Below are positions 1 to 64,000 of a stretch of DNA of 64,000 nt, piece by piece. Positions within the stretch are counted from its first letter, which is position 1. Each line of letters opens with the position of its first letter. Source of the DNA: Promethearchaeota archaeon (GTDB lineage Archaea > Asgardarchaeota > Lokiarchaeia > Sigyniarchaeales > SOKP01); NCBI GenBank assembly GCA_048940765.1, contig JBHLOG010000003.1, positions 456 through 64,455 on the forward strand, given 5' to 3'. The translations under genes were made by a program, and so were the position numbers. The notes under the pieces were generated by a model. It worked only from the letters and a program-made list of their open reading frames with translations, searched no databases and was not told where the DNA came from.

Positions 1-97
1 AGTTAACTCTCTCCCTACATGATCATATCAGAATATATTTGTTTCCTTTTTTCCTTTTTTCTAACTCTATAACTTAATTATTAAATTACTAAAAAAG

Positions 98-1051
98 TTA
101 TTTAAATGAGTAATGGTCTGGTTCGGGATGTACTTTATTGACTAAATTAAGGTCAAAAATATCTTTTTGTTTAAAATTCTTTTTTGTGTATCCTAAATTA
201 TGAAGAGTCTTTATGAATTTCATAGTTGCTTGTATATAACCGTCCGAGAGGGCTATGCAGTATTTTGGAGATATTTTTAAAACTGCCTCCACATAATTTT
301 TATCAATTATTTCAAATGATTTTGATATTTTCTCTGCTGCTATAGATGGTGAATCTCTGAGTAAATAAGACGCATTTTTATGGTGAATCAGAAATTTTAA
401 TACTAATTCAATGTTGTTTTGAATAAGCTTTTTATGGACAAATATTCCATAACTCGGATTATTTGGCCATAATTCCTTTGCTTCAATGATTAAATGAGAC
501 TCTAAAATTGTTGATGTGAAAACAGCTAAAGCAGGAGTTCCAACACCTGCTTCCAAAGAACCATCTCTCATATCCATAGCAATAAATTCTGCTTGTTCGT
601 AGTTTTTAATCATAATTTCCTCTAATAAATTGAATCTTTTTAAATAATAATTTAATATGACATCATGAATAGAACCTTTACTTGGAACACCTATAGTTTT
701 TCCTTTGAATTGAGAAAAGACCCTATTTAAATCATTATCTAATTGCTCTTGTGTTTTATATCCTCTTTTTGCAACTACAATTGTTCCTTCAACATGCCCT
801 CCGGCTATGCATATGATTGGGATTTTTTGAGCAATTCCTATAATGGCAGGAGGTAATCCCATATACCCTATATCTAATTTTCCTTCTTTAAATGCCTTAA
901 CCATAGTGGGTCCAGTTCCAAATAGAACCCAATTTATATCTACTTTTAAATCATTAGCTAAATCGTCATTTTCCATTAATATATAATTAGTATGATATGC
1001 AGTTGAAAGGTGCCCAATCGTTAATTTATCTTTTCTAATTAAAATCACCAT
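98..1051 (-). CDS. SsuA/TauA/NMT1-family ABC-type substrate-binding protein
   Basis: 317 aa ORF; F-x-TGP...GKLDIGYMGLPPA, GKTIGVPSKGSIHD and WPNNP motifs typical of sulfonate/nitrate-type periplasmic binding folds. Confidence 0.75.
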   Translation of the reverse strand: MVILIRKDKLTIGHLSTAYHTNYILMENDDLANDLKVDINWVLFGTGPTMVKAFKEGKLDIGYMGLPPAIIGIAQKIPIICIAGGHVEGTIVVAKRGYKTQEQLDNDLNRVFSQFKGKTIGVPSKGSIHDVILNYYLKRFNLLEEIMIKNYEQAEFIAMDMRDGSLEAGVGTPALAVFTSTILESHLIIEAKELWPNNPSYGIFVHKKLIQNNIELVLKFLIHHKNASYLLRDSPSIAAEKISKSFEIIDKNYVEAVLKISPKYCIALSDGYIQATMKFIKTLHNLGYTKKNFKQKDIFDLNLVNKVHPEPDHYSFK

Positions 1052-1067
1052 TTTGTTTCTAATTTAC

Positions 1068-1080
1068 TGCAAAAATTGCA
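1068..1080. promoter_or_regulatory. Candidate sulfur-regulon operator TGCAAAAATTGCA (copy 1)
   Basis: Imperfect 13-bp palindrome between divergent genes; identical copy at 4542-4554 and one-mismatch copy at 1494-1506. Confidence 0.6.
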
Positions 1081-1181
1081 TTAATCTTTAATTTTTATAA
1101 TACTAATAAATAAATGATATATATTTATTGAAATATTAGATATTTAGTTGAATTGAAATCAAAATAAGTAAGAATTTTACT

Positions 1182-1469
1182 GTGATAAATATAAAAGTTT
1201 TCTTCCTTTCATTATTGGCAGATAAATTTGGTAAAGAAGAATTAATTTTTAACCTTGACCATGTTATTACATTAAATGATTTGTTAAATGAATTAAATTC
1301 TAAACTTGGAAGAGAATTTAAAGAAACTATTATTGTCTCGGAAGGTAAATTAAATAAATACATCATTTTAGGGTTAAATGGAAAAAGTATTGATATATTT
1401 GATGGTTTGGACACATTAATAAAAGATGGAGATGAACTTTCTTTTCTACCAGCTATCGCTGGAGGGTAA
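1182..1469 (+). CDS. MoaD/ThiS/SAMP ubiquitin-like sulfur carrier
   Basis: 95 aa beta-grasp pattern ending LKDGDELSFLPAIAGG-like with C-terminal di-glycine. Confidence 0.9.
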   Translation: MINIKVFFLSLLADKFGKEELIFNLDHVITLNDLLNELNSKLGREFKETIIVSEGKLNKYIILGLNGKSIDIFDGLDTLIKDGDELSFLPAIAGG

Positions 1470-1493
1470 TGGAAATTCCCTTTTAAAAATTGA

Positions 1494-1506
1494 TGAAAAA
1501 ATTGCA
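1494..1506. promoter_or_regulatory. Candidate sulfur-regulon operator TGAAAAAATTGCA (copy 2)
   Basis: One mismatch to TGCAAAAATTGCA; lies upstream of cysE. Confidence 0.45.
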
Positions 1507-1569
1507 ATTAATTTTTTAATCTAATAAACTTTTTTCCATTTAACAAAATATCTGTAAAATCAATAGACA

Positions 1570-2409
1570 ATGAAAGAATTTTTAAATTGTTTAAATTGCG
1601 GTAAACTTTTGGGAGATAAAGAGAGAAATCAGTATAATTTTTGCGCTGAATGTCTTTTAAAGTTAGATTTTAGTTTAGAACAGTTAAATCATGAAGAGAT
1701 AGATTATAACTTACAAAGAATTTTAAATTTCTTTGTATCTGATGTTAGTGTTGCTTTTAATAAAGATCCAGCCGCTCAATCCCTCTTAGAAGTTTTAACA
1801 AGTTATCCAGGAGTTAAAGCCATCTTATTGCATCGTATTGCTCATTTTTTCTGGAAAATTGAAATGCCATTTGTGCCGAGATATCTTTCAGAAATTACTA
1901 GGGAACTTACAGGAATAGAGATTCATCCTGGTGCCGATATCGGGAAGGATTTTTTTATTGATCATGGAGGTGGGGTTGTTATTGGAGAAACAGCAAAGAT
2001 TGGTGATAATGTTACAATCTATCAGGGAGTTACCTTAGGAGGAACAATGACTGATCCAGTTAAAAGGCATCCAACTCTAGGAAATAATGTCGTTGTCGGT
2101 ACGGGAGCAAAATTATTAGGCCCTATAACCATTGGAGATAATGTAAAAATTGGAGCAAACTCTGTAGTTATTACTGATGTACCTTCGAATTCGGTAGTGG
2201 TTGGCGTCCCAGGAAAAATTATATCGCAAGAAGGAAAAGCGATTAAAAAAATAGATTTATCTCATGGAGATTTACCTGATCCATTAGTAATTACTCTCTC
2301 TTCGATAAATCGAAGAATTGCCTATCTTGAAAAACAGTTAAATATTAAATCTGATAGCAAAGAAGATGATATTGAAATATATTATGGTTTAGAAGGAGGA
2401 GGTATTTAG
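1570..2409 (+). CDS. cysE: Serine O-acetyltransferase with N-terminal CxxC...CxxC extension
   Basis: [40 protein letters not shown] hexapeptide-repeat motifs. Confidence 0.93.
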
Positions 2410-2443
2410 ATAAATCAACTCACATTTAGGGAGGTAAAAAAAT

Positions 2444-3373
2444 TTGGGAAAAATATATAATAATATTATTGAAACAATTGGAAATACACCATTAGTAAAA
2501 CTTAATAGAATCACTGAAGGTATTGACCCAAATATCTTTGTAAAAATTGAAGCTTTTAATCCTGGTGCAAGTGTAAAGGATCGAATTTGTATATCTATGA
2601 TTGAAGTAGCTGAAAAAGAGGGAATTATTGATAAAAACTCAACTATCGTTGAACCTACTTCAGGAAATACAGGTATTGGTTTAGCATTAGTTTGTGCTGC
2701 AAAAGGCTATAAATTAATTCTAACAATGCCAGAGAGTATGTCCGTTGAAAGAAGAAAAATCTTGAAGGCATTTGGTGCGGAGTTAATTTTAACTCCCGCA
2801 GAGAAAGGTATGAGAGGAACTATTGAAAAAGCAGAAGAATTAGCTAAGGAGGATGATAAAATATTCATTCCTCAACAATTCAAAAACCAAGCAAATCCGG
2901 AAATTCATCGTAAAACAACTGCGGAAGAAATTATAAATGATTTAGATGGTAAAATTGATGGTTTTGTTGCAGGAGTTGGAACTGGAGGTACTATAACAGG
3001 TGTTGGAGAAATTCTTAAAAAGAAAGTAGGAGATCATGTAAAAATATATGCTATAGAGCCAGTTCAATCTGCAGTTTTGTCAGGTGGAAGTCCAGGTCCA
3101 CATAAAATACAAGGTATAGGAGCTGGCTTTGTGCCAGATGTATTAAACACAAACATTTATGATGAAATAATTCAAGTTAAATATGAAGATGCAGTAGAAA
3201 CCTCAAGAAAATTAGCTAAACTTGAAGGAATTTTTGTAGGAATTTCTGCAGGAGCAGCTACGTGGGCAAGTATCTATAAAGTATCGAGATATTTTCAAAA
3301 AGGAAATAATATAGTAGTAATTTTACCAGATACAGGTGAACGCTATTTATCGACAGAGCTTTTTGAGGATTAA
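2444..3373 (+). CDS. cysK: Cysteine synthase A (O-acetylserine sulfhydrylase)
   Basis: NPGASVKDR (PLP Lys), EPTSGNTG, GVGTGGT, HKIQGIGAG, PDTGERYLS; SD GGAGGT upstream of TTG. Confidence 0.95.
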   Translation: MGKIYNNIIETIGNTPLVKLNRITEGIDPNIFVKIEAFNPGASVKDRICISMIEVAEKEGIIDKNSTIVEPTSGNTGIGLALVCAAKGYKLILTMPESMSVERRKILKAFGAELILTPAEKGMRGTIEKAEELAKEDDKIFIPQQFKNQANPEIHRKTTAEEIINDLDGKIDGFVAGVGTGGTITGVGEILKKKVGDHVKIYAIEPVQSAVLSGGSPGPHKIQGIGAGFVPDVLNTNIYDEIIQVKYEDAVETSRKLAKLEGIFVGISAGAATWASIYKVSRYFQKGNNIVVILPDTGERYLSTELFED

Positions 3374-3413
3374 TCTTATCTAATTCACTTCAATTTACAA
3401 TATTTTTCAAAAT

Positions 3414-3683
3414 TTATAGCTTTTTTAATACCAATTCATAGATTCCTTTTATTTTATCTTTTTCTCTTATCTCTATTAGCTCCGCTAACTCTTGTCTTTT
3501 ACAATTTTCAGGAATGTTCTTAGTAGCAGAAGGAAAATCCAATTCAACTTCTAATATATCTCCTTTATTTAGTTCTTCAAGTGCTAATTTTGTATAGACA
3601 AAATTCATAGGGCACATATTACCTTTAATATCAATTTTTTTTATTTTCAATTGATTATACTTGTTTATGTTTTCTATTGACAT
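3414..3683 (-). CDS. tusA: TusA/SirA-family sulfurtransferase
   Basis: DIKGNMCPMNFVY motif (CP persulfide Cys), 89 aa. Confidence 0.85.
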   Translation of the reverse strand: MSIENINKYNQLKIKKIDIKGNMCPMNFVYTKLALEELNKGDILEVELDFPSATKNIPENCKRQELAELIEIREKDKIKGIYELVLKKL

Positions 3684-4480
3684 ACATCATCAATCCTATA
3701 ATTGTAAGTTTCAACTAAATCTTCAGGATTTATCCCACATGCGATACAATTTTCATCTCTATAAATATCAATAAAATTAAAGGCATTGCGTAGAAGATCT
3801 ACATATAAAATCTTATTTGTTATTAAATCTCCTACATCTAAGATACTTTTAATTGCTTCATTAGCTTCTATACAACCAAGAATCCCTGGAATTAATCCTA
3901 TAACTCCTGCTTCAGAACATGACATTCCAGTAGGAGTATCAGTGATATTACCAAAAAGGCATCTATAACAAGCAGTTTTTGCTTCTGGAACTACAGTTAT
4001 TATTTGACCATGAAATCTTAGCACCCCTGCTATTGTAAATGGGATCTTTAAATTAACACATACATCATTAACTAACATTTTAGTAGGAAAATTATCGGAT
4101 CCTTCTATAACAAAGTCAGAGTCTTTAATAATTTCTTTAGCATTTTTTGGCGTGATTTTATCGAAAATAGCTTCGATATAGCAATCTGGGTTTAAAAGAT
4201 TAAGTTTTTCAATAGCACTCTCCGTTTTTTTCTTATTAATATCTTTTGTGTAATGAAGAATTTGTCTATGTAAATTAGATGGTTCAACTAAATCATAATC
4301 AACAACTCTTAGATTACCAATTCCCGCACCTACTAGATAATAAGCAGATGGTGATCCAAGAGCTCCTAGGCCAATTAACGTTATCTTTGCTTTTAATAAT
4401 TTTTTTTGACCTATGCCACCAACCTCCTTAAGGACAATTTGACGAGAATATCTTTTAATCTGTTCTTCTGTTAAATTCAT
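3674..4480 (-). CDS. MoeB/ThiF/UbaA E1-like adenylyltransferase
   Basis: RYSRQ, GLGALGS, SNLHRQ, CYRC, C-x-EAGVIG and C-terminal CIAC zinc site. Confidence 0.92.
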   Translation of the reverse strand: MNLTEEQIKRYSRQIVLKEVGGIGQKKLLKAKITLIGLGALGSPSAYYLVGAGIGNLRVVDYDLVEPSNLHRQILHYTKDINKKKTESAIEKLNLLNPDCYIEAIFDKITPKNAKEIIKDSDFVIEGSDNFPTKMLVNDVCVNLKIPFTIAGVLRFHGQIITVVPEAKTACYRCLFGNITDTPTGMSCSEAGVIGLIPGILGCIEANEAIKSILDVGDLITNKILYVDLLRNAFNFIDIYRDENCIACGINPEDLVETYNYRIDDVCQ

Positions 4481-4541
4481 CTTCTTCTATTCGTATAATA
4501 AAGCCTAAGATATTAAAATTTTAAACTTATATAAAATAAAA

Positions 4542-4554
4542 TGCAAAAATTGCA
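4542..4554. promoter_or_regulatory. Candidate sulfur-regulon operator TGCAAAAATTGCA (copy 3)
   Basis: Extends to AAATGCAAAAATTGCATTT; just upstream of a TATA-like TTTATATA on the minus strand before moeB-tusA. Confidence 0.6.
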
Positions 4555-4850
4555 TTTAGATATTTAAAGGACTGTAGCTAATTTAATCAAAAGGAACATA
4601 ATTCAATCATATATTGGATTTCGCAACCGATTAATTTAAAAGTTTAATCCTCCCTCCTTTTTTATATTATTAGATTGAAAAATTCTTCCTTTTCTTCTTT
4701 TTCTTAAAATTTTTTAAGAATATTCTTATTTATCATATGAAATTATAAAAAAAAAGATTTGACGCAATCTTTTAAGTAGAATAAAAGAAATTTAAAGGTG
4801 TTTAGCTAATGTTTAATTAATTCAAAATTAATTTTTTCGAGTAGATAAAT

Positions 4851-5588
4851 ATGGAAAAAAAATATCAATTTATTAAAATTGAAAGAAAAGGTAAAATCAG
4901 TATAATTAGGTTTAATCGCCCTGAAAAGAAAAATGCTTTAAGTGAAGCCATGAGAAGAGAAATAATTGATGCTTTAAAATCTCTTAAAGAAGAACAAAGG
5001 ATTAAAGCTGTAATTATTTATGGAGGAGAAGAGTTTTTTTCAGCAGGGTTTGATAGGGATGAGGTCCAAGCAATAGTACAAGGAAAAGGAGATTATCAGC
5101 AATTTATCGATTCCAATCATCTTTTTCATCAAACAATATTTGAGTTTCCTAAATTATTAATTGCTGCTGTGAATGGATATGCTCTTGCAGGTGCTTTTGA
5201 CCTTGCTGTTATTTGCCACCTTCGTGTTGCTTCAAAGAATTCGCTTTTTGGTCATCCCGAGATAAGGTTTGGTGCATGTCCTTTGTTTTTTCCCTATATG
5301 ACGCTTGTAGGGCGTGGGAAAGCACTAGAAATTGCTTTGAATACAGGAACCAAGGAAACTTTCCTTACTGCTGAGGAAGCATTTCGGCTTAATATTATAA
5401 ATAAGTTAACTGAGAAAGGAGAAGTTTTGAATGAGGCTATCATTTTAGCAAAACAGATTATTCAATCTCCTGATTATGTAGTAAAACAATTAATACAAGT
5501 AAATAGTATATTTTTCAATCAAGTTAATGCTTTTGATGCTGAAATAGATAGCATTGTTAAAAGTATGAGTACATTTTTGGGGATTTAA
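4851..5588 (+). CDS. Enoyl-CoA hydratase/isomerase family
   Basis: NRPEKKNAL, FSAGFD, IAAVNGYALAG, FGHPEIRFG crotonase motifs. Confidence 0.9.
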   Translation: MEKKYQFIKIERKGKISIIRFNRPEKKNALSEAMRREIIDALKSLKEEQRIKAVIIYGGEEFFSAGFDRDEVQAIVQGKGDYQQFIDSNHLFHQTIFEFPKLLIAAVNGYALAGAFDLAVICHLRVASKNSLFGHPEIRFGACPLFFPYMTLVGRGKALEIALNTGTKETFLTAEEAFRLNIINKLTEKGEVLNEAIILAKQIIQSPDYVVKQLIQVNSIFFNQVNAFDAEIDSIVKSMSTFLGI

Positions 5589-5651
5589 TTACTTTTTTTA
5601 TTTTATTTTTATTAATAAATATAAATATAATTTTTTTGAGATGAAGATTTT

Positions 5652-6629
5652 ATTAGAGCTGCTGTTTTTGAAGATATTAAAAAAATTGTTTATAGAGAAG
5701 ATTATCCAAGACCTATTCTTGGTCCAGATGAGGTATTAATTAAGGTTCATTACTGTGGAATATGTGGAACTGATATAGGTAATTTTAAATATCAGATCTA
5801 TCAAGTTCCTTTAATAATGGGACATGAGATATCCGGTGAAGTAGTTGAAATAGGTAAGAACATTACTAACATGAGTATCGGAGAGAAAGTAATTGCTATA
5901 AACGTTTTAACATATGTTACAGGGCAATTAAAAGGATTAGGTATATTTGAAGATGGAGGTTTTGCTGAATATGTAAAGGTAAGCAAGAATAATATATTTT
6001 TTCCACCTAAATCAATTTCAATTAAAGAAGCCGCTATGATTGAAACCTTTGCTAATATAATGAGAGCCTTAAAATTTTTGAGTATCCAAAATAATCAGAA
6101 AATCATAATTATTGGAGGAGGAAGTATCGGATTAGCTTTCTTAGTAACTTTAATTAGTGAAAAAGACCCTGAATATATAGTTTTAATAGAACCTCATGAA
6201 TTTCTAAGGAAAAAAGCTTTAGAATTTGGCGCTTCGAAAACTTTTCCTCCCCGCAAAGCTAAACTACGAAAATTTATGAAACAATATGGTCATCCTTCCT
6301 TAATTTTTGACTGTGTGGGAAGCGAGGAAACTTTAAAGATGGCAATTGATTTAATTCAAAGAGGAGGAACTATACTTTTGGAAGGGATTCAAAAAGGGAA
6401 AATAAACCTTCGTCCATTTGACTTTATAAACAAAGAAATTTGTCTAAAAGCTTGTTTAGGACATGATCGTGAAGATATTTTGGCAGCCATAGACTTATTC
6501 GCTAAAAATAAAATAGATGCTACAAAATTTATTTCAAAAGTTGTTCATTTAGAAGATTTACAAACAATTTTTGAAAGATTCCTTGAACCTACTGGGAGAG
6601 ATTTCATTAAGATTTTAGTAAAGTTATAA
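5652..6629 (+). CDS. Zinc-binding medium-chain alcohol dehydrogenase; probable ATT start upstream of the ORF-track start
   Basis: Frame upstream of 5817 reads (I/M)RAAVFEDIKK...EVLIKVHYCGICGTD then GHE; GGGSIG Rossmann motif; in-frame TGA at 5637 and no ATG/GTG/TTG before 5817. Confidence 0.85.
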   Translation: MRAAVFEDIKKIVYREDYPRPILGPDEVLIKVHYCGICGTDIGNFKYQIYQVPLIMGHEISGEVVEIGKNITNMSIGEKVIAINVLTYVTGQLKGLGIFEDGGFAEYVKVSKNNIFFPPKSISIKEAAMIETFANIMRALKFLSIQNNQKIIIIGGGSIGLAFLVTLISEKDPEYIVLIEPHEFLRKKALEFGASKTFPPRKAKLRKFMKQYGHPSLIFDCVGSEETLKMAIDLIQRGGTILLEGIQKGKINLRPFDFINKEICLKACLGHDREDILAAIDLFAKNKIDATKFISKVVHLEDLQTIFERFLEPTGRDFIKILVKL

Positions 6630-6753
6630 TACTATTTTTGCTTCAATTTATCTTTTTTTACATTTCTTAATATTTTAAAATAAAAGATCTAAATACTTTT
6701 ATTTTTAATAGGATTTTAAACTCATAATCATGTAGTAAAAAGGCTAAATATAA

Positions 6754-7710
6754 GTGTCATTTAAAGGAATAGAAGAAACTTTTAAAAGAATCGGTGTTGT
6801 TGTTAATAAAACTCCTGTAATGACTTCAAGGACTCTGAATTTACTCCTAAATACAGAAATCTATTTTAAATGTGAAAACTTTCAAAGAGTTGGTGCCTTT
6901 AAGTTTCGAGGAGCTTATAATTCATTGAGTTTACTTTCTGAAGAAGAAAAAAGACAAGGTGTAATTACTCACTCAAGTGGTAATCATGCTCAAGCTATTG
7001 CTTTAGCAGCATCATTATTAGGAATTCAAGCAACAATAATTATGCCCAAAGGAGCTCCTAAAACTAAAATCAATGCAACTAAAGGATATGGTGCTAAGAT
7101 AGTATTTTGTGATAATAATTTAGAATCTAGAATTCAAACTACAAAGGAATTAATTGAAAAAAATAAATTAATTCTTATTCATCCCTATGATAATGATAAT
7201 ATAATTAATGGTGCGGGAACAGCAGCTTATGAATTAATTAAAGAAATTGGCAAATTGGATATTATAATTGCTCCACTTGGAGGTGGTGGATTATTAAGTG
7301 GGACTGCTATTGCTACTAAAGAATTATGTCCAAATGCACAAATTATTGGAATAGAACCTTCTATAGCCGATGATGCTCTGAAATCTCTTAAAGCAGGCTA
7401 TATTATACCAAGTACATATCCAAATACAATTGCTGATGGTTTGCGTACCTCTCTCTGTGAAAAAACTTTTAATATTATTCGCAAATTTGTAAATCAAATA
7501 CTTACAGTAACTGAAATGGAAATAATTGAAGCAATGAGATTTTTATGGGAGCGTATGAAAATAATTGTTGAACCTTCTGGAGCAGTACCTTTGGCAGCTA
7601 TATTATCAAAAAAAGTAATAGCAGAGAATAAAAAGATTGGGGTAATCTTAAGTGGAGGTAATATCGATTTAGAACCTTTTTTTCAATTATTAGAAAAGAC
7701 CATTGTATGA
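6754..7710 (+). CDS. PLP-dependent threonine/serine dehydratase (serine racemase family)
   Basis: FKCENFQRVGAFKFRGA, SSGNHAQA, GGGGL, EPSGA, SGGN. Confidence 0.92.
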   Translation: MSFKGIEETFKRIGVVVNKTPVMTSRTLNLLLNTEIYFKCENFQRVGAFKFRGAYNSLSLLSEEEKRQGVITHSSGNHAQAIALAASLLGIQATIIMPKGAPKTKINATKGYGAKIVFCDNNLESRIQTTKELIEKNKLILIHPYDNDNIINGAGTAAYELIKEIGKLDIIIAPLGGGGLLSGTAIATKELCPNAQIIGIEPSIADDALKSLKAGYIIPSTYPNTIADGLRTSLCEKTFNIIRKFVNQILTVTEMEIIEAMRFLWERMKIIVEPSGAVPLAAILSKKVIAENKKIGVILSGGNIDLEPFFQLLEKTIV

Positions 7711-7713
7711 GTT

Positions 7714-8988
7714 ATGTTAGAATCATTAACTGAATTATTCAAAAACATAGAACTTTCTTGGATCGATTCCGCAGTAGATATTGATAGTTCTGATGAGTTT
7801 TTTGCTCTTCTAGCTATATTTCCAAACTTAGAGAGAATTTTTCAAGATGCTAAAGAGAAAAATAGAGATGAAATTCAAAGAACAATAAGACATATATTTA
7901 GATCGTATAAAATTTTCTTCTTAATAAAAAGTGGAAAATTTTATCATGAAACCCTTTCAAAAGAATCAATAATTAGAATCCAAGAGAAAGTTATAAATCA
8001 GCATGTTCAAAACGAATTAATCATTCCAATAATTTTAATGTATCATGATATTGGCAGATATATTGATAATAAAAAACATCCTTATCATAGTTATCAACTT
8101 ATTTCAAACTTGAGATTGCTTGAGTGTTTTGAGCTTTCAAGTATAGAAAAATTACTTGTCAGCAAATTAATTCAGTATCATTTGTTAATTGCAACTATAT
8201 ATACTGGTGAATCCACTTTTTATGGGATTTATTCATTATTGAATGATCCAGAATTTATTAGATTGATCTCAAGTAAAAATATTATCGATAGATTCATCGA
8301 TCTGTTAGAAACTTTTACCTATATTGATATTCTTGGTTATTATTACACCAAAATATTTGACCATTACATTAAGTTTTATGATGAAATTAGTTCAAAATTA
8401 AAGGTTATTTTAAATATTTGGCCGAATAAAGAATTAACATTAAAAAAAGCAAAAGAATATTCACAAGAATGGTTAGAATGGAGACTTGCTGGTGCCCTTA
8501 GAATATTCCAATTTGTTGAAACACAACCACATTTAACCAAAGAATTTTATTATAATAAATTAAAGAATAGTATAAAGGAAACTGATAATCAGTTACTTAA
8601 CGGACTTAATTGGGATTCAATAAGGAACCAATATTTGATCTATTCTTATAAAATACAATTGAGATATTCTTTAGCATTTTTAATGATACTCGCATTTGGG
8701 AGTTTTCAACGAATGGGATTAAAAATTAATACCGGTATTTCATACAAATTAATTTTATTTTGGACCCTACTTTTAAAGGAAATAGAATCAAGATCTAAAA
8801 AGAATCCTAAATCTCTATGGAATATTTTTTTAGAGGGAATGCCTCATTGGTCAAAAATAAATGAAGCTTTTATAGAAAAGTTGAGTAATAATAATCTTAA
8901 GGCTTTGATTCATAATTCCAAACAAGAATTCGATAAGGACAAGAAAGAATTTAATCTGTTTTTAGATTTTAGACATATAGTCAAATAA
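7714..8988 (+). CDS. Hypothetical protein with probable HD-superfamily domain
   Basis: H...YHDIG...HPYHS...YH...D spacing resembles HD metal-dependent phosphohydrolases. Confidence 0.5.
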   Translation: MLESLTELFKNIELSWIDSAVDIDSSDEFFALLAIFPNLERIFQDAKEKNRDEIQRTIRHIFRSYKIFFLIKSGKFYHETLSKESIIRIQEKVINQHVQNELIIPIILMYHDIGRYIDNKKHPYHSYQLISNLRLLECFELSSIEKLLVSKLIQYHLLIATIYTGESTFYGIYSLLNDPEFIRLISSKNIIDRFIDLLETFTYIDILGYYYTKIFDHYIKFYDEISSKLKVILNIWPNKELTLKKAKEYSQEWLEWRLAGALRIFQFVETQPHLTKEFYYNKLKNSIKETDNQLLNGLNWDSIRNQYLIYSYKIQLRYSLAFLMILAFGSFQRMGLKINTGISYKLILFWTLLLKEIESRSKKNPKSLWNIFLEGMPHWSKINEAFIEKLSNNNLKALIHNSKQEFDKDKKEFNLFLDFRHIVK

Positions 8989-9416
8989 ATATTGGGTTAA
9001 TCTGAAAAAAAAAAGAAAAATCTATTACTCCCTTTTTTTAAATGGTTATATAATTTCATATACATATATCCATATTATATAGGTTTTAAAACTATACCGG
9101 ATAACCTATATTTCAGTTATCAATATATTCATCGACTTTATGAAGGGAATCATATATTTCTCGGTAATCATTCTAGGGTTTCTATTGATATTAGTTAAAA
9201 AAAAGAAGATTTTATCTCCGTTTATATTAATATCATTTTTGTCAGACGAAATGAGGGAAAAATCTTTTGTATATAACCATAACACGAAAAAAATGTCAAA
9301 AGAATTAGCTTTTATTCTTAGGTTTATTGATAGATCCATAACTGCTTCCTTAATTAGGGATAATTTTCAATTAATATTATAGTTCTTAATTTAATTTTAT
9401 ATATGGTGTATCGTAA

Positions 9417-10025
9417 GTGAAACTGTTCAATTTTTTATCTCGATTAAAAAAAACAAAACAATTAGTACGTATGACAGTCGTAGGAGATGGAGCTGTCGGA
9501 AAGACGACATTGGTTCAAGCAATGCTCCGAAGAACATCAAATCATACCAAAAACACTTCTCTTGACTACCATTTAGATGATAAAAAAATTACTCGCACTC
9601 CCTTTATGGAGATTGAAACTTGGACATATGGAGATTTGCGATTTCAATGTTATGATTTAGCTGGGCAAAGAATTCCTGGAGGTCATCCTTTAGACCTTTT
9701 ACAAGAACAAGTGATACGTTCTATTGATATTTATATCTTTGTCTTCTCAATAGATAGATATAAATCATTTGAAAATCTTAATAATTGGATCCAGTTGATG
9801 GATCTACAGACAAAAAGTAGGAATGGTTCTAAAGGATTTATTTTAGTAGGAAATAAAATAGATTTAGAAAGAAATGTATCACATGAATTAATCAATACTA
9901 TGGTGGGGATTAATAAATATTTTCAAACTTATGTAGAAACATGTTCATTAGATGGAGAAGGTATTGATAGCTTATTAAATGAGATTGTGGGTATGGGTAA
10001 AAAACTCCTTAATGCACACGATTAA
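9417..10025 (+). CDS. Ras-superfamily (Rab/Arf/Roc-like) small GTPase
   Basis: G1 GDGAVGKTT, G2 T, G3 DLAGQ, G4 NKID, G5 TCS. Confidence 0.92.
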   Translation: MKLFNFLSRLKKTKQLVRMTVVGDGAVGKTTLVQAMLRRTSNHTKNTSLDYHLDDKKITRTPFMEIETWTYGDLRFQCYDLAGQRIPGGHPLDLLQEQVIRSIDIYIFVFSIDRYKSFENLNNWIQLMDLQTKSRNGSKGFILVGNKIDLERNVSHELINTMVGINKYFQTYVETCSLDGEGIDSLLNEIVGMGKKLLNAHD

Positions 10026-10065
10026 AGGAGTCATATAATTAAATTAAACCGTCATCTTTAAAATT

Positions 10066-12312
10066 ATGATGAGAGGAGGTGAAATCTTGACTGAAGTTAA
10101 TTGTAAAATTTGTGACGAGAAGATTAAATTCGATCCTAATAATCCTAAAACTTATATCCATAAATCTGAATCCGGTAATCTAATGATTGGAAAGTTATTT
10201 ACCATTCGAATAGGGCACCGAGCTGGTTCAGGTAAATCACATATTAATGTGATTGTTATAGATGAACAAGGTGCTTATAGAGCTCACAAAGATTATTATG
10301 AAGAAAAGGAAAGTATAGAAGGAACTCCTGATCTATGGAATGATCTTCAGCGTGATATACCCATAGAACTTCGTCCATACTTAGCTTTCGCGAATACTGA
10401 AGAAAGAAAAATACTAACCGCTAATTGTGAACCATTTAGAAAAACTGTAATTGAATGGTATAACACTTTAACAGAATTGAAAAATAGCAATCCTCATAGT
10501 CAATTTTTCAAATTCTTGGCTGTTAAATGGGGTTTTATAATTGGAAAAGGAAATGATATCATAAATTATAAATATGAACCCGATTCTTGGAGCTACTTAT
10601 TATATTTGCGTCTCCTTGCAAGGTTTAAACCCTCACCAGATTTACTAGAACAAGCAAAGAAAGTCAATATGAGTTCATCTCCTATTTTGATTCAATTAGA
10701 AGCTGCAATTGCTAAAGCAGAGGTCTTTCTTCGTTTAAGTGCTTATGAACATCTTGAGGCATTGTACAACGAATGCAAGAAAAAATGGGGGAATCAAACT
10801 TCTATAGAAATGAAATCAGGAATGATGTTATTACAGGGTTATTATGGTTTTAGGTTATACTTTCTTCAAAAAATTAATGATGCGATTAATTTGATTGAAC
10901 CTGTTTTTAATTTTGGACAAATTACAGAGAACCGGGAAATCATAAGCGTAGCAGGAAATTTTTACGCAGCTGTTATTCAATCTAGTGGAGACTTAGAAAA
11001 AGCACTCAATATCTTCGAAATTGTTTTAGAAGTTAGTGAAGATATGGGTGATGAACGAACCAAAGTTGTTATTTCTACTAATATGTCAGTTATTGAATCG
11101 AAGCAAGGATTATATGATGAAGCCTTAAAACGCCAGCAAAATGTTCTTACTTTACCTGTCGTTCAAGCCGAATTTTTCTTAAAAATCTCGATTATGAGTA
11201 TCTATGCTGAAACGCTTTTTATTGCTGAACGCTATGATGAATCAAGAAAAGTATGTCAGACTCTTCTTTTAGAAAAGAAGATACCTACTTATTATAAAAT
11301 TGATGTTCTTTCTACCCTTAAAAGAATTGCTGGGAAAACACATTCTCATGGACTATTAACTCTTGTAAAAAATAATCTTCCAGAAGATAAGGATTTTATG
11401 GAATCGCCAGTAGGTCATATTTTTATGCATGATCTTGAAGCAATAGAGGGGGAATTAAATAATAATTGGATTAAATTGATCGATAATTTAAATAAAGAAA
11501 GAGAGATTATGTTTAAAAATCAATCTGTTGAAAATGCCAGCGATATTGAAATTCGACTTGCTGAAGCATATTTTAAATATTTTCAAGATACTAAAAAGCT
11601 AGAATATCTAAATCACTCTTATAATCATTTAGATTTAGCTAAAACGATCGCTCTAGAAAATCAGAGTTATCTGGATCTTTGCAGATTAGTTATGCTTAAA
11701 GGATTATTAGTAGCAGAAAATAAATTACCAGAACAAGCAAAAGTTTATTTTGAAGAAGCATTAAAAACTGCACGTGAATTTAATTTATCACATCTAGAAA
11801 AAGAAATAAATGAAAATCTAGAACAATTGGATAGAGGGATTATAGAAAAATCAGCTGGTTCAATTTTACGCAGAATGTTTAACCGATTAACATTCAGAAA
11901 ATCTGAGGAAGTAAAATCAAAAAAAGAAAGTACCGTTTATACAATGTTTATAGGGACACATGACTCTGCTTGGGAATTAATTTTACAAAATGAAAAGAGT
12001 GGTTCTTGGAAAGATATTAACTATATCCTTGGATTTCATGATCTCTGGAATAATATAAGAAATAATATGATTCAACACCAAATTAATTATTTTACAGTAA
12101 GTAGAGGGGCTGTACTAATAGAAAATTCAGCTCATTTCCAGTTATTTGCTTTATGTGATCAATTAGATTATATGACTCGCTTAAAGATTCAAAATCTCCT
12201 ACCAGAATTAGAGAACTTTTCTTTTAGGCATATTCCAGAAGAATTAGAAAAAAAAGTACTGAATTCACTCAAAAAAGATATTGGGAAATTCTCTAAAGTA
12301 GAAAATTACTAA
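10066..12312 (+). CDS. TPR/helical-repeat protein with N-terminal Cys/His zinc-binding motif and possible C-terminal longin-like domain
   Basis: CKIC...H...H N-terminus, TPR-like helices (GDLEKALNIFE, GLYDEALK), beta-beta-alpha-beta-beta-beta-alpha C-terminus; follows the GTPase gene. Confidence 0.55.
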   Translation: MMRGGEILTEVNCKICDEKIKFDPNNPKTYIHKSESGNLMIGKLFTIRIGHRAGSGKSHINVIVIDEQGAYRAHKDYYEEKESIEGTPDLWNDLQRDIPIELRPYLAFANTEERKILTANCEPFRKTVIEWYNTLTELKNSNPHSQFFKFLAVKWGFIIGKGNDIINYKYEPDSWSYLLYLRLLARFKPSPDLLEQAKKVNMSSSPILIQLEAAIAKAEVFLRLSAYEHLEALYNECKKKWGNQTSIEMKSGMMLLQGYYGFRLYFLQKINDAINLIEPVFNFGQITENREIISVAGNFYAAVIQSSGDLEKALNIFEIVLEVSEDMGDERTKVVISTNMSVIESKQGLYDEALKRQQNVLTLPVVQAEFFLKISIMSIYAETLFIAERYDESRKVCQTLLLEKKIPTYYKIDVLSTLKRIAGKTHSHGLLTLVKNNLPEDKDFMESPVGHIFMHDLEAIEGELNNNWIKLIDNLNKEREIMFKNQSVENASDIEIRLAEAYFKYFQDTKKLEYLNHSYNHLDLAKTIALENQSYLDLCRLVMLKGLLVAENKLPEQAKVYFEEALKTAREFNLSHLEKEINENLEQLDRGIIEKSAGSILRRMFNRLTFRKSEEVKSKKESTVYTMFIGTHDSAWELILQNEKSGSWKDINYILGFHDLWNNIRNNMIQHQINYFTVSRGAVLIENSAHFQLFALCDQLDYMTRLKIQNLLPELENFSFRHIPEELEKKVLNSLKKDIGKFSKVENY

Positions 12313-12451
12313 TTTTATCTTTTTTTCTCTTTTTAAGTAGAAATATTTCATTTTATTCGATATAAATATTATTATAAAATAAAATTCAATTATTATTATT
12401 CCAAGATCCAAAAAAAATAATTTAATGCGCAATGAAGGTTTGATGTGAGTT

Positions 12452-13816
12452 ATGGATATACTATATCAAGAAAAAAGAAAGAAAACTTTTCGTTCACTTT
12501 TTTTTCTCTATTTTATGATATATTTTTTTATAGGGATAATGCCAGTTAATATTGATAATTTATTAGTATATCTTCCGAGGACAACAAAATTTGGAGTTGG
12601 ATTAGTTATAGCTTCCACTTTACTCGTAGGAATAATTAGTATATTATTTTTTGGTTATTTTACTGATAAGATTGCTGAAAAACATTCTAAGAAAAAGATT
12701 TTTGTTTTTTCTAATTTATTATGGATTTTTGGATATGGTTTAGCAGCCTTATCCTTAGACTATTATTATTATTTAATTTTTCTTATAATAAGTGCGATTG
12801 GCACAGGAGCTTTTTTACCGATAGGTTTTTCGATGATAGGAGACTTTTTTCCACCACAAGATCGAGGAAAAAAATTTGGAGTTATGAATTTTGCTTTAAT
12901 TTTAGGTAATGGTATGGGGATAATTATTGGTGGTTTTATGGGAAGTTATACAGCTGGACCTTTAGGATGGAGATTGGCTTACATCCTCGGTTTTATATTA
13001 GGAATTTTAACTCTTTTCAATTACATTTTTGAAGGTATTGAACCTGAACGTGGTCGTGCTGAACCTGAATTTGAAGATTTTAAGGGAGAAATTAATTATA
13101 ACTACAAAATTTCTGTTAAAAATCTTACTGAATTATTTCAAAAGAAATCAATTGGAGCAATTTTAATTTATGTACTATTTTCTGGAATTGCTACCTCTAC
13201 CCTTGGTACATGGGGTATTTTTTATTTAACTTCCAAAATTGAGGGAACAAATGCAGAATTAACTGCCACTACAATATACTTACTTGCAGGAGCGGGTGCA
13301 CTTCCAGGTACCATTCTGGGAGGAAGATTAGGAGATTCATATTTATATAAGGGAAAAATGAAAGGACGTGTGATTATTTCGATTGCTGGTATTGCTTTTG
13401 GTGTCGTTTTTACACTTATTTTCTTTTTAACTCCATTTTTTACAGCAAATATAATACAAGTTGTTTTTTCATATATATTTTTCATTTTAATTGGTTTTTT
13501 GGGATATATGCTGACAAATTTCCCCATAGGGAATCAATTTGCTATATACTCAGAATTGTCTGTTCCTGAATTAAGAAGCACCGCCAATGCTATGAATGGT
13601 TTAATGGTAAATATAGGGGGTATTATTGGAAATTTATTATTATCATCTTTAATTGAAAGAAATATATCATGGTTACCAATTACCATCTCTTTAATTTTAT
13701 TAATATGGTTAATTGGAGCCCTATTTTGGTTAATACCATACTTTTATTATCCAAAAGAATCTGAAAAGACTAGATTACTATTATTAGAGAGAAGAAATGA
13801 ATTAGAAAGAAGTTAA
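12452..13816 (+). CDS. MFS transporter
   Basis: About 12 hydrophobic segments; GYFTDKI and GGRLGD motif-A variants; DFFPPQDRGK. Confidence 0.9.
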   Translation: MDILYQEKRKKTFRSLFFLYFMIYFFIGIMPVNIDNLLVYLPRTTKFGVGLVIASTLLVGIISILFFGYFTDKIAEKHSKKKIFVFSNLLWIFGYGLAALSLDYYYYLIFLIISAIGTGAFLPIGFSMIGDFFPPQDRGKKFGVMNFALILGNGMGIIIGGFMGSYTAGPLGWRLAYILGFILGILTLFNYIFEGIEPERGRAEPEFEDFKGEINYNYKISVKNLTELFQKKSIGAILIYVLFSGIATSTLGTWGIFYLTSKIEGTNAELTATTIYLLAGAGALPGTILGGRLGDSYLYKGKMKGRVIISIAGIAFGVVFTLIFFLTPFFTANIIQVVFSYIFFILIGFLGYMLTNFPIGNQFAIYSELSVPELRSTANAMNGLMVNIGGIIGNLLLSSLIERNISWLPITISLILLIWLIGALFWLIPYFYYPKESEKTRLLLLERRNELERS

Positions 13817-13825
13817 AAATTAAAT

Positions 13826-14932
13826 TTATTTGATTACATTCTGTTCAAACATTTCTTTATTAAGCTCTACCCCTAATCCGGGTTTCTCAAGTGCCTTTAC
13901 GTATCCATTTTCCGCTTTTATTGGCTCCTCTAGTATTTGATATTCATCGGGAATGAATGGAAATTCACACCGATCACAGCGTGTTGACATTATAACGTGT
14001 AAATTAGCTGCAAATATATGGCCAAATCCGAAGATATGTGGGATAAACCCTACACCCTTTACTTCTGCCATTGCATCAATCTTTTTCATTTGGAGAAATC
14101 CACCTGTTCGAGTTGTATCTGGCTGGATAATATCAAATGATTCTCTTGAGAGAATATCTTCAAAACGAAAAATTCCCATATCATTTTCACCTCCAGCAAT
14201 TTCAACAGGGGATTTTTTTCTTATTTTTGCCAATCCATTAAGATTATCTGTTGAAATTGGTTCCTCTAACCAATTCACATCATATTTTGCACATACATCT
14301 GCAACTCTAAGAGCTTCACTTACAGATTGATAAGCAGAATTTGCATCAACCATAATCTCAATATCTGGAAATGTTTCTCTTACTTCTTTTAGCAATTCTT
14401 CGTCTTTTTTAAGTCCATTTCCAATCCTTAGCTTTACTCCCTTAAATCCTCCGAGCTCCGGTTTTAAAGCGGATTCTACGGCACCAACAGCAGCTTTAGC
14501 GCTATAGCCACGAGGCATGGAAGCATATGCCTTTACTTTATGTTTTCTTCCTCCTAACAATTTATATATTGGTTGTTTAGTTGCCTTCCCTATTATATCC
14601 CAACATGCAATCATTATAGCTGAAGTAGAAGTAGGGATACCAAACATAATTCTATTTGTATTTTGATATATTTCATGAAAGATTTCTTCCACCATAAAAG
14701 GATCCTTTTTTATCACGAGTTTTTTTAATGCTTCATCAATAAACTGTTTCTGGGCCAGATTACTTAAATTCCAGTGAGACAATGCCCATCCATCTATACC
14801 CTCATCTGTTATTAGATTTGTATAAAGGCCTGTTGCCTTAAATCTAGGCATAGATCCGATCTTAATTTTAAAATCGAGCTCTAATAAGTAAGTCTTAACA
14901 TCTGTAATAATCATAATTTTATATCTACTCAA
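13826..14932 (-). CDS. Mandelate racemase/muconate-lactonizing enzyme (enolase superfamily)
   Basis: WDIIGK...PIYKLLGG, KLRIG, MVDAN, WLEEP, GGEN, QPD, PH. Confidence 0.9.
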   Translation of the reverse strand: MSRYKIMIITDVKTYLLELDFKIKIGSMPRFKATGLYTNLITDEGIDGWALSHWNLSNLAQKQFIDEALKKLVIKKDPFMVEEIFHEIYQNTNRIMFGIPTSTSAIMIACWDIIGKATKQPIYKLLGGRKHKVKAYASMPRGYSAKAAVGAVESALKPELGGFKGVKLRIGNGLKKDEELLKEVRETFPDIEIMVDANSAYQSVSEALRVADVCAKYDVNWLEEPISTDNLNGLAKIRKKSPVEIAGGENDMGIFRFEDILSRESFDIIQPDTTRTGGFLQMKKIDAMAEVKGVGFIPHIFGFGHIFAANLHVIMSTRCDRCEFPFIPDEYQILEEPIKAENGYVKALEKPGLGVELNKEMFEQNVIK

Positions 14933-15037
14933 ATTAATTAATAATAGTATACTTTTTTTTTTAGTTAAATTTTTAGAATAAGAAGAATTTTTTTTTTTGA
15001 ATAAATAGTAATTATTTTCTTTTGAAAAATTCTCAGA

Positions 15038-16087
15038 TTGGTTGCGGTGTCAAATACAATTAATGGTTCAATAGAAAAAAATCCTAATGAAGACTTATGC
15101 ATTGTATATATTTTGTATTTTGACGAAAAGAAAGGACAAATTCCTCTATTAATGTATCCTGATGATAGACTCAGAAATAATAAAAAATACATGCGACCAA
15201 TAAATTATCATCCTGTTTGGTTTTTAGAAACGGAAGAACTTGATCATATAGATTTAGAATACAAAGGTTATACATTTTTTGGCAAAAAATTTAAAACTAA
15301 ATCAAAAAGGGAAAAAAGAAGAGCTGGACTTGAAGAAGAAACTCCAGAAACAATAGTGATTATCGTTTCACTCCCCGTAGAGCTAGAAATATTTGGTGAT
15401 GAGCTCATTAAAAAATTAGCAAATCAATTAAGAGATAAATTCGAAGATCAATTTACCGAAGTAATAGAAAGTGAAATTGTAGCAGATAATGTAATAAAGA
15501 CACCAAAAATTCAAGAACGAATATCTAAGGGAACAAAAATTAAAGTATTTATGCGCGAGCTAATTGATAATACAGTAAAAGATTATTTTGCGACAGCCAT
15601 TGAAAAAAAAGCAGAATCACCGTCTATTAAGACCCAAAAAGCAATTTCCTATTTTGCATTGAAAGGATTTGAATTTTCTCCATCTAGTAGTTTTAGAGGA
15701 ACAAGTGATTTTGAAGATGTAGAACTCTTTGATTTTGTAAAGAAATCAACTGAGGATATTGTTTCAAAACTTCCAATCTCAATTAATAAAATAAATTTCA
15801 TTGAAAATAGCCAAGAACTTGAAATTATGGCTAAAAATAATACAAATAAAGAATTGACACATATTTCAATAACAATTACTCATGTAAAAGAATATTTTGA
15901 AAAAGAAATAATGAATCAACGTGTTGAATTTTGGTTCCCTCAAGAGGAACTCTTGTTTGTTTCACCAGTAGTTCCTCATATTGATGAATATTTAGTTACT
16001 ATTAAAAGACAAGATAGTGAGGGAGAAGACCAAAAAATATTAACCCAAATGATTGATTTAAAAACAATAAATAAAATAACAAGTTAA
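15038..16087 (+). CDS. Hypothetical protein with uDENN/longin-like N-terminus
   Basis: IVYILYFDEKKGQIPLLMYP resembles the FD...G.....YP start of uDENN/longin domains; beta-rich C-terminus. Confidence 0.5.
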   Translation: MVAVSNTINGSIEKNPNEDLCIVYILYFDEKKGQIPLLMYPDDRLRNNKKYMRPINYHPVWFLETEELDHIDLEYKGYTFFGKKFKTKSKREKRRAGLEEETPETIVIIVSLPVELEIFGDELIKKLANQLRDKFEDQFTEVIESEIVADNVIKTPKIQERISKGTKIKVFMRELIDNTVKDYFATAIEKKAESPSIKTQKAISYFALKGFEFSPSSSFRGTSDFEDVELFDFVKKSTEDIVSKLPISINKINFIENSQELEIMAKNNTNKELTHISITITHVKEYFEKEIMNQRVEFWFPQEELLFVSPVVPHIDEYLVTIKRQDSEGEDQKILTQMIDLKTINKITS

Positions 16088-16089
16088 AT

Positions 16090-16578
16090 GTGAAAATAAG
16101 AATGCCAAATCAAGAAATTCAAGAAGAAGACATAATTATTAGGAATTATCGTACATCTGATTATCAAGCAACCTTAGAAATTCTAAAAGAACTAAATGAA
16201 ATGTTTGATATTGGATTTAATGAGAAACAATGGAGAGAATCTAGTGGTTTGCGTCAATTTAAACCTAACCTTAAAAGAATAACTCTGATCGCAGAATTGA
16301 AGTCAACTGGAGAGGTGGTTAGCATGGGAATGATTGAAGCAGTAAAAAATACACTTGGACAATATATTGGTTATTTAGATAATTGGGCTACAAAAAAAGA
16401 ATTCATTGGTAAGGGAGTTGGGAAACTCTTAGCCGATAAAGCGATTCAAATTCTAGAATCATGGGGAACAGATTCTATTCGAATTAACCTCGCCTACACA
16501 ACTGATAAAAAATTATTAGATGTTTTTGCTAAAACAGGCTTTCAACCGATAATCACAGTTCTTGAAAAAAGATTTTAA
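16090..16578 (+). CDS. GNAT-family acetyltransferase
   Basis: IRNYRTSD, EFIGKGVGKLL acetyl-CoA motif A, C-terminal F..TGF. Confidence 0.8.
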   Translation: MKIRMPNQEIQEEDIIIRNYRTSDYQATLEILKELNEMFDIGFNEKQWRESSGLRQFKPNLKRITLIAELKSTGEVVSMGMIEAVKNTLGQYIGYLDNWATKKEFIGKGVGKLLADKAIQILESWGTDSIRINLAYTTDKKLLDVFAKTGFQPIITVLEKRF

Positions 16579-16582
16579 ATTG

Positions 16583-17971
16583 TTACCGAGTAAGTTTTTC
16601 AAATCTAGCCTGGAAAAACCGCAAATGTTTCGGCTCAAAAACCATTTTTAAACCTATTATTGAATCCCTTTTCTCATAGAGTCTTATTATTGATTCTGCG
16701 GTGTATTCCATATGAGTATTAGTATACACTCTTCGAGGAATCGTCAGTCTCACAAGCTCTAATTTTGGAAATATATTTTCTCCAGTTTCCTTATCTCGTC
16801 CTTTTGACACAGCACCTCGTTCCATGGTTCTTACTGCTGAATCCTCATAAATAGCTGCTGCTAATGTTTGAGCAGGCCATTGGTCTCTTGGAAGGTGAGG
16901 TAAGAATTTTAAAGCATCAAGAAAGACACCATGACTACCAATTGGCCTTACTATAGAAACTCCTGCATTCATCAATAATTCGCCTAAAAAACGTACTTGA
17001 TTGATTCTATATTTCAAATATTCATATTGAGCACCCTCTCGTAAACCTTGAGCAACGGCTTCCATGTCTCGACCTGCCATTCCGCCGTACGTATGAAGCC
17101 CTTCGAATAAAACAACCATTCCTCTTGTATAATCGAATATATCTTTGCTATGAGTCGCTAGAAATCCGCCCATGTTAACTAAACAATCTTTCTTTGCGCT
17201 ATATATACAACCATCAGTATAACTCATCATTTCTCTGAGAATGTCCACTATAGGAGTATTTTCATAGCCTTTTTCTCGCTCTCTAATAAAATAAGCGTTT
17301 TCACTCGATCTGGTTGCATCAACGATAATCTTTAACCTATAATCATCACAGAATTCCTTTAATTCTCGTAAATTTTGCATTGAGACTGGTTGACCCCCTG
17401 ACATATTAACATTAAACTCTAAATTTACGAAAGCGATCTTTTCTAGGCTGTATTCGTCGATATATGCTTGAAGTTTCTTTAAGTCCATATTTCCCTTAAA
17501 TGGATGTAGATTTTGGGGATCATGTGCTTCATCGATTATAGCATCAACCATAGTTCCTCCTGCCAATTCAACATGAGCTTTCGAGGTTGTGAAATACATA
17601 TTTCTTGGAACAATTTGTCCTGGTTTTGTAAGGTGACCATACATTAAATGTTCTGCGCCACGTCCTTGATGAGTAGGCACGATATATTTATATCCTAAAA
17701 TATCTTGTATAGCTTTTTCAAGGTTATAGAAACTTCGTGCACCAGCATAAGCCTCATCACCCAACATCATTGCTGACCACTGAGCATCTGACATGGCAGA
17801 TGTTCCAGAATCAGTTAGGAGATCAATATAGACATCCTCTGATTTTAACAAAAATGTATTATAACCCGCTTCTTTAATTGCTTCAGTCTTTCTTTTTTGA
17901 TCTGGCATACTAACATGCTCAATCATCTTGATCTTAAATGGTTCTGGAGGTCCATTCATTTTATTCATCAA
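16583..17971 (-). CDS. tpl: Tyrosine phenol-lyase (beta-eliminating lyase family)
   Basis: IDLLTDSGT, GDEAYAG, SAKKD (PLP Lys), RLTIPRRVYT; ERG and LRFF residues match TPL rather than tryptophanase (LRHF). Confidence 0.85.
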   Translation of the reverse strand: MMNKMNGPPEPFKIKMIEHVSMPDQKRKTEAIKEAGYNTFLLKSEDVYIDLLTDSGTSAMSDAQWSAMMLGDEAYAGARSFYNLEKAIQDILGYKYIVPTHQGRGAEHLMYGHLTKPGQIVPRNMYFTTSKAHVELAGGTMVDAIIDEAHDPQNLHPFKGNMDLKKLQAYIDEYSLEKIAFVNLEFNVNMSGGQPVSMQNLRELKEFCDDYRLKIIVDATRSSENAYFIREREKGYENTPIVDILREMMSYTDGCIYSAKKDCLVNMGGFLATHSKDIFDYTRGMVVLFEGLHTYGGMAGRDMEAVAQGLREGAQYEYLKYRINQVRFLGELLMNAGVSIVRPIGSHGVFLDALKFLPHLPRDQWPAQTLAAAIYEDSAVRTMERGAVSKGRDKETGENIFPKLELVRLTIPRRVYTNTHMEYTAESIIRLYEKRDSIIGLKMVFEPKHLRFFQARFEKLTR

Positions 17972-18292
17972 TTTATCAAATTATTAAATATAAGTGAATT
18001 AAGAATATAAATTTGAAAAAGTTTTCGAAGTATCCCTACCCATAATTATCCCATTAAAGAGGAATCAGTTTCAAAATTCTTAGGTTAGACGATATAGATG
18101 TTCTCTTGTAACCTATGAATGCCTTTAATTAAAAAATAGAACTTAAAGAATTAAATCTCTCTAAGAAAGAATATTTTTTATTTCACTTTTTTATTCTAAT
18201 TGAGGAAATATATTTATTTTGATACATTCAATTCATATATAATCAAAATTTAAAAATGATTATTAAAATCAAAAAAGGGAGAATATAAAAAA

Positions 18293-19732
18293 TTGATTGG
18301 AATTAAATCGTATGGAGCATATTTACCAAAATATTTATTACCTAGAGAACTTATTGGAAAAGCATGGGATTTTCCAATCGTTCCTGGTACGAAAGCAGTT
18401 GCTATGGCAGACGAAGATAGTCTTACAATGTCAGTAGAAGCAGGATTAGACTGTTTGAGTGGTTTTGATCCCAAGACTATTGATGGATTATTCTTTGCAT
18501 CAACAACTCAAGTCTATACAGAAAAGGATTCCGCTTCATTAATCGCAACTATTTTAGATATGAGAGAAGATATCATCACAGCAGACTTTACAGATTCTTT
18601 AAAGGCGGGTACAACTGCAGTAACACGAGCAGTTGATACTATTAAGGCTAATAAAGATATTAAAAGTATCCTCGTAGTAGCGGCAGATACTAGAGCTCCA
18701 GAGCCATCAACAATGTGGGAATATGGATTTGCTGATGGTGCAGCTGCATTACTAATTGCAGAAGGTGATAATTTACCTTTATCTATTGATGATTATTATT
18801 CCGTTTCAGCTAACGTAACAGGACCTTGGAAACGAGCCGAAAAAGATAAATTTATACGTACTTTTGAAGTCAAAATGGACACTAAATTCTATTTTGAGAG
18901 CGTTACAAAGGTTATGTCTGAAATTTTAAAGAGAAATAATTTAAAACCAGAGGATATTAGTACAGCTGCCTATTATTATAATAATCCTAGACTGCATGGC
19001 AGAGTATCGAAATTGATGAAATTTGGCGGAGGAGTTGCTCAAAATAGTGTATTTTTTCAACTTGGTGATTTAGGGACTCCAATGCCCTTTATACTTCTCA
19101 TTGGTGCTCTAAGAAGACCTAAACCTGATGCTAAAATTATTATGGCTGGATTTGGAGATGGAGCAGATGCAATTCTAATGCAAGTCCAGGATAGGGATGC
19201 TCTTAGAAATCTTGGAAAAACGAGAATGGGTTTAATTGGTCATCAAAAATCTATGAAAAACCTAAATAATTATAACAAATTTCTTGATTTTAAGGAGGTT
19301 ATCGAAAAGGACAGATATACGAGGAAAAGTTCTGCAGTTTTAATATGGCGTGATACAGCATCCGTATATAAATGGTATGGTGTTAAGTGCAAAAATTGTG
19401 GAGCGATACAATATCCAGATATGCTTCGTTCATGTTATTTATGTAGAGCAGATGATCAATTTGAACGCGTAAAACTTAAAACAAAAGGTACAATTTTTAC
19501 ATTTACTTTAGATCATTTAGTAGGTGGTACTTATCTTGATACTCCTGTTCCTCGGTGTGTGATTGATTTAGACGGTGGTGGAAGAGTTCTATTAAACATG
19601 ACTGAAATCGAAAAGCCTGAAGAAAACGTTCAAATTGGTATGAAAGTAGAATTAACCTTTAGAAGAGAACATGAAGGTGCAGAATTTATAAATTATTATT
19701 GGAAATGTCGTCCCGAAAGGGGGAGACTATAA
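18293..19732 (+). CDS. HMG-CoA-synthase-like domain fused to DUF35 zinc-ribbon/OB-fold
   Basis: GIKSYGAYLP, DEDSLTM, GAAA; C-terminal CKNC...CYLC, GTIFTFT, IGMKVELTFR. Confidence 0.85.
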   Translation: MIGIKSYGAYLPKYLLPRELIGKAWDFPIVPGTKAVAMADEDSLTMSVEAGLDCLSGFDPKTIDGLFFASTTQVYTEKDSASLIATILDMREDIITADFTDSLKAGTTAVTRAVDTIKANKDIKSILVVAADTRAPEPSTMWEYGFADGAAALLIAEGDNLPLSIDDYYSVSANVTGPWKRAEKDKFIRTFEVKMDTKFYFESVTKVMSEILKRNNLKPEDISTAAYYYNNPRLHGRVSKLMKFGGGVAQNSVFFQLGDLGTPMPFILLIGALRRPKPDAKIIMAGFGDGADAILMQVQDRDALRNLGKTRMGLIGHQKSMKNLNNYNKFLDFKEVIEKDRYTRKSSAVLIWRDTASVYKWYGVKCKNCGAIQYPDMLRSCYLCRADDQFERVKLKTKGTIFTFTLDHLVGGTYLDTPVPRCVIDLDGGGRVLLNMTEIEKPEENVQIGMKVELTFRREHEGAEFINYYWKCRPERGRL

Positions 19733-19747
19733 AGGAGGTAATATAAA

Positions 19748-20935
19748 ATGGGAAGAAAAGGAATTAAGGATAAAGTTGCCATTATTGGATGTGATATGAC
19801 GAAATATGGAGAATTATGGAATAAAAATCAATATGACCTTCTCTTTGAAGCTTTTCAAGGTGCGCTTAAAGATACAGGAATTAAGAAAGATGAGATTGAT
19901 GCTAGTTGGGTTGGAATATTCTATTACTTTACTGGGCTTTCTGGAGCTATGGTTGAAGATATTCTAAGATTAGATGGTAAACCTTCTACTAGAGTCGAAA
20001 ATTATTGTGCTAGTGGAATGGACGCATTTAGAAATGCCTCATTTGCTATCGCATCAGGAGCATATGATGTTGCACTTGCTTGTGGAGTAGAAAAGTTAAT
20101 GGATGAGGGTGGTAGTGGCCTCCCAGGTTTTAAGCTTTTTGGACACCCATTATATCCAACTCCATCAGCACCAGCAATGTTCTCTATGGCTGCAACAAGA
20201 AGTTTTCATGAATACGGATGGACAAAGGAAGATTTAGCTCGAGTTGCTGTAAAAAATCATGATAATGGAGCTGAACATCCTAAAGCCCATTTCCGAAGTA
20301 GAATTACTATCGATCAAGTAATGAAAGCACCTATGATTGCAGATCCACTTGGTCGCTTTGATTGTTGTGCAATGAGTGATGGGGCTGCTGCTCTTATATT
20401 GACCAGACCAGAATTAGCTGAAAGCTATGCTCATGCTGACGATTATATATTAGTTAAAGCTAATGCTATTTCATGTCAAACTAATTTTCCATGGTATGTT
20501 CCTCCAGGAGGTCCTGGAGCAGAATTTACGCATTTTCCTGCAACTGAAAAAGCTGGAGAATATGCTTATAAGGAAGCAGGAATTACAGATCCTCGGAAAG
20601 AAATTGATTGTGCTGAAGTTCATGATTGTTTTACCATTACTGAGCTTTTGAATTGCCAAGATTTAAAATTTTGTGAAAGAGGAAAGGCTGCTGAAGAATT
20701 AAAAAATGGAACATTTAATTGGGATGGTGAAATTGCTGTTAATCCTTCTGGAGGATTGAAAAGTTTTGGTCATCCTATAGGAAGTACAGGATGTCGAATG
20801 TTGACAGAAATTACTAAACAACTCCAAGGAAGAGCTGAAGGAAGGCAAGTCCCAGATGCGAAAGTTGGATTATGCCATAATTTGGGTGGAGCATTTACTG
20901 TTTGTTCCGTAACGGTTTTAGGTCAAAGAGATTAA
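19748..20935 (+). CDS. Thiolase (SCP2/archaeal acetyl-CoA acetyltransferase type)
   Basis: VENYCASG, AEVHDCF, NPSGGLKSFGHPIGSTG, HNLGG; SD GGAGGT. Confidence 0.93.
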   Translation: MGRKGIKDKVAIIGCDMTKYGELWNKNQYDLLFEAFQGALKDTGIKKDEIDASWVGIFYYFTGLSGAMVEDILRLDGKPSTRVENYCASGMDAFRNASFAIASGAYDVALACGVEKLMDEGGSGLPGFKLFGHPLYPTPSAPAMFSMAATRSFHEYGWTKEDLARVAVKNHDNGAEHPKAHFRSRITIDQVMKAPMIADPLGRFDCCAMSDGAAALILTRPELAESYAHADDYILVKANAISCQTNFPWYVPPGGPGAEFTHFPATEKAGEYAYKEAGITDPRKEIDCAEVHDCFTITELLNCQDLKFCERGKAAEELKNGTFNWDGEIAVNPSGGLKSFGHPIGSTGCRMLTEITKQLQGRAEGRQVPDAKVGLCHNLGGAFTVCSVTVLGQRD

Positions 20936-20975
20936 AGGAAAAAAAATTTTTTTTTATTTTTTATTTAAGAATTCT

Positions 20976-21368
20976 TTATTCAATCCCTATTCGTTTGGTC
21001 AACTTTACTAAAAGGAAGATAACAAACGCTACAATTATAAAGGTGATTAATTCACTAATGAATAAAGTAGCGTTAAAAAATAATGGATATGATGCGGGGT
21101 CTGCATTAACTGTTGATTCTTTTAGAAAACCAATTAGTAAGAAAAGGTTATTGAGAATTGGTGAGATAAATGCTTGTACTATGGCAGAAACGAGTCGACC
21201 AAGGTAAAGAGCCATGATGAATGCAACGGCAAGTCCCATTACTTTATATTTCTTGATAAATTCTTTGAATTCCTGAAGTAAATTTTTTGGTGGTGGAGGT
21301 GGAGGAGGAGGACTGAGAACTTCTCTAATCTTTTTTAATTCTTCTAACATCTCATTTTCTTTTGACAT
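20976..21368 (-). CDS. mscL: Large-conductance mechanosensitive channel with N-terminal helix plus poly-Pro
   Basis: EFKEFI...VMGLAVAFIM (S1/TM1) and FISELITFIIVAFVIFLLVK (TM2). Confidence 0.88.
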   Translation of the reverse strand: MSKENEMLEELKKIREVLSPPPPPPPPKNLLQEFKEFIKKYKVMGLAVAFIMALYLGRLVSAIVQAFISPILNNLFLLIGFLKESTVNADPASYPLFFNATLFISELITFIIVAFVIFLLVKLTKRIGIE

Positions 21369-21582
21369 ATTTTTTCACTCCTTAGTCTAAATTATTAATA
21401 CAAGTTCTTTTTTTCTTAGAAAAAGTAAGTTAAGACTTTTTTAATTGTATTTAAAGCTTATCTCTAGATTTTAGAAAAAATTAATCAAAATACAACTATG
21501 ATTTCATTTTTAGATTTTTCTCAATTGAACAAAATAAAAATAATTAAAAAATTATTTAATTTTAAATTAATTTCATTTAATT

Positions 21583-22437
21583 ATGAGTATTACTTCTTTC
21601 AATAAATTCCAAGGAGACGTAAAGACTGAAAAGGTTAAATATCTTGCAGACCCACAACTTAGAAATATTGTGAATGTGGCAATTGCACTTGGTCGTCCCC
21701 TATTAGTTAAAGGAGAACCAGGAACAGGAAAAACAATGCTTGCTCATGCAATAGCTGAGAGTCTAGGAAAAAATTTGATTATTTGGAATATTAAAAGCAC
21801 AACCGAAGCTATTGATGGTTGTTATATGTATGATACGGTACAAAGATTGAATGATAGCAGATTTGGTTGTGAAGATCGAGATGTTAATAATATCCACGAC
21901 TACTTAACCGTAGGACCACTTGGAGAAGCTTTTGTTTCTGATGAACAAGTAGTTATCTTACTAGATGAGATTGATAAGGCTGATATTGAGTTTCCAAATG
22001 ATTTATTACAAGAATTAGATGTTATGGAGTTTTACATTAAGGAAACAAAAGAATTTGTCAAAGCAAAAACTAGACCGATTGTAATAATCACTTCAAATAA
22101 TGAAAAAGAACTGCCTGATGCATTTTTAAGAAGATGTGTATTTCATTGGATTGAATTTCCCTCAAAAGAATTCATGGCTCAGATATGTAAATTACATTAT
22201 CCTAATTTAAAGCAAAACTTATTAGATCAATGTTTACAACATTTTTATGCTTTAAGAGCAATTACAAAACTAAGGAAAATGCCCTCAACCTCCGAACTTC
22301 TTGATTGGATAGGAGTTCTATTGAAAAGTGGTATCTCAATAGAAGAATTGAAAAAAGAGATTCCATTTTTAGGAGTTTTAATCAAAAAAGAAAAAGATTT
22401 TGAAATAGTCTTAGACAAAATCAAGTTTCCAACTTAA
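21583..22437 (+). CDS. MoxR/CoxD-type AAA+ ATPase
   Basis: RPLLVKGEPGTGKT, LLDEIDKAD, ITSNNEKELPDAFLRRC. Confidence 0.92.
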   Translation: MSITSFNKFQGDVKTEKVKYLADPQLRNIVNVAIALGRPLLVKGEPGTGKTMLAHAIAESLGKNLIIWNIKSTTEAIDGCYMYDTVQRLNDSRFGCEDRDVNNIHDYLTVGPLGEAFVSDEQVVILLDEIDKADIEFPNDLLQELDVMEFYIKETKEFVKAKTRPIVIITSNNEKELPDAFLRRCVFHWIEFPSKEFMAQICKLHYPNLKQNLLDQCLQHFYALRAITKLRKMPSTSELLDWIGVLLKSGISIEELKKEIPFLGVLIKKEKDFEIVLDKIKFPT

Positions 22438-22655
22438 ATTTTTATAAAAATTGTGTATATATTATTAAACTAAAAAAAAAATTTAATTATTCATATTTTG
22501 GGCTTGTTGTATAAAAAGATTACTTTATCAAAATTGTAATAAAATCAAACAATGTAATCAAGATATTAAAACAGAAGAAGAAGGATTTGTGAATTTTAAA
22601 AATAATTTAAATCCTTAATATACCTAAATTTCAAAGTTAGATATTTGGGACTAAT

Positions 22656-23600
22656 ATGACTATTTTTATTTATAGAGGTAGTAATATAGATTTTAAATAC
22701 AAATATCGTACTATTTCTGTGGATCATCTAGAAGAGCTCCAAGAAGATATCGATAAATTACATCGAGAAGGAAAACTCAGCGATAATGAAGTTTATAGGA
22801 GTTATATTGATACTAAAAAGTTTGAACTCCCTAAAACACTCCCTAACGCCAAATCAATAATAATAATTGCAATCTTTAGTAGATTAGCATTAGTGAATTT
22901 TCATTTAAATGGTAAAAATCATGAAGTTATGATACCTCCAAATTATTATGACGATGGATCTACTTTAGAAGACTTTAAAAATCTAATATTGAATGATATT
23001 ATAAAAAAACCGGGATATCAAGTTGAGTTCACTAATAAACTTCATTTGAAATTATTAGCAGTTAGAAGTGGACTTGGAAAATATGGTAGGAATAATATTT
23101 GCTATGTTGATGAATGGGGAAGTATGATAAATTTATTTGCTTTTTTTACCGATTTTCAATTTAAAGAAGATAATTGGACAGATGTAAAGATGATGGATCT
23201 TTGTAAGGGATGTATATTTTGTATAAAAAATTGTCCCACTAATGCAATCCCTTCATCCTCAGATGAGAATTTTGTAATTAATGCAGGAAAATGCATTTCT
23301 GTTTATAATGAAATTCCAGGTATAATTCCAAATTGGATAAATCCTAATGACCATAATGCATTAATCGGATGTATGAGATGCCAAAAACATTGTCCGGGTA
23401 ATCATGAAGTAATCACGATAACAGCGAGACTTGAGGATATTTCAGAAGAGGAAACTAAAATGATATTAGATGGAATTAACAATGAAAAATTGATAAATTC
23501 CTTATCAAAAAAGCTTAAAATGTTCGTTCCAGCTAATGCAGATAGAATAATTCCTGTTATTAAAAGAAATTTAGAACTATTAATAAAGCAAAAACATTAG
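22656..23600 (+). CDS. QueG/reductive-dehalogenase-like Fe-S protein
   Basis: LAVRSGLGKYGRNN, CKGCIFCIKNCPTNA, CIS, GCMRCQKHCP. Confidence 0.75.
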   Translation: MTIFIYRGSNIDFKYKYRTISVDHLEELQEDIDKLHREGKLSDNEVYRSYIDTKKFELPKTLPNAKSIIIIAIFSRLALVNFHLNGKNHEVMIPPNYYDDGSTLEDFKNLILNDIIKKPGYQVEFTNKLHLKLLAVRSGLGKYGRNNICYVDEWGSMINLFAFFTDFQFKEDNWTDVKMMDLCKGCIFCIKNCPTNAIPSSSDENFVINAGKCISVYNEIPGIIPNWINPNDHNALIGCMRCQKHCPGNHEVITITARLEDISEEETKMILDGINNEKLINSLSKKLKMFVPANADRIIPVIKRNLELLIKQKH

Positions 23601-23702
23601 AAAATAGATTTTGAACTTACTATTTCGATATATCCTTTTTAATGTAAAGCTAATTCTATCTTCAATTTAATTTTAAAAAAATAAAGGAAAAAAATTAGAA
23701 AG

Positions 23703-23894
23703 CTATTTCTTTAATTTTACGAAGCAATCATCGCAAAAAAAAATTCTTCTCAGTTTAGACGCATCCCAAACCATATGTCCTTTCTTATATTTTGTTTCAC
23801 ATCCCCAACACATCTTAAATAATTTGGTGTCAACAAGATATTCATCCTTTATATTAAAATTATCGTCCTTTATTATCTCTTTATAACTTTTCAT
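23703..23894 (-). CDS. Small CxxC...CxxC zinc-finger protein
   Basis: CWGC and CDDC in 63 aa; preceded by paired palindromes and a TATA-like box. Confidence 0.55.
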   Translation of the reverse strand: MKSYKEIIKDDNFNIKDEYLVDTKLFKMCWGCETKYKKGHMVWDASKLRRIFFCDDCFVKLKK

Positions 23895-23925
23895 TTTCTC
23901 TGCTCTCTCTTTAGATTAACAATTC

Positions 23926-23999
23926 TGAATAATTATCCATCACTATTCATTATGTAATAGATATTAATACTTAATTTAAGTATTATGAATGATCATTCA
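23926..23999. promoter_or_regulatory. Paired TGAAT-N4-ATTCA-type operators
   Basis: TGAATAATTATCCA at 23926-23939 and perfect palindrome TGAATGATCATTCA at 23986-23999. Confidence 0.65.
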
Positions 24000-24063
24000 A
24001 AAAATATATAAATTATATATTATTTTTAAATAAAATAAAACAAAAATAATAAAAAGAAAAAGT

Positions 24064-24453
24064 GTGAGAAAGATAAATAGAATAATTGGAATTCCTTCTG
24101 ATGGTGCTGAATTATCAGATAATATATCACCTCATTTTGGTCATTGTAGGTATTTCATTGGAGTTGAAATTTATAACGGTAATCAATTTAAAAAGACATT
24201 TACATTACCAAATGAAGGTCATATGGGGTGTATGGACCCTGTATTGAATATGAAACAACGAAATGTTACAGATATGATTTTAACAGGTATCGGGATGCGC
24301 CCGTTTATGGGTTTCCAACAAGTCAATATCAATTTACATCAAAGTGTAAATACAAGCATTGAGGAAAATATTAGATTATTTATTCAAAAAAAATTACACC
24401 CAATGGGAAATGCTAGTTGTAAAAGTCATTCTAATCATGCTCACACTTTTTAA
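24064..24453 (+). CDS. NifB/NifX (dinitrogenase FeMo-cofactor biosynthesis-like) family protein
   Basis: ISPHFGHCRYF, GIGMRP. Confidence 0.85.
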   Translation: MRKINRIIGIPSDGAELSDNISPHFGHCRYFIGVEIYNGNQFKKTFTLPNEGHMGCMDPVLNMKQRNVTDMILTGIGMRPFMGFQQVNINLHQSVNTSIEENIRLFIQKKLHPMGNASCKSHSNHAHTF

Positions 24454-24493
24454 AACAAAATAATAAAAATAGATAAAAAATAGATGAGATTAA

Positions 24494-25003
24494 ATGCCAA
24501 GTTTTAAAGAAACTTATGGAGCCGTTAAGGCTGATTGGAATGCAGGAGAAAAGAACTTTAATATTGAATGTGATATGCTTTCTGAAGGGATGCAAGTTAA
24601 ATGTATCATGGGTAATCCTGGAGGAGAACCATTTGAGCTACTAATTGATGCTCCTGCAGGATTGGATGGGACAAATAAAGGACCTTCTCCTTTATTAGTG
24701 ATATTATCCTCAATTGGAGCCTGTATTATTGCTGTGACTAAATTTTGGGCTAAAATAATGGACATAAAAATAGAAGAATTGAAAGTTTTTTCACGTGGAC
24801 ACATTAATTTAGGAGCTATTTTTGGAATTGATGATTCAAAATTAGCGGGATATGACAAATTGGAACCTGTTATCAGAATTAAAGCCGATGCTCCTGAAGA
24901 AAAAATAAATGAATTAATGGATAAAGTATTTACCCATTGTCCTGTTATTACTAACTTCAGTGGAGCGTCCAATATTACCCCAAAAGTACAAATTCGAAAA
25001 TAA
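24494..25003 (+). CDS. OsmC-like protein
   Basis: DAPAGLDGTNKGPSP, IGAC, HCPV. Confidence 0.85.
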   Translation: MPSFKETYGAVKADWNAGEKNFNIECDMLSEGMQVKCIMGNPGGEPFELLIDAPAGLDGTNKGPSPLLVILSSIGACIIAVTKFWAKIMDIKIEELKVFSRGHINLGAIFGIDDSKLAGYDKLEPVIRIKADAPEEKINELMDKVFTHCPVITNFSGASNITPKVQIRK

Positions 25004-25083
25004 ACATTATCTTCTCTTTTTTCTTTTTTTCTTTTAACTTAGAAATTGATTCTTTTAATTCATAATATTTATAAGTAATTTTT

Positions 25084-25521
25084 ATGGAAAATGAAAAACT
25101 CTTTCCTATTAGCATAAATTCGAACTTATGTGTCCGATGTCAACGATGCGCTTACAGTTGTCCAAATAAAGCTATATTCTTCAGGGAATCTATGCGTTAT
25201 GTGGATTATGATAAATGCAAAGGATGCTTAAAATGTGTGGATGTATGTGAACATGGTGCTATTGAAGTTATTTCGATTAGTGAAGGAAAATTGATTGGTT
25301 TTAGTATTGATCAAGAAAAATGCAATCTATGTAAATTATGCTTAAAGGACAACTTTTGCTTTCAAACTTTATTTCAACTTAAAAAAGATGAAAAACAAGG
25401 GAAAGAATTAATCATTTTTTATGATGTGAACCTTTCTCAATGTTTTAAATGTTTAAAATGCTTTAAAATTTGTCCCAACAATGCTATTCTACCAAAAATT
25501 ATTGAACCTAAAGTTAAATAA
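25084..25521 (+). CDS. Polyferredoxin (about four 4Fe-4S motifs)
   Basis: CVRCQRCAYSCP, CKGCLKCVDVC, CNLCKLC, CFKCLKCFKICP. Confidence 0.9.
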   Translation: MENEKLFPISINSNLCVRCQRCAYSCPNKAIFFRESMRYVDYDKCKGCLKCVDVCEHGAIEVISISEGKLIGFSIDQEKCNLCKLCLKDNFCFQTLFQLKKDEKQGKELIIFYDVNLSQCFKCLKCFKICPNNAILPKIIEPKVK

Positions 25522-25621
25522 TTAAATTACCAACAAGAAATTTTTATTAAAATATATATTTTCTATTTCAATTCTCATCTATAGATTCAAAATCAAATGT
25601 TATAAAAGATCATAGTTAAAA

Positions 25622-25831
25622 TTGAAAACCAAAAATAAGATTTGTAAATGGTATCCAGTTTGTCCAATTAAGTATTTTGTTGATCATGGCAAACTTGATC
25701 GAAAATGGGTTGATGAATATTGCTTAGTTGGCAATAAAAATTGTGTTAGATATGAACTAGAAGAAAGCGGAAAATTTCATCCTGATAATATGTTGCCTAA
25801 TGGTGAAATTAAGAAAGACCTTAATTACTGA
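25622..25831 (+). CDS. Small Cys-rich protein
   Basis: CKWYPVCP...YC...CVRY...HPDNMLPNG; coherent 69 aa ORF within the metal-cluster locus. Confidence 0.7.
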   Translation: MKTKNKICKWYPVCPIKYFVDHGKLDRKWVDEYCLVGNKNCVRYELEESGKFHPDNMLPNGEIKKDLNY

Positions 25832-25851
25832 CCGATTTATTATTATAATAG

Positions 25852-26262
25852 TTATTCTTTATGGAAATGATGTTGTTCATAACTATCATCAGCATCAGTA
25901 TGAATTTTTTCAACCCCATATCCTTTACCCCCTCCTGGAGAACATAGACTCTCTCCTCCCTCTAAAGTTCCATCCAGTATTTTTTCGATAACTTCATTAA
26001 TTTTCCCTGTAATTCCTACAATAACCTCAATTCCATATTGGTTAAAAAAAGCTTCAGCTCTTCGTCCCATTCCTCCTGCGATCATATAATTTGCTCCTTG
26101 TTGATGTACAAATTGTGGTATGCTTCCTACAGAATGTCCAGGATTTGGAAGTACTTTTTTGTCTACCACCGTATTATTTTCAATTGTAACAAAAGTAAAT
26201 TCTGGAGCTCGACCAAAGTGAGCACAAACATTTCCTGAATCAGTACTAATAGCTATTTTCAT
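25852..26262 (-). CDS. NifB/NifX family protein with His-rich tail
   Basis: MKIAIST...HFGRAPEF, GGMGRRA. Confidence 0.88.
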   Translation of the reverse strand: MKIAISTDSGNVCAHFGRAPEFTFVTIENNTVVDKKVLPNPGHSVGSIPQFVHQQGANYMIAGGMGRRAEAFFNQYGIEVIVGITGKINEVIEKILDGTLEGGESLCSPGGGKGYGVEKIHTDADDSYEQHHFHKE

Positions 26263-26318
26263 TTTTTTTCACTTTATTATATATATTTATTATTAGTATA
26301 CAATTATATTTATAATTA

Positions 26319-26334
26319 ATGAATAATTATTCAT
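26319..26334. promoter_or_regulatory. Perfect palindrome ATGAATAATTATTCAT
   Basis: Between the divergent NifX-like and DUF134 genes, adjacent to a minus-strand TATA-like TTATAAAT. Confidence 0.7.
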
Positions 26335-26512
26335 AATAAGAGAAATTATTTTTTACTTGCAAACTAGGTTAAGGTAAGAAGCTGTTTAAAAAAATATTTC
26401 ATATTATTTTTTTTTAATAATTTTGAATAATTAATAATAAAAATCTGAATTAATAATTTTACATAATGAATCAATTATAACTATTATTAAATCTTTTTTT
26501 TGGTGATTCGAA

Positions 26513-26932
26513 ATAGGAAGAAGAAGACACCGACGATGGGTTAATCAACCGCCTAATAATTTTTATTTTACTCAAGAATCACCTAGAATGGAAGATTGTA
26601 TAACATTAACAGTTGCTGAATTCGAAGCTATGCGATTAAAACATTATTTAGGTTTGAATCAAAAAGATTCAGCAGAAAGAATGGGTATAAGCCAACCTAC
26701 CTTCTCAAGAATACTTGAAAGTGCACACACAAAAAATACTTTAGCTTTAGTTGAGGGGAAAGGTATTAAAGTCTATGGTGGTAACTTTGACTATAAATTA
26801 AGCTTTAAGGGATATGGATGTCTAAATTGTAATCATGAATGGGAAGATCCTAATGCATCCAAAGATCGAAAAGTTATTTGTGTGAAATGTAATTCTAACA
26901 ATGTCTATTACTTTGAAAGAGCATTTATTTAG
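26513..26932 (+). CDS. DUF134 (UPF0251) HTH DNA-binding protein with C-terminal zinc ribbon; probable ATA start
   Basis: EFEAMRLKHYLGLNQKDSAERMGISQPTFSRIL; upstream in-frame GRRRHRRWVNQPP matches the basic DUF134 N-terminus; GGTGA 6 nt before ATA 26513. Confidence 0.85.
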   Translation: MGRRRHRRWVNQPPNNFYFTQESPRMEDCITLTVAEFEAMRLKHYLGLNQKDSAERMGISQPTFSRILESAHTKNTLALVEGKGIKVYGGNFDYKLSFKGYGCLNCNHEWEDPNASKDRKVICVKCNSNNVYYFERAFI

Positions 26933-26975
26933 AATCAGATTTTATTTGAAATAATTTAGAATAAGAGAAATAATC

Positions 26976-27905
26976 TTATTGAAAATTGTTCCATAATATT
27001 GCTTTTAAATTTTTATAAATATTTTTAATCGATAAACTTGCTTCAGAATCAGGAGCAAATTCCACAACTGGTTCAGCATAAGACATTGCTTTCGGTATTG
27101 ATAAATCAAAGGGAATGCTTCCTAATTTTCTATATCCGGTTTCAGCAATGTATCTTTTAAATTCTTCATGGAAAGAGCTCTTTAAATCAGATTTATTTAT
27201 GATTAATCCAAAAGGAATTCTAAAATGCTGAATGACTTCTATTACTCGTATTAGATCATGTAATCCTGAAGGTGTGGGCTCAGTAATAGCAATAACATAA
27301 TCTAAATTTGAAATAGTCGCAATTACTGGACAACCAATTCCAGGGGGACCATCTATTAAAATTAAATTACTAGTAGTAATTTCTTTTAAATTGTTTAGAT
27401 ATTCTTTAACATCTGAAACTAATTTTCCAGAGGTAGTACTACCTAATTGAGTTTTTCCATAAGTTAAGGGAAATCCCATTTTACTCTTATATGAAACAAT
27501 TTCACCACTTTTTACAGGATGTATTTCAAATGCATTTTCTGGACATAAAACTTTACACGCTCCACAACCTTCACATTTTAAAAAGTCAACTATTGGAATT
27601 GAATTTTGACTATCCCACTTTAAAGCATTAAATTCGCAAAAGTGGTCATCAATACATTGTTTACAATATATACATTGTTCTTCTAGAAATTCTGCTTTTC
27701 TCGTAGTGTATGTGTCTTCCTTTTCTATTGATGATTCATCCTCAGGAGGAAGAATAATAGCTAAGTTTGGAGCATCAACATCACAATCTAATACGATAAC
27801 TTGCGTTGTTAAATCTTTCTTTGCCAGTGTTGCTAATGAAGCAGTTATTGTTGTTTTACCTACACCTCCTTTCCCCGAAACTATACCTACTAATTTTCGA
27901 TTCAT
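26976..27905 (-). CDS. MinD-family P-loop ATPase with inserted 4Fe-4S domain
   Basis: SGKGGVGKT, DCDVDAPNL, two ferredoxin motifs, DGPPGIGCP, EPTPSG. Confidence 0.9.
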   Translation of the reverse strand: MNRKLVGIVSGKGGVGKTTITASLATLAKKDLTTQVIVLDCDVDAPNLAIILPPEDESSIEKEDTYTTRKAEFLEEQCIYCKQCIDDHFCEFNALKWDSQNSIPIVDFLKCEGCGACKVLCPENAFEIHPVKSGEIVSYKSKMGFPLTYGKTQLGSTTSGKLVSDVKEYLNNLKEITTSNLILIDGPPGIGCPVIATISNLDYVIAITEPTPSGLHDLIRVIEVIQHFRIPFGLIINKSDLKSSFHEEFKRYIAETGYRKLGSIPFDLSIPKAMSYAEPVVEFAPDSEASLSIKNIYKNLKAILWNNFQ

Positions 27906-27930
27906 AATCCATTCCCATTTTAAATATTAA

Positions 27931-28851
27931 TTAGTTATTTTCTAACCATCTTTTTAAATTATTATAAATTTTAGTAAAAGCAATATAACCAGCCCCCTCC
28001 TTATTAAATTTATTATTATTCTCCATAATGGGTGTCCCTTGACAGTACGATTCTACGATATCAGAATCTAACGGAATATCACCTAAAATCTTTATGTTTT
28101 CTTTCTCTAGTTCATTTAAAAATTGTTCTCTGAATCCTAATAATGAAGATCTATTAACAATCACGCGAGATTCTTTACCTAATAGTTTTATCAATTCCAT
28201 TATTCTGATTAAATCTAGTTTACCAAATTTAGTTGGCTCTGTTATAGGAATTATTATATCTGCATTAGCAATTAAAAGTTCAACATCACAATGAGCCCCT
28301 GGAGCAGTATCTAAAATGATATAATCAAATTTTTCAGGTTCATTTTCAAGAATTACCTCGAGTTCTTGAAGAAGAGCTTCTACAATCGCAGCTGAGCGTG
28401 CTTCTGAAGGCTTTAATTCACCAAGGTATAGGGAGAGTCCATTAATTTTTGTTGAATAAATCCATCCTATTGTTTTTGAATCTGCCTCAATTGCATTTTC
28501 TGGACAAATTTTGTAACATAACTGACATCCGGAACAAACGGTTAATATTGGAATTGGAAAAGCTTCTTTAATGTGTAGAAGAGCGTTTGATAAACAATTT
28601 TGAGCACATAAACCACATTTAGTGCATTTATCTTCAATAATATTAGGTTTGAAAAATGGAACATCTCTTTTGTTTTCAAGCCTTCCATTTAATAATAAAT
28701 ATGTATTAGGGTTCTCTACATCACCATCTATGAGAAGCACGTTATTTCCTTCATTCTTGAACATGACAGCAAGATTTACGGCACATAAAGTCTTACCAGT
28801 CCCTCCTTTTCCCCCTGTTATACAAATTATTCTGGATTTCTTGCTACTCAT
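27931..28851 (-). CDS. MinD-family P-loop ATPase with inserted 4Fe-4S domain (paralogue)
   Basis: GGKGGTGKT, DGDVENPN, CTKCGLC, CSGCQLCYKICP, DTAPGAHC, EPTKFG. Confidence 0.9.
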   Translation of the reverse strand: MSSKKSRIICITGGKGGTGKTLCAVNLAVMFKNEGNNVLLIDGDVENPNTYLLLNGRLENKRDVPFFKPNIIEDKCTKCGLCAQNCLSNALLHIKEAFPIPILTVCSGCQLCYKICPENAIEADSKTIGWIYSTKINGLSLYLGELKPSEARSAAIVEALLQELEVILENEPEKFDYIILDTAPGAHCDVELLIANADIIIPITEPTKFGKLDLIRIMELIKLLGKESRVIVNRSSLLGFREQFLNELEKENIKILGDIPLDSDIVESYCQGTPIMENNNKFNKEGAGYIAFTKIYNNLKRWLENN

Positions 28852-28890
28852 AAGAGATATCTTTCATTTTCTAATTTGCTGATAGTGCGT

Positions 28891-29334
28891 CTAAGGTGGA
28901 TTCCCTCTTCCCATTCCTCTTCCACCGCCACCCATTCTCCTTCCACCACCGCCCATTCCATAGTGTGATGCGACATTTGAAGTAGTAATGGTCTGTAATT
29001 TTCCTTCTAAATAGAGATTCATGACTTCCTTTATTGTTATTGCTTGATTTGGACCTTGGAAAATTTGTATATTTAATGCATTAAGTCCACTAGCAGCATT
29101 AGGACCTAAAAAACCTACTATAATGGCATTAGCACCATTATTACCAATTATTTGAGTTGCTTGTACACCAGCTCCTCCCATTGCATTAGCTGCTGGATTT
29201 GGAACCGTTTTTACTGCTTTAATTTCGTTATTTTCAATTTCAACGAATGTGAAACTTGCACATCTCCCAAAACGAGGACTCATCTGATCATTTAAACCTC
29301 CCTTACCCAATGAAGGAATTGCTATAATACTCAT
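28891..29334 (-). CDS. NifB/NifX family (orange-protein-like) with Gly/Arg tail
   Basis: RFGRCASF, GGAGVQA, GPNA, GMGGGGRRMGGGGRG. Confidence 0.88.
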   Translation of the reverse strand: MSIIAIPSLGKGGLNDQMSPRFGRCASFTFVEIENNEIKAVKTVPNPAANAMGGAGVQATQIIGNNGANAIIVGFLGPNAASGLNALNIQIFQGPNQAITIKEVMNLYLEGKLQTITTSNVASHYGMGGGGRRMGGGGRGMGRGNPP

Positions 29335-29381
29335 TTTTTTCTAACCTTTTTATTTAATGTTTAAATCATAAGTTTTTAATT

Positions 29382-29401
29382 TAATGAATAATTATTCATT
29401 A
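29382..29401. promoter_or_regulatory. Perfect 20-bp palindrome TAATGAATAATTATTCATTA
   Basis: Between the divergent NifX-MinD-MinD and mrp-iscU-rSAM units. Confidence 0.75.
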
Positions 29402-29504
29402 TTAATAAATAACAAAATTTGAAAATATATAAATTTAACCATTAAATCTGATTACAATTAAGAGGTGCAAGAATATTCAAGATAAAGAAATTCCAGATAT
29501 CGAT

Positions 29505-30347
29505 TTGAAAAAGACTGTTGAACAAGGAAAGAAAGAAAAAATGGACCAATTAACAGAAAATATAAAAAAAAATATGGAGAAAATTAAGAATAAAATCGTC
29601 GTTATATCAGGTAAAGGTGGAGTAGGAAAGACTACTGTTGCTGTGAACCTTGCTATGAGCTTAGTTAGTGTTGGATTGAGAGTTGGTATCTTAGATGTGG
29701 ATATAACAGGACCAAATATATTAAAAATGTTGGGAATAGACCCAAATCTTAAACCAAGGGTTGATCTTGAAAAAAAACGTTTTTATCCTGTAAATGGGCC
29801 TTTAAATCTCAAAACAATGAGTATGGCATTTCTCATTGAAAGCTCAGACTCGCCTGTTATTTGGAGGGGCCCAATGAAAATGAGTGCTGTGAGACAATTT
29901 CTTGGAGAAGCAATTTGGGGTGAACTTGATTATTTAATATGTGATTTACCGCCTGGTACTTCTGATGAGACATTGGATATTTTACAGCTTATTCCTGATG
30001 AGAATGTTGTGGTTGTTTCAACCCCTCAAGAAGTGGCTTTAATGGATGCTAGAAAAACTATAAGAATGGCTCAGATAATGGAACGTAAAGTATTAGGTAT
30101 TATTGAAAACATGTCTGGTTTTAATTGTCCTCATTGTGGGGAATATATTGATTTATATCCTCCAGGAGGAGTAAAAAAAGCAGCTAATGATTTTAACATT
30201 CGGTTATTAGGCAAAATTCCTTTCGAAATAGAAGTAAGTCAGCAGGGAGATCTAGGAATGCCTTTTATATTAAAGTATCCTGATAGTGCATCAACAAAAG
30301 CTTTTAAAGAAACTGTTAAGACCATTCGAGAAATACTAGAAAGATAA
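29505..30347 (+). CDS. mrp: Mrp/NBP35/ApbC Fe-S cluster carrier ATPase
   Basis: SGKGGVGKT, DVDITGPN, VIWRGP, DLPPGTSD, ENMS..CPHC. Confidence 0.92.
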   Translation: MKKTVEQGKKEKMDQLTENIKKNMEKIKNKIVVISGKGGVGKTTVAVNLAMSLVSVGLRVGILDVDITGPNILKMLGIDPNLKPRVDLEKKRFYPVNGPLNLKTMSMAFLIESSDSPVIWRGPMKMSAVRQFLGEAIWGELDYLICDLPPGTSDETLDILQLIPDENVVVVSTPQEVALMDARKTIRMAQIMERKVLGIIENMSGFNCPHCGEYIDLYPPGGVKKAANDFNIRLLGKIPFEIEVSQQGDLGMPFILKYPDSASTKAFKETVKTIREILER

Positions 30348-30433
30348 AGGAATAATTTTTTTAAATTTTATGAATTATAAAACCTAAAATAATAAGTTGT
30401 ATAAAAATAGTAGCTTGAATTAGCAATCATAAA

Positions 30434-30874
30434 ATGCCACCAGATAATTTAGATAGATGGGTAGAAGAAATTCAGAAGGAGATTATTGAAGAGGAAATTA
30501 AGAGATATAATAAATATATAGTTGAATTATTTCAAAATCCGAAAAATTGGGGTAAACCTCCTGAGGATCAAATAAGTGTATGGCATGCTTATGAAGGTAG
30601 TTGTGGTGATACTATGCAGTTTTTTTTGAAGATCAATAAAGGCATTATTGAAAAAGCTAATTTTATTACCGATGGATGTGGTGCTACTGTAGCAGCGGGA
30701 AGCCAAATTACTATAATGGTTGAAGGCAAACCATTAGAATTTGCAGAAAAATTAAGATCTATTGATATAGATAACGCTTTAAGAGGTTTACCAGACGATC
30801 ATAAGCATTGTGCTGAATTAGCAGTAACTACCATGAAGCGTGCGATTGAGAAATACAAGATGCAAAAACCTTGA
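30434..30874 (+). CDS. IscU/NifU-N Fe-S scaffold
   Basis: NPKNWG, CGD, GCG, HCA. Confidence 0.88.
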   Translation: MPPDNLDRWVEEIQKEIIEEEIKRYNKYIVELFQNPKNWGKPPEDQISVWHAYEGSCGDTMQFFLKINKGIIEKANFITDGCGATVAAGSQITIMVEGKPLEFAEKLRSIDIDNALRGLPDDHKHCAELAVTTMKRAIEKYKMQKP

Positions 30875-30895
30875 ATAATTTTTTTAATAAATACT

Positions 30896-31831
30896 ATGAA
30901 ATATATATATGGTCCTGTTCCTAGTCGAAGATTAGGTAAATCTTTAGGAATCGATCCAATCCCTTCTAAGACATGTAATTTTCAATGCATTTATTGTCAA
31001 TTAGGAAAAACAACTAATTTTACTAATATTAGAAAAAATTTTTTCCCAAAGGAAGATATCATTGCTGAATTAGATAGAGCCATAGAATTGCATGAGGATT
31101 CGATAGATTACATAACATTTGTAGGTAGTGGTGAACCTACGTTATATAAAGACCTTAAAGAATTAATATTAAAAGCGAAAGAATTTTCTAACAAACCTAT
31201 TTGCGTCATTACTAATGGAAGTTTACTTGATCATAAAGAAGTTCAGAATGCTCTAATATTTTCGGATGTAATTTTACCAAGCTTGGATGCGGGAGATAAG
31301 AAATCATTTATTAAGATAAATCGGCCTCACCCCTCAATTACTTTTAAAAAATTAATTCGAGGATTTATAAATTTCAGGGAAAAGTATAACGGTAAATTTT
31401 GGATAGAAGTAATGCTGATGAGAGGAATAAATGACTCAAAAGAAGAACTAATAAAAATTAAGGAAAAAATAGACCTTATAAATCCTGATAGAATTGATAT
31501 CAATGTTCCAATTCGACCTCCACTAGAAAAATGGGTAAAGATACCAGATAAAAGTATACTTCCAATTTTGAATGAAATATTTGTTGATTATTCCAACATT
31601 AATTTTCCTGAGGAAGGAGAATTCTGCATATATTCATTGGATTTCGAAAAAGAGGTTTTATCACTACTTGAGAGACATCCAATGAGACAAGATCAAATAA
31701 TTAAAACATTTTATTCTGATAATTTTAAAAAAAATGAGATTATTTCACAGTTAAATCAACTAAAATCCCAAAATAAAATAATAGATGTTCTCTATAATGA
31801 TCAAATTTTTTGGAAATTAATGATCAAATAA
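30896..31831 (+). CDS. Radical SAM protein (YGPVPSRRLG type)
   Basis: YGPVPSRRLGKSLG, CNFQCIYC, GSGEPTL. Confidence 0.9.
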   Translation: MKYIYGPVPSRRLGKSLGIDPIPSKTCNFQCIYCQLGKTTNFTNIRKNFFPKEDIIAELDRAIELHEDSIDYITFVGSGEPTLYKDLKELILKAKEFSNKPICVITNGSLLDHKEVQNALIFSDVILPSLDAGDKKSFIKINRPHPSITFKKLIRGFINFREKYNGKFWIEVMLMRGINDSKEELIKIKEKIDLINPDRIDINVPIRPPLEKWVKIPDKSILPILNEIFVDYSNINFPEEGEFCIYSLDFEKEVLSLLERHPMRQDQIIKTFYSDNFKKNEIISQLNQLKSQNKIIDVLYNDQIFWKLMIK

Positions 31832-31861
31832 AATTATTGATTTATAATGGAAATAAAAATA

Positions 31862-32251
31862 CTAATTCTCTAAATATTCAAGAAGGAGCTCTTTTAAAGC
31901 ATTAGATACTTCTGGAGTTAAATGATGCTCTATCTCACAAGATAATTTTTTTATTAAATTATTGTTCTCTAATTTTAAAACATCCCTAAAAAAATCACAT
32001 AGATTCTTATAGCTCCTAAATATATCTTGAGCTATTTTTTTTCCTTTTTTAGTTAATCGCAAAGATTTTCTTGGCTTCCAGTCTATTAACTCTTCTGCTT
32101 TTAGCTTATATAACATATTGGTCACTGAAGGTGGTTTAACATGTAAGAAATCTGAAATTCCTGAATTGGATACCCATCCACCTTTGTTTTTTTTTGAAAT
32201 TAAATATATTGCTTTTAAATAATTTTCATAACTTTCATGAACTTTACACAT
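31862..32251 (-). CDS. DtxR/MntR metal-dependent transcriptional regulator
   Basis: ENYLKAIY, PPSVTNML, CEIEHHL. Confidence 0.9.
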   Translation of the reverse strand: MCKVHESYENYLKAIYLISKKNKGGWVSNSGISDFLHVKPPSVTNMLYKLKAEELIDWKPRKSLRLTKKGKKIAQDIFRSYKNLCDFFRDVLKLENNNLIKKLSCEIEHHLTPEVSNALKELLLEYLEN

Positions 32252-32294
32252 TTAAATATCTACCTTTTAAAAAATAAAAAAAATAAAAAAAAAA

Positions 32295-32675
32295 TTATTC
32301 TTCTTTTTCCAATTCACCAATTCTTTTAGAAATATCTTCTAAAACTTTCTTGATGCCATTCATTTCTGATTCCAGATAACTTTTCTCTTGCTTTAGCATT
32401 GATAATTGGCTTTCTGGTGTGATTTGTGGTGCAATTCCAGGAGTATATGGTGTATAAATGGGAATCGAATAGCCATAACCCAAACCCCAGCCTCTACCAT
32501 ATCCTATCCCTCTACCGCGCCCCCAACCTCTACCGCGCCCCCAACCACGTCCAAATCCAAATCCCATTCCAGGACCTTTTGTATATCCCGGTGTATCATA
32601 ACCCGCACAATATCCTAAAGCTCTACCTGTCATTGGTCCTAATCCTCCTGGTCCAGTTCTATCTCCACCTGGCAT
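32295..32675 (-). CDS. DUF5320-family protein
   Basis: MPGGDRTGPGGLGPMTGRALGYCAG, Gly/Arg repeats, C-terminal coiled coil; SD GGAGGT. Confidence 0.88.
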   Translation of the reverse strand: MPGGDRTGPGGLGPMTGRALGYCAGYDTPGYTKGPGMGFGFGRGWGRGRGWGRGRGIGYGRGWGLGYGYSIPIYTPYTPGIAPQITPESQLSMLKQEKSYLESEMNGIKKVLEDISKRIGELEKEE

Positions 32676-32702
32676 ATTTTATTACCTCCGATATATTTTT
32701 CC

Positions 32703-32777
32703 TGAATAATTATTCATTATTACTATCTATTATATTAATATCAAATTAACTATTTAAGTATTATGAATATATATTCA
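32703..32777. promoter_or_regulatory. Paired TGAAT-N4-ATTCA operators
   Basis: TGAATAATTATTCA 32703-32716 and TGAATATATATTCA 32764-32777 flanking a minus-strand TATA-like box; same layout as 23926-23999. Confidence 0.7.
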
Positions 32778-32963
32778 AAAAAAACTTTTTTCTTTTTAAT
32801 TTTTATATTTTATAAAAATTTAATAATCCTTTTTTATATAGGATGGAATTAATTACCATAACTCGTATATTGTTAAGTTAAATAATAAGATTATATTATA
32901 AATGTTTTAATTTTATCAAAAGCAAAGAAAAGGACTACTTTTTAAAGGAAAAATCTTTTTATT

Positions 32964-32977
32964 TTAGGCTTAACTAA
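32964..32977. promoter_or_regulatory. Candidate DtxR-family iron box TTAGGCTTAACTAA
   Basis: One mismatch to TTAGG-N4-CCTAA; just upstream of TTTAAATA before feoA; DtxR gene is under 1 kb away. Confidence 0.55.
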
Positions 32978-33045
32978 TAACTTTAAATACAATAAAATAT
33001 ATAATTTAATAGAGAAAAACAGTTTTTTTCTAACAATAATATCTC

Positions 33046-33336
33046 ATGGTTTTAATGTCAAAGAATTCAATCCAAAAGAATAAAAAAATTTTTCCATTAA
33101 TAAGCAATTTGATTGATTGTCCAATTGGCGAAGAACTCAAAGTTTTGAGAGTAAATGCAGGCTATAACGCTAAGAGAAGACTAGCAAATTTAGGAATTAT
33201 TCCTGGGGTAAAAATAACAAAAAAACAAGCTGCTCCTTTTCGAGGTCCTGTTGAAATTATAGTAAAAGGATCTTTATTAGTTATTGGGAGAGGCTTAGCA
33301 GCTAGAATAATTGTAATGATTAATAAATCTGAATAA
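33046..33336 (+). CDS. feoA: Ferrous iron transport protein A
   Basis: RRLANLGIIPG, APFRGPV, IGRGLA. Confidence 0.9.
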   Translation: MVLMSKNSIQKNKKIFPLISNLIDCPIGEELKVLRVNAGYNAKRRLANLGIIPGVKITKKQAAPFRGPVEIIVKGSLLVIGRGLAARIIVMINKSE

Positions 33337-33392
33337 TTATTCTAAAATTGCTCGTAATTTTACTTCTTTAAAAAAAATTCATTTTTTAGAAA

Positions 33393-35528
33393 ATGCATAT
33401 GAGAATCAAAAAATCTAAGAGTAAATTAAATGAGAAAGACAAAAAAGTTAAAGGTATTATCAATATAGCTTTAGCTGGTAATGCAAATGTTGGTAAATCA
33501 GTGATTTTCAATCAACTTACTGGTCTTTCTCAAACTATAGGGAATTGGCCTGGAAAAACCGTAGAAAAGATGGAAGGATATCTTAACTTTTTAGGGTATC
33601 GATTCAATATTATCGATTTACCAGGAATTTATTCATTATCAACATACTCTTTAGAAGAAATAATTAGCAGAGAGCATTTAGTCTCTGAAGATGTTGATGT
33701 TATTATAAATGTAATTGATGCTACAAATCTTGAACGTAATTTATTCTTTACTTTTCAATTACTAGAACTTAAAGTTCCAATGATATTAGCTATTAATCAG
33801 ATGGATATTTTAAGAAAAAGAAATTTAAAGTTAGATTTTAAAAAGTTAGAAGAATTTTTTAAATTACCAGTTATTCCAGTTATAGCTATACACGGTACAG
33901 GTGTTCATCAATTACTTGAAGAAGCAATAGAATTAGTAGTTTATCATAAATCAACATCACATTATAATCAGAATGGTAAAATAATTCATGAAAAGTTATC
34001 TCATAGTAATATAACTCCAAAAGAAGAATCAACTCTCAAAAATTCTTTTCTATTTCCAGATTTATCTTCAATACTAACATATGGTAAAGAGGTCGAAAGT
34101 AAAATAAATAGCTTAATCAAAAATATTTATAAACATACAGATTATTTTCCTAAATTCCATTATCCTTCACGTTTTTTAGCCATTAAGATTTTAGAAAATG
34201 ATGAAGAAATTGAGAAAATATTCAAGATTAACCAAGGTACAACATATATACTTGATTTAGCCTATAAATATCGAAATGAGCTAGAAGAATTGCATGGAGA
34301 AGATATTAGTACAATTATTTCCTCAGAAATTTATACAAATATTCATAAAATAATTGAGCAAGTTCTTATCGTTAAATCTTATGGTAAAATAAAAGTAGAT
34401 TGGGCTGAAAAATTAGATCATCTAACAACCCATTCTTTTTGGGGTTATGTGATATTAGTTTTAATTCTCATCGGCATTTATTTTTTTACTTTCTTTATTG
34501 GGAATTTCCTTGGAGGCAATATTGAAAAAGTGTTTGAAAAATTAAGCAATATTATTTATAATTTCTATTCCGAGGATGATTGGGGAGTTAAAATATTTTG
34601 GGAAGGAGTTATGGGTGGTATCTTTGGGGCAATAGGCGGTGTTTTGGTTTATGTGGTTCCTTTCTTTTTAATCATTGAAATTTTACAGGATTCGGGTTAC
34701 CTACCCCGTGCGGCATATCTAATGGATCGATTTATGCATATTATTGGTGTTCATGGAAAAACTATAATCCCTATGATACTAGGCTTTGGATGTAATGTCC
34801 CTGCTTGCACAGGATGCAGAATTATGGAAACAGAACGAGAAAAAAAAATTTCAATTGCATTAACTTCCATGATTCCATGCGCAGCAGTAATGACTGTGGT
34901 TTTAGGTTTAGTAGGGCGTTATCTCGGAATAATATGGGTTCTACTATTATTTACCATAAATTTTGTAGTAATTATTATCATTGGAAAAATATTGAATAAG
35001 ATTTTACCTGGTGAATGCACTGAATTAATTATGGAGATGCATGAATATCGTGTTCCGAATTATTCTGTAATTTTAAAACAAACGTGGATGAGAACTAAAG
35101 AATTTATCTATAAAGCAATGCCTATAATAATAATATCAGGAGTTTTTTTAGAATTATTGTTTATGTTTCGCCTTTTGGATCCAGTTAATTTTCTCTTTAT
35201 ACCAATTACAGTGTATTGGTTGGGATTGCCCGCGATAACTGGCATTTTTTTAATTTATGGAATATTAAGGAAAGAATTGACATTGGTTCTCTTAGCATTA
35301 TTAGCTAATTCCATGGGAACAACACTTTTAGGTTTACTCTCTCCCTTTCAAATGGTTATATTTAGTTTAGTTACAATGCTTTATATTCCATGTTTTGCGA
35401 CTATAGTTATTATAGCAAGAGAAACTAATTGGAAATTTGCTTTAAAAATCTCTTTTCTAGAAATTGGTATTGCTTTATTTATAGGGGGGGTAATAAATTG
35501 GGTTTTCTGGCTTTTTACAAATATCTAA
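33393..35528 (+). CDS. feoB: Ferrous iron transport protein B
   Basis: [43 protein letters not shown]. Confidence 0.95.
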
Positions 35529-35700
35529 ATTTCTATTTTAATAAAAAACTCAGCTTGTATTTCTTTATTTTTAGTAAATTAAATCTTATCTATTGATTTA
35601 ATAAAAAAAAAATGATAATATTTATTTTTAATTTGGTTCAGATTATTTCTTTGTTTGATCTAATCTCAATTTTTGTTTTCTCATTGGTTTATTAAAGTAT

Positions 35701-37137
35701 TTAGAAAAAATTATCAATAAATTCATTGTCTTTTATATATTTCAAATTGTTTTGTATATAAACCGTTTCTAACTCCTTTAAAGCCTCAGATTTGAATGTT
35801 TTCAAATCATTAAAAAACTTATCTTTTAATTGACTAATTTCCTTTCTAAATACTTTAATAGGATTTACTGGTTTATACCATCCATTTGTTGCCAAAATCC
35901 ATTTTCTCTTTTCTAATATATTAAGGGCATTATTGATCTCTTGTTGATCTCTTTTAATAATAGAACTCAACATAGATGGATCAGCATGTTCTAAGGAAAG
36001 GAGTGTAGCATAAACTCTTGCCTCAAGTTCGGTCGCCTTGAATAATTTCATAGATGAGATTACTTTTTCATTTACATGGACAACTTTCAATTTTTTCTTC
36101 AAGGAAATATTCTTAATTTTTGAGAGATCTATTTGATTACTCATTATAATTTTTTTAGATTTTAAAGCATCATTAAATATGTTCATACCAACATCAGAGC
36201 GAATGATAATACTATTCCATGAATTTTCAGGAGCTCCAATACTACCAATAGATATATCTGAAAATTCAGCAGTATAATCTTTACAATATTGACAACTTGA
36301 CCAACTATATTTTTTAACAGACTTTATTGGAGTGTTCTTTATACTTCCATCTTTCGAATAGATAATAAAATTACCTTGTGATATATCCAGTTTTTTCACC
36401 TCACTAATTGGCATTCCAAATTCTTTTTGAATTATATCTCTCATTGAATCATAACTATAATTTGATGTACAATAAAGTCCAATTATTAAGTTAAATTTGC
36501 TATATTCGTCTGAAATTGGAGGAAAAAATTGAAGTTTGCGTGCTGCTTGAATTTGACATGGCATACCTACAAATGCAAGTTTTTTTAGTTTGTATTTATT
36601 AACAGCATCTCTATAAGTTGATAAAGTAGGTGCCAATGCATATACAGAACCTGTTGCTTCTAATATTTCTTTTGAAGTTCTTGCTATAATGGGTTTTGGC
36701 TTCCAATTTTCATCTTTACTCGTAAGAAGAGCTCCATCAATTATTCCTTCATTAAGAGCATGAATAAGTATTGAAGTTACAGCTCCACCATTTTGTGATG
36801 CCTTTAAAATATTCTCATTAGTACTTTTAGCAAGAACAGCTTTTTTATAATGTCCAATTAAAAGATCTTTGATAGTACGCTCAGAAAAAATTTCCTTCTC
36901 AAAAAATCTTTCTGGAAAATAAGTTTTTGCACAATATTTATAACATAAAGAACATTCTGGGTCATAATCTAAAAGTGATGGCTCATCTTCATTTATTCCA
37001 ATACGAGGACAAATTGACATACAAGTTCCACATAAAACACAATTTTTTTTACTTATAACTAACTCATGTAAATCTTGGAACCCATATTCAGAGATATCAC
37101 AATGAAAATAATCCTTTATTAACTCCCTAGGTATCAT
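35701..37137 (-). CDS. Ferredoxin-FrhB (F420-binding) protein fused to a C-terminal TrmB-like winged helix
   Basis: CVLCGTC, NGGAVT, VGMPCQ, IGLYC, CQYCKDYTAEFSDISIG; tail ELEARVYATLL...INNALNILEKRKWI...YKPVNP is TrmB-like. Confidence 0.8.
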   Translation of the reverse strand: MIPRELIKDYFHCDISEYGFQDLHELVISKKNCVLCGTCMSICPRIGINEDEPSLLDYDPECSLCYKYCAKTYFPERFFEKEIFSERTIKDLLIGHYKKAVLAKSTNENILKASQNGGAVTSILIHALNEGIIDGALLTSKDENWKPKPIIARTSKEILEATGSVYALAPTLSTYRDAVNKYKLKKLAFVGMPCQIQAARKLQFFPPISDEYSKFNLIIGLYCTSNYSYDSMRDIIQKEFGMPISEVKKLDISQGNFIIYSKDGSIKNTPIKSVKKYSWSSCQYCKDYTAEFSDISIGSIGAPENSWNSIIIRSDVGMNIFNDALKSKKIIMSNQIDLSKIKNISLKKKLKVVHVNEKVISSMKLFKATELEARVYATLLSLEHADPSMLSSIIKRDQQEINNALNILEKRKWILATNGWYKPVNPIKVFRKEISQLKDKFFNDLKTFKSEALKELETVYIQNNLKYIKDNEFIDNFF

Positions 37138-37491
37138 TTTTAAATATTCACCTTTTAGAAAATTTATATTATTATAGGATTTAATGATGATTTTATCGAG
37201 AATACCATATAATATATATCAATTAAGACATATAAATGATCCATCTTGATATATCAATCTAGAAATTGTTGCATTTAACATATAAAATTATAAAAAAATA
37301 ATGATAATGAGTTTGGTATTATAGATACCATTTTCTAAAAATAAAAAAAATGATATATCTACTCGAGTTAAATAAAAAGTTGGAAAATCAAAGATAATAC
37401 CTTTGATTTTCACCAATTTAAAATAATATTATATAAGTTATTTTGTAATTTACAATTTTATCTAATTTTTAGTTTCTTAAGATAATTGTTA

Positions 37492-37752
37492 TTAATCTCC
37501 TTCTCTTTTTTTTCTATGCTTTATTTTTGCATCCAATCCCTCTTTAAGATTAGTTAATTTTGTAGAAAAATTTAAATCTATGTTCCAATTGTCTAAACGG
37601 CTACTTTCATTATTAATTTCTTGTCGATTATTAATGAGATTCGCTGGATCTAATGAAAATTGTGAGAATTCTGGATCTTCGTTATATTCGTCATCAGATT
37701 CTTTAATAAATTTTTCAGATCCAATTTTATAATCTGTATTTTCTTTTTTCAT
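37492..37752 (-). CDS. Small hydrophilic hypothetical protein
   Basis: 86 aa ORF 12 nt downstream of the previous minus-strand gene; no recognised motif. Confidence 0.45.
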   Translation of the reverse strand: MKKENTDYKIGSEKFIKESDDEYNEDPEFSQFSLDPANLINNRQEINNESSRLDNWNIDLNFSTKLTNLKEGLDAKIKHRKKREGD

Positions 37753-37764
37753 TAAAAATGGCCC

Positions 37765-39672
37765 TTATGTGTTAATTATATTCAATTCAAAATGTCTTGT
37801 ACTATTTCTTTTTATCTCTGCTAGCTTCTCTATTTTTGTTTGAAGCGGTTTCTTATCTCTGAAGCTTTTAACTTCAATTAAACCATCCTTAATGGCACCA
37901 TTAAAGATTTTTTCACCTTTCTTTGTTCTTAAAATTACAGATGACCATCCAATTTCAGATCCTATCGACCCTACTGAGATATCGGCCAATTCTGCTGTAA
38001 AATCACTACAGTAATTACAAAAATCATAACCATATAAATCACAATCCTTTAGAGGATATGAAAATATCTCACCTGATTCAAGAGTTAAAACAAATTTTCC
38101 ACTAGTTATATCCATCTTAACTATTTCATTGATATTAACACTAAATTTATCACTAAAGAGTTTAAGAATTTTCTCATAAGGAAAAGATTCTCTACAGAAA
38201 AGGCCAATTTTATATTTTATATTACTTAAAATAGGTAATTTAGCAGGGAATAATTCTCCTTTAAAAATTGCTTTAATTTTACATGGTAAGGCAACTATTG
38301 CTATATTTTTATATTTGTCAATCTTATCCAAAACTGACAACATAGGAGCATGAACATAGGTACTACCTGCTGTTTTGTATAAATCCATTAAATTTTCAAT
38401 TATACTAACTTCAGGTTTCCAAAACTTTTTTGAATGTCTAATCGTTACTACTGCATCTACTAAATTTTTGGACAATAAGTAATAAAGTAATGAAGTTACG
38501 ATACCACCATCCTGTCCAACTTTTTTTATTCCATATTTTAATGTCTTTGCAGAAGCAATATATTTATAATACCCTAGAAGATTAGAATATTTTAACGAAG
38601 TATCAGATTTTCTAATAAACTTTTGTAGATTATCAATTGAAAAAGACTGAGGACAAACACTATAACAAAGACCACAATTAATACATTCCCCTTCATCAAT
38701 ATATAAATAATTTTGTGTTAGTTCAATACAATTAATAGGACAGATGGCTGTACATAAGCCACAATGACAACAAATGCTATATTCTTGAACCGAAGAGACT
38801 GATTTGAAGTAATTCTGTTTATAATTATCTAAATTTTGTATAACTTTGTATCTATAAAAAGGTTCTTTTAATTTTAATAATTTAGTTTGATCTGTTATTT
38901 TTTTTTCCGGTATTTCTGTAAAAATTTCTTCAATATAACCTTGTTCTATTAAATAGAAAATATCTCGAATGATACTCGTTTCTGAAAAATCAAAAATGGC
39001 TAATATTTCATCTAATGTTAATGGTTCATATCTTTTCAATTCTCCAAGAATATATTTTCTTGCCGTTTCGGCATCAAAAATCGAACTAATTAAAAGATTA
39101 AGCCTATCTTCCTTGTATTTTCCTAATTCTAAAATTTTTTCTTTTGCCTTGAAAAGCGATCTATAGTGATAATTAAATGAAGCTTCATAAGTTGCATATA
39201 ACAATTTTTTTATTGGAATTGAATCGAAACTATAATTATAATCAGGTTTGATATACACTCTGTTAATTCCATTATTGATTGGATTTGGTCCAATCTGAAT
39301 TAATCTTCGAAAAAATTTCTCAAAAGCCTCACTTAATTTCTTATGGTTACTTCTATTAAAAATAAAAGTTTTTATTCTTTGATTACTTAAACCCCTTCGT
39401 TCTAAAATATGATTAGTTTCTTCTGCTGATTTAAAGAAGAAATCGAATTTGGATACTAGTTTATTTCTTTCTATCTTTCCATCAATTATTACAAATATAC
39501 CATCAAATCCTTGATAAATTGTTTTTAATAACTCTGTTATATCTAGTGAACCTAAATTTCCCATTTTAGTTATTTTAACCGAATTTACTCCTTTGAATTT
39601 TTTCATCAAAGGATAATCAGATTCGTTATATGTGTATCCTATGCTTGAGAATATCATGATTTTGTATTCCAT
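37765..39672 (-). CDS. Fusion: Cys-less MvhD-like domain, winged helix, ferredoxin, FrhB
   Basis: N-terminus KIMIFS...GFDGIFV echoes MvhD; ILGELKRYEPLTLDEI...IIRDIFYLIEQGYI is wHTH-like; CCHCGLC, CINCGLC, DGGIVT, LPCK, GLFC, CNYCSDFTAELADISVG. Confidence 0.75.
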   Translation of the reverse strand: MEYKIMIFSSIGYTYNESDYPLMKKFKGVNSVKITKMGNLGSLDITELLKTIYQGFDGIFVIIDGKIERNKLVSKFDFFFKSAEETNHILERRGLSNQRIKTFIFNRSNHKKLSEAFEKFFRRLIQIGPNPINNGINRVYIKPDYNYSFDSIPIKKLLYATYEASFNYHYRSLFKAKEKILELGKYKEDRLNLLISSIFDAETARKYILGELKRYEPLTLDEILAIFDFSETSIIRDIFYLIEQGYIEEIFTEIPEKKITDQTKLLKLKEPFYRYKVIQNLDNYKQNYFKSVSSVQEYSICCHCGLCTAICPINCIELTQNYLYIDEGECINCGLCYSVCPQSFSIDNLQKFIRKSDTSLKYSNLLGYYKYIASAKTLKYGIKKVGQDGGIVTSLLYYLLSKNLVDAVVTIRHSKKFWKPEVSIIENLMDLYKTAGSTYVHAPMLSVLDKIDKYKNIAIVALPCKIKAIFKGELFPAKLPILSNIKYKIGLFCRESFPYEKILKLFSDKFSVNINEIVKMDITSGKFVLTLESGEIFSYPLKDCDLYGYDFCNYCSDFTAELADISVGSIGSEIGWSSVILRTKKGEKIFNGAIKDGLIEVKSFRDKKPLQTKIEKLAEIKRNSTRHFELNIINT

Positions 39673-39978
39673 TATGATTACCTATTTTAGTAATAGTATT
39701 CCAATTTGATATTTTTATACATTATTTGTCATATAATTATTATGCAAATCGATCATTTATATGTTAGTATTGATAAATTGTACTATATAAAATAAGTAAT
39801 TCCACTGCTAGAAATGTTAATATAATAAAATTTAAAACAAGAAAAATTAAAAATATTAACTTAAACTAATAAGATATTGTCTTTTAAAGCTTCATTTTAT
39901 CATTTAAATATTAAGATTTAGATGATTTATTTCATAGAAAAATTAGTTTAATTTCTGAATTCCTTTAAATAAAAAAAA

Positions 39979-40245
39979 TTAGGCAGAAATATTTATTTCC
40001 CTACTAAATATTATATTTCTAGCTTTTTCAAAAGCTTCATTATAATCAAAAATTCTTTTTTCCTTTGTAATCACAACTTCTCTTAAAATTAAAGCTTCAA
40101 CTTCTGATTTAAGTCTATCAACGGTTAATGCTCCTGTTCGATTTATAGTTCGATAAATTTCTTTATTATTATCTTTAGGTTTTAATCCCTCAATTCAATA
40201 AGGAGTAATTAAATTTATGTCCATGACAATTTTATTTTTTAATTT
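39979..40245 (-). pseudogene. Remnant of the 3' end of an Mtd-family gene
   Basis: Reads KIVMDINLITPY*IEGLKPKDNNKEIY...GALTVDRLKSEVEALILRE...IFDYNEAF, colinear with the C-terminus of 62483-63469; TGA at 40195-40197 replaces Gly. Confidence 0.8.
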
Positions 40246-40323
40246 GTATATAGAACATAAATAACAAAATAATTTCTCACCAAAGAATTTTCCTATTTTC
40301 GTATTTATAATATTAATTTCAAT

Positions 40324-40410
40324 CGAACATTATTCGGTAATACATAAATTTAAAAATACAACATACGGTAATAACCATCTTTACCGAACTATCTTCGATA
40401 GATTTAAATA
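40324..40410 (+). promoter_or_regulatory. Three phased CGAA-N5-TTCG-type sites plus TATA box
   Basis: Sites start at 40324, 40355 (degenerate) and 40385; TTTAAATA at 40403-40410. Confidence 0.6.
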
Positions 40411-40540
40411 ATACTGATCATATATATCATATTAGAGAAACTATATTATTGCTAAATAATAAAAAAAAACAAAAATGAAATTTATTCAGATTGAATTAAT
40501 ATAAATTTATAAATTAAAAAATGCAATTAATAGAAACGAG

Positions 40541-41134
40541 TTGATTAATATAGTAACCTGTCCCAAATGTGGAGAAGAATACTCATTAGGTAGAAGAATT
40601 TATCATGAATGTGAAGGCTTTTCAATTGAGCATGGTGTAATTTTTAATGATGATCGACAAAATCGTCCTTGGAATTGCGTTTCTATAGATGAAACAGACA
40701 AAAAAATTTTGAATATATTACAAAAAAATGATAAGGTTTCATATCGGGAATTAGCAGATAAACTACAATTAGCAGCTAGCACAATTCATAATAGAGTAAA
40801 AAAGATGATTGAAGAGGAAATAATTAAAGAATTTGCAGCTATTGTAGATCCTGTGAAAATTGGATATAATACAATTGCACTAATAGGCCTATCAGTTGAT
40901 CCACTAAAAATGAAAGATATTGCAAGTAAGATTGCTTCCTTTGAAGAGACTCAACTTGTTGCAGTTTCATCCGGAGACCATGATATTATTGCCCAAATCA
41001 TTGCTAAGGATGAAAAATCACTTTGGAATTTCATTAATATCAAAATCAAGACAATAAATGGAATAAAGCCTCAAATTCATGTATCAAACTTTTTAGACAT
41101 ATACAAATCTACAAGTTCAATAAAAATTGCTTAG
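40541..41134 (+). CDS. Lrp/AsnC transcriptional regulator with N-terminal CPKC zinc-ribbon-like extension
   Basis: IDETDKKILNILQ...SYRELA...STIHNRVKKM, SGDHD RAM domain. Confidence 0.88.
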   Translation: MINIVTCPKCGEEYSLGRRIYHECEGFSIEHGVIFNDDRQNRPWNCVSIDETDKKILNILQKNDKVSYRELADKLQLAASTIHNRVKKMIEEEIIKEFAAIVDPVKIGYNTIALIGLSVDPLKMKDIASKIASFEETQLVAVSSGDHDIIAQIIAKDEKSLWNFINIKIKTINGIKPQIHVSNFLDIYKSTSSIKIA

Positions 41135-41184
41135 TAGTATTAAAACTAAACAATTTTCAATAATTCTTTTACTTTATTTCCTAT

Positions 41185-41640
41185 TTATTCATCTTCAAAA
41201 TGTTTTACCGTAATAAACCAAAAATTCACTATTGAATTAACAATTTTATAAAATTGCTTCATTTCTAAAGGTTTAATTATATAACAATTAGCATGGAGAT
41301 TATAAGCTCTAATTAAATCATCTCGAGCATCAGACACAGTTAAAATGACTACTGGAATTCGTTTTAATTCTTCATCTTTCTTAATTTCTTCCAATACCTG
41401 AAAACCATTTCTTTTCGGCAAGTTTAAGTCCAAGAGGATCAAGTTTGGTCTATTGACATTGGAATATTTCCCTCGCTTTTTTAAAAATTCAATGATTTCA
41501 ATACCATCTCTTACTACGTCTAAACTTTGTACAATCTTGCTCTCTTGGAGAACTTCCTGAATTAAACGAATATCTGCGGCATTATCTTCTACCAGTAAAA
41601 TTCTTGCTTTTACTCTTTTATTTCCAACCATAATTTTCAA
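41185..41640 (-). CDS. Stand-alone response regulator (Rcp1-like REC)
   Basis: ILLVEDN, ILLDLNLP, VVILT, ANCYIIKP. Confidence 0.92.
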   Translation of the reverse strand: MKIMVGNKRVKARILLVEDNAADIRLIQEVLQESKIVQSLDVVRDGIEIIEFLKKRGKYSNVNRPNLILLDLNLPKRNGFQVLEEIKKDEELKRIPVVILTVSDARDDLIRAYNLHANCYIIKPLEMKQFYKIVNSIVNFWFITVKHFEDE

Positions 41641-41643
41641 TAA

Positions 41644-42702
41644 TTAATCTCTATTTTTTTCGGCAATAATTGTAAAATAAAAAGTTGATCCTTTTCCAAA
41701 TACTGAATCTACCCAGATTTTTCCACCATACCTTTGGACTATTTTTTTACATATTGGTAATCCTATCCCTGTACCTGGATATTCTTCTTTAGTGTGCAAT
41801 CTATAAAAAATATTAAAAAGTTTATCAAAAAATTTTGATTCAATTCCTATACCATTATCTTCAAATGAGAATAACCATTCATTATTGACCTTCTTTACTC
41901 CAATATGTATTTTAGGTGGTTCTTGCCTTCGGAATTTTATAGCATTACTAATTAAATTTTGAAATAATTGGATAAATTGAGTTTTGTCAACTTTTAGTAT
42001 TGGCATTTTGTCATGAGTTATAATTGCACCGCTTTCTTTAATTGATTCGTGGAGATTAAATAACGCTTCATTTAAAATCTTCTCAAGGTTTAATAATCTT
42101 GAAGGTTGGGCGTGTGTAGTTATTCTTGAATAGGATAATAGATCTTTGATAAGAGTATTCATTTTTTTTGCCCCATCTGTAATAAAGTGAATGAATTCTT
42201 TCCCATCCTTATCTAATTTATCTTGATATCTATCTTCTAGAAGTTGAGAAAAGCTTACAATTGCTCTTAAAGGTTCTTGTAAGTCATGTGAAGCTACATA
42301 CGCAAATTGTTGTAAATCCTCATTTGAACGCTTTAAATCTTCCATTATTTCATTGAATTCAATTTCTCTTTTTGAGACATGTTCAGAGAGGAATGAAACA
42401 ATTATACCCACTATTATTAAGGAGAATGCTCTTAAAAAGTTATTAATTAACTCTAAATTAAAGATACCATTTTCAGGAATGATATTAAAAATAATTAAAA
42501 TTACTGCTAAAAAGACAGATATAAATAAACCTTTTTTTTTCCACCATAAACAAGCTAGTATTGAAGGAAAATAAAAAAAGTGTGCTACCAATATAGATAT
42601 TCTGAGGATAATCTCGAAATAATATATTAAAAATAAGGAGATTATCAACAAAATTAAGATAATTAGCATTCTTATTTTTTCATCCTTAAATTTCAAGTTC
42701 AT
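41644..42702 (-). CDS. Membrane-bound sensor histidine kinase
   Basis: About four N-terminal TM segments; ASHDLQEPLR H-box, NLISNAIK, DNGIG, GTGIGL. Confidence 0.93.
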   Translation of the reverse strand: MNLKFKDEKIRMLIILILLIISLFLIYYFEIILRISILVAHFFYFPSILACLWWKKKGLFISVFLAVILIIFNIIPENGIFNLELINNFLRAFSLIIVGIIVSFLSEHVSKREIEFNEIMEDLKRSNEDLQQFAYVASHDLQEPLRAIVSFSQLLEDRYQDKLDKDGKEFIHFITDGAKKMNTLIKDLLSYSRITTHAQPSRLLNLEKILNEALFNLHESIKESGAIITHDKMPILKVDKTQFIQLFQNLISNAIKFRRQEPPKIHIGVKKVNNEWLFSFEDNGIGIESKFFDKLFNIFYRLHTKEEYPGTGIGLPICKKIVQRYGGKIWVDSVFGKGSTFYFTIIAEKNRD

Positions 42703-43059
42703 TTCAAATAGACCTCATATTATATTAGACAACTTTTATTTGGAATTTTTAAAAAGCAATAGGAGAATATCTTAGGATAAATTCTTTTTTAATAAGAATA
42801 TTATCCAATATTAGATAAATTTTACCGAACAAAAATATGATTATTTTTATTTGATAAAATGGAGATTTCAATTCATAATATTTAAAATATATGTAATTTG
42901 CTTTTTTCCCTTAAAAATTTGACAAAAAATTTTATCTATTTGAGCAATTAATAAAATAATTATAAATATTACAATGAATATTATTCAGATTAAGTATAAA
43001 GAATTGAAAAAAGGATTTATTTGAATGTAATTATAAAAATTATTTTATGGTGAATTGAT

Positions 43060-43953
43060 ATAGAAAAAAAAAGCCTTGATATCCTATTGATTGAAGATAA
43101 TAAAGCTGATGTTCGTCTTATTGAAGAATTATTAAGAACTTCTGAAGATTTCAAATTTAAATTAGAATCAAATCCTAGACTTTTTGAAAGTCTTAATCGT
43201 CTTGTAGCTAAAAAGTTTGATATTATCTTATTAGATTTAACTCTACCTGATAGTGATAGAGAATCTACTTTAGAAAGAGTTTTAAATTTTACCAGCACAA
43301 TTCCTATAATCATTCTAACTGGATTAGATGATAAGGATTTCGCTTTAAAATCTCTTCAGAAGGGTGCTCAGGATTATATTGTAAAGGATGATCTCAATGG
43401 ACCTAGTCTAATACGAGCAATTTTATATGCCATTGAACGACAAAAAATTGAAACTGAAAGAATAGTAGATAGACTCCCCAAGATACCATTTGATGAAAAA
43501 GATAAAGAAATTCTTAACTTTCTGCAGGAAAATTATAAAATTTCTTATAAAGATTTGAGTAAACAAGTGAATTTAGCCGCTAGTACGATTCATAATAGAG
43601 TACAAAATATGATCAAAGAGGGGATTATAAAAAAATTTGATACTTTTGTAGATCCATTTAAAGTGGGATATCAATCTATGGCTATTCTTGGTCTTTCAAT
43701 AGATCCTTTGAACTTAGATAATATAGCAAGAAAACTCTCCAAATATGATGAAATACAATTAGTTGTATCTTCTACCGGTGATTATAATTTAATATTGAAA
43801 ATTATTGCTAAAGATGAAAAAAATCTTTGGAGATTTATTAATGAAGAAATTAAAACCTTAGATGGAATACAATTACCAGTGAATGTTTCAAGCTTTATAG
43901 ATATTTTTAAAATGACTAATAGAATAAAATTTAAAACTATAAAAGAAGAATAA
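43060..43953 (+). CDS. REC-Lrp/AsnC fusion response regulator; probable ATA start
   Basis: (M)EKKSLDILLIEDN, LLDLTLPD, LTG, YIVK followed by an Lrp HTH and RAM domain; GGTGA 6 nt before ATA 43060. Confidence 0.88.
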   Translation: MEKKSLDILLIEDNKADVRLIEELLRTSEDFKFKLESNPRLFESLNRLVAKKFDIILLDLTLPDSDRESTLERVLNFTSTIPIIILTGLDDKDFALKSLQKGAQDYIVKDDLNGPSLIRAILYAIERQKIETERIVDRLPKIPFDEKDKEILNFLQENYKISYKDLSKQVNLAASTIHNRVQNMIKEGIIKKFDTFVDPFKVGYQSMAILGLSIDPLNLDNIARKLSKYDEIQLVVSSTGDYNLILKIIAKDEKNLWRFINEEIKTLDGIQLPVNVSSFIDIFKMTNRIKFKTIKEE

Positions 43954-44015
43954 AATATTTGTTTTATAGTTAATTTAATAGTTATTTGAATAAATGAGAA
44001 GATATCTAGTTCAAT

Positions 44016-45365
44016 TCAAGGAAAAATACCTCTTAATTCAATTGCCTTTGCCAATCTTGAAATAGCAATCATATATGAGGCTATTCGTAGCGTAGTCTTC
44101 TGTTTAATTGATAGATCATAAACATCCTCGAATGTATTAACAAGAATATTCTTTAATTCTTGATTAATTCTTTCTAATTTCCAAAAATAACTATGAATAT
44201 CTTGAATATACTCAAAGTACGAGACACATACCCCTCCTGCGTTAGCAAGTATATCAGGAACTATAATTATCCCCCTTTCATTCAAAATATCATCTGCTTC
44301 TGGAGAAGTTGGTCCATTTGCACCTTCTAACACAATTTTACACTTTATTTTATAAGCATTTGATTGCGTTATTTGGTTTTCAATTGCAGCCGGAATTAGA
44401 ATATCACAATCAAGTGTAAGTATATCTTCATTGTTAACAAATTCATAATCCTTATTTTGGAAATTCTTTAAATATTTACCCTTATCTCTCCAATCTAATA
44501 AATTTTTAATATTTAATCCTTTTCCGCAATGCAATCCACCACTAATGTCTGATACAGCAATTATTTTACAGCCTTTCTCGTATAAAATTTTAGCTATATT
44601 CCCCCCAACATTACCAAATCCTTGTACAACAATACATTGGGATTTTAAGTCTATTTTTATTTTGTTACATAAAGCTTCGAGAACGTAAAATAATCCCATT
44701 CCAGTTGCAGTTTCTCTTCCAACTGATCCTCCTATTTCTAAGGGTTTGCCTGTTACTACTCCGGGAACAGCTCTTCCCTTATTCATAGAATAAGTATCCA
44801 TTATCCAAGCCATTATCTGAGGATCTGTGTTAATATCTGGAGCAGGAATATCCATATCCGGACCTATAATATTTATAATTTCTGCAGTGTATCTCCGAGT
44901 TAACCTTTCTAATTCCCCTTTCGATAGTTTAGTGGGATCAACACATATTCCTCCCTTTGCTCCTCCAAGGGGTAGATTTAATAAGCTACACTTCCAAGTC
45001 ATCCAAGTGGCCAAAGCTTTAACTTCATCAAGATTAACATTTGGAGCAAATCTAATGCCTCCCTTTCCGGGACCGCGAACAGTTGAATGTTGTACCCTAT
45101 AACCCTCGAATATCTCAAGATTTCCATCATCCATCTTTATTGGAATTGTTACAATTAAGCATCTTTCAACCCTTTTAAGATAATTTCTTATATTTTTATT
45201 TAATCTCATTTTTTCAGCAACTATATCGATTTGCTTTTTAGCCATTTCAAATGGGTTTGTTTCCGTTAACAAATTTTCCTCAAGTATTTCATAAATTTCA
45301 TTTTCTACAGCATTTTCTAAATCTCTTGGATAAGCAAATTTTACCTGTTCTTCTTTTTCTAACAT
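44016..45365 (-). CDS. gdhA: Glu/Leu/Phe/Val dehydrogenase, glutamate dehydrogenase type
   Basis: GPGKGGIR, GGAKGG, DIPAPD, VQGFGNVG, EGANGP, PDILANAGGV. Confidence 0.93.
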   Translation of the reverse strand: MLEKEEQVKFAYPRDLENAVENEIYEILEENLLTETNPFEMAKKQIDIVAEKMRLNKNIRNYLKRVERCLIVTIPIKMDDGNLEIFEGYRVQHSTVRGPGKGGIRFAPNVNLDEVKALATWMTWKCSLLNLPLGGAKGGICVDPTKLSKGELERLTRRYTAEIINIIGPDMDIPAPDINTDPQIMAWIMDTYSMNKGRAVPGVVTGKPLEIGGSVGRETATGMGLFYVLEALCNKIKIDLKSQCIVVQGFGNVGGNIAKILYEKGCKIIAVSDISGGLHCGKGLNIKNLLDWRDKGKYLKNFQNKDYEFVNNEDILTLDCDILIPAAIENQITQSNAYKIKCKIVLEGANGPTSPEADDILNERGIIIVPDILANAGGVCVSYFEYIQDIHSYFWKLERINQELKNILVNTFEDVYDLSIKQKTTLRIASYMIAISRLAKAIELRGIFP

Positions 45366-45446
45366 ACTCGAATAATATTCAGTTTTGATTTTTTTCTATT
45401 TAATTAATTAGATTATATCTCTTCATTTAATATATGTCGTATAATG

Positions 45447-45533
45447 TTTATAAATTTGTCGAAAGAAGTATTATCATAAAGCCATAATAACGAAACAAAT
45501 TCGGTAAAAGGTAATTCAAGCGAATTTCATTCA
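45447..45533 (-). promoter_or_regulatory. gdhA promoter: TATA box plus three phased CGAA-N5-TTC sites
   Basis: TTTATAAA 45447-45454; sites start at 45460 (half-site), 45491 and 45521. Confidence 0.6.
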
Positions 45534-45572
45534 ATAAAACATTTTGATTTAAAAAATGAATAAGAATTAATT

Positions 45573-46877
45573 TTAGTGTGTAGCACACGAAATACAAGGA
45601 TCAAAAGCTCTAATTATCATTTGAATATTTTTTTTAACCAAATTATAATCACCTGTTTTTTCAAATAGTTCTTGAGCATAATTTGTAATCATACGGTTAA
45701 TAATAGGAATATTGAACTCTGTAGCAACAAAAAGTTTAACTCGATCAATAACATTACTTTTATTAAGGTGGTAGTGATGGAGTAATATCCCCCTTGGTGC
45801 TTCAATAAGACCTATTCCGTCAGATCCTTTAATTGAATCTAAGGATGGAAGTTTTTCTTTAAGATTTAAACAAGGATCATCTAAAATTTGTATCCCTTGA
45901 TAAGATTCGATATACATTTCTATTAAACGTATAAAATTCGTTAATAGTATATTATTTTTCCATTTTTTTTCAAAGGATTCAAAAGAAGTACTAATTTGAT
46001 CAATTCCATAGTTCTCAACAATATTAAAACGAGAAAAGGGACCAACAATTACATTCCTTTTATTTTCGAAATAAAAATCAATTCCACGTAAATCAATTTC
46101 TTTACCAAAGTAAGAAGAATATTTTTGTTTTTCAAATTCAATTACGTTTTTATTATTTTCTTTAAGTCTTAAAGAACCTACATATCTATCATAATTTCCA
46201 TTATTAGTTAATCCTAAAGATATATAATTTGGTATTTCAAATTCTCTTGGAGGAATCTGATCAGCAAATAATTCAATTACTTTTTCTATTATCCATTCTA
46301 AATTAACCAGTGATTTTTGTAAATTTCTTTTAGCCAATGTAATGTTTTTTTGTGAAGGAGAATAGATAATACCTCCTGGAATTGGTGAAAGCAAATGAAC
46401 AGATCTACCACCAAATAATTCATTTATTTCATTTCCAATTTTGATTAATTCATATAAATTGGTTGTTAATTGAGGATTATATTTTACTAATTCGTAAGGA
46501 GATAACAAATTTTGACTAATATTAAAAATTTTCAAGAGATCTGGTAAATTTTGGAAGAAAAAATTCATTGAATGAGATTTTATTAATTCTCCTATCATTA
46601 AAAGGCGTCTTAAAAGAACACTTTGATTTGAAACCTTAATGTCATAAATATCTTCTATTGCTTTACAGCTTGCAATTGCTTGAGATGCGTAACAAAGTCC
46701 ACATATTCGCGAAACTATTTTCGGAATATCTAGTAATTGCTTTCCTATTAAAAAATTTTCAAATCCTCGATATACATCAAATTCAAAATTCACTAATGAA
46801 ATTTCATCATTTTGAACTAAGATTTTTACTTCTCCATGACCCTCAACACGTTGACAAATGTCAACAACTTTCAACAT
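45573..46877 (-). CDS. [NiFe]-hydrogenase large subunit (group 3-like), ending at the L2 His
   Basis: RVEGHG, RICGLC (L1), EAPRG, DPCISCATH-stop (L2). Confidence 0.88.
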   Translation of the reverse strand: MLKVVDICQRVEGHGEVKILVQNDEISLVNFEFDVYRGFENFLIGKQLLDIPKIVSRICGLCYASQAIASCKAIEDIYDIKVSNQSVLLRRLLMIGELIKSHSMNFFFQNLPDLLKIFNISQNLLSPYELVKYNPQLTTNLYELIKIGNEINELFGGRSVHLLSPIPGGIIYSPSQKNITLAKRNLQKSLVNLEWIIEKVIELFADQIPPREFEIPNYISLGLTNNGNYDRYVGSLRLKENNKNVIEFEKQKYSSYFGKEIDLRGIDFYFENKRNVIVGPFSRFNIVENYGIDQISTSFESFEKKWKNNILLTNFIRLIEMYIESYQGIQILDDPCLNLKEKLPSLDSIKGSDGIGLIEAPRGILLHHYHLNKSNVIDRVKLFVATEFNIPIINRMITNYAQELFEKTGDYNLVKKNIQMIIRAFDPCISCATH

Positions 46878-46881
46878 TTTT

Positions 46882-47640
46882 TTACCCTCTAAATTTTGGT
46901 TTTGAAAATCGATAAAAAATACCTGTATAACTTTTAAGCTCCTTTGATAATTTTATCAAACTCAAATAATTAATAAGATTTGAAGTAAAGTCTTTTGATA
47001 CTGAGCCCATACATCCTTCACAAGGAAGTCCTATTGTTATACATTTATGTTCACATCCATCTCTAGTAATTGGACCCAAACACAAAATACCCTTTTTTAA
47101 AAAGCATTTAGGAACCTCTTCATCTAAGCTAATCTCTTCTGGATTTGGATTAATTTTAGATATATTAACTTGGCTATTAATTCCAAAATCTTCTCGAATT
47201 GGGCAAGTTGCACACATATTTTTTTCAGATAACGTAATCTCTTTATTCTCAACCAATTTAATAATACAATTTCCAAGAAGCTTTGAAGGAGGAGGACACC
47301 CTGGAATAATTCCATCAATTTCAACATAATTGGAGATTGGTAATGCTTTTTTTGTATTTGAAAGACTTAAAATTCCACCAAAACTAGCACAGGTTCCTAG
47401 CGCATATACCTTTTTTGTAACTTTTCTTATATTCTGAAGAATTGGGATTTGTGTTTCTTCAGATATACACCCTTCTATCAGAGCAATATCACAATCGTCA
47501 ATCTCATCTATATCTGAAATAAAGTTAAAATACGTTATCCTTGTTCTTTCTAAGAATTGGGGGAAAATATCTAAGGACATAAGAGTTGAGATACATCCAC
47601 TACATGAAGTTAAAGACATTATTATAAATCTACGCTTCAT
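46882..47640 (-). CDS. [NiFe]-hydrogenase small subunit (MvhG-like)
   Basis: SCSGC, EG, GTCASFGG, PGCPP, CATC, CF, CLGPIT..GC, PCEGC. Confidence 0.88.
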   Translation of the reverse strand: MKRRFIIMSLTSCSGCISTLMSLDIFPQFLERTRITYFNFISDIDEIDDCDIALIEGCISEETQIPILQNIRKVTKKVYALGTCASFGGILSLSNTKKALPISNYVEIDGIIPGCPPPSKLLGNCIIKLVENKEITLSEKNMCATCPIREDFGINSQVNISKINPNPEEISLDEEVPKCFLKKGILCLGPITRDGCEHKCITIGLPCEGCMGSVSKDFTSNLINYLSLIKLSKELKSYTGIFYRFSKPKFRG

Positions 47641-50179
47641 ATTTTACATCCTCTTTTAATTTATTAAAGAAACTATTAGAAATTTCAGCAAATTTTACAC
47701 CTTCTACAGCATTCATATGTTCAAGTAATATTCGATCTTTATATTTTGGTGTAATAATATCTTTTAATAATCTAATTTTATTTCCTATTTTTTCAATTCC
47801 ATCAATGTACCGACAAGCATCTTGTCTACAACCAACGATCATTACTCCATCAAAACCCAACTCAAATGATTTAATTATAAAATTAGTATCAATCCTTCCC
47901 GTACATGGAACTCGAATTATAAAAGTATTTGGATTATATGAAATTTTCTTAAGTCCGGCATCATCAGCAGCAGCATATCCACAAGAACTACAACAGAAGG
48001 CAATAATTTTTGGACTTGCTCTAAATTTTGAAAAAGCTTTAATTGTGGCCAATATTTTTTCAGATGTGTCGATATTTAAGTCTATTGCATTAGTAGGGCA
48101 GATACTAGCACATGTACCACATCCCTTGCATTTAAATTTATCTACACTTATTTTATCCGATTCTATTGTAATCGCATTATAAGGACAAATTTTAAGACAT
48201 AATCCACATAAACCACATTTATTTTCATTAATTTCAATTCCGCTAAACTCTGCGATTAGGTGATCCTTCGATAGTAATGAAATGATTTTTAAAGCACAAT
48301 TATTAGCCGTTGAAATTGTAGAATTATAATCCAATGGACCAAAAATTGTACCAACACCATAAATACCAGATGCCAACGTTTCTTCACTCATAAATCCGTT
48401 ATCATCCAAAGTAAAATCCATATATTTTCTTAGATTTTTTAAATCTTTATTAGGGATATATTTTAGATTTAAAATTATTAAATCACTTGGAAATTCGATA
48501 TTATCAGCAACAACATAATTTATATCTTTATTAGTTTCAATAGAAATTTTATTAGCATATAAAAATCTTGGATTAGTTGATCTTAATAAAATCTCATCCT
48601 TATTTTTCAGTCTACTTAAATCATAAAAAACATTAACTTCGCAATCAGGATTTCTTATTTTTATATCTTCAATATATTTTTGAGCTAAAATTTCCGAGTA
48701 ATGTGCCAGATATTTTGAAGGCCCTACTTCTTGAATAATAGAAATCGAACTTAAGGGTTTTTTATCTGATAATCTTAAGAGATTTCCTTCAGTAATTCCA
48801 TCAGAAGATAACATTCTTTCAAATTCAGCAGATGTTATTATATTTTTTTGGGGATTATAATGATAATCCTCTAAATCTTCGTATAAATCAGATCCAATCG
48901 CAATAACTTTTGCACCAACCTTAATCTCAATTTTTTCTTCTTTTTGAGTTAAATCTATAGCTTTATTCGCGCATGCACGTTCACAAATTCTACAGTTAAT
49001 ACATTTATTTATATCTCCTTTATCAATTATAGGAGCAAAAGGATAAGAATGTATAAAAGGGATATATATTATTTTTCGATTAGTTAAACCATATTCATAT
49101 TGATTTTGCTTTTGTATACTACAAACTTCAATACATTGTTTACACCCTGTGCATTTTTTCACGTCAACAAAACGAGGTTTTTTAATTAAACTAAGAGTAA
49201 AATTACCTACTTCTCCTGATACATTTTCAATCTCAGTATTAGTATAAATTTTTATATTTTTTTGGTTTGTTAATTCGCTTATTAATTCTGAAATAAAACA
49301 TATTGAACAATCACCCATTTGATGGATTCGATGCCATCTTGCTATTTTACCTCCCAATGTAGGTGATTTCTCAATAAGATAAACCTTAATCCCAGCACGA
49401 GCTAAGTTTAATGCGAGTGTAATACCAGCAATCCCACCACCTAAAATAGCACAACTCTTTTCTACTTCCACTCTTTTTACTTTTACTTTCTTTTGAATAT
49501 ATACGCGCTCAACTGCCGCTTCAATTAATAATTTAGCTTTTTCCAATGAAAGTAAAGGATCTATTTTATTCATTTTGGCTTGATGAACCCAACAACATTG
49601 TTCTCTAATATTTGCTATCTCAATATTTGCACGCTCAATAATATCTTCAAAGATTCGTTCAAAAAGAAGTTGATGCGTCTTTGGGGAACAAGCAGCTATA
49701 ACAATCTTATTTAAAAAATTATCTTTAACCCAATTAATAATTTTTTTAAAATTCTTTTCTTGACATAAATTATCAAAAACTTTTACTGAAACTACTTTTC
49801 TTAATTTATTTATATAATTTTCTAAAGCAGTAATATTAATTACACTTGAAACTTCTGTATTACAATTGCAAATAATTACTCCAATTCGGCTTATTTCGCT
49901 CCCCTTAGTTTCTAAATATTCATCAATATCTTCTCCGGATAAAATCCTTTTGTTCAGATTAATAATTTTTAACACACGTTTACCATCTTCCGTAAGAAAG
50001 TACGATTTTTTGTCTTTACCTATCAATGAACCTATCTTTTTAAGATGAAAATTTAGTTGTCCAGTTGTTTCTAAACCAAGTCTTTCCATTAAATCTGTAT
50101 AAGGGATATAACCCTCCTTTTCTAAAAGCAATAAGATTTTTCTCCTAAATGGATGAGATAAAATTGAATATATATCCAC
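47630..50179 (-). CDS. Fusion: ArsR-like winged helix, HdrA-like flavoprotein (degenerate core), MvhD
   Basis: LSHPFRRKILLLL...YTDLMERLG..TGQLNFHLKK...YFLTEDG; then IICNC, AACSP, NIREQC, GGGIAG, DCSIC, two ferredoxin pairs; C-terminal AFCCSSC, VPCTGR, GCRQDACRY. Confidence 0.85.
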   Translation of the reverse strand: MDIYSILSHPFRRKILLLLEKEGYIPYTDLMERLGLETTGQLNFHLKKIGSLIGKDKKSYFLTEDGKRVLKIINLNKRILSGEDIDEYLETKGSEISRIGVIICNCNTEVSSVINITALENYINKLRKVVSVKVFDNLCQEKNFKKIINWVKDNFLNKIVIAACSPKTHQLLFERIFEDIIERANIEIANIREQCCWVHQAKMNKIDPLLSLEKAKLLIEAAVERVYIQKKVKVKRVEVEKSCAILGGGIAGITLALNLARAGIKVYLIEKSPTLGGKIARWHRIHQMGDCSICFISELISELTNQKNIKIYTNTEIENVSGEVGNFTLSLIKKPRFVDVKKCTGCKQCIEVCSIQKQNQYEYGLTNRKIIYIPFIHSYPFAPIIDKGDINKCINCRICERACANKAIDLTQKEEKIEIKVGAKVIAIGSDLYEDLEDYHYNPQKNIITSAEFERMLSSDGITEGNLLRLSDKKPLSSISIIQEVGPSKYLAHYSEILAQKYIEDIKIRNPDCEVNVFYDLSRLKNKDEILLRSTNPRFLYANKISIETNKDINYVVADNIEFPSDLIILNLKYIPNKDLKNLRKYMDFTLDDNGFMSEETLASGIYGVGTIFGPLDYNSTISTANNCALKIISLLSKDHLIAEFSGIEINENKCGLCGLCLKICPYNAITIESDKISVDKFKCKGCGTCASICPTNAIDLNIDTSEKILATIKAFSKFRASPKIIAFCCSSCGYAAADDAGLKKISYNPNTFIIRVPCTGRIDTNFIIKSFELGFDGVMIVGCRQDACRYIDGIEKIGNKIRLLKDIITPKYKDRILLEHMNAVEGVKFAEISNSFFNKLKEDVKYEA

Positions 50180-50248
50180 TTATTTTCTCCCTCCTTTGTT
50201 TAAATTTCATGAAAATGATTAAAATTCTACTTAAATTAAATAAAATTA

Positions 50249-51403
50249 TTATTTATTTGCTATAGAAGTTCTTGATAATGAATTCCATGTTAGCATCTTA
50301 TCTCTCATATTTTTTTTTGTTCGCTTTAACTTCAATTGAGCAAATTGTATTAATTTTTCTTTTAAATCTTTTAAATTGGAGCTATCTAATTTAAATCTTT
50401 TAATTACACCTGCTCGCAGCGCTTTATTGATTATTTCCTCGCCTTTTTTAGTGCGTGTGATTACGGTTGTATATTTATCTTGTGAACCTAACCCTCCAAA
50501 TGAAATATCTGCGTAAATATTTGTAAAATCTTTACAAACACTACAAGCTGGACGTGTATAATCAGTTAATTTTTCAAATGGAATATGAATAATTTTTTGA
50601 GTATTTTTCTTACTTTTTATGTTGATAATTAAATTTTCCTTTATGTTTACCCTTTTAATATTTTCAAACTTAAGTTTAAAGTCTTTTTCGAATTTCTCTA
50701 TCCTTTTTTTGTCAAAAAAGAAATTCTCATAGCAAAATAATCCTAGACAAATCTCGATATTCTCAGATGGAATAATACCTAATTCTTGCATACATCTAAT
50801 TGTATAAATCTGACAAGGTGTGCCTACTAATGCTATTTTTTTAAATTTATAATGTCTTAAATTGGGTAATGAACTTGTATAAGTATGAAATTTTTGTACA
50901 ACTTCTAGTTGAGGAGTTATATCTAATTTGACACCCGAAGTATCAATCAAATCTTTTTTGCTTCTAGCTATTATAGATTCTCTATTAAAAGGTGATGTTG
51001 TTTTTGCCACAATTGCTCCTTCAATCAAATTTTTTTCTATTAAATAATTAATGATAGAGTTCACAACACCTCCATCTGTTCCATATTTTAAAAATTCATC
51101 ATCTGTAGCTTGGCAAGAGTAAATAGTATCTATAAATCCTAAAGGCATTTTTGTACTATCTGAAAAATTATAAGTTTTATTTAATTCCTCATCTAAAATA
51201 TGCGTCTGTGGGCATATAAAATAACAAATCCCACATTCAAGACATTTCTCCTTATTTAAGTATTCAGGAGGCGAATTAGGTTTTTTAAATCCAATTACTT
51301 CATGTTCAATTGAATTGCAAAAACTTACACAACCCCCACATTCTTGACAAATACCAGGCTTATGGACTTCTTCAATTAAATCTTTAAAAGTTTTTATATT
51401 CAT
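50249..51403 (-). CDS. Ferredoxin-FrhB family F420-binding subunit
   Basis: CQECGGC, CLECGICYFICP, DGGVV, VGTPCQ, GLFC, CSVCKDF...DISFG. Confidence 0.88.
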   Translation of the reverse strand: MNIKTFKDLIEEVHKPGICQECGGCVSFCNSIEHEVIGFKKPNSPPEYLNKEKCLECGICYFICPQTHILDEELNKTYNFSDSTKMPLGFIDTIYSCQATDDEFLKYGTDGGVVNSIINYLIEKNLIEGAIVAKTTSPFNRESIIARSKKDLIDTSGVKLDITPQLEVVQKFHTYTSSLPNLRHYKFKKIALVGTPCQIYTIRCMQELGIIPSENIEICLGLFCYENFFFDKKRIEKFEKDFKLKFENIKRVNIKENLIINIKSKKNTQKIIHIPFEKLTDYTRPACSVCKDFTNIYADISFGGLGSQDKYTTVITRTKKGEEIINKALRAGVIKRFKLDSSNLKDLKEKLIQFAQLKLKRTKKNMRDKMLTWNSLSRTSIANK

Positions 51404-51477
51404 TATAAAAAATCACTAAATTAATCTTATAATTATAAAATTTATTATGACTATTTTAATAATTTTTATGATCTCTA

Positions 51478-51495
51478 TGATAAATATAATTGTCA
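51478..51495. promoter_or_regulatory. 18-bp imperfect palindrome TGATAAATATAATTGTCA
   Basis: Matches the TGAYAAA-N4-WTTGTCA family; upstream of the frhB/wHTH-hdrA/hydrogenase operon. Confidence 0.5.
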
Positions 51496-51644
51496 AACTA
51501 TATAAATATGATCATTTTGTCAAAAGTAATAATCACAAAACCTAATCATGACTATCGATAAATTGCATAAAATAAAGTAAAAGGCAAGAATCATATTGGA
51601 ATCAGATCAAACCAAAGACCAAATTAATACATTTTATTTATTAA

Positions 51645-51698
51645 TGACAAATTCATTTGTCAAAATGATTATAATTATTCTTATCAGATTTTTTAAAT
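51645..51698 (+). promoter_or_regulatory. Conserved 54-bp promoter module (18-bp palindrome TGACAAATTCATTTGTCA plus TATA)
   Basis: 44/54 identical without gaps (manual count) to 60883-60936. Confidence 0.65.
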
Positions 51699-51843
51699 TT
51701 CTTCTAATTCATAATTTAATCGGGATAGAGTACAATAATATAATAACACTTACATTTATGTAAATTTTGTTTTTTTTCTCAAAACAAAATCTTGAAATAT
51801 TATTACAAAAAAATATTTGGTGATGATTGGAAGCGTGAATTAA

Positions 51844-53880
51844 ATGTCTGAAAAACAGACCATTGCTAGAATCGGAGTATATATTTGTAGATGAGGAGTT
51901 AATATAGGGGCTAGCATTGATTGTGATATTATTAGAGATTATGTTGAAGCACTCCCAAATGTCATAACTGCTAGAGTAAATGATTTTACTTGTAGTGATC
52001 CAGGCCAAAATATTATCAAAAACGATATTTTGGATTTAAATTTAAACCGAATAGTTGTCGCTGCTTGTACACCAAAAATTCATGAATCCACTTATCGAGC
52101 AGTTTTAGCTGAAGCAGGATTAAATCCATATTATTTTCAAATGGTAAATCTTCGTGAACAATGCTCGTTTACATCTTCAAGTAATAAAAGAGATACTACT
52201 AAAAAAGCTATAAGATTAGTACAAGCAGGTATCAATCGTGCTCGAGAATTAGAGATTGTTCCTCATAAAAAAATTTCAGTAGAGAAATCAGTATTAATAA
52301 TAGGTGCGGGAATTGCTGGAATGAATGCTGCATTAGATTTAGCCAATCAGGGAGTTAGAGTTTTCTTAATCGAAAAAGAGGCAACTATTGGGGGAAAAAT
52401 GGCACAATTAGATAGAATTTATCCTACAGACGATTGTGCTATATGAGTTCTGGCCCCTATAATGGTAAATGCTTCAAAACACCCAAATATAACCCTTCTT
52501 ACTTATAGTGAAATTATTGGATTTAGTGGTATTCCTGGTAAATATAATATTAAAATAAAGAAAAATCCACGTTATGTTAATGAAAAAAAGTGTACTGGAT
52601 GTGGATTATGTACCACAAAATGTCCTATAACAGTACCTAATGAATTCAATCGAGGTATTGGTGAACGTGGTGCAATCTATATACCGTTTCCTCAAGCTGT
52701 ACCTAAAATTGCGATAATTGATAAAAGTGTGTGTATAGAATGTAAAAATTGTCAAAGATTGTGTCAAGCAGAAGCAATTGATTTTGATCAGGTACCAGAA
52801 TTTATTGATATAAGCGTAGGTGCTGTAATAATTGCCACAGGATGGGATGAGTATCCAATTATGAAAAATAATGATTATAGATATGGAATTTATCCGGATG
52901 TAATTACTCAAATAGAATTAGAGCGAATGTTAAGTCCGGTTGGACCAACAGGAGGTCATGTATATAGAATTTCTGATGGAAAAATCCCAAAAACAGTAGC
53001 TATGATTCAATGTGTTGGTTCGAGATCTTTAAAAGGAAATCCTTATTGTTCAGGAGTATGCTGTAATGTTGCTCTTAAGAATGCTCAACTGTTAAAACAA
53101 GAATATCCTGATATTAATATTGCCATCTTTTATATAGATATGCGTACATGGGATAAAGGGAATGAAGAGTATTATAGAAAAGTGAGAGAAGCAGGAGTTA
53201 TGATGATTCGAGGAAAAGTTGGAGATATACGCGAAGATCCATTTACAAAAAACCTTAAAATTACAGCTTCTTCAACATTAACAAATGATATGATTACTAT
53301 GAATACAGATCTCGTTGTACTGTCAACAGGTATGGTCCCTTCTAAGAATACAATAAAATTAATTGAGACGCTAGGTTTAAGTAAAGATATTAATGGATTT
53401 TTATCTGAAGTTCATGGATGCCTAAAACCTCAAGAAACGAATAATATGGGCATTTATATTTGTGGGTGTGCTGCTGGACCAAAAAATATCCCATATTCGG
53501 TATCAACAGCATTAGCTGCAGCCAGTAAAACATCCACATTACTTTCAAAAGATGCAATCGTCCAAGAATTGATTATTGCTGAAATAAATGAAAATCTATG
53601 TATCGGCTGCCATAGATGTGAAAAACTATGTAATTATAAGGCTGTTATGGTAAATGGAGATAATATTGCAGAAATAGATGATTTGAAATGTAAAGGATGT
53701 GGTGTTTGTGTATCATCATGTCCTGCTAGAGCGATTGATCTTAAATATTATAGAGATAAACAAATTATTGAAGAGATAAAAGGCATTTGTAATACTGAAC
53801 TTGAATATAAAGAAGAATATATTGAATCTATTGAACTTGTTTGGAAAAAGATTGAAGCATTAGCTCCTTATCAAACTTAA
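51844..53880 (+). CDS. hdrA: Heterodisulfide reductase subunit A, selenoprotein with two Sec (U17, U201), 678 aa
   Basis: Single frame from ATG 51844 to TAA 53880 with TGA at 51892-51894 (IGVYICRUG) and 52444-52446 (PTDDCAIUVLAP); both positions are Cys in the neighbouring HdrA paralogues; SECIS-like hairpin follows. Confidence 0.9.
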
Positions 53881-53951
53881 TCTGAAAAGGAATGATCTTC
53901 TCAAAAAAATATTAGTTGAGAGGAGACTAACCCACCGTATGGGTTTTCAGA
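53881..53951 (+). ncRNA. SECIS element (eukaryote/Loki-type, AUGA...GA core) in the hdrA 3' UTR
   Basis: TCTGAAAA/TTTTCAGA basal helix; ATGA 53892-53895; TCTTCTCAA/TTGAGAGGA helix; A-rich loop; GA 53925-53926; side hairpin CCCA-CCGTA-TGGG. Confidence 0.85.
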
Positions 53952-54056
53952 ATAATGTAGAATAATAATTGATTTAAATTTATATCAGCAGTTCAAATTA
54001 ATTTGAAATGATTATAGGATTAGTTATTTTTTTTTGAAGTTAAAAATATTTGTTAA

Positions 54057-55211
54057 TTAAGGTTTTTTCTGCTTGGTTTTTAAAGAAATTAATTTATTAA
54101 ACCAATCTAATTTCTTATTTTTCCACTCAATCGTTTTGTTAAATGGAACAATAAATTGTTCAATTATTCCTTTTGAAAGCATATTGTTTATCACTTTCTC
54201 TCCTTTATCAGTTCTAATTAGGATCATAGAATATCCTTCTGGAGCCCCAGATGCCCCAATACTAATATCTGTAAACCTGCCTGTGAATTCATCACATTCA
54301 TGACAATTATTTCTAACTGCTGGATTTAGAGTTTTAATATCGATTTCAAATTCTTTATTATCTTTAGTTTGAATAAAGAAATTCTTTTTTATCCAAGTTT
54401 TCTTGATATTAGTAGGATCAACATTCGTTTCTTTTTCTAAAATGTCATATAATTGAGAATAAATAAAATTCTCATAACAGAAAAGACCTATAATATATTT
54501 AATAACATGAGCTGGTTTCACGAGCAAAAATTTCATTTTACTAACAGCTCTACATTGGCAAGGAGTTCCAATAAATGCAATTCTTATCTGGTCAATATCA
54601 AATATTTCTTTTTTCAAAAGAATCTCCTGAGGGATGCTGTATAAATTTTTTAAAGGAAATATTTGAGGAGAAATAGAATAACGTGTACCTGCCGATTTAA
54701 ATAAATCTTCTTTATCAAATATAATTTTTGGGACAGGTTCAAAGTTTTCGTTAAATTCTGAAACAATTGCTGCATCAATTTTATGTTTTTCAAATAAAAA
54801 TGTTAGTATTGCTGAAACAACACCTCCATCCTGTCCAACTTTTTCTAATGCTGAGTTTGTTGTTTTAGCAGCAAGAATTTTAGTAATATGCCCAATCTTA
54901 TCTTCAATACAATAAGTATCATTTAATTCATTTAATAATACATTAGTTTGAGGGCAAATATAATAACAAACACCACATTTAGTACAATTATCAACACTTT
55001 TTTCTGATTTAAACTCAGGAATGTATCCCTTCATCTCAATAACATCAAAACTTTGACTCTCGCAATATGCTATGCAAGCTCCACATGCACAACATTTATT
55101 AGTTTTAATTATTTCATTCTGAAGATCCTGAAAATTTTTTACGTTGTTTTGCTCAAGTTTCTGAAACCCTAATTCAGTCATTTTAATTCCTCTTTTTATT
55201 TCTTTTTCCAA
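54057..55211 (-). CDS. Ferredoxin-FrhB family F420-binding subunit
   Basis: CCACGAC, CTKCGVCYYICP, DGGVV, IGTPCQ, GLFC, CHECDEF...DISIG; the true start may be the second Met (MTELG). Confidence 0.88.
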   Translation of the reverse strand: MEKEIKRGIKMTELGFQKLEQNNVKNFQDLQNEIIKTNKCCACGACIAYCESQSFDVIEMKGYIPEFKSEKSVDNCTKCGVCYYICPQTNVLLNELNDTYCIEDKIGHITKILAAKTTNSALEKVGQDGGVVSAILTFLFEKHKIDAAIVSEFNENFEPVPKIIFDKEDLFKSAGTRYSISPQIFPLKNLYSIPQEILLKKEIFDIDQIRIAFIGTPCQCRAVSKMKFLLVKPAHVIKYIIGLFCYENFIYSQLYDILEKETNVDPTNIKKTWIKKNFFIQTKDNKEFEIDIKTLNPAVRNNCHECDEFTGRFTDISIGASGAPEGYSMILIRTDKGEKVINNMLSKGIIEQFIVPFNKTIEWKNKKLDWFNKLISLKTKQKKP

Positions 55212-55672
55212 TTATATTCTAATTCAAATACTCCAGATTTTTTAGAGATTTTTAATTCTCCCAATTCTATAATTGTGTCTGTAAAATCTTTAATTAATTC
55301 TGAAAATTGCTTCCCTTCACTTGCAGAGATGGAGTGTAATTGAAATCTATCGGCTTCAATTCCGATGTATTTTATTAATTTCTTTAAATGTTCCATTCTA
55401 ACTTGAGTGTATTCAAATCCCTTCATATAATGACAATCACCCATATGGCATCCAATAATTAATACACCATCTATTCCATTATTAAAAGCTCTTAAGATAA
55501 AGATAGGCTCAACCCTACTAGAGCACATAACCCTAATAATCCTAATATTTGGCGGATATTGAAACCTAGAAACACCTGCTAAATCTGCACCAGCATAACT
55601 GCACCAATTACAGCAAAAAACTAGAATATTCGGTTCAAATTCATTATTTCTTTTATTTTTAATATTTATCAA
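55196..55672 (-). CDS. mvhD: MvhD/VhuD [2Fe-2S] subunit (all-Cys form)
   Basis: FCCNWCSYAGADLAG, RVMCSSRV, GCHMGDCHY, ISASEG. Confidence 0.93.
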   Translation of the reverse strand: MINIKNKRNNEFEPNILVFCCNWCSYAGADLAGVSRFQYPPNIRIIRVMCSSRVEPIFILRAFNNGIDGVLIIGCHMGDCHYMKGFEYTQVRMEHLKKLIKYIGIEADRFQLHSISASEGKQFSELIKDFTDTIIELGELKISKKSGVFELEYNWKKK

Positions 55673-55689
55673 TAAATATCGCTCCCAAA

Positions 55690-58600
55690 TTAAATAATTT
55701 CATAATCTACTATATCTATATCAGTCAATAAATCAATCATTTTGCTAATTTGAAACTTACTAAAATGATTCTGATCAATAGCTCCGACTGAGCATTCTGC
55801 AACACAAGCTCCACAACCTTTACAAAGAGCTTTAATTATACGTGCTTTTCTTAAACTTACATCATATAAACCCATTTTTTTACGACTTTCAATCAATTCA
55901 ATCGCATTATACGGGCAAATCTCAATACATTTACCGCACCCGATACATTTTTCTTCATTTATATAAGAAGTTATACATTCAGTTTCTATTTCTCCTTTAG
56001 CCATTATTATTGCCGATCTCCCAGCAGCACCATATGCTTGAATAATACTTTCTCCAATCCATTTTGGCCAATGAGCTCCCCCACATAGAAAAATGCCATC
56101 TGTGGCAAAATCTATTGGTCTAAGTTTTGCATCAGCTTCTAAGAAAAATCCATCTTTATTTGTTGATACTTTTAACAATTTTGCTAATTTTTCAGTATCG
56201 TCAAAAGGAACGTTAGGAGTGGCTAATATTAATAAATCTGTATTATATTCAATATCTGTCTGAGCGCTTACATTTTTATATATAATATGGAAGTGATCTT
56301 TTTCATCACTGATTTTGATATCCTCAATTGATTGATACCTTTCATAAGTTGCATTTTTCCGAAGCCCTCGACATAGATTTTCAGCATTTAAATCTGTAAA
56401 TTGAAATTCTCTATATAAAATATGAATCTGCGCATTGGGATTGATATTTAATAATTTTTCAACGTTCTTTAATGCTACTCCACAACAAATATTTGAACAA
56501 TAGGTTTTCATATATTCTCCATCATTAAATCCATCTCTCCTTTGATCTACGCATAATATTATTGTAGCATCTTTAAATTTAGGAATCTCTCTATCGTTCA
56601 TTGCTGTAAATTCTGTTTGAGTAAGAACACGTTTGGGATATCTTTCAGATAAATCTTTCCACTTTATAGTTTTAATTTGCTTTGTTCCTGTAGCTACTAT
56701 TATTGTACCCACATTGATGGTTTGCTCTTTTGAATTTTCTTGAATATTTTTAACTTTAACCTCATAATTTCCAACATAACCTTGGACATCAACAATATCG
56801 GAGTTTAATAAAATATGAACATTAGATTTATTTTTTAAATCATTAATTTGTTGAAGAATTTCATTTTTCGTAATAGGTATATAGTATAAGTCAATAAATT
56901 CAAGTGCACTACCACCAAGAATCGCTCTCTTATCTATAAGATAAACTTCAAATCCTTGATTGGCTAAATTATGAGCAGCTGTAATCCCCGAGATTCCGCC
57001 ACCTATTATTAGAGATGATTGTTTAACTTTAACTTTAATGGTCTCTAATGGTTTTAAATTAATTACTTTTGCTAAATACATTCTAATTAAATCACATGCT
57101 TTTTTAGTTGCCTTTTTAGGTTCATTTTGATGGACCCAAGAATCTTGGTTTCTTATGTTTACTAGTTCAAATAAAAATGGATTTAATCCAACCTCCCTGA
57201 GAGTATTTTTAAAAAGTTGTTCATGTGTTCGAGGGGTACAAGATGCAACTATAAATCTATTAAGATTATATTTAATGATTAATTCTTTAATCAGTTCTTG
57301 TGAATCTGAACTGCATGAATACATATTTTCTTCGACGTGTACTACATAGGGCAATTTAGAAACATAATCTACAACTTCAGAAACATTAACAATCCCTCCG
57401 ATATTGATACCACACTGGCAAACTAAAATACCAACACGAGGTTCATCCTCTAACCTTACTGGTATTTCTGGGGGATATTCTACCTTTTTAATATTTTGAA
57501 ATCTGAAAGGATAAAATCTTTCACTAATTTTAGCTGCGCATGCAGAACCTTCTGCAACTGCCATTTGAATATCATTGGGTTTTTTAGAATAACCAGAAAC
57601 AAATACATTCTTTTTTTCAAGTAAGATGATATCTTCTTCACGAATATAACCTAAATCGTCACAATCTACATTTAAGTGTCTTAAAAGTTCATAGTAAGAA
57701 GGAGTTGGAGATAATGCACTTGCTAAAACGGCTATATCTACTTCAAAAGTTCCAACTTTTCCTTTATCAATATCTTCATAATATAATCTTAATTTTCCAT
57801 TATCTAAATTCTCTTTAATATATGAAACATGTCCATTTATATATTTAACATCATATTCATTCTTACTTTTTTCAATAAATTCATAAAAATTTTTACCTTT
57901 TGCTCTAATTTCCGTATTAAAAATATAGCATTCAATATTTGGATTGTGTTCCTTAACAACAATTGCTTCTTTAGCTGAATTCATACAACAAATTGCAGAA
58001 CAATATTTTTTACATTCTGGATGATGAAAATCTCGAGAACCAACGCACTGTATAAAACCAATCGATTTAGGATGTTTTTTATCGTCTAATCTTATGATTT
58101 GACCCCCAGTAGGTCCATTTGCAGAGAGTAGGCGTTCAAATTGCATGTTAGACAAAACATTGGGAGAGGAACCAGCAAAATTATTATATTTTTCTGGCAT
58201 TTCTTGGTTATTTCCTGTAGCAATAACAATTGCTCCAACATTTAACGTAATTTCTTCTGTTTTTTGTGTAAAATCTATGGCATCTGCAGTACAAACTTTA
58301 GCACAAAGGCCACATATTTTATAATTTAAATATAAACATTTCGAATCATCAATAAGATATATTGGAGGTACTGATGACGGAAAAGGAATGTAAATGGCTC
58401 CTCGAGTTTTTAAATGGGTATCAAATTCGCTAGGAATTCCCCTAACTGGACAAATATTCCCACAATCACCACATCCTTTACAAATTTCTTCTTTTATATA
58501 TCTTGGCTTTTTTATAACTGTAACTGTGTAATTCCCCGCATATCCAGTAATTTTTTTAACATACGAATATGTGAATAATTCTATATTTGGATCTCTATAC

Positions 58601-58812
58601 ACATCAACCATTTTTGGTGCAAGGATGCATAAACTACAATCTAGGGTAGGATATATTTTATCCAATTGTGCCATAGTACCTCCTATCGTTGGTTGAATTT
58701 CGACTAAATATACCCTAAAACCTAACTTAGTTAGATCTAAGGATGCCTGCATCCCTGAAATTCCTCCTCCAATAACCAAAACACTACTCTGCAAATCTGA
58801 CATATAACACAA
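55690..58812 (-). CDS. hdrA: Long two-module HdrA-like flavoprotein (Cys form)
   Basis: Two GGGISG FAD motifs, PTLDCSLC, IQCVGSR..YCSAICC, internal LVCQCGINI/ASCTPRTH, C-terminal ferredoxin. Confidence 0.9.
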   Translation of the reverse strand: MCYMSDLQSSVLVIGGGISGMQASLDLTKLGFRVYLVEIQPTIGGTMAQLDKIYPTLDCSLCILAPKMVDVYRDPNIELFTYSYVKKITGYAGNYTVTVIKKPRYIKEEICKGCGDCGNICPVRGIPSEFDTHLKTRGAIYIPFPSSVPPIYLIDDSKCLYLNYKICGLCAKVCTADAIDFTQKTEEITLNVGAIVIATGNNQEMPEKYNNFAGSSPNVLSNMQFERLLSANGPTGGQIIRLDDKKHPKSIGFIQCVGSRDFHHPECKKYCSAICCMNSAKEAIVVKEHNPNIECYIFNTEIRAKGKNFYEFIEKSKNEYDVKYINGHVSYIKENLDNGKLRLYYEDIDKGKVGTFEVDIAVLASALSPTPSYYELLRHLNVDCDDLGYIREEDIILLEKKNVFVSGYSKKPNDIQMAVAEGSACAAKISERFYPFRFQNIKKVEYPPEIPVRLEDEPRVGILVCQCGINIGGIVNVSEVVDYVSKLPYVVHVEENMYSCSSDSQELIKELIIKYNLNRFIVASCTPRTHEQLFKNTLREVGLNPFLFELVNIRNQDSWVHQNEPKKATKKACDLIRMYLAKVINLKPLETIKVKVKQSSLIIGGGISGITAAHNLANQGFEVYLIDKRAILGGSALEFIDLYYIPITKNEILQQINDLKNKSNVHILLNSDIVDVQGYVGNYEVKVKNIQENSKEQTINVGTIIVATGTKQIKTIKWKDLSERYPKRVLTQTEFTAMNDREIPKFKDATIILCVDQRRDGFNDGEYMKTYCSNICCGVALKNVEKLLNINPNAQIHILYREFQFTDLNAENLCRGLRKNATYERYQSIEDIKISDEKDHFHIIYKNVSAQTDIEYNTDLLILATPNVPFDDTEKLAKLLKVSTNKDGFFLEADAKLRPIDFATDGIFLCGGAHWPKWIGESIIQAYGAAGRSAIIMAKGEIETECITSYINEEKCIGCGKCIEICPYNAIELIESRKKMGLYDVSLRKARIIKALCKGCGACVAECSVGAIDQNHFSKFQISKMIDLLTDIDIVDYEII

Positions 58813-58860
58813 TTATTCAATAAATTTATAAATTTTATATCCCAATCTTGTTAATTTAAC

Positions 58861-60066
58861 CTAAACAAACATTAGTAATTTTCCAATAAAACTTGCTAAA
58901 TCAATCACCTTAATTTTATTTCTAGATTCATTATGCTCTTTATTTAAAGAAAGCTCATTTATGTAACAATTGAAGTGTGTTAGACATTTAGGGCAAGGAA
59001 CAATTAAATAATCTGCTCCAGTATTAAATGCTTCATTAATACGATTTTTTCTTAAAAATCGTGTAGATTCATTGCAATTTGCAAATGCTGAAACACCACA
59101 ACAATTAGCATCATCTTTATTATTTTCCATTTCAATTAATTCTACTCCTGGAATCTCGTTTATTAAGTCTCTTGGAGGATCATATAATTTTCCACCTAAA
59201 CGCCCTATTCGACAAGAATCGTGATAAGTTACCTTAATTTTAAAATTGTAAGGAAATTTAACATTTTCAAGAATTTTTTCTTTAAGAAAAAATTCAGTAA
59301 AATGTAATACTTTAAAATCAAAATCTTTTATTATTTTTGGGTAATCAAATTTCCATGTTCTATATCCTTCAGCGCATCCAATAACGATGGTTTTTACTCC
59401 AGCGTCTCTGTAAAGCTGAGTATTATAATTAGCAAGTTTTGCAAAAGTTTCAATATCACCCCTGCCCCAAAAAACATCATGTCCACAACATTTTTCATTT
59501 AAAACTACTGGTGCGATACCCTTTTCATTAAGTAAACTTATTATTGTTGTAGGTATATCAGTATAGTTGGTATCATATTTATAAAAAAGATCATCCATTA
59601 AAGGCAGGCATCCAATAAAATAAGCAGTTTCACCTGAAGCTGAAGTTTTTAATCCTTTCTTTTTTAGAAAATCTAATTTGTTTGGGTGTAAGGGATTGTT
59701 TGCCATAATTTTCGAAATTAAGGTAAAGATATCATTATGAGTTTCGCATTTTATAATTTTTTCTATTTCAGATTTATTTTTACTATATGCTTTTCTTAAC
59801 TCTAAGATTAATTCAGGTATATTAACACCCTTATTTTCTTGAGTCATAGGACAATAAATTGAACATTGTCCACAAGTGAGACAATTCCAAATATTATTAT
59901 TAGTTATGACTTGTTCTAGTTTTGAGAATATCAAATCTGAAATTAAATTTCTTGGAAAAAAAAGTCCTAGATGAGATAATGGGCATACATTGACACAGCG
60001 ATTACAACTATAACAATAATTAACAAAATTGCCAATATCTTTACATGATAAATCTGAAATTAACAA
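58861..60066 (-). CDS. HdrD-like protein (HdrC-type 2x4Fe-4S plus CCG domains)
   Basis: CYSCNRCVNVCP, CLTCGQCSIYCP, CCG, YHDSC, CCG, PCPKC. Confidence 0.88.
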   Translation of the reverse strand: MLISDLSCKDIGNFVNYCYSCNRCVNVCPLSHLGLFFPRNLISDLIFSKLEQVITNNNIWNCLTCGQCSIYCPMTQENKGVNIPELILELRKAYSKNKSEIEKIIKCETHNDIFTLISKIMANNPLHPNKLDFLKKKGLKTSASGETAYFIGCLPLMDDLFYKYDTNYTDIPTTIISLLNEKGIAPVVLNEKCCGHDVFWGRGDIETFAKLANYNTQLYRDAGVKTIVIGCAEGYRTWKFDYPKIIKDFDFKVLHFTEFFLKEKILENVKFPYNFKIKVTYHDSCRIGRLGGKLYDPPRDLINEIPGVELIEMENNKDDANCCGVSAFANCNESTRFLRKNRINEAFNTGADYLIVPCPKCLTHFNCYINELSLNKEHNESRNKIKVIDLASFIGKLLMFV

Positions 60067-60073
60067 GTTTATT

Positions 60074-60259
60074 TCATCGATAGTGATGTATTGAATATTG
60101 ATTCTCGATTATTAACTCAAAAAATCCACATTTAGAACATTTATACCCACTAGGCCCCTTATGTCTATAAATATAATCGTTTTCTTCTATACTGAATCCA
60201 CAAATAGGACAAAACTCTTTTTCCTTCTTTTGTTCAATCAACTTTTTATTTTCCTCCAA
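60074..60259 (-). CDS. Small zinc-ribbon protein
   Basis: CPICG...CSKCG in 61 aa, directly upstream of the hdrD-like gene. Confidence 0.6.
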   Translation of the reverse strand: MEENKKLIEQKKEKEFCPICGFSIEENDYIYRHKGPSGYKCSKCGFFELIIENQYSIHHYR

Positions 60260-60882
60260 CTTTTAAATAATTTTAATTTTGAAAATTACTTTCTTTACGT
60301 TTATATAAAAGCCTTAAATTGGAAATAATTGTATTGGCAAAGCAGAATATTTAACTTCAGATTAAAATTTATACAACATTAACAATCCTGATTATCAATG
60401 AAATAAATGTTTTTTTGAAATTAAATTATCATCATGATTAAAATGGTAGTCAAAATATAAAAACTTTAACTTTTTCTTATAAATTTCAAAAATCAATAAT
60501 AAGCAGAAGATAATATAAAAGAGTGGGAAATGATCATTCTACCCAATATCAACGAATGAATATACATAATTGATCATTAATGATAATGATCCCACCCACA
60601 ATACCTATATATACAACAATCGAGAGCATGAAAAACAACATCTCTATACCTATTTTCTTATATTTTAAAAAAAATTTAATATATTTTATAATTTTTATAC
60701 CATGGTTTTATTGAAAATAAAAAATTTACTTTGAAATGTGTATAAATATTCTAAAAGTAATTTTTTCTAACTTTTGATAAAAATGTTATTCAAATTAATG
60801 ATAGATAAATTTTGTTAGAAGTAAAAGAAAATAAAAAAATCAAATTTATTCCTTGAATATAAAATTTGACAAAAAAGAAATT

Positions 60883-60936
60883 TGATAAATTTTATTGTCA
60901 AATCGACTAAAATTATTCTTATCAAATTATTTAAAT
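60883..60936 (+). promoter_or_regulatory. Conserved 54-bp promoter module (copy 2)
   Basis: TGATAAATTTTATTGTCA...AATTATTCTTATCA..TTTAAAT; near-copy of 51645-51698. Confidence 0.65.
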
Positions 60937-61068
60937 CCTTTTCAAATCATTATTTAATTAGAGTAAATACAACGCTTCTTAGAGTTGTATATGAAAAATA
61001 AATAAATTATTTTATAAGTTCAATAAATTTAATTGATAAATAATTGATTAGGAAGGTGGATATTAAAA

Positions 61069-61686
61069 ATGGAAGTATTAGAATTAAAACCAGTAGAAAA
61101 TAAAAAAATTGTTGTATATGTATCTTCTAAGGAAAATGCTAAATATTTTCAGAATGTAGATCATTCAAAATTAGTTGCATTTTTGAAGAGAAACAATATT
61201 GATTTTGTTACAGTGGATTTTCAAGTTGATATGAAAGAATTTAGTAACACTACTTTTGCTCTAGCATTGAATGAACTTAAGATTCCCTATTTTCAAGTAG
61301 ATATTCCTGATTATGCAATGGGATATTTATATCAAGAGATAATTGAAAAACAAGAGTTTCAAAATGAATTGTTTGAAGAATATGAGAGGATGCAAGATAA
61401 AGATTCTTATAAAGGGCTAAGTCTAAAAAATTGGATCGATATGTTAGGAGAAGAAATTCAAGAAAAGGAGATATTTCTTAGTTTAGAATTAAGACCTCAA
61501 TGGATCGTCAAGAAAATGTTGGATATTGCATATTCTTTCAAAAAAGATACCATTTTTTTTGTCCATTTTGTTCAAGAAGATATATGTGAAGATATATGTC
61601 CACAAATTGTTGAAAATTTAAGAGAATTAGGTGTGAAAGTAATATCTTATAATAAAAAACATACTATACAAAAAATAATATTATAA
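61069..61686 (+). CDS. Hypothetical protein (paralogue of the next gene)
   Basis: 205 aa; shares EVLELKP start and IP(Y/F)..DI...A..YL...coiled coil...W...K.L with 61712-62440. Confidence 0.75.
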   Translation: MEVLELKPVENKKIVVYVSSKENAKYFQNVDHSKLVAFLKRNNIDFVTVDFQVDMKEFSNTTFALALNELKIPYFQVDIPDYAMGYLYQEIIEKQEFQNELFEEYERMQDKDSYKGLSLKNWIDMLGEEIQEKEIFLSLELRPQWIVKKMLDIAYSFKKDTIFFVHFVQEDICEDICPQIVENLRELGVKVISYNKKHTIQKIIL

Positions 61687-61711
61687 AAAAAACAAAAAGA
61701 GGGGATATTAA

Positions 61712-62440
61712 ATGCCTGAAGTTTTAGAATTAAAACCTTTAAAAAATAAAAGTTTAAAATTGGTATTGGTAGAGAGTGAATTTCCTATCGACTGGTGGTT
61801 TGAAATTCCTAAAAATTTAAAAGAAGATCTTTTTTGGAATCTTCATTTAATTTCTAAGGAATATCTTCAATTAGTAGATGCCCTAATTGAAAAATACAAA
61901 CCTAATTTTGCATTAGAAGAACGGCCAAATATATGGAAAAATGACTTAAATTCAAATGAACCACTCAGATTACTATTTAAAAATCGAAAAATTCCTTTCG
62001 ATTATGCCGATATTTCAGAGAATGCTGAATTATATCTCTCTTCCGCGTTAGATGAGCATAGAATCCATATCAAAAACCTTGAGAAAAGAATAAATGAAAT
62101 TATGAGAAATAAAGGGAAGATTCCTGAAAATGATGATATTTTTCAGAGAATTGTATTATGGAAAGAATATTTGAAACAAGACTATGATTCTCAAGAAGAT
62201 GAGATAAGATATAAAGTTAGAGAAGCTTGGATGATGATGAAAATACTAAATGTTGCGAGAGAAAGGGAAGGGGATAAAATAATAGGTATGTTTATATGTG
62301 ATCCACGGCACTTTAATGGGTTCGAGAAACTTTCAGAAGAGCTAGGGATTGAAATCGAACAAGTGAGAATAAAAAGAACAATTAAAGCAGAACACGTTGA
62401 GCAAGTATTTGAAAAAGAATTAGAAGTTGATCTTTCTTAG
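61712..62440 (+). CDS. Hypothetical protein
   Basis: 242 aa, SD-like GAGGGG; paralogous to 61069-61686. Confidence 0.75.
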   Translation: MPEVLELKPLKNKSLKLVLVESEFPIDWWFEIPKNLKEDLFWNLHLISKEYLQLVDALIEKYKPNFALEERPNIWKNDLNSNEPLRLLFKNRKIPFDYADISENAELYLSSALDEHRIHIKNLEKRINEIMRNKGKIPENDDIFQRIVLWKEYLKQDYDSQEDEIRYKVREAWMMMKILNVAREREGDKIIGMFICDPRHFNGFEKLSEELGIEIEQVRIKRTIKAEHVEQVFEKELEVDLS

Positions 62441-62482
62441 TTAAATTTTTTGCTTTAATTTAGAAAAAAAGAGGGTGATAAA

Positions 62483-63469
62483 ATGGTTGAAAGGGAGGTT
62501 GAAAGCATTCTTGGAAAAAAATCGATAATAGAATTAACACCTATCATAATTAAAAAGAAAGACACTTCAGATAAAATTTGTTATTTCTTTGATACTGATG
62601 AGAATGCTTCACCGTTCGATATAAATATGGCATATGATGCTGGGTTTGATATAGTGATCCCAATAAGTAAGATGAAAGCAGAACATGTACCAAAATTGGT
62701 ACAGGATGCGATTTTTTCACGGAAACCAAATGCACCTACTACTTTTTTTATAGGAGGTTCAGATGTAAAAGAAGGAGAAAAAATAGCTAAGGCAGTCATA
62801 AAATCATTAGTTCCTCCTTTTGAATGTCCTGTTATCATTGATCCTAGGGGCTCTCATACTACGGCTTCTGCAGTAGTCGCTATGACTTTAGATATTGCTA
62901 AAAGAAAACATAATTACAGAAATTTAAAGGATAAAAAAGTAGTTGTTTTTGGTGCTGGTCCAGTTGGACGAATAGCAGCAATTTTAGCCGCAAGAATAGG
63001 ATCCAATACTTATGTAGTTGAAACATGGGACAAATCTAATGAAGGTTTTATTACGCAATTAGCAAAAGAACTTACTGAAGAAGCAGGAGTACAGGCAACA
63101 AAAATTAATGGTGTATTTGCTCCAAAATTAGAACAGAGATTCAATATAGTAAAGGATGCTGATATTATATGGTCATTAGCTGCTGCAGGTGTGGAAATTT
63201 TAAATGAAGGATTGATGAAAAAATTAACTGGTAAAAAGATTGTTATAGATATTAATTTAGTCCCTCCATATGGTATTGAAGGTATTAAACCAAAGAATAA
63301 GAATGATGAGATATATCCTGGAATATTCGGAATTGGTGCATTAGCTTTAGGACGTTTAAAAGCAGACTCAGAGAGTCAAATTTTAAAAGAAGCAGCTAAT
63401 ACTAAGGGATTAAAAGTATTTGATTATAATTATGCTTTTAAAATTGCCGAGGAACTTCTTAAAAAATAG
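62483..63469 (+). CDS. NAD(P)-dependent methylene-H4MPT/H4F dehydrogenase (MtdA/MtdB-type)
   Basis: SPFDINMAYDAGFD, DAIFSR, DPRGSHTTA, GAGPVG, DINLVPPYGIEG, GIGALALG. Confidence 0.85.
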   Translation: MVEREVESILGKKSIIELTPIIIKKKDTSDKICYFFDTDENASPFDINMAYDAGFDIVIPISKMKAEHVPKLVQDAIFSRKPNAPTTFFIGGSDVKEGEKIAKAVIKSLVPPFECPVIIDPRGSHTTASAVVAMTLDIAKRKHNYRNLKDKKVVVFGAGPVGRIAAILAARIGSNTYVVETWDKSNEGFITQLAKELTEEAGVQATKINGVFAPKLEQRFNIVKDADIIWSLAAAGVEILNEGLMKKLTGKKIVIDINLVPPYGIEGIKPKNKNDEIYPGIFGIGALALGRLKADSESQILKEAANTKGLKVFDYNYAFKIAEELLKK

Positions 63470-63556
63470 ATAAATAAAAATCATATTTAAAATCATTTTT
63501 TATTTTAATTTTTAAATTTAATAAGCTATAAATTTGCCAAAAGGAAGTGAGCTTCT

Positions 63557-64000
63557 ATGAATACAATACCGGAATATAAGTTAAGAATCAAGGATGCCTT
63601 TAAAGAGGATGCGGGTAGAGGAATAGTAAGAATAGACCCCAATATACTAAACAAATTAAATTTAAAGGTTGGTGATACAATTCGAATTTCTCATCCTTTT
63701 GTAAAAAAAATAACTGTTGCCTTACTATCTTCAGGAAGAAATGAAGATAAAGGAAAGCAAATTATTAGGATGGATCCATCTTTAAGAAGAAATTTAGCAG
63801 CTTCTATTGATGATCTTGTGGAAATTAAGAAAATTAATGCTGATTTTGCTGAAAATATAATCTTTACTGGCTTAAATAATTCATTAATCCCACGTGATCC
63901 TCAAGCATTAGCAAGAAAATTAGAAAAAAGAGTTGTAACATTTGGTGACAGTCTTAGTTTTTACGCAATGGGGCATAGAATTGATCTAGTAGTTGTTAAT
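63557..64000 (+). CDS. cdc48: CDC48/p97-family AAA ATPase N-domain (runs off the window; not in the ORF track)
   Basis: MNTIPEYKLRIKDAFKEDAGRGIVRIDP...GDTI...IIRMDPSLRRN: double-psi barrel signature; the ATPase domain lies outside the window. Confidence 0.75.
   Translation, partial: MNTIPEYKLRIKDAFKEDAGRGIVRIDPNILNKLNLKVGDTIRISHPFVKKITVALLSSGRNEDKGKQIIRMDPSLRRNLAASIDDLVEIKKINADFAENIIFTGLNNSLIPRDPQALARKLEKRVVTFGDSLSFYAMGHRIDLVVVN

Follow-up and report, generated by a model that had tools for sequence, protein, structure and literature searches.

What does a protein do that carries an F420-type redox module and a DNA-binding-type domain in a single chain? The question is posed by a gene of a Promethearchaeota archaeon, read within a 64,000-nt stretch of its genome (GCA_048940765.1, contig JBHLOG010000003.1, positions 456-64,455 of the forward strand; hereafter the window). 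The gene (35701..37137, minus strand) is an intact ORF with an ATG start and encodes 478 aa, to which ORF, Pfam, and NCBIfam analyses assign ferredoxin, FrhB, and TrmB-like parts. A preliminary description had proposed that the product is a one-component regulator sensing the F420/F420H2 ratio. Here, we weigh that proposal against a second one, that the protein is a soluble oxidoreductase resembling FpoF, the zeta subunit of ACDS, and FwdI, acting between F420 and Fe-S partners and carrying a TrmB-derived tail mainly for dimerization. We give this second reading roughly an even chance of being right. The regulatory reading, in which the flavin/Fe-S module of a PutA-like trigger enzyme or one-component redox regulator would read the F420H2/F420 or ferredoxin state, and the linker and coiled coil would alter how a TrmB-type dimer binds at its own promoter and at neighboring redox genes, we consider possible but unlikely.

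Architecture and distribution of the fusion

The N-terminal ferredoxin-like domain (residues ~20-90; 36868..37080, minus strand) was delimited by Pfam, cysteine motifs, and homologue alignment. Pfam gives weak Fer4 matches at residues 27-45, and the cysteines C33/C36/C39/C43 (CxxCxxCxxxCP) and C62/C65/C69 (CxxCxxxC) are invariant across 39 aligned homologues. In sequence alignment, this domain corresponds to residues 1-83 of ACDS zeta, a ferredoxin domain with two [4Fe-4S] clusters. The adjoining F420-reductase domain of FrhB type (FrhB_N plus FrhB_C, residues ~94-351; 36085..36858, minus strand), placed by Pfam, NCBIfam, and structure, matches FrhB_FdhB_N (PF04422) at 101-173 (2e-24, 85.9 bits; curated cut-off 22) and FrhB_FdhB_C (PF04432) at 185-333 (1.1e-40, 139.4 bits; curated cut-off 23.3). 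The QNGG (Q115/G117/G118), GSxY, PCQ, and SCxxCKD motifs of this core are likewise invariant in the 39 homologues, as are C194/C223/C282/C285. The last four align with cysteines of 6qgr_B and 8riu_B, and we take them to be the [4Fe-4S] cluster ligands of the FrhB core. In NCBIfam, the protein scores above the cut-off of PRK09325 (FrhB; 274.2 bits vs. 269) and misses those of the FrhB equivalog TIGR03289 (254 vs. 331.5) and of FpoF NF040616 (171.3 vs. 475). By sequence, the nearest solved protein is 8riu_B (2.1e-59 over residues 21-352), and FrhB 6qgr_B matches at 9e-57. An AlphaFold2 model built with 39 homologues as input (pLDDT 85.6, pTM 0.83) agrees, with residues 7-425 superposing on 8riu_B (VIA-align Z 39.9, rmsd 2.4, 336 aligned; Foldseek TMt 0.82) and the redox part of the model (residues ~7-355) matching FrhB chains at Z 33-35.

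After this module comes a poorly conserved linker (residues 352-368; 36034..36084, minus strand), which has a helix at 357-366 and lies in the predicted dimer interface according to AlphaFold2, conservation, and homodimer prediction. It leads into a TrmB-type winged helix (residues 369-426; 35860..36033, minus strand) recognized by Pfam, the model, and profile and structural matches; PF01978 is hit at 369-422 (7.3e-07, 29.4 bits; curated cut-off 25.6). The chain then continues as a long amphipathic helix (residues 427-464; 35746..35859, minus strand) that, according to AlphaFold2 and the homodimer prediction, would pair with its counterpart in another copy as an antiparallel coiled coil. Within the model, the tail consists of H1 (370-382), H2 (387-394), H3 (398-410), strands at 414-417 and 420-423, and one helix at 426-463. 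Its top structural match is TrmBL2 5bqt_B (residues 355-465, Z 14.6, rmsd 2.1, 110 aligned), below which come other winged-helix proteins, mostly regulators, at Z about 10. Searching with a profile built from 35 tails recovers Pyrococcus furiosus TrmB 3qph at 2.8e-05 (profile positions 5-100 against chain positions 4-105), as well as TrmBL2 at 8e-05. The earlier observation of an intact ferredoxin/FrhB module running in frame into a TrmB-like winged helix and coiled coil is therefore borne out, and the C-terminal region (residues ~355-478) is a genuine TrmB-type winged helix by Pfam and structure. True TrmB homology of the tail is what a regulator would be expected to show. According to PMC4158304, TrmB (3QPH), TrmBL2 (5BOX/5BPD), and MreA have a winged helix followed by a dimerizing antiparallel coiled-coil helix, as does the fusion tail. 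However, the domain order is reversed: TrmB regulators carry the winged helix at the N-terminus, whereas the fusion carries it at the C-terminus, behind the redox module (residues 1-351) and without a sugar-binding effector domain.

The fusion is a real architecture and no artefact of assembly or frame, because at least 120 homologues of 456-493 aa are listed and the tails of 35 of 35 independent loci match PF01978 (E ≤ 0.01; best 1e-10). By hand count, 93 of the listed homologues carry a precomputed PF01978 match. Names on homologues and related loci include Lokiarchaeota/Promethearchaeota and Thor-, Heimdall-, Hod-, Borr-, Sif-, and Hermodarchaeota. When relatives were searched at one genome per species and the best 80 of 140 stretches were taken (L001-L080), L001-L046 comprised 43 with the tail, two truncated ahead of it where the contig stops, and one tail-less paralogue (L040), with Asgard names in the record titles of all but eight. 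L047-L080, from ANME-1, Methanosarcinales, and related groups, match residues 17 to about 350 only. The tail profile, run against 400 Asgard genomes with E < 1e-20 counted as strong and frames mostly of 470-505 aa, detected the architecture in 50 of them at nearly constant length. Strong matches occurred in 44/135 genomes of the window's own family (G000 included), in 5/5 and 1/31 genomes of two other families, and in 23 of 53 other genomes of the window's genus. The profile found no match in several genomes of 97-100% completeness. By this distribution, the gene is old but patchy. Twelve weak matches (1e-10 to 1e-14) were set aside as ordinary TrmB-like proteins of 245-275 aa. As for stand-alone tail relatives, a search of the tail against 1.84 billion representatives returned 20 matches, of which the top ten, inspected by sequence, were family members or fragments; the sole clearly unrelated match was weak, to a 325-aa repeat protein. 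The preliminary description knew of no characterized FrhB-TrmB fusion, and no paper found by our full-text searches, which covered the main texts of openly accessible papers, describes one either.

On sequence grounds, F420 is a plausible ligand of the fusion protein. FrhB-family proteins are also present in organisms that lack F420 (our control genomes include Synechococcus and Bacteroides), where some of them work with other partners. In this genome, CofG (382 bits), CofH (461), CofD (306), and CofE (264) all exceed their curated cut-offs, in agreement with a review that credits Lokiarchaeota with the full F420 biosynthesis pathway (PMC8498797). FrhB_C is matched 17 times in the genome, with GltD/NfnB-like, NAD-binding/DHODB-FeS, MvhD-like, and other modules as its fusion partners, so FrhB serves here as a plug-in redox module. 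The C-terminal tail of one paralogue (L084, 496 aa) was also considered and is unrelated to TrmB.

The enzymatic reading draws on several known systems. Two proteins of Ca. Ethanoperedens thermophilum, the zeta subunit of its F420-reducing CODH/ACDS (8RIU chain B) and FwdI (8RJA chain E), have the same order of ferredoxin and F420-reductase domains as the fusion. As given in PMC11493965, zeta comprises a ferredoxin domain (1-83) with two [4Fe-4S] clusters, an F420-reductase domain (84-349) with one [4Fe-4S] cluster and FAD, and an extension at the C-terminus (350-370) that is the homodimer interface. The TrmB tail starts where this dimerizing extension sits in that account, with 125 residues of winged helix and coiled coil in the fusion as against 20 residues in zeta. 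Sequence identity between the two is only 32%. FrhB of the F420-reducing [NiFe] hydrogenase and FpoF of the F420H2 dehydrogenase have the FrhB_N/FrhB_C core, cysteines, and flavin-loop motifs in common with the fusion, and FpoF also has an N-terminal ferredoxin domain. Unlike either, the fusion falls below the equivalog cut-offs and bears the extra TrmB tail.

A predicted dimer and a variable DNA-facing surface

Structure prediction pairs two copies of the tail in an antiparallel homodimer like that of TrmB. Modeled alone in this way, the tail scored ipSAE 0.75 (the highest of three controls reached 0.01), a result that may partly reflect likeness to solved structures, as TrmB-like dimers are already among them. 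That mark was also attained by 20 of 30 proteins whose solved structures pair two copies of one chain, and by 1 of 23 whose structures have a single chain. The runs share at least 90% of their contacts, with a partner pLDDT of 84 or more. The predicted interface covers residues 353-365, 377-383, 423-427, and 430-463 in full-length numbering, with F441 facing F441' across an antiparallel coiled coil. For TrmB itself, the coiled-coil pairs F81/I91' and F84/L88' are given in PMC4158304. The invariant residues E433, K449, L456, N463, and N464 are all on the long helix or directly after it, and the predicted interface accounts for most of the invariant positions of the tail (E433, K449, L456, and the N463/N464 region). 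The conserved parts of the tail are its hydrophobic core and this interface. H3 (398-410) and the hairpin or wing lie outside the confidently placed interface residues, which counts in favor of a regulator.

The residues on that surface bear on whether it still reads DNA. In TrmB, Y50 and D51 were defined as DNA-binding residues by mutation (PMC4158304). The profile alignment puts N402 and N403 of the fusion at these positions. Among 39 family members, the five commonest residues are R (11), N (6), Y (6), K (4), and Q (3) at position 402 and N (17), D (7), R (3), K (3), and T (3) at position 403, such that Tyr is found at the Y50 equivalent in 6/39 members and Asp at the D51 equivalent in 7/39. 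A canonical TrmB-family protein of 297 aa, encoded on contig C104 of this genome, served as the control, together with 30 orthologues (50-100% identity) that also come from the window's Asgard family. In this control regulator, the H3 motif G-R-I-Y-E and the wing-tip R-P-K are invariant in 30/30 sequences, with Y (30/30) and E (30/30) at the Y50/D51 equivalents. In the joint alignment, the wing tip is three residues shorter in all fusion tails displayed, at the place where the control has an invariant SRPK, so that the basic residues of the wing tip are deleted.

The same difference was evident in overall conservation. Pairwise identity at exposed H3 positions was 0.71 in the control (30 sequences), 0.25 in the fusion family (40 sequences), and 0.43 in the window's clade (5 sequences); for the wing, the corresponding values were 0.71, 0.22, and 0.53. 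Across the whole winged helix, they were 0.69, 0.45, and 0.67. In the other domain, identity was 0.55 for the control's C-terminal domain, 0.59-0.60 for the FrhB core of the fusion family (0.59 in the direct comparison; 40 sequences), and 0.74 for the FrhB core of the window's clade. Of all parts of the fusion protein, the wing and the exposed side of the recognition helix are thus least conserved and evolve fastest, whereas they rank among the best-conserved parts of the control regulator, which belongs to the same lineage. Because the surface most conserved in a sequence-specific regulator is the least constrained in the fusion, a dimer role is likelier than an F420-sensing gene switch. The proposal of a one-component regulator sensing F420/F420H2 is therefore weakly supported, with the comparative evidence (N402/N403, the short wing, and identities of 0.25 for H3 and 0.22 for the wing) running against it. 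Still, it is weakened rather than refuted, because MreA, which works as a TrmB-family regulator, also does so without the Tyr, having Ser/Leu at the Y50/D51 positions (PMC4158304).

Several properties of the tail do not sit easily with a simple dimerizer. A complete winged helix is present in 35/35 tails, even though dimerization needs only a helix. H3 plus wing is net positive in 32/39 members (mean +3.1) and H1-H2 is net negative, which is the look of a DNA-facing surface; R411 is invariant in the 39 homologues and aligns with a basic residue in both TrmB and TrmBL2. The charge of H3 plus wing was nevertheless rejected as evidence of DNA binding, since the control regulator reaches only about +1 by hand count and charge does not discriminate. 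A sub-clade of nine sequences retains Tyr within "EIIYN" and has well-conserved H3 positions (exposed H3 identity 0.65), which also counts against the dimerizer. Redox-responsive DNA binding is possible and, judged from these residues, would be most plausible in this Tyr-keeping sub-clade. More generally, sub-clades have their own H3 signatures (INN, IYN, and VRN/D) and their own upstream elements, which counts toward a regulator. However, both the signatures and the upstream motifs track phylogeny and so provide no evidence of co-evolution.

Genomic surroundings and upstream elements

Upstream of the fusion gene lie 354 nt of non-coding DNA, and downstream is a convergent feoB. With ORFs of at least 80 aa counted, 40 of 40 loci have 186-1116 nt of non-coding DNA upstream, and the downstream gap is at least 21 nt wherever a downstream ORF could be called (37/40 loci). 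These non-coding flanks indicate that the gene is monocistronic, which together with the long upstream region favors a regulator. More precisely, a lone gene with a long upstream region and changing neighborhoods fits a regulator or a stand-alone enzyme better than a fixed subunit of a complex.

In the window, a redox island extends over 37.7-63.5 kb, and the other side of the fusion gene is occupied by an iron/Fe-S assembly cluster (FeoAB, DtxR, NifU, Mrp, and radical SAM). In at least 20 of 46 loci, the gene is in or beside an island of Hdr/Mvh-type hydrogenase, MvhD, FrhB-paralogue, and MtdB-like genes. Island order and orientation relative to the gene vary, and about 20 loci are without any of the window's neighbors. 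Whereas zeta and FwdI go with CODH/ACDS or Fwd, the Pfam scan of window ORFs turned up neither CODH/ACS nor Fwd genes. FrhA/G and Fpo genes are likewise missing next to the fusion gene, and no partner enzyme was identified for its product. Rfam and tRNA scans of the window gave no matches.

The immediate neighbor (37765-39672) encodes an MvhD-like-wHTH-Fd-FrhB protein, a second FrhB protein with a winged helix of its own (HTH_DeoR in 8/8 orthologues, best 5.4e-06). In seven loci, this neighbor and the fusion gene are divergent. Among genomes of the genus, 11 have this neighbor (nine intact and two split into two genes), and nine of the 11 also have the fusion; the two with the neighbor alone are 86% and 88% complete, and related genomes are not independent observations. 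The frequent adjacency of the two genes counts in favor of a regulator. A third redox protein with a winged helix, at 47630-50179, is the wHTH-HdrA-MvhD subunit of the Mvh-type hydrogenase (DUF7347, 4.2e-10).

The upstream region holds some candidate control elements. A GGTGA box resembling a Shine-Dalgarno sequence stands ~10 nt before the fusion ATG; of the four closest relatives in the alignment, three have it too. Farther upstream, 104 nt before the ATG, the orthologue alignment reveals GATCATTTATATG (37229..37241, minus strand), a TATA-like box after GATCA; in the Loki-like clade, it lies about 95-110 nt before the ATG, with some copies slightly varied. The 4.04-Mb genome has nine copies of GATCATTTATATG, two of them in front of the fusion gene and its neighbor, the second being at 39751-39763 (plus strand), 79 nt upstream of the neighbor (37765-39672), from which it is divergent. 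That two of nine copies precede these two genes would suit a regulator with a shared operator. However, the shared motif includes the TATA box, and on sequence alone it may be either a duplicated promoter or a shared operator. The 12-mer GATCATTTATAT has nine genomic copies vs. 5.4 expected, and GATCATTTATA has 18 vs. about 15 expected from composition. In a regulon search of the whole genome with GATCATTTATA, only the two island copies precede related genes, the other 16 sites being at unrelated places with few gene starts close downstream; no regulon could be defined, which speaks against a wider regulatory role.

A leader peptide in the window was considered and rejected, as the mini-ORFs MDHLYV...PIII and MVFSIKSSLNPIII are not conserved as frames in L001, L002, L003, and L013. 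In another clade of 12 loci, a hydrophobic mini-ORF of 28 codons is conserved upstream in 11/12 and is followed by a 13-bp inverted repeat flanking a TATA-like box; neither is present in the window. The repeat has 13 predicted pairs, four with compensatory changes, and a covariation term of only -0.66, and it fits an RNA hairpin or a DNA operator alike.

Possible roles and their meaning

In the reading that we favor, the flavin site would exchange hydride with F420, the substrate suggested by homology, and the FrhB-core [4Fe-4S] cluster and the N-terminal ferredoxin domain would pass single electrons to or from a partner, probably ferredoxin or a docked Fe-S enzyme. The TrmB-derived winged helix and long helix would be kept mainly as a domain-swapped antiparallel coiled-coil dimerizer, a role analogous to that of zeta's short C-terminal extension. 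Enzyme activity and F420 binding are both things that we infer from homology.

One-chain combinations of an enzyme module and a DNA-binding-type domain do exist, as in the trigger enzymes PutA and BirA. An archaeal enzyme-repressor fusion, RbkR, is reported to have a similar one-chain layout (PMC5397151). Those three have demonstrated DNA binding and conserved operators, whereas the fusion protein is known from sequence and models.

In its most far-reaching form, the trigger-enzyme reading would make the protein a working F420- or ferredoxin-linked flavoenzyme whose TrmB-type dimer binds DNA in one redox state only, at lineage-specific operators or without sequence preference, and which would thereby let the F420 or ferredoxin pool set how the Hdr/Mvh/FrhB redox island is expressed; this we regard as unlikely. 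More doubtful is an adaptor or tether, in which the winged helix would dock onto the 37765-39672 protein and the wHTH-HdrA-MvhD hydrogenase subunit or hold the protein to DNA or the nucleoid independent of sequence: the winged helices on three redox proteins of the window, the recurrent position in or beside the Hdr/Mvh/FrhB/MtdB-like island, and the chromatin protein TrmBL2 as the tail's top structural match are in its favor, but the island's varying order and orientation and the ~20 loci without window neighbors are against it, and the fast-evolving surface argues equally against a conserved docking partner and a conserved operator.

We know of no regulator that reads the F420 pool, and our literature searches found none. 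If the trigger-enzyme reading were true, no transcription factor responding to F420 would have been known before this protein, nor would any such regulator have been described from the prokaryotes most closely related to eukaryotes, and DNA binding by the tail would define a new class of redox sensor. If instead the tail does not bind DNA, the family would clearly show a DNA-binding domain put to new use as the dimerizer of a redox enzyme, and automatic annotation as a "regulator" based on PF01978 would mislead. Either way, this is an undescribed family of soluble F420-type oxidoreductases, present in roughly an eighth of the sampled Asgard genomes, in a lineage whose redox metabolism (Hdr/Mvh, the Wood-Ljungdahl pathway, and F420) is central to models of eukaryogenesis and has seen little biochemistry.

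Winged-helix redox proteins of the island

The fusion gene, which encodes ferredoxin, FrhB and a TrmB-like tail, adjoins a second FrhB protein of 635 aa (37765-39672, minus strand) that combines an MvhD/FlpD-like domain, a winged helix, a 2x[4Fe-4S] domain and FrhB. The MvhD-like domain matched FlpD in 8/8 orthologues, and at its N terminus it reads “MIFSS” at the position where MvhD carries cluster cysteines. The winged helix, at residues ~200-250, is of the DeoR/HTH_11 type; it matched HTH_DeoR in all eight orthologues (8/8; best 5.4e-06) and contains an invariant RD. Most genomes of the genus encode paralogues of this neighbour that are ~500-510 aa long and lack the MvhD part. Directly downstream of the 635-aa gene lies an 86-aa ORF (37492-37752, minus strand) that had no match in Pfam and has counterparts at the same position, with 36-41% identity, in four related loci from other genomes (L011, L014, L031, and L044).

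Further along the island of Hdr, hydrogenase and FrhB genes, an 849-aa HdrA-MvhD fusion (47630-50179, minus strand) carries an N-terminal winged helix, which matched DUF7347 at 4.2e-10 and HTH_24 weakly. This is a third winged-helix redox protein of the island. It is followed directly by the small (46882-47640) and large (45573-46877) subunits of a [NiFe] hydrogenase, both on the minus strand, an order conserved in L002, L003, L006, L011, and L022, with the large-subunit gene of L006 cut by a contig end.

HdrA, other FrhB proteins, and two-component genes

On the plus strand, an HdrA gene (52030-53880) appears to be divided into ORFs of 138 and 472 aa but forms one frame, interrupted only by an in-frame TGA at codon 139 (“DDCAIU”). 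Selenocysteine-containing HdrA is known from Asgard archaea (PMC11227280), and the TGA fits a putative selenocysteine of this kind.

Across the source genome (G000), we found 17 FrhB_C matches, with loci L081-L088 on contigs C35, C63, C29, C149, C265, C44, C37, C153, and C139. In two of the proteins, of 925 and 822 aa, FrhB is fused to GltD/NfnB-like modules (Fer4_20 + Pyr_redox_2); a third, of 603+ aa and truncated where its contig ends, joins FrhB with an NAD-binding/DHODB Fe-S module. Another, of 496 aa, ends in a 159-aa C-terminal tail without a known family.

At 43087-43953 on the plus strand, one gene joins a response-regulator receiver domain to an entire Lrp/AsnC regulator (HTH_24 + AsnC_trans_reg). 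Its neighbours at 40541-42702 are a histidine kinase, a receiver that stands alone and another AsnC protein. The same fusion is present in L001, L015, L021, and L030, again with the kinase and the single receiver adjacent.

Upstream sequences and GATC content

The sequence GATCATTTATATG occurs before the fusion gene (37229-37241, minus strand) and again 79 nt upstream of the FrhB neighbour (39751-39763, plus strand), with similar flanks. The second copy points away from the neighbour into an 868-nt stretch (39673-40540) that contains no ORF of at least 60 aa and looks like gene debris.

In another clade of the fusion family (L008, L009, L016, L018, L019, L024, L032, L034, L035, L036, and L043), different elements occupy about -245 to -90 relative to the ATG of the fusion gene. 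A mini-ORF of 28 codons is conserved there (consensus MISNNTATRTLVRVLISLSIIIVVVLII) and may encode either a leader peptide or a membrane peptide with a single helix. It is followed by a 13-bp inverted repeat, GCGAAACAAATCC / GGATTTGTTCGC, with a TATA-like box between its arms and a third, partial copy ~45 nt beyond it. L037 has the inverted repeat alone, without the mini-ORF. Compensatory changes were found at 4 pairs of the repeat, which may act as RNA or as DNA.

Genome-wide, GATC occurs 11,813 times in G000 vs. ~21,500 expected from base composition, and because of this rarity, we suggest that the organism may avoid a GATC-specific restriction or modification system.

Follow-up and report, generated by a model that had tools for sequence, protein, structure and literature searches.

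Winged-helix fusions in a Lokiarchaeial cluster of hydrogenase, HdrA and FrhB genes: a putative self-regulating hydrogenase subunit and two further fusions

Introduction

This locus raises the question of why subunits of hydrogen- and F420-linked redox enzymes should carry winged-helix domains (wHTH). The host is a Loki-type Asgard archaeon, in which H2 and F420 redox enzymes are gathered in a single gene cluster. An initial annotation of the window (the whole 64,000-nucleotide stretch of DNA that was analysed) proposed that a metabolic Hdr/Mvh/Frh complex is located next to a regulatory copy of itself that reports redox state to transcription. The reading favoured here, with middling confidence, is that of a conserved Lokiarchaeial cluster serving electron transfer linked to H2, F420 and ferredoxin, in which the three winged-helix fusions would have three separate roles.

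Gene content of the cluster

Pfam searches and translations bear out the annotated gene content (Table 1): the window encodes four FrhB and three HdrA, one of the latter with two selenocysteines, as well as an HdrD without HdrB or HdrC and three winged-helix fusions, the third winged helix scoring below the Pfam cut-offs. Besides HdrD, no CCG (HdrB-type) protein was found among the ORFs scanned in the window. The mvhG and mvhA genes had been missing from the initial gene list. Genome-wide, about 20 HdrA loci and 17 FrhB_C matches are present, so that the counts in the window belong to a genome-wide expansion, while the repetition of the gene order across related loci indicates that the arrangement is not due to chance. 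With cofD, cofH and cofE all scoring above cut-off, the cluster may plausibly be linked to F420. Stand-alone regulators are also encoded within the island, namely Lrp/AsnC, REC-Lrp and a histidine kinase (Pfam); synteny of a REC-Lrp/AsnC regulator and a two-component system is seen in 9 of 76 loci.

Both in-frame TGA codons of Sec-HdrA fall at cysteine positions of its paralogs, and the split at the second TGA is repeated in related loci. The hairpin downstream has the core features given for Asgard eSECIS-like elements in the available part of PMC11227280; compared to shuffled sequences its fold is not significant (z -1.1).

Table 1. Features of the redox cluster. Domain calls were made with Pfam and translations; coordinates are window positions, and genes lie on the minus strand unless marked.
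Feature	Position	Strand	Evidence
FrhB-TrmB fusion, 478 aa: 2x[4Fe-4S], FrhB_N, FrhB_C, TrmB-type winged helix (aa 369-422), then long C-terminal helix	35701..37137	-	Pfam, alignment
635-aa fusion: cysteine-less MvhD-like domain (aa 5-128), helical segment and acidic winged helix (aa ~145-262), 2x[4Fe-4S], FrhB	37765..39672	-	Pfam, alignment, model, fold matches
MvhA-like [NiFe] hydrogenase large subunit, 434 aa; RICGLC near N-terminus, DPCISCATH at end	45573..46877	-	Pfam NiFeSe_Hases, translation
MvhG-like hydrogenase small subunit, 252 aa	46882..47640	-	Pfam Oxidored_q6, synteny
wHTH-HdrA-MvhD, 849 aa	47630..50179	-	Pfam, alignments, AF2 model
wHTH of wHTH-HdrA-MvhD (aa 1-80)	49940..50179	-	alignments, AF2, net charge
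FrhB, 384 aa; opens operon in this genus	50249..51403	-	Pfam
Predicted proximal operator TGATAAATATAATTGTCA	51478..51495	.	palindrome search
59-nt module between frhB and Sec-hdrA; predicted distal operator TGACAAATTCATTTGTCA at 51645-51662 and TATA-like TTTAAA box	51643..51701	.	
Sec-HdrA, 678 aa; in-frame TGA at 51892-51894 and 52444-52446	51844..53880	+	
SECIS-like hairpin in 3' UTR: AUGA, stem, A-rich loop, GA	53889..53930	+	fold
FrhB, 384 aa; closes hdrD operon	54057..55211	-	Pfam
MvhD, 158 aa, cysteines retained	55196..55672	-	Pfam FlpD 181.6 bits
Tandem double HdrA, 1040 aa; C...C..CC motif in both halves	55690..58812	-	Pfam, motif check
HdrD-like protein, 401 aa: 2x[4Fe-4S] (Fer4) and two CCG domains	58861..60066	-	Pfam
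Second 59-nt module copy; predicted operator TGATAAATTTTATTGTCA at 60883-60900	60883..60937	.	nhmmer

The winged helix of the fused HdrA

The wHTH-HdrA-MvhD protein starts with an ArsR/DUF7347 winged helix (44.9 bits against a Pfam cut-off of 27.6), followed by a conserved linker, the HdrA N-domain, the FAD domain, inserted and C-terminal ferredoxin domains and an MvhD domain with cysteines; the Pfam matches run DUF7347, HdrA, 2x[4Fe-4S], MvhD. In the AF2 model, the winged helix adopts an a1-a2-b-a3-a4-bb-a5 topology with a pLDDT above 90 for aa 10-75. Its listed Foldseek matches (ranks 1-50) are all ArsR/SmtB, HxlR or MarR transcription factors, including DNA-bound NolR, with E-values of 2.5e-3 and weaker that do not reach 1e-3. 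By profile, the domain is closest to small ArsR-like proteins, and relatives are co-matched by HTH_5 and HTH_20 of the Pfam clan. Furthermore, the domain is basic (mean net charge +5.2) and its recognition helix, TTGQLNFHLKK, is nearly invariant in two alignments. The 20-residue linker C-terminal to the winged helix is also conserved in both, and this would be in keeping with a winged helix packed into the complex as well.

The initial annotation had made its proposal depend on the fusions being more than sporadic, which is indeed the case: wHTH-HdrA-MvhD occurs in 46 of the 201 sampled Asgard genomes, in five families, as well as in Bathyarchaeia, and FrhB-TrmB in 20 of the 201. In total, aa 1-240 have 319 protein matches at E<=1e-3, with identities of 67-95% among the best 120 of these 319.

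A palindrome on the operon promoter

The promoter of the wHTH-HdrA-MvhD operon carries an 18-bp palindrome, TGAYAA-N6-TTRTCA. It follows a TATA box (51499-51508) by 3 nt on the minus strand and precedes the start codon of frhB by 75-92 nt. A 350-nt upstream region could be used in 67 related loci; 63 of these have one or more sites at a tolerance of one mismatch and 50 have a perfect site, while four have no site at this tolerance. The 67 upstream regions hold 110 sites, compared to a background of 0.028 per 350 nt elsewhere in the same loci, these loci being kin, so that the counts overstate independence. Of 16 loci from distant families, in which the N-terminal 120 aa are 35-58% identical, 11 carry the site, versus a mean of 0.17 in 300 shuffles. 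The site accompanies the fused gene even between families in which the rest of the upstream DNA cannot be aligned. In one family with the fusion (f16), none of five loci has the site at up to one mismatch, and the single Bathyarchaeial locus has none at up to two mismatches. The pattern is not enriched in five near-complete family genomes that lack the fusion, with 18 sites versus 16 for a control pattern.

This genome contains nine perfect sites, four of them on this contig, of which three are in island promoters. The 59-nt module occurs twice in 4.04 Mb, the second copy being the sole further nhmmer match (E 2.9e-5). This second copy precedes hdrD by 820 nt and a plus-strand gene at 61069 by 169 nt; for either copy, a plus-strand gene is closer than the minus-strand operon. 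Of 21 genomes that have the fusion, 9 carry a site upstream of hdrD, mostly in this genus, versus 0 of 8 that lack it (one-sided Fisher 0.029, uncorrected for kinship).

Judged from sequence, self-regulation by wHTH-HdrA-MvhD is the best reading; the operator data fit any conserved factor encoded elsewhere equally well. The N-terminal ArsR-type winged helix would most likely bind the palindrome that closely follows its own operon's TATA box and, in this genus, further predicted sites in the module close to Sec-hdrA and ahead of the hdrD-hdrA-mvhD-frhB operon. In this way, the protein may repress or tune its own and its partner genes as a PutA-like 'trigger enzyme', the signal probably being the redox state of the complex or its state of assembly. 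The domain architectures, their conservation and the palindrome with its distribution are observed; DNA binding, direction of regulation and signal are what we infer, and sensing of H2, F420 or flavin state would be a further such step. As the two HdrA N-termini of solved Mvh-Hdr complexes are widely separated, a compact dimer of ArsR type would be hard to place on one 18-bp site.

The other two fusions and a structural role of the winged helices

Protein contacts are common among winged helices, and a possible, though less probable, explanation is that all three are structural or docking modules of Hdr/Mvh/Frh supercomplexes, with an ordinary separate transcription factor reading the palindrome. 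For the 635-aa protein, a structural role belongs to the favoured reading too. Its MvhD-like N-terminal domain gives a weak FlpD/MvhD match (Pfam, 4.6e-8) and has 0-2 cysteines in the alignment, while the fold matches of its FrhB domain include FrhB (Z 19.8) and a chain of Elp-Hdr (Z 19.1). The middle domain is below the Pfam cut-off (HTH_DeoR, 17.2 bits versus 21), and its assignment as a winged helix comes from a model with a pLDDT of 63-84 (residues 200-250) and from many winged-helix matches (Z 7.2-8.4), which include RPA32, ESCRT-II, cullin WH, SelB and Z-alpha domains. With a mean net charge of -7.3, the winged helix is acidic. MvhD-linked FrhB paralogs usually carry this module at their N-terminus; it is also found on other FrhB paralogs of the genome and in 33 of 40 family genomes, mostly adjoining a separate Sec-MvhD gene. 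Because of its acidic charge and its being a standard part of several FrhB paralogs, this winged helix is probably structural and DNA binding by it is unlikely. The regulatory role initially assigned to it is thus not upheld, and the purely structural role that the initial annotation had set against its own proposal would apply to this fusion alone. The 635-aa protein would join a structural module of MvhD-associated (ElpB/FdhB-like) FrhB subunits to a cofactor-less MvhD-like domain.

For the winged helix of the fused HdrA, a structural role agrees with the conserved linker, with the stand-alone regulators of the island and with Methanosarcina, where hdrBCA is served by a separate wHTH regulator, HdrR, and a palindromic site (PMC11218639, available part). 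However, this domain is basic, its closest relatives are ArsR-like proteins by profile and DNA-binding repressors by structure, and the palindrome follows the fused gene across families and is not in excess where the fusion is absent, all of which speaks against a structural role with a separate reader of the palindrome.

The C-terminal TrmB winged helix of FrhB-TrmB, when scanned alone, scores 31.9 bits against a Pfam cut-off of 25.6, and the Fe-S cysteines are invariant in an alignment of 15 proteins. By its domain make-up, FrhB-TrmB may be a candidate F420/flavin sensor, that is, a putative one-component regulator with an F420/FAD-binding FrhB in place of the TrmB sugar sensor. The palindrome is found in at least 10 genomes in which FrhB-TrmB was not found.

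A probable hydrogenase subunit rather than a sensor copy

In the alignment of the fused HdrA, the FAD motif, the N-terminal, inserted and C-terminal ferredoxin clusters and the MvhD cysteines are all invariant. The C...C..CC cluster motif is absent, whereas it is kept by both paralogs in the window and by solved HdrA; this fits an operon without HdrBC. By elimination, and following the available text of PMC12350162, the lost cluster is HA4, the high-potential electron route to HdrBC.

The start of mvhG overlaps the end of the fused gene by 11 nt, and mvhG and then mvhA follow in every locus with enough downstream DNA, while frhB lies directly upstream in 24 of the 72 loci that hold the start of the fused gene. 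In 11 of 40 family genomes no fusion was found, and the matching MvhA is missing in all five of those checked. In view of the overlap, the constant neighbours, the retention of FAD and all but one Fe-S motif and the loss together with the hydrogenase, wHTH-HdrA-MvhD is a subunit of the hydrogenase module and not a spare sensor paralog; it would be the subunit with the flavin and iron-sulfur centres in a three-gene [NiFe] hydrogenase of the Mvh type. Since the sole other MvhA-like gene in the genome is 29% identical, this module may be a main hydrogenase. The idea of a regulatory copy of the complex is thereby retained only in part: the conserved fusion and the promoter palindrome support regulation, but there are three fusions instead of one copy, and one of them is a hydrogenase subunit.

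It is doubtful that the fused proteins form a dedicated, non-metabolic sensor copy in which wHTH-HdrA-MvhD/MvhG/MvhA is an H2-sensing regulatory hydrogenase and not an energy enzyme. The missing cluster motif, the operon without hdrB/C, the DPCxxCxxH motif as the exact MvhA end and the dispensability of the module in those 11 family genomes would agree with such a copy, but the complete H2-to-ferredoxin wire, superfluous for a pure sensor, is kept, frhB is co-transcribed in this genus, and neither a possible main hydrogenase nor a 635-aa fusion unlikely to bind DNA is expected of it. Highly improbable is binding of the HdrA winged helix to RNA or another nucleic acid form, such as its own leader, instead of double-stranded DNA: RNA or Z-DNA binding is known for some winged helices, SelB and Z-alpha are among the fold matches of the 635-aa protein and the operon leaders are long, but the palindrome is of DNA type and adjoins TATA boxes, and the structural neighbours are ArsR-type DNA binders.

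Comparison with known systems

The 'trigger enzymes' PutA, BirA and NadR are enzymes with their own DNA-binding domain. The fused HdrA is similar in combining a redox/cofactor enzyme, a DNA-binding domain and a predicted operator on its own promoter, but differs in that the carrier is a flavoprotein subunit of a multi-subunit [NiFe] hydrogenase, the domain is ArsR-type and DNA binding is predicted. No published description of a hydrogenase subunit wHTH-HdrA-MvhD as self-regulator was found. The H2-sensing regulatory hydrogenase HoxBC/HupUV signals via the kinase HoxJ and a separate response regulator, HoxA. Here too a [NiFe] hydrogenase may report H2 to transcription, although it belongs to another hydrogenase group and the predicted DNA-binding domain sits on the hydrogenase complex itself. 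TrmB and TrmBL1 regulators have a sugar-binding sensor domain; FrhB-TrmB shares the TrmB winged helix followed by a long helix at its C-terminus, but lacks the sugar-binding sensor and has the winged helix C-terminal to an FrhB flavo-iron-sulfur domain.

The electron-transfer subunits resemble the MvhAGD-HdrABC, Fdh-Hdr and Elp-Hdr bifurcating complexes of methanogens (PDB 5ODC, 7BKB, 8RVU), with HdrA matches at E 1e-90 to 1e-108 and MvhD matches at about 1e-24. According to the accessible part of PMC12350162, ElpB and ElpC dock on HdrA for F420H2-driven bifurcation, which is mirrored here by FrhB and MvhD next to HdrA; an ElpA/FdhA-like gene was not seen here. Unlike in the methanogen complexes, HdrD replaces HdrB/C in one operon and HdrA and MvhD are fused, with an N-terminal ArsR-type winged helix and without the C...C..CC motif of methanogen HdrA. 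This winged helix shares the fold and helix order, including the C-terminal a5, and a palindromic operator with ArsR/SmtB repressors (NolR 4OMY, CadC 1U2W, HlyU, Rv0081), but has no metal-site cysteines and is fused to a 770-residue enzyme. HdrR of Methanosarcina barkeri, as far as the excerpt of PMC11218639 describes it, is a winged-helix activator of hdrBCA that binds a palindromic promoter motif; in both cases a winged helix would be dedicated to a heterodisulfide reductase operon with such a motif, HdrR being a separate protein, whereas in the Lokiarchaeial cluster the domain is built into HdrA.

Gene content and genomic setting of the redox island

The island lies in a genome of 4.04 Mb that is 95% complete (window G+C about 28%), with its close protein matches in MAGs named Lokiarchaeota or Promethearchaeota. 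The initial annotation had counted four FrhB and three HdrA here and had noted that Hdr, Mvh and Frh components occur both as plain subunits and as winged-helix fusions. Open reading frames and Pfam matches bear out the observation and the counts, and add the hydrogenase genes mvhG and mvhA, which had been overlooked.

Genes of the redox island in window coordinates, with the basis of each assignment
Feature	Coordinates	Strand	Basis
Ferredoxin-FrhB with C-terminal TrmB winged helix (FrhB-TrmB, 478 aa)	35701-37137	-	ORF listing and Pfam
MvhD-like domain, middle region, ferredoxin, FrhB (635 aa)	37765-39672	-	ORF listing and Pfam
mvhA	45573-46877	-	ORF listing and Pfam
mvhG	46882-47640	-	ORF listing and Pfam
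DUF7347 winged helix, HdrA, ferredoxin, MvhD (wHTH-HdrA-MvhD, 849 aa)	47630-50179	-	ORF listing and Pfam
frhB	50249-51403	-	ORF listing and Pfam
Sec-HdrA, two in-frame TGA (selenocysteine) codons at Cys positions of paralogs	51844-53880	+	Translation and paralog comparison
Operon hdrD, double hdrA, mvhD, frhB	54057-60066	-	ORF listing and Pfam

All four frhB genes of the window score 128-139 bits for FrhB_C, and the 158-residue MvhD scores 181.6 bits for FlpD with its cluster cysteines conserved. The F420 biosynthesis genes cofD, cofH and cofE are present in the genome, which holds about 20 HdrA loci, 17 FrhB_C matches and two MvhA-like genes. By Pfam, the hydrogenase consists of a large subunit (NiFeSe_Hases) with a small subunit (Oxidored_q6) alongside, and the MvhA translation contains the nickel-binding motifs RxCGxC, as RICGLC, and DPCxxCxxH, as a terminal DPCISCATH. 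On these motifs and domains the enzyme is classified as Mvh-type, putatively group 3c-like. A SECIS-like hairpin lies directly 3' of the Sec-HdrA gene, and no mvhD or frhD gene follows it. The available text of PMC11227280 treats Sec-HdrA as an established Asgard selenoprotein and describes hdrA and frhD as invariably adjacent in Asgard MAGs.

The two halves of the island are separated by genes for an Lrp/AsnC regulator, a receiver protein, a histidine kinase, a REC-Lrp fusion and glutamate dehydrogenase (Pfam). Genes connected with iron and Fe-S clusters flank the island at 22656-35528; they encode FeoB, a DtxR-type repressor, NifU, an Mrp/NBP35-type ATPase, three NifX-like (Nitro_FeMo-Co) proteins, two CbiA-ferredoxin ATPases, DUF134 and DUF5320. 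Just upstream of hdrD, an ORF of about 55 aa at 60075-60240 (-) has, by eye, a zinc-ribbon-like CPxC...CxxC pattern, and a hydrophobic ORF of about 30 aa is seen by eye at about 60590-60680 (-), within the 800-nt leader of hdrD. Farther away, at 9417-10025 (+), a Ras/Arf-family small GTPase gene precedes that of a 748-aa TPR protein, as is typical of Asgard genomes.

A winged helix fused to a conserved hydrogenase module

The 849-aa protein begins with a DUF7347 domain (PF24038; 44.9 bits against a cut-off of 27.6). The AF2 model of this domain has pLDDT above 90 for residues 10-75 and the expected order α1-α2-α3-α4(recognition)-β-β-α5, so that, as modelled, the N-terminal domain is confidently ArsR-like. 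Its Foldseek neighbours are DNA-binding repressors of the ArsR, HxlR and MarR types (TM 0.6-0.78 on the target, E 2.5e-3 to 2e-2), with nothing at E ≤ 1e-3. A two-copy complex prediction of residues 1-97 scored 0.34 against a mark of 0.42 and was weighed for neither side. Across 31 orthologs, the winged helix is conserved as strongly as the enzyme part, with hardly any variation in the recognition helix TGQLNFHLKK.

Residues 1-240 match 319 proteins; the best 120 of these are 67-95% identical and about 849 aa long, with PF24038 precomputed in nearly all. A profile of the first 120 residues returned 1468 matches among 1.8 billion representatives, mostly small ArsR-like proteins; a few of the matches are fusions of the same architecture with about 800 aa or more, one such cluster being from Bathyarchaeia. 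Of 201 Asgard genomes sampled, 46 encode the fusion: 30 of 41 in the family of this genome (itself included), and 3/6, 4/5, 3/43 and 6/19 in the distant families f19, f16, f7 and f12, respectively. The genome itself has only four DUF7347 matches, and the second enzyme-like carrier is a 661-aa protein on another contig (C75:11220-13229; locus L083:1248-3233), which combines the winged helix (39.4 bits) with a partial NRDD (anaerobic ribonucleotide reductase) domain and, by eye, an ATP-cone-like stretch.

Throughout 76 loci, the fusion gene is followed by mvhG, with an 11-nt overlap, and then by mvhA wherever enough DNA is available, while the upstream frhB and the divergent Sec-hdrA are shared by the closest loci only. 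In near-complete genomes of the family that have no fusion, the matching MvhA is missing as well (five of five checked). The ArsR-type fusion thus belongs to a conserved hydrogenase module. The triad of wHTH-HdrA-MvhD, small and large subunit is also encoded outside the Asgard phylum, on a metagenome contig with a Bathyarchaeia-type protein (L084:4001-8443) whose recognition helix reads ETGKFNYHLSK.

The HdrA part of the fusion aligns with solved HdrA at an E value of 7.5e-108. Invariant in the 31 orthologs are the FAD segment G247-G252, the N-terminal cluster cysteines C104, C106, C139 and C164, the inserted (C343-C403) and C-terminal (C655-C694) 2x[4Fe-4S] domains and, in the MvhD part, C730, C733, C759, C784 and C789. 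The module keeps an unbroken electron path that starts at the hydrogenase and passes via MvhD and FAD to the ferredoxin domains. It may act chiefly as a ferredoxin-linked hydrogenase, as a sensor, or as both. Alignment to solved HdrA and to the window paralogs reveals one replacement: the C...C..CC motif of the FAD domain, which Sec-HdrA, both halves of the double HdrA and the 8RVU HdrA retain, has become E...H/Y..IL. By elimination, the lost motif is assigned as the ligand of cluster HA4, which in Elp-Hdr lies on the path of the high-potential electron toward the heterodisulfide site and HdrBC, as described in the available text of PMC12350162. A CCG-domain gene for an HdrB or HdrC partner is absent from the wHTH-HdrA operon in the window and at the 76 loci, and HdrD is encoded in a separate operon. 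Since the HA4 motif is lost and the operon has no hdrB or hdrC, the known route of bifurcation to HdrBC is not available to the module. The database label 'heterodisulfide reductase / hydrogenase iron-sulfur subunit' therefore hides a different enzyme, one that is unable to work like the methanogen complex.

A candidate operator in the promoters of the island

The intergenic region between frhB and Sec-hdrA measures 440 bp, and its length and two sequence blocks are kept in 19 sequences (the window and 18 loci). Both blocks contain the 18-bp palindrome TGAYAA-N6-TTRTCA, a candidate operator. The proximal copy (51478-51495) begins 3 nt past the TATA box of the frhB/wHTH-hdrA operon, where a bound protein would block transcription initiation. 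A 59-nt module round the distal copy (51645-51662) recurs at just one further place in the genome, 60883-60937; the proximal promoter block has no second genomic copy. The second module lies 169 nt from the plus-strand gene at 61069, the start of an operon (61069-63469, +) that encodes two proteins without a Pfam match and, last, a methylene-tetrahydromethanopterin dehydrogenase-like Mpt_N protein; this operon may be part of the same regulon.

Perfect palindromes number nine in the genome, compared with 3-10 for other spacings, and four of the nine are on this contig, three of them in island promoters. The fourth is at contig position 77, just outside the window, within a partial ORF. The other five perfect matches look chance-like and were rejected as operators: three fall within ORFs, and the remaining two are located at the start of a topoisomerase gene and upstream of a DUF4386 gene that has ferredoxin genes nearby.

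Among 67 related loci with a usable upstream region, 63 have at least one site with no more than one mismatch and 50 have a perfect site; the density is about 1.6 sites per 350 nt upstream versus 0.028 elsewhere in the same loci. In the distant families, where the upstream DNA is otherwise unalignable and reaches 42% G+C, the site is found at 11 of 16 loci (3/3 in f19, 2/2 in f7, 6/6 in f12 and 0/5 in f16), against 0.17 expected from shuffles. The five genomes without the fusion that were searched show no excess of the pattern. Sites also precede hdrD orthologs in 9 of 21 fusion-bearing genomes versus none of eight without the fusion, a contrast that is inflated by kinship. Upstream of the Bathyarchaeial locus, the pattern was not found with up to 2 mismatches. 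Co-variation of recognition helix and operator across the families gave nothing interpretable: Q41 is altered in f7 and f12, where the site is kept, and in f16, where there is none.

Proposed self-regulation and other candidate regulators

The winged helix borne by HdrA is the one DNA-binding domain that always accompanies the site, which makes self-regulation the most economical reading. The wHTH-HdrA-MvhD protein is accordingly predicted to control its own genes through the candidate operator. The protein would then be a trigger enzyme, in which a fused DNA-binding domain governs the enzyme's own genes; its promoter bears a conserved palindrome that may be the operator for that domain. It is possible, if doubtful, that the whole MvhA/MvhG/wHTH-HdrA-MvhD complex is a transcription factor on a private operator, which binds or leaves DNA according to H2 or to the redox state of ferredoxin; this signal would then move the N-terminal arm of HdrA that bears the winged helix. 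Such a complex would be a single H2/redox switch without a kinase or separate regulator. It would be conserved in Bathyarchaeia as well as in several families of Asgard archaea, and the Hdr/F420 modules of syntrophic hydrogen metabolism would be under its control.

An alternative candidate regulator for the island is the REC-Lrp block, in which a receiver-Lrp/AsnC fusion (43087-43953, +) is located beside a histidine kinase, a lone receiver and a second Lrp/AsnC gene (41185-42702, -, and 40541-41134, +). The block recurs whole or in part, at times together with the gene for glutamate dehydrogenase, in the examined flanks of the hydrogenase operon at 9 of the 76 loci, mostly downstream of mvhA. 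FrhB-TrmB is ruled out as the sole reader of the operator by at least 10 genomes that have the site and in which FrhB-TrmB was not found.

The FrhB-TrmB and 635-aa fusions

The initial annotation had interpreted the island as pairing a metabolic complex with a regulatory copy of that complex. That interpretation holds in part: besides wHTH-HdrA-MvhD, a strong candidate for controlling its own genes, FrhB-TrmB may be a regulator, while the winged helix of the 635-aa protein is probably structural.

The TrmB winged helix of FrhB-TrmB (31.9 bits against a cut-off of 25.6) is followed by a long helix. Of 15 cluster representatives, 5 have a precomputed PF01978 match, among them the protein of the window. 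The protein ends 56 residues past the winged helix, without a C-terminal sugar-binding sensor domain; the remainder is FrhB with its Fe-S cysteines retained. Sensing of F420 is possible, given the F420 biosynthesis genes of the genome. FrhB-TrmB occurs in 20 of 201 genomes, and 17 of the other 19 encode the wHTH-HdrA module too; the two are often found together on one contig. An upstream alignment of five sequences established no operator for FrhB-TrmB. Upstream of its gene is a perfect palindrome, TTGATATATCAA, and a block, GATCATTTATAT (TATA with flanking GATC), is found at 37200-37270 and 39740-39760, preceding the FrhB-TrmB gene in one orientation and the 635-aa gene in the other; both elements are semi-conserved only, and five sequences per alignment are too few to call them.

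The middle region of the 635-aa protein is acidic (mean net charge -7.3) and is recognised as a winged helix only through its fold, its sequence giving weak ArsR-like matches. The AF2 model of the whole protein has a mean pLDDT of 51.6, of which only residues ~200-250 and parts of FrhB were used; structural comparison pairs it with FrhB (Z 19.8) and with a chain of Elp-Hdr (Z 19.1). The MvhD-like part has lost its cluster cysteines, with 0-2 cysteines in 14 full-length homologs, and scores only 33.5 bits for FlpD. The helical and winged-helix module is also N-terminal on other FrhB paralogs of the same genome, and in 33 of 40 family genomes it heads an FrhB of about 500 aa, whose gene usually follows directly on one for an unfused MvhD that contains two TGA codons (rows read by eye). 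The fully fused form of 620-635 aa is rare, occurring in 2 of 201 genomes and in 13 full-length cluster representatives besides the window's own. Elsewhere in the genome, a 929-aa protein (C63:6601-9387; locus L086) joins the acidic winged-helix module to ferredoxin, FrhB and GltD/NfnB-like Fer4_20 and Pyr_redox_2 domains, and might connect F420 with NAD(P)H. Upstream of the 635-aa gene, at 39970-40195 (-), is a small conserved frame containing ...FDYNEAFEKARNIIFS..., with similar sequence at two other loci (L008 and L035); the listed ORF has 31 aa.

Significance and comparison with known systems

Enzymes of hydrogen metabolism and electron bifurcation are central to models of Asgard syntrophy and hence of the origin of eukaryotes, while, to our knowledge, almost nothing is known about the control of their genes in Asgard archaea, which are hard to grow. 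A hydrogenase subunit with a repressor-type domain and a short, defined candidate operator offers a directly testable circuit, consisting of a 97-residue domain and an 18-bp site.

HdrA-MvhD and HdrA-HdrA fusions of Loki- and Thorarchaeota have already been published, in a paper whose available text does not contain the word 'helix' and whose supplement (Table S2, Fig. S5) might list the composite (PMC11237513). In the literature searched, neither the operator nor a DNA-binding domain on HdrA is described, DUF7347 is not mentioned, and nothing combines heterodisulfide reductase, helix-turn-helix and Lokiarchaeota. In Methanosarcina, the available text of PMC11218639 describes HdrR, a separate winged-helix regulator of hdrBCA. 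Not every winged helix should be taken for a regulator, as the one in the 635-aa protein most likely has a structural role. This protein is similar to ElpC together with ElpB in the F420H2-dependent Elp-Hdr complex, from which it differs by an extra docking domain.

Follow-up and report, generated by a model that had tools for sequence, protein, structure and literature searches.

The window, the whole 64,000-nt stretch of a Promethearchaeota contig that was analysed, carries an operon for a [NiFe]-hydrogenase in which a winged helix-turn-helix (wHTH) domain, an HdrA body and an MvhD domain are encoded as a single protein. Three palindromic candidate operators and a cluster that includes a dehydrogenase gene lie in the same window (Table 1).

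Table 1. Features of the hydrogenase locus and the linked cluster, in positions of the window
Feature	Position	Strand	Remarks
[NiFe]-hydrogenase large subunit	45573..46877	-	RICGLC at 57; DPCISCATH at 426-434, the C-terminal end
[NiFe]-hydrogenase small subunit, MvhG/VhuG-like	46882..47640	-	15 Cys
wHTH-HdrA-MvhD gene	47630..50179	-	849 aa; GTG start; strong Shine-Dalgarno
MvhD/FlpD domain, residues 717-849	47633..48031	-	five invariant Cys
HdrA body, residues 98-716	48032..49888	-	
Site of the lost TrxR-domain [4Fe-4S] cluster (HA4), residues 477-500	48680..48751	-	four Cys replaced
Acidic linker, residues 81-97	49889..49939	-	pI 4.05
ArsR-type wHTH (DUF7347), residues 1-80	49940..50179	-	pI 9.74
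FrhB-like flavo-iron-sulfur protein gene	50249..51403	-	first gene of the operon at this locus
Candidate operator O1, TGATAAATATAATTGTCA	51478..51495	.	adjoins the TATA box on its downstream side; 75-92 nt before the frhB ATG
TATA box ATTTATATA of the frhB-hdrA-mvhGA promoter	51499..51507	-	invariant
Candidate operator O2, TGACAAATTCATTTGTCA	51645..51662	.	perfect palindrome; divergent region between frhB and the Sec-hdrA gene
Candidate operator O3, TGATAAATTTTATTGTCA	60883..60900	.	186 nt upstream of the N-dom/MtdA-like cluster
Linked cluster	61069..63469	+	candidate regulon, behind O3
Two paralogous ORFs of one unnamed domain (N-dom)	61069-61686, 61712-62440	+	
MtdA-like methylene-H4MPT dehydrogenase	62483-63469	+	

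The fused protein and its hydrogenase

The GTG start codon of the fused gene is preceded by AGGAGGGAG and an in-frame TAA, and the 849 codons that follow are open. An initial annotation, made from the sequence alone, had the gene overlapping that of the hydrogenase small subunit and following frhB, as it indeed does: the overlap is 11 nt, which suggests stoichiometric co-production of the fused protein and the hydrogenase subunits, and frhB is an accessory gene, found in about 22 of 75 related loci. The hydrogenase has the hallmarks of the Mvh type (group 3c-like), namely, RxCGxC and DPCxxCxxH motifs, an Fe-S small subunit and an MvhD partner, here fused to HdrA; its closest families and structures are Vhu/Mvh, sulfhydrogenase and a bifurcating NiFe enzyme. 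In 61 of 70 orthologues, DPCxxCxxH forms the exact C-terminal end of the large subunit, as it does in H2-sensing regulatory hydrogenases. The operon includes no hdrBC; an HdrCB-like gene sits in a neighbouring cluster, and among 84 loci such a gene occurs in the flanks of just 8.

The N-terminal domain belongs with DNA-binding regulators. In Pfam, residues 2-73 match DUF7347 (PF24038; E = 4.4e-10, 40.1 bits against a cut-off of 27.6), and HTH_24 matches the domain weakly. The best solved structure for a profile of 34 N-terminal domains is the putative ArsR repressor 1y0u_A (E = 9e-4). These two matches bear out the ArsR-like winged helix that had been proposed for the first 80 or so residues; PDB chains of HdrA align only from residue 95 onward. 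The relatives of the domain carry HTH_5, HTH_20 and DUF7347 and are overwhelmingly small archaeal ArsR-type regulators, and Atlas leads for it stand at 0.83-0.86. The domain is basic (net charge +6), and its presumed recognition helix, TGQLNFHLKK, is invariant. We found no free-standing close paralogue of the fused wHTH; the same genome does encode a standalone DUF7347 protein of 117 aa with a similar LNYHLK helix.

From residue 98, the protein follows the order of HdrA: an N-terminal 4-Cys cluster domain, a FAD Rossmann fold, a DCSIC pair, an inserted ferredoxin domain and a C-terminal ferredoxin domain. The NCBIfam model of the HdrA-MvhD fusion HdrA2 (NF040770) spans residues 98-843 over profile positions 1-770 of 777, at 583.7 bits, below the curated cut-off of 1100. 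In the FAD motif GGGIAG (247-252), G247, G248, G249, I250 and G252 are invariant among 40 sequences, and both 2x[4Fe-4S] ferredoxin domains are retained, with 16 conserved cysteines, as are the MvhD cysteines C730/733/759/784/789. The cysteines of the N-terminal cluster HA3 (C104, C106, C139, C164) and the DCSIC pair (C291/C294) are conserved in 100% of 117 sequences, and the retained cofactor-site cysteines as a whole in 99-100% of the 117 relatives. The central motif, in turn, reads IIQEVGPSKYLAHYSE, with all four HA4 cysteines replaced; neither C.GSR nor CS..CC occurs in any of the 117 full-length relatives, and both neighbouring HdrAs keep the motif (IQCVGSRSLKGNPYCSGVCC and CVGSRDFHHPECKKYCSAICC). 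Judged by its residues, the body is thus confirmed as a complete HdrA-MvhD in which every predicted cofactor site is retained except the four cysteines of HA4, much as the initial annotation described it. In known HdrA, HA4 passes the high-potential electron towards HdrC/HdrB, according to PMC13580544.

The fusion has a single old origin

In the protein database, the N-terminus is common to 161 proteins at E <= 0.01, and 117 of the 121 proteins compared, query included, are full length (>=800 aa). Full-length matches that include the wHTH occur in at least 8 families of the phylum and reach down to 37% identity, the distant fused forms standing at 36-57%, and the 843-858 aa architecture recurs on many independent contigs from several sources, closed chromosomes among them. 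The search for architecture and synteny that the initial annotation had proposed yielded 75 loci with the fused gene in species-representative genomes, a Hel_GB_A contig (L055) among them; mvhG directly follows it in 66, the remaining 9 stopping at a contig edge, and mvhG-mvhA follow in all 9 distant loci. The in-frame joining of wHTH, HdrA and MvhD is therefore real, conserved and set within a hydrogenase operon. In the phylogeny, the fused forms fall on one side of a branch and 10 plain HdrA-MvhD paralogues on the other (SH-aLRT 100), which shows a single old origin of the fusion.

The wHTH is under strong purifying selection. Across 62 loci, its mean pairwise identity (0.81) equals that of the FAD-binding part (0.81) and exceeds that of every other domain, the least conserved stretch of the protein being the HA4 region (0.49). 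The HA4 motif (CxGSRD...CSxxCC) is present in the distant fused forms. Thus, the fusion predates the loss of the cluster, and the fused protein has probably kept its role as an enzyme.

The MtdA-like dehydrogenase cluster, which the initial annotation did not include, is a conserved partner cluster of the module. Of 9 distant loci, 7 have N-dom/MtdA-like genes next to the fused gene, as do many close loci, and in distant lineages the genes of this cluster are fused into one that encodes a protein of about 560 aa.

Current annotations label fragments of the fused gene 'ArsR family transcriptional regulator, partial' and give whole genes the name 'hydrogenase iron-sulfur subunit'; the present finding corrects both.

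A palindromic candidate operator

The 18-bp pattern of the initial annotation has three exact sites in the window (51478, 51645 and 60883) against a shuffle expectation of 0.01, the pattern having been derived from these same sites; O3 lies in a divergent region shared with a second hdr operon. Comparison across loci shows that the palindromes are conserved. Of 62 loci, 42 carry at least one TGAYA-N8-TRTCA in the 400 bp that precede the first gene of the operon (shuffles give a mean of 0.27 loci and at most 2), and such sites number 59 per 24.8 kb in the 400-bp upstream regions as opposed to 20 per 747 kb elsewhere in these loci. None of 83 sites falls inside a mapped gene, and 71 precede frhB, the fused gene or the N-dom gene. 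In 14 aligned promoters, an invariant TATA box stands 4 nt upstream of the proximal site. The exact site is absent upstream in 20 of the 62 close loci, where one-mismatch versions are visible.

Whole genomes tell a similar story. The strict palindrome occurs once each in G122 and G103 and twice in G374, three of the four occurrences being at the locus (controls, 0), and is absent from G117, a genome without the module. With the degenerate pattern, 10 whole genomes have 20 sites against 6 control sites, and in 8 of the 10 a site lies within about 100 nt of the operon. The locus holds two of three sites in the closed genome G188 and three of four in the closed genome G189; the studied genome has nine, three of them at the promoters of the frhB operon and the N-dom/MtdA-like cluster, and G100, G101 and G307 have none at the locus. 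Taken together, these distributions show that the palindrome TGACAA-N6-TTGTCA is a conserved, almost locus-private candidate operator, predicted to occupy the position of a repressor site.

A hydrogenase subunit as a putative regulator

Which protein would bind this operator? The palindromes are conserved and tied to the operon over deep divergence, so that DNA binding by the fused domain is the most economical reading, and near-privacy to one locus is the signature of a locally encoded regulator. In the flanks of distant loci, neither another conserved HTH gene nor a conserved kinase was found, which shows that the module has no other conserved DNA-binding gene. We consider it rather likely that the fused wHTH binds the operator and, if it does, that binding would probably depend on the redox state of the complex or on its state of assembly. 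As in trigger enzymes, a DNA-binding-type domain is fused to a catalytic body and a candidate operator lies at its own promoter. The best reading, to which we give a probability of about one half, is accordingly a bifunctional, PutA-like trigger enzyme that represses its own regulon.

Under this PutA-like reading, the HdrA-MvhD body would be the flavin/iron-sulfur electron-transfer subunit of a soluble Mvh-type [NiFe]-hydrogenase complex, made up of wHTH-HdrA-MvhD, MvhG and MvhA, plus FrhB at the studied locus. The winged helices, paired via the HdrA dimer, would bind TGACAA-N6-TTGTCA just downstream of the TATA box of their own operon and at the promoter of the N-dom/MtdA-like cluster, and both would be repressed. 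The switch might involve, for example, a shift of the N-terminal domain that bears HA3 and on which the wHTH sits. Release of PutA from DNA is triggered by flavin reduction, and H2 or flavin reduction may likewise switch DNA binding here. The loss of HA4 in this clade would have removed the exit towards HdrBC and would represent a later rewiring of the enzyme, not the source of a DNA-binding role.

The main rival to this reading is that the wHTH is a structural module that docks a partner or stabilises assembly, the palindromes being bound by a regulator encoded elsewhere. This is possible, although we put the odds against it. FrhB and the N-dom/MtdA-like dehydrogenase are candidate partners; the latter travels with the operon, and its adjacency to the fused gene in most distant loci fits a physical partner. 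In BamF, an MvhD-like protein beside an HdrA-like subunit, the wHTH forms a protein interface, as reported in bioRxiv 10.64898/2026.04.10.717634. The high conservation of the wHTH suits an interface as well as a DNA reader, and the genome has the other small DUF7347 protein. Moreover, the operator half-site is unchanged where the presumed recognition helix differs (TGLFNYHLKK or TGLLNYHLKK), and there is thus no co-variation tying helix to site. Finally, we found no genome with the target genes that lacks the fused gene, G117 and three closed sister-family genomes being without both, so that the phyletic test leaves room for an unlinked regulator. The docking role is, however, at odds with the ArsR-type relatives and basic charge of the domain, and with a nearly locus-private operator in a module that has no other conserved DNA-binding gene.

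A bolder form of the PutA-like reading, which we entertain tentatively and consider unlikely, makes the hydrogenase complex itself the transcription factor, an H2 switch made of a single complex and passed down as a module among Asgard archaea. Two winged helices on mobile HA3-bearing domains would clamp the operator in one flavin/iron-sulfur redox state only; the enzyme would then read H2 partial pressure or the redox state of ferredoxin directly, without a messenger, and its output would be to keep the hydrogenase operon and the H4MPT-branch dehydrogenase repressed or to release them.

Far less probable is the view that the protein is no longer an enzyme but purely an H2/redox-sensing head, with the hydrogenase as sensor rather than catalyst. 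The loss of the four HA4 cysteines in all 117 full-length relatives, the operon without hdrBC and the large subunit ending at DPCxxCxxH would fit such a head. Against it stand the 99-100% conservation of the other cluster ligands, the FAD motif, the Cys pair and the [NiFe] motifs, a hydrogenase closest to catalytic Mvh-type and bifurcating enzymes, and a gene overlap that suggests stoichiometric co-production with the hydrogenase subunits. HA4-intact fusions occur in earlier-branching lineages. The initial interpretation holds for the fusion, the ArsR-type wHTH and the conserved palindromes; its proposal that the erosion of the cluster signals the conversion of an enzyme subunit into a sensor is not supported, given these HA4-intact forms and the constraint on the other cofactor sites. 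The possibility of a misassembled or miscalled gene, or of one confined to this contig, is practically dismissed by its continuous reading frame with its own ribosome-binding site, its 117 full-length relatives and its recurrence on independent contigs and closed chromosomes (75 loci, at least 8 families), and we found nothing in favour of it.

Hydrogen metabolism is central to ideas on Asgard syntrophy and the origin of the eukaryotic cell, and to our knowledge almost nothing is known of its regulation in these archaea. The locus offers a concrete candidate regulatory module, with a protein domain, an 18-bp operator at a set promoter position, a clear phyletic pattern and a small proposed regulon in which an Mvh-type hydrogenase is linked with a gene resembling that of methylene-H4MPT dehydrogenase. 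Should the wHTH prove to bind the operator, no earlier example of a hydrogenase or HdrA-type flavoprotein that doubles as a DNA-binding regulator would exist; otherwise, the domain would provide a docking surface of a new kind in a hydrogenase complex specific to Asgard archaea, with the operator pointing to a dedicated regulator elsewhere.

We found no published description of a wHTH-HdrA-MvhD protein in the literature. H2-sensing regulatory [NiFe]-hydrogenases of group 2b (HoxBC/HupUV with HoxJ-HoxA) relay their signal via a histidine kinase and a response regulator that are separate from the enzyme. The fused system resembles them in its proposed transcriptional coupling to hydrogen-metabolism genes and in a large subunit without a C-terminal extension, but it is Mvh-like and carries a DNA-binding-type domain on its own subunit. 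Assignment to group 2b was rejected, the best matches being Vhu/Mvh, sulfhydrogenase and bifurcating NiFe enzymes and no kinase being conserved. SurR is a stand-alone ArsR-type redox regulator of hydrogenase genes. Another stand-alone ArsR-type protein, sHdrR, regulates an hdr-like operon (PMC12423496). Unlike the fused protein, these two are separate small proteins that sense via their own cysteines and are not fused to an enzyme.

HdrA2 (NF040770) and the HdrA of MvhADG-HdrABC share with the fused protein the domain order, the cofactor sites from residue 98 and the link to MvhG/MvhA, but have no N-terminal wHTH, retain HA4 and work with HdrBC. BamF of class II benzoyl-CoA reductase likewise combines an MvhD-type adaptor, a wHTH motif and an HdrA-type flavoprotein neighbour; in the description cited above, however, its motif contacts the protein BamI and is associated with no operator. 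A three-gene Helarchaeota cluster was proposed by Seitz et al. (2019) to form a possible membrane-linked energy-transferring complex (PMC6478937); the word 'helix' is absent from the main text of that paper, and the wHTH is therefore not discussed there.

Fusions of a DNA-binding domain to an enzyme do have precedents. RbkR, described in PMC5397151, is an archaeal riboflavin kinase that bears a fused wHTH and regulates the genes of the pathway in which it acts; unlike the fused protein, it is a small metabolite-sensing kinase that has no redox cofactors and stands outside multi-subunit complexes. A further parallel is the trifunctional PutA of Proteobacteria, presented in PMC5293562 as a flavoenzyme whose N-terminal DNA-binding domain makes it the autogenous repressor of its own regulon. 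PutA is a bacterial proline/P5C dehydrogenase with a ribbon-helix-helix domain and a membrane-binding switch, whereas the fused protein has a winged helix on a putative Fe-S/flavin hydrogenase subunit; if binding holds true, it would be the archaeal counterpart of PutA.

Architecture and distribution of the fusion

The fused gene begins with GTG, after an in-frame TAA and 8 nt downstream of AGGAGGGAG, and the initial annotation proposed that its product consists of an N-terminal winged helix (wHTH) followed by HdrA and MvhD. In Pfam, residues 2-73 match DUF7347 (PF24038; E 4.4e-10; 40.1 bits against a cut-off of 27.6); HTH_24 is a weak match at the N-terminus, and further on come an FAD Rossmann motif, a pair of ferredoxin domains and, at 725-843, FlpD/MvhD. 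The NCBIfam HdrA2 model, which describes the HdrA-MvhD fusion, spans residues 98-843 (profile positions 1-770 of 777), and solved HdrA and MvhD chains align from residue 95 and to 722-842, respectively. As a single-sequence query, residues 1-94 matched no solved structure; a profile of 34 N-terminal domains retrieved the putative ArsR repressor 1y0u_A (E 9e-4), followed, weakly, by MntR and PagR. These matches, together with the basic first 80 residues (pI 9.74; 15 K+R versus 9 D+E) and the acidic 17-residue linker (pI 4.05), bear out the proposed architecture and show that, in the predicted protein, the HdrA-MvhD subunit of an Mvh-type hydrogenase carries an ArsR-type wHTH as a fixed part of its chain.

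Across 62 loci, collected with patterns spread across the whole protein, mean pairwise identity is 0.81 for the wHTH, 0.81 for the FAD part, 0.69-0.76 for the other domains and 0.49 for the region of the TrxR-domain [4Fe-4S] cluster (HA4). Within the close family, T39, G40, Q41, L42, N43, F44 and H45 are invariant. No free-standing wHTH paralogue was seen, the 33 shorter matches being contig-end fragments or distant proteins. A second enzyme-wHTH fusion within these genomes joins an N-terminal DUF7347 wHTH to an NrdD-like protein of the anaerobic ribonucleotide reductase family, with a frame of 670 aa in the window's own genome (L002; contig C75, 1462-3225) and 772 aa in genome G117 (L090).

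An assembly artefact or a fusion private to this contig can be rejected. Residues 1-100, compared with proteins of similar length, gave 161 matches at E<=0.01 from 397 candidates, and nearly all of the best 120 of these 161 are 839-858 aa long with DUF7347, HdrA and FlpD domains. The architecture and synteny search suggested initially, run on one genome per species, recovered the fusion in 75 loci, mostly from Promethearchaeota MAGs, plus one Helarchaeota MAG and two closed chromosomes; the small-subunit gene (mvhG) is directly next in 66, and the other 9 stop at the fused gene or within 200 nt of it. Some HdrA-like match is present in 377 of 400 genomes of the phylum, where matches over the full length, wHTH included, are found in at least 8 families, at identities from 95% down to 37%, and those beginning near residue 95 are plain HdrA-MvhD paralogues. 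Both mvhG and mvhA come next in all 9 distant fused loci (36-65% identity).

The overlap with the small-subunit gene and the upstream frhB, both noted initially, are confirmed. FrhB precedes the fused gene in only about 22 of the 75 loci, and its status as a fixed operon member was rejected on this count. The best solved relatives of the large subunit are the NiFe hydrogenase large subunit 7t2r_D (1.3e-56) and MvhA 5odc_F (1.3e-51). In 61 of 70 orthologues (window plus L005-L088) this subunit ends exactly at DPCxxCxx[HR], without a C-terminal extension, a form usual among sensory and certain group 4 [NiFe]-hydrogenases and unexpected for Mvh.

Coordinates of the predicted genes and palindromes within the window
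Feature	Position	Strand	Remarks
[NiFe]-hydrogenase large subunit	45573..46877	-	RICGLC; DPCISCATH at end
[NiFe]-hydrogenase small subunit	46882..47640		starts 11 nt before the end of the fused gene
wHTH-HdrA-MvhD ORF	47630..50179	-	849 open codons
FrhB-like gene	50249..51403		69 nt upstream of the fused gene
Palindrome O1	51478-51495
Palindrome O2	51645-51662
HdrA with in-frame TGA codons	51844-53880	+	678 aa
Second hdr operon	54057-60259	-	same order in a closed related genome
Second FrhB-like gene, second hdr operon	54057-55211	-
Free MvhD, second hdr operon	55196-55672	-
Double-length HdrA, second hdr operon	55690-58812	-	1040 aa
HdrC-HdrB-like fusion, second hdr operon	58861-60066	-	Fer4 + 2 CCG domains
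61-aa ORF, second hdr operon	within 54057-60259	-
Palindrome O3	60883-60900
ORF matching part of the 565-aa protein	61069-61686	+	E 2e-11
ORF matching part of the 565-aa protein	61712-62440	+	E 3e-23
ORF matching part of the 565-aa protein	62483-63469		E 1e-60

The 678-aa HdrA is canonical, lacks MvhD and has HA4 intact. Its two in-frame TGA codons fall at Cys positions, U17 belonging to the N-terminal cluster's CxC motif and U201 being the second Cys of the DCxxC pair. The gene reads as one for a selenoprotein; HdrA is described in parts of PMC11227280 as a widespread Asgard selenoprotein family. Five related loci (L009:2209, L014:177, L018:3392, L051:1210, L054:3392) share a different palindrome, TGATATAAAT-N-ATATCA, in the gap where the second FrhB-like gene and this Sec-hdrA gene face each other with their 3' ends. 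On the other flank, an Lrp/AsnC regulator, a receiver-only response regulator, a histidine kinase and a receiver-Lrp/AsnC fusion occupy 40541-43953, beside a glutamate dehydrogenase gene (44016-45365).

Loss of HA4 and age of the fusion

Alignment to HdrA 8rvu_a and a 117-sequence family alignment agree with the initial description of a protein that retains the FAD motif, N-terminal cluster, ferredoxins and MvhD ligands and has an eroded central cluster. Conserved at 99-100% among the 117 sequences are the N-terminal Cys 104, 106, 139 and 164, the DCSIC pair (291, 294), the 8 Cys of the inserted and the 8 Cys of the C-terminal ferredoxin domain, and the MvhD Cys. The sole exception is the TrxR-domain cluster, where the reference reads CVGSRD...YCSRVCC and the fused protein EVGPS...YLAHYSE; neither half of the motif occurs in any of the 117 full-length relatives, and both neighbouring HdrAs retain it. 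We take this CxGSRD...CSxxCC motif to be that of HA4, from the motif's position and a passage on the TrxR-domain cluster of BCRII. In the relevant passages of PMC13580544, from which the cluster names come, the high-potential electron leaves the flavin by way of HA4, heading for HdrB, HA3 is the low-potential shuttle cluster and the Cys pair has the MvhD cluster on one side and the flavin on the other; in BCRII, too, it is the TrxR-domain cluster to which the high-potential electron goes (bioRxiv 10.64898/2026.04.10.717634, in part). Given this role of HA4, the predicted exit towards HdrBC is gone in the close clade, with the entry and the low-potential branch intact.

The initial annotation further saw an electron-bifurcation subunit recast as a DNA-binding protein; as to the idea that erosion of this cluster was the step that made it a sensor, the order of events is against it. 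The HA4 Cys are present in 6 of the 9 distant fused loci and in three fused proteins of a representative library, Lokiarchaeia among them. For a tree, we sampled the window, every third of the 61 close loci (20 in all), 7 distant fused forms and, hand-picked from the top of the 400-genome phylum scan, 10 plain paralogues, with L085 left out; the wHTH columns were excluded, the search was quick and long branches were flagged. The 29 fused rows fall on one side of a branch against the 10 plain paralogues (SH-aLRT 100), the earliest branches among them are the HA4-bearing lineages, and HA4 may have been lost just once, a history that the AU test does not reject (p-AU 0.509). Because HA4-bearing fused forms exist and branch first, the fusion is, on this phylogeny, older than the cluster loss, and the notion that cluster erosion created the sensor is rejected as an order of events.

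Palindromes, promoters and the MtdA-like cluster

The palindromic sites pointed out initially are real and conserved over related loci. The original pattern has 3 exact sites in the window, all in promoter regions of the hdr/hydrogenase clusters. Of 62 loci, 42 have the relaxed core TGAYA-N8-TRTCA within 400 bp ahead of the first gene of the operon, versus a mean of 0.27 loci and a maximum of 2 in 200 shuffles, and its density is 59 sites in 24.8 kb of upstream regions versus 20 sites in the remaining 747 kb; loci lacking an exact site carry one-mismatch palindromes at the same place. The 75 loci hold 83 sites, of which 33 precede frhB, 14 precede the fused gene, 19 lie in the intergenic region shared with a divergent gene for an unnamed domain (N-dom), 5 precede the N-dom gene, 12 are elsewhere and 0 are inside a mapped gene.

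Repressors at archaeal promoters sit between the TATA box and the transcription start. In 14 aligned frhB promoters, the TATA box is an invariant ATTTATATA with the proximal palindrome 4 nt behind it, and the ATG is preceded by the ribosome-binding site GGTGAT; placed there, the palindrome fills the gap between this box and the expected transcription start. The palindromes are, by position and conservation, predicted operators in a repressor position, at both the fused-gene operon and the MtdA-like cluster. GATCAT words, conserved on both sides of the TATA-operator block of the frhB promoter (window 51400-51530), and a third conserved word, AGTCAT, further down may be the site of another factor. 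Known RNA families are absent from 44000-64000 of the window, and a sigma-70 promoter scan was set aside as not meaningful for an archaeon.

In whole genomes, the strict palindrome TGACAA-N6-TTGTCA is almost private to this locus. G122 has a single copy, 97 nt ahead of the fused gene, G103 a single copy just past mvhA, and G374 two copies, one at the locus and one inside ORFs, with zero sites in G307 and G117 and 0 for the reversed control. A degenerate pattern gave 20 sites versus 6 control sites in ten further genomes, 8 of which have one of their 1-3 sites within ~100 nt of the operon's ends. In two closed genomes with the gene, the locus accounts for 2 of the 3 and 3 of the 4 sites, and the promoter regions concerned are the three that carry palindromes in the window; three closed sister-family genomes have only scattered TGATAA...TTATCA matches. 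A genome-wide repeat or global-regulator site is rejected on these counts (0-4 in each of the other genomes) and on that for the window's own genome, where there are 9 sites versus ~5.7 expected, 3 of them at hdr/hydrogenase-cluster promoters and one (C6:77) set aside because it lies inside an ORF.

The second set of putative target genes came from four distant loci, in which a palindrome lies ~100 nt upstream of a gene that follows mvhA and encodes a 565-aa protein combining the unnamed N-terminal domain with an Mpt_N/Rossmann (MtdA-like) dehydrogenase. Three window ORFs, beginning 186 nt downstream of the third palindrome, match parts of this protein. An Mpt_N gene adjoins the fused gene in 7 of 9 distant loci, and in many close ones the palindromes stand between the fused gene and the N-dom/MtdA-like operon, the two being transcribed divergently. 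The complete genome G117 lacks the fused gene, its DUF7347 matches being the NrdD-like fusion and two small frames, and the query used found no MtdA-like gene there; with the same queries, the three closed sister-family genomes gave neither gene, and among these four we found no genome with the target genes but without the fused gene. Comparison of the loci shows that the fusion, its predicted dedicated operator and the MtdA-like cluster are inherited as one module.

The first two of these window ORFs are paralogous, and their domain has no Pfam family and is confined to Promethearchaeota in the Atlas. In distant lineages, N-dom is fused to the N-terminus of the MtdA-like dehydrogenase; the sole lead to its identity is a weak one to TraB/GumN (0.81). 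In L024, L030, L035, L037, L038, L048, L050, L057 and L063, a further palindrome copy (position ~680-935) lies just past a CDC48-like AAA ATPase gene, itself located after the MtdA-like gene; what comes next differs among these loci.

Modes of action and known systems

Where a genome has just one to three sites for a regulator, the regulator gene normally lies next to its target; here the fused wHTH is the sole conserved DNA-binding domain, which makes it probably the binder of the operator. In our preferred reading, to which we assign a probability of about 0.5, the protein is a PutA-like trigger enzyme: two wHTH copies, presented by the HdrA dimer, would bind the operator, and binding would depend on the state of the complex through the attachment of the wHTH to the HA3-bearing N-terminal domain. 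Should the wHTH bind, state dependence seems somewhat more likely than not, by analogy; the domain on which it hangs moves between conformational states in Mvh-Hdr complexes, according to passages of PMC13580544.

In the main rival reading, the wHTH would be a docking module whose partner may be the N-dom/MtdA-like protein, and an unlinked factor would read the operator. Such a docking role has a precedent in BamF, as described in part of bioRxiv 10.64898/2026.04.10.717634, and we saw no co-variation between helix and operator. As to the unlinked factor, the flanks of the distant loci contain no other conserved helix-turn-helix gene, and the window's Lrp/AsnC-type regulators and two-component pair lie 4-9 kb away, outside the conserved module. 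We consider the docking scenario the less likely of the two.

The three-gene cluster has been noted in Helarchaeota as a possible energy-transferring complex (PMC6478937), without mention of the helix domain in the main text, although the supplements may hold domain annotations. In databases, the domain goes by DUF7347 and the protein by 'hydrogenase iron-sulfur subunit'; we found no literature on DUF7347 by name and, in the portion of the literature covered, no published description of the fusion, its operator or the MtdA-like link. Fusions of enzymes with regulators are known, as are H2-sensing hydrogenases; a hydrogenase/HdrA subunit carrying the DNA-binding domain itself would add a new form to these. 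For the trigger-enzyme reading, the closest working model of the fused protein is PutA, as described in parts of PMC5293562, and the closest within archaea is RbkR (PMC5397151, likewise in part).

Follow-up and report, generated by a model that had tools for sequence, protein, structure and literature searches.

A lokiarchaeial hdrA gene with two in-frame UGA codons, probably read as selenocysteine, and a SECIS element directly behind it

The window analysed here is a stretch of 64,000 nucleotides from a Lokiarchaeial (Promethearchaeota) genome. A single frame on its + strand runs from ATG 51844 to TAA 53880, spans 678 codons and contains two internal stops, both of them TGA, at codons 17 and 201; the translation agrees exactly with that of the original prediction, which had assigned both codons to selenocysteine (Sec). 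At this locus, translation with table 11 yields two ORFs and no more, 52030-52446 (138 aa) and 52462-53880 (472 aa); the ORF list therefore lacks the 5' end and breaks the gene up, as had been noticed before. The features of the locus, in window positions, are the following.

51844..53880, + strand: hdrA coding sequence with two UGA (Sec) codons, from its translation and from NCBIfam and structure-chain matches
51892..51894, + strand: UGA codon 17, read as Sec, context YICRUGVN, within the C-R-U-G motif that belongs to the N-terminal Fe-S domain
52444..52446, + strand: UGA codon 201, read as Sec, context DDCAIUVLAP, D-C-A-I-U, the canonical HdrA Sec site
53791..53877, + strand (approximate bounds): C-terminal tail of about 29 codons, like the C-terminal helix of VhuD, from a tail HMM and comparisons
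53881..53951, + strand: whole SECIS, in which a lower stem (53881-53887 with 53945-53951) surrounds the SECIS proper together with another hairpin, from the MFE fold and covariation
53892..53926, + strand: lokiSECIS proper, with the AUGA core at 53892-53895 and GA at 53925-53926
53896-53904 with 53916-53924, + strand: 9-bp stem of the lokiSECIS, closed by the 11-nt A-rich apical loop AAAAAUAUUAG at 53905-53915, from the MFE fold
53930..53944, + strand: second small hairpin, ACCCA...UGGGU, then an invariant U run

By similarity to solved HdrA chains, the product is a full-length protein of the HdrA family, whose parts are an N-terminal Fe-S domain, a flavin domain, and ferredoxin domains both inserted and C-terminal. 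It matched 9sfi_A with an E-value of 1.1e-210 (query residues 9-651) and 5odc_A with 6.7e-205, followed by 8rvu_a (4e-193) and 7bkb_A (2e-155). Pyr_redox_2/NAD_binding_8 was found at residues 149-196 and Fer4 families at 235-263 and 579-632, and the protein has an FAD-binding Rossmann motif, two 2x[4Fe-4S] ferredoxin-type Cys motifs and a GVCCN motif that aligns with the solved chains. The curated NCBIfam equivalog cut-offs for the methanogen CoB-CoM HdrA were not reached by any of the three models: HdrA2 NF040770 gave 812 bits over model positions 1-645 of 777 (cut-off 1100), NF041891 gave 607 (cut-off 1300) and NF041778 gave 605 (cut-off 1400). Since these scores lie under the equivalog cut-offs, we assign the protein only as far as the HdrA family, short of a CoB-CoM heterodisulfide reductase. 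The gene would encode an HdrA-family electron-bifurcating flavoprotein and is apparently monocistronic.

Both TGA codons fall on conserved cysteine positions. Codon 17 aligns with Cys13 of both 5odc_A and 9sfi_A and with a Cys in each of the two HdrA paralogues of the window, and codon 201 aligns with Cys197 of 5odc_A and with an X (non-standard residue) of 9sfi_A, in line with the earlier proposal that it occupies the DCxxU Sec site known from methanococcal HdrA. The alignment of orthologues that had been suggested as a check revealed the expected exchange of TGA and Cys codons: among 87 distinct full-length HdrA rows, column 17 carries U in 76 cases, C in 10 and G in one, and column 201 carries U in 78 cases and C in the other 9. 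The placement of the TGAs is not due to chance, because nearly every row has U or Cys at these columns. Over the same rows TGA and Cys codons replace each other at columns 17, 50, 75, 201, 260, 297, 406 and 407; the sole exception among the columns checked is column 112 (TGA in one row and S/Q/D in the rest), and at column 303 one row of the 87 has TGA. The other HdrA paralogues of this genome have TGA at columns 17, 50, 75 and 201 only, and all four columns are Cys in its Cys-type paralogues.

A frame interrupted under table 11 could also be read as one with true stops, belonging to a decaying pseudogene or to three separately translated pieces. We consider this highly improbable. Both codons are TGA, at identical Cys-aligned columns, in 15/15 full-length orthologues (25 genus genomes were searched, and 15 of them contributed) and in 36/37 full-length loci of a second collection that partly overlaps with the first; the orthologues are 76-94% identical in protein and free of frameshifts. 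The first of the three pieces would have just 16 codons, and both a 3' SECIS under structural selection and a complete Sec machinery, described below, argue in the same direction. In the orthologue L068, codon 17 is GGA, neither TGA nor a Cys codon. Contigs of four DNA runs, which come from many related paralogues, had no difference at a TGA site among the 40 differences listed (481 more occur), and we give them no weight as evidence. Both UGAs very probably encode selenocysteine.

The lokiSECIS begins 11 nt past the TAA stop, and its predicted structure matches the published type: an AUGA core, a 9-bp stem, an 11-nt loop starting with A and a 3' GA, beside the stop. It lies 2000 nt from UGA codon 17 and 1448 nt from codon 201, which bears out the original prediction of a single 3' SECIS about 2.0 and 1.4 kb downstream; the gene agrees with the Lokiarchaeota type of selenoprotein gene, as far as that type is described in the available text of PMC4989117. 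The MFE fold has a z of -2.6, and 3/200 shuffles folded equally well. Across 15 orthologues 94.9% of the cells were paired, vs 62% when the alignment was slid by 1; six pairs had changed on both sides, and the covariation score was reached by 0/500 shuffles. In the second hairpin (helix 3), GGGTTTT is invariant in the orthologue alignment. The element is weaker in the orthologue L084, with 7/9 stem pairs as counted from the sequence. A strict SECIS pattern had 8 matches in the genome, vs 0-2 in five shuffles, and the element at 53892-53926 was its only match in the window; an Rfam scan of window positions 44000-61000 returned nothing at E up to 1. This one eukaryote-like hairpin past the TAA would then direct the recoding of both UGAs, over 1.45 and 2.0 kb.

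All the components that the original prediction had named for a search of the genome were found. SepSecS (TIGR03531, 479 bits) and SelD (TIGR00476, 167 bits) scored above their cut-offs, and SelD has an in-frame TGA of its own (HGUSCK). The EFSec candidate contains aSelB_III (PF21440) and lies just below the cut-off of TIGR00475 (240.3 vs 242.25 bits); the best family for PSTK was TIGR03574, with 158 bits, below the cut-off of 290.5. The tRNA-Sec adjoins the SepSecS gene. Unspliced, it scored 35 bits vs an Rfam gathering score of 47; once a 32-nt insertion in the D arm had been removed in silico, ARAGORN called it as tRNA-SeC(tca), with a 9-bp acceptor stem, a 7-bp D stem and a 4-bp T stem. 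The insertion is absent from 17/23 genus loci parsed. ARAGORN missed this tRNA in the raw genome and found no tRNA in the window. The set of tRNA-Sec, PSTK, SepSecS, SelD and EFSec can, judging from these matches, be counted as complete, and Sec would be decoded by machinery of the archaeal/eukaryote type built from these five components.

TGA is otherwise an ordinary stop in this genome, where it ends 168/1413 ORFs of at least 300 codons. This weighs against a genome-wide reassignment of UGA to Trp or Gly (codes 4 or 25), or non-specific read-through, under which the residues would not be Sec. The Gly codon GGA at position 17 of one orthologue is what such a reassignment would have in its favour; against it, TGA swaps with Cys codons at eight HdrA columns in the 87 rows, with column 112 as the one exception, and 26/36 HdrA-like matches in the same genome have no internal stop. 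We regard its probability as negligible and retain the Sec reading of both codons.

Multi-Sec HdrA proteins (HdrA.1-4) with a lokiSECIS have been described in Lokiarchaeota by Mariotti et al. 2016 (PMC4989117), and because this type of gene was published then, the identification of a Sec-HdrA here is right yet not new. In the portions of that paper available, as in our gene, several UGAs occupy conserved Cys columns, and the canonical site near residue 200 is among them in every case; the lokiSECIS is eukaryote-like, with AUGA, a 9-bp stem, an 11-nt A-rich loop and GA, near the stop; and one SECIS serves UGAs up to ~2 kb off. The hdrA stop is UAA or UAG as a rule, and is TAA here. The same portions place vhuD after all Loki hdrA genes, with the sole SECIS behind vhuD, whereas our gene has no same-strand vhuD and the SECIS lies behind hdrA itself; its mRNA is presumably monocistronic. 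A survey of Asgard selenoproteomes (ISME J 2024; PMC11227280) lists HdrA among five widespread selenoprotein families and, in its available text, describes type I eSECIS-like elements with AUGA_GA or AUGA_AA cores, both of which we also found among the stand-alone relatives of our gene, those without a downstream vhuD. According to that text, hdrA always lies beside frhD and 'almost all' such pairs have a common SECIS, from which the stand-alone copy differs. The Sec197 HdrA of Methanococcales (9sfi_A) resembles our protein in its fold over residues 9-651 and in a D-C-x-x-U Sec beside the flavin; Sec197 is described in the accessible part of PMC13518236 for Hdr-Vhu-Fwd of M. maripaludis, and we infer that 9sfi is the structure entry of that paper. 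The Methanococcus protein has one Sec and a Cys at the codon-17 position, whereas the Loki gene has two Sec codons; judging from the available text of PMC4989117 and PMC11227280, the Methanococcus gene has an archaeal-type SECIS, whereas the SECIS here is eukaryote-like. The Methanococcus enzyme takes part in methanogenesis.

The departure from the published Loki hdrA genes, as far as the accessible descriptions go, is a single clade that lacks a downstream vhuD. The gene after our hdrA is on the opposite strand, and none of 37 stand-alone loci has vhuD downstream; vhuD follows in 11/11 loci of the 69-74% group and in 9/9 of a separate comparison. In an HdrA tree rooted at its midpoint only, the stand-alone rows (n=38) group as one clade (SH-aLRT 99). 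Tandem clades surround it, and the bacterial hdrA-mvhD tandems, of the Cys type, lie across the root. The SECIS behind vhuD in the sister group has the same lower stem and the same second hairpin and can be aligned with ours base for base. The tail of our protein adds a further trace: an HMM built from 37 tails picked the VhuD C-terminus as its best piece in 14/18 tandem loci (best E-value 2.5e-4). Direct comparison of the tail with the VhuD C-terminus gave a best real score of 51 and a best shuffle score of 49, and an unbiased DNA search for the origin of the tail gave a weak result, the vhuD 3' end in 6/35 pairs, all from one locus. These data suggest that the most likely source of the stand-alone clade is an hdrA-vhuD tandem that underwent an in-frame deletion; this would have joined hdrA to the final ~25-30 vhuD codons and placed the vhuD SECIS directly behind hdrA.

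Alternatively, the stand-alone layout could be ancestral, or the SECIS could have been transposed, without any deletion of vhuD. The similarity of tail and VhuD is short and weak when taken one by one, and the midpoint root leaves this alternative some room, but the position of the clade inside tandem clades, with bacterial hdrA-mvhD tandems beyond the root, the alignment of the SECIS and both flanking helices with the sister vhuD SECIS, and the repeated choice of the same VhuD segment by the tail HMM make it unlikely. The reading as a whole, an intact HdrA gene with two Sec UGAs and its own SECIS in a stand-alone clade most likely born by deletion of vhuD, is one in which we have high confidence. 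The HdrA N-terminal domain and VhuD are reportedly homologous, according to a 2017 structure paper; in our profile comparison they matched no better than with an E-value of 0.095 over 35 columns.

The stand-alone clade amounts to a natural deletion experiment: without vhuD, the SECIS can serve the hdrA UGAs only, 1.45 and 2.0 kb upstream. Since the codons and the hairpin are under selection in 38 rows that lack vhuD, the clade speaks for the action of a lokiSECIS over kilobases, as proposed in 2016. In five of its loci (L039, L044, L069, L076 and L080, some of which are duplicates of one genome) the hdrA stop is the very UGA contained in the AUGA core, an arrangement that the available part of PMC4989117 gives for VhuU.1 only.

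The Sec columns of Loki HdrA are strictly nested over the 87 rows: 201 is Sec in 78, 17 in 76, 75 in 15 and 50 in 11. In no row is Sec found at the invariant Cys15 and Cys198, next to Sec columns. Columns 17, 50 and 75 account for three of the four invariant cysteines in HdrA's mobile N-terminal domain. That domain bears the low-potential 'shuttle' [4Fe-4S] cluster HA3; which of its cysteines ligate HA3 was not found in the open-access literature searched. Sec17 would lie within the C-x-C/U-G motif of this shuttle-cluster domain, and Sec201 would take the second position in the C-x-x-C/U pair that sits next to the bifurcating flavin. In a crystal structure, the residue at column 201 is reported to ligate the shuttle cluster of the partner subunit (PMC9012536); in cryo-EM, going by the accessible parts of PMC13518236 and PMC13580544, it is bound to a bridging density, of unidentified nature, next to the flavin. 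As a speculative suggestion, which we hold as possible but doubtful, the Sec residues might jointly form a selenium-lined contact from the bifurcating flavin to the shuttle cluster, with Sec17 meeting Sec201' across subunits and, in the four-Sec form, selenolate ligands throughout the [4Fe-4S] cluster, at a site selected even without VhuD. The nested Sec pattern at the contact of flavin and shuttle cluster points to the bifurcation step, which recent cryo-EM papers call unresolved.

Two further HdrA genes lie in the window, both on the - strand, with the motifs that had been quoted for them (CQCG/CNC and DCSLC/DCSIC). The one at 47630-50176 encodes an 849-aa DUF7347-HdrA-MvhD fusion with ICNCN and GDCSIC, and that at 55690-58809 a 1040-aa double HdrA with LDCSLC in its first unit and VCQCG in its second. 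A CCG-domain/ferredoxin (HdrBC-like) gene occupies 58861-60066, in the convergent operon; no hdrBC was found on the hdrA strand. The idea of another selenoprotein in the window was rejected: the NiFe large subunit encoded at 45573-46877 (- strand) ends in DPCISCATH and is of the Cys type, and no further strict SECIS match was present.

The original prediction had also suggested that Sec and Cys paralogues side by side might permit switching in response to selenium. The adjacency stands, and replacement of isoforms by selenium supply is known from M. maripaludis, where Vhu/Vhc and Fru/Frc offer the model (PMC11097638 and PMC13518236, in their available parts); as there, Sec and Cys versions share one genome. 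In contrast to Vhu/Vhc as described in those parts, the neighbours here are distant paralogues. Because both are only 34-36% identical to the Sec HdrA and differ from it in architecture, they do not count as isoforms of the kind known from Methanococcus. The nearest Cys HdrAs elsewhere in the genome reach 42-45% identity, no close Cys paralogue of the same architecture able to replace the Sec HdrA was found among the HdrAs of the window and the genome, and throughout the stand-alone clade neither codon 17 nor codon 201 encodes Cys. We consider a selenium-controlled switch between the Sec-HdrA and its adjacent Cys-HdrAs improbable, and keep the reading of a stand-alone Sec-HdrA with distant Cys-type neighbours.

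Every genus genome searched contained several UGA-bearing hdrA copies. Because gene callers split such genes, counts of HdrA in Asgard archaea come out too low wherever UGA is not read through.

Translation of positions 51844-53880 on the forward strand gave a single 678-codon frame, ending on TAA, in which the only internal stops are two TGA codons (U, UGA or selenocysteine; codons and columns are numbered by this protein):

51892-51894, forward strand: TGA codon 17, context YICRUGVN
52444-52446, forward strand: TGA codon 201, context DDCAIUVLAP

The ORF list under table 11 holds the gene as two fragments (52030-52446 and 52462-53880) and leaves its first 62 codons uncovered. The coordinates and the split, 5'-truncated ORF track of the original prediction were thereby reproduced, as were the motifs it had quoted for the two Cys-type HdrA paralogues of the window (ICNCN/GDCSIC and VCQCG/LDCSLC). 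The top NCBIfam families for the protein are three HdrA models, the best being NF040770 (812 bits, model positions 1-645 of 777), and the curated cut-off of none of the three was reached. Pfam placed a FAD Rossmann motif at residues 149-196 and ferredoxin-type 4Fe-4S motifs at 235-263 and 579-632. In the Protein Data Bank, residues 9-651 match HdrA chains (9sfi_A, E 1e-210), with further matches to 5odc_A (7e-205), 8rvu_a (4e-193) and 7bkb_A (2e-155). Codon 17 aligns with the second Cys of VCYCG/VCHCG. Codon 201 aligns with the X in the 9sfi_A stretch DDCAMXILAP and, in 5odc_A (NDCSICILAP), with the residue numbered Cys197 in PMC9012536. Because these are Cys or X columns of HdrA chains, both TGAs stand for conserved cysteines, and codon 201 is, by this alignment, the textbook selenocysteine (Sec) site of methanococcal HdrA.

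A complete SECIS element begins 11 nt past the hdrA stop:

53892-53895, forward strand: SECIS core, ATGA
53896-53904, forward strand: 5' stem, TCTTCTCAA
53905-53915, forward strand: apical loop of 11 nt, AAAAATATTAG
53916-53924, forward strand: 3' stem, TTGAGAGGA
53925-53926, forward strand: 3' GA

All features match the Lokiarchaeota-type SECIS as described in PMC4989117, with its AUGA core, 9-bp stem, 11-nt loop with an A run, and GA. The minimum-free-energy fold of 53878-53960 is exactly this 9-bp/11-nt hairpin, to which it adds an enclosing lower stem (53881-53887 paired with 53945-53951) and a small second hairpin at 53930-53944; with a z-score of -2.6, this fold was equalled by 3 of 200 shuffles. 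A strict SECIS pattern matched 8 times in the 4.04-Mb genome, compared with 2, 1, 0, 0 and 2 times in five shuffles, and the element behind hdrA is the sole match within the window. Rfam had no match at this region.

Searching 41 genomes (its own and 40 relatives), we found 15 full-length orthologues at 81-100% identity in 15 of 25 genus genomes, and a sixteenth, partial one. All 15 carry TGA at codons 17 and 201 and the SECIS hairpin at the same position; three have extra TGAs, at column 112, at columns 260 and 297, and at column 407. Standard pairs fill 94.9% of the pair cells of the 15 aligned elements, a figure that drops to 62% on shifting the partner by one position. Six pairs are altered on both sides, a covariation score reached by 0 of 500 shuffles, which on this comparison shows that the SECIS is under structural constraint, although the 15 sequences are kin and the score is thus not an independent-sample statistic. 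A second collection of 78 loci, in which the window gene's relatives come under the titles Promethearchaeota or Promethearchaeia (Loki_b32, for example), held 37 full-length members of its group, partly from the same genomes as the 15 orthologues. Both TGAs are present in 36 of the 37, locus L068 having GGA (Gly) at codon 17, and the SECIS pattern is satisfied in 35; of the two exceptions, L079 has just 22 nt of downstream DNA, and L084, counted manually from the sequence, has a 10-nt loop and a stem in which 7 of the 9 positions pair. The TGA/Cys exchange for which the original prediction proposed aligning orthologues is seen across 87 distinct full-length HdrA rows: U stands in 76, Cys in 10 and Gly in 1 at the column of codon 17, and U in 78 and Cys in 9 at that of codon 201.

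In five loci (L039 and L044, both among the 15 orthologues, with L069, L076 and L080) the hdrA TAA is gone and the frame runs five codons further, to where the AUGA core of the SECIS supplies the terminating UGA; one triplet would there be both stop codon and SECIS core. L037 and L073 (one genome, two locus ids) carry a further TGA at column 112, a position occupied by S, Q or D, not Cys, in other rows, and L104, from a group with hdrA-vhuD gene pairs (tandems), has TGA at column 303. Assembly errors, nonsense mutations or new Sec sites might explain these codons and the GGA of L068.

That the TGAs are real stops, that the gene is a pseudogene, or that UGA is recoded genome-wide, is excluded for practical purposes by the conserved Cys-aligned TGAs and by TGA stop usage. 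TAA terminates 1047, TAG 198 and TGA 168 of the 1413 ORFs with 300 codons or more, and genome-wide UGA reassignment is ruled out because TGA is a normal stop. A search for the Sec machinery, on which the original prediction hinged, found tRNA-Sec, SepSecS and SelD, together with EFSec and PSTK candidates below cut-off (C-numbers are contigs of this genome):

C276:12473-13630, reverse strand: SepSecS (TIGR03531, 479 bits, cut-off 225)
C276:13843-13967 (locus L001:1490-1614), reverse strand: tRNA-Sec, directly upstream of SepSecS
C120: SelD (TIGR00476, 167 bits, cut-off 125), with its own in-frame TGA (HGUSCK)
C156: EFSec candidate, EF-Tu domains and aSelB_III (PF21440); TIGR00475 240.3, below the cut-off of 242.25
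C49: PSTK candidate; best family TIGR03574, 158, below the cut-off of 290.5

As encoded, the tRNA-Sec gene scores 35 bits, below Rfam's 47, and ARAGORN did not call it in the unedited DNA of this genome. Visual inspection shows a UCA anticodon and a G discriminator, with 9 bp in the acceptor stem and 4 bp in the T stem. Both failures are due to a 32-nt insertion within the D arm (C276:13919-13950); with this deleted in silico, ARAGORN called a 93-nt tRNA-SeC(tca) whose fold is of the archaeal 9/4 type and whose D arm has a 7-bp stem and a 4-nt loop. The gene is present in all 26 genus genomes searched, with one compensatory T-A/C-G change in the acceptor stem; 17 of 23 parsed loci have intron-less spacing at the D arm, and 6 have 30-33 nt there. 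The Loki tRNA-Sec reported in PMC4989117 has a 31-nt intron in the T loop, whereas the window genome has the D-arm insertion instead. At loci L162 and L163 the tRNA-Sec alignment ends at position 107, and these genes might have a T-loop intron. Judging by its gene content, this archaeon is able to synthesize selenoproteins.

The observation is confirmed and its interpretation as Sec is supported by these comparisons. The gene is a correct rediscovery of a published type, since multi-UGA HdrA with SECIS is described by Mariotti et al. 2016 (PMC4989117), who report eukaryote-like SECIS in Loki and one SECIS for UGAs spread across ~2 kb, and HdrA is among the five widespread Asgard selenoprotein families reported in a 2024 survey (PMC11227280). 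Our additions are modest: a stand-alone clade of probable deletion origin, a nested Sec-site pattern and a putative D-arm intron in tRNA-Sec. In the accounts of both papers hdrA is always followed by vhuD/frhD, and the pair shares a SECIS behind vhuD ('almost all' of the pairs in PMC11227280). Unlike the genes described there, the window hdrA lacks vhuD and has its SECIS directly behind it; the next gene, FrhB-like, lies on the opposite strand (54057-55211). vhuD is directly downstream in 0 of 37 members of the window gene's group, in 11 of 11 of a group at 69-74% identity, in 9 of 9 of a same-genus group at 72-76% and in 14 of 15 of a ~51% group. In a quick maximum-likelihood tree of 82 rows with a midpoint root, the 38 stand-alone rows form one clade (SH-aLRT 99), sister to the same-genus tandem group, and bacterial Cys-type hdrA-mvhD tandems fall on the other side of the root. 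Because this clade is nested among tandem clades, the stand-alone arrangement appears derived, with a single origin, as far as the midpoint root allows.

The stand-alone form probably arose by an in-frame deletion from hdrA codon ~649 to vhuD codon ~110. Sister-group loci have their SECIS 442-451 nt past the hdrA stop, immediately behind vhuD (pattern found in 6 of 7 same-genus loci); its lower stem and its second hairpin, with GGGTTTT, are those of the stand-alone form. Stand-alone HdrA is ~10 residues longer than sister HdrA, and the sequence of its final ~30 residues (…EEYIESIELVWKKIEALAP…) is similar to that at the C-terminal end of VhuD (…ERFINSVEDITKKIQALPP…). Local alignment of this tail with five VhuDs scored 32-51 (500 shuffles: mean 23.4, sd 4.05, maximum 49), and forced DNA alignment of the two ends gave 55-69 identities of 102. 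An HMM of 37 distinct tails, run against 2026 six-frame pieces from 18 tandem loci, placed its best domain on one and the same C-terminal stretch of VhuD at 14 of the 18 (best E-value 2.5e-4). Against this origin, the vhuD 3' end was the best match in just 6 of 35 pairs in an unbiased DNA search, all with one locus. Both proposed junction sequences have a Cys codon. With such a deletion the VhuD body would have gone, both of its Sec codons included, and the SECIS would have stayed, now behind hdrA, to serve hdrA's own UGAs alone; its retained covariation is therefore indirect support for SECIS action over kilobases. The ACCCA..UGGGU hairpin with invariant UUUU (53930-53951, inside the SECIS lower stem), kept in the stand-alone clade and behind the sister-group vhuD, may belong to the SECIS or act as a signal for the transcript end.

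Residue 201 is the second Cys position of a D-C-x-x-C pair. PMC9012536 reports this Cys (197), in a crystal structure, as a ligand of the partner subunit's N-terminal [4Fe-4S] cluster. In the M. maripaludis complex, cryo-EM places Sec197 and a cysteine around bridging density between cluster A3 and FAD, read by the authors as a possible selenylsulfide relay (PMC13518236), and in M. marburgensis Cys202/Cys205 are described as holding an unidentified ligand that sits between the MvhD [2Fe-2S] cluster and FAD (PMC13580544). Residue 17 lies in the N-terminal domain bearing cluster HA3, described as a shuttle taking the low-potential electron (PMC12350162, PMC13580544); the predicted Sec17 may ligate the cluster or may face Sec201' as a free selenol. 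Sec occupies a nested set of columns in the 87 distinct HdrA rows (column 201 in 78, 17 in 76, 75 in 15, 50 in 11); rare rows have Sec at Cys columns 260, 297, 406 and 407 of the ferredoxin-type and CC Fe-S motifs, and none has it at Cys15 or Cys198.

The suggestion of selenium-dependent switching with the adjacent Cys paralogues found no support. Those are only 34-36% identical and of other architecture, the closest Cys HdrAs elsewhere in the genome are 42-45% identical, and no stand-alone clade member has Cys at codon 17 or 201. The neighbourhood includes:

35701-37137, reverse strand: FrhB-like protein with C-terminal TrmB-type HTH
37765-39672, reverse strand: FlpD(MvhD)-ferredoxin-FrhB fusion, 634 aa
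47630-50179, reverse strand: DUF7347-HdrA-MvhD fusion, 849 aa, the extra N-terminal DUF7347 (PF24038) at residues 2-72
55690-58812, reverse strand: double HdrA, 1040 aa, two HdrA units

In the double HdrA, the D-C-S-L-C site belongs to the first unit, which is without an N-terminal Fe-S domain; such a domain, with C-Q-C-G, is present in the second, where the 197/201 site lacks Cys. The fused ANME HdrA described in PMC9012536 has the same complementary pattern, but with the units in the opposite order. The HdrA-MvhD fusion operon, divergent from the Sec-hdrA, holds NiFe hydrogenase small and large subunits and an FrhB-like gene, one of four in the window; the large subunit is of Cys type and was rejected as a second selenoprotein. 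Elsewhere the genome has at least four more Sec-HdrA paralogues, on C29 (4 TGA), C139 (2), C12 (2) and C35 (1, partial). In the copy on C29 the Sec columns are 17, 50, 75 and 201, and a strict SECIS pattern match lies 470 nt downstream of that copy, about where a tandem's SECIS is expected.
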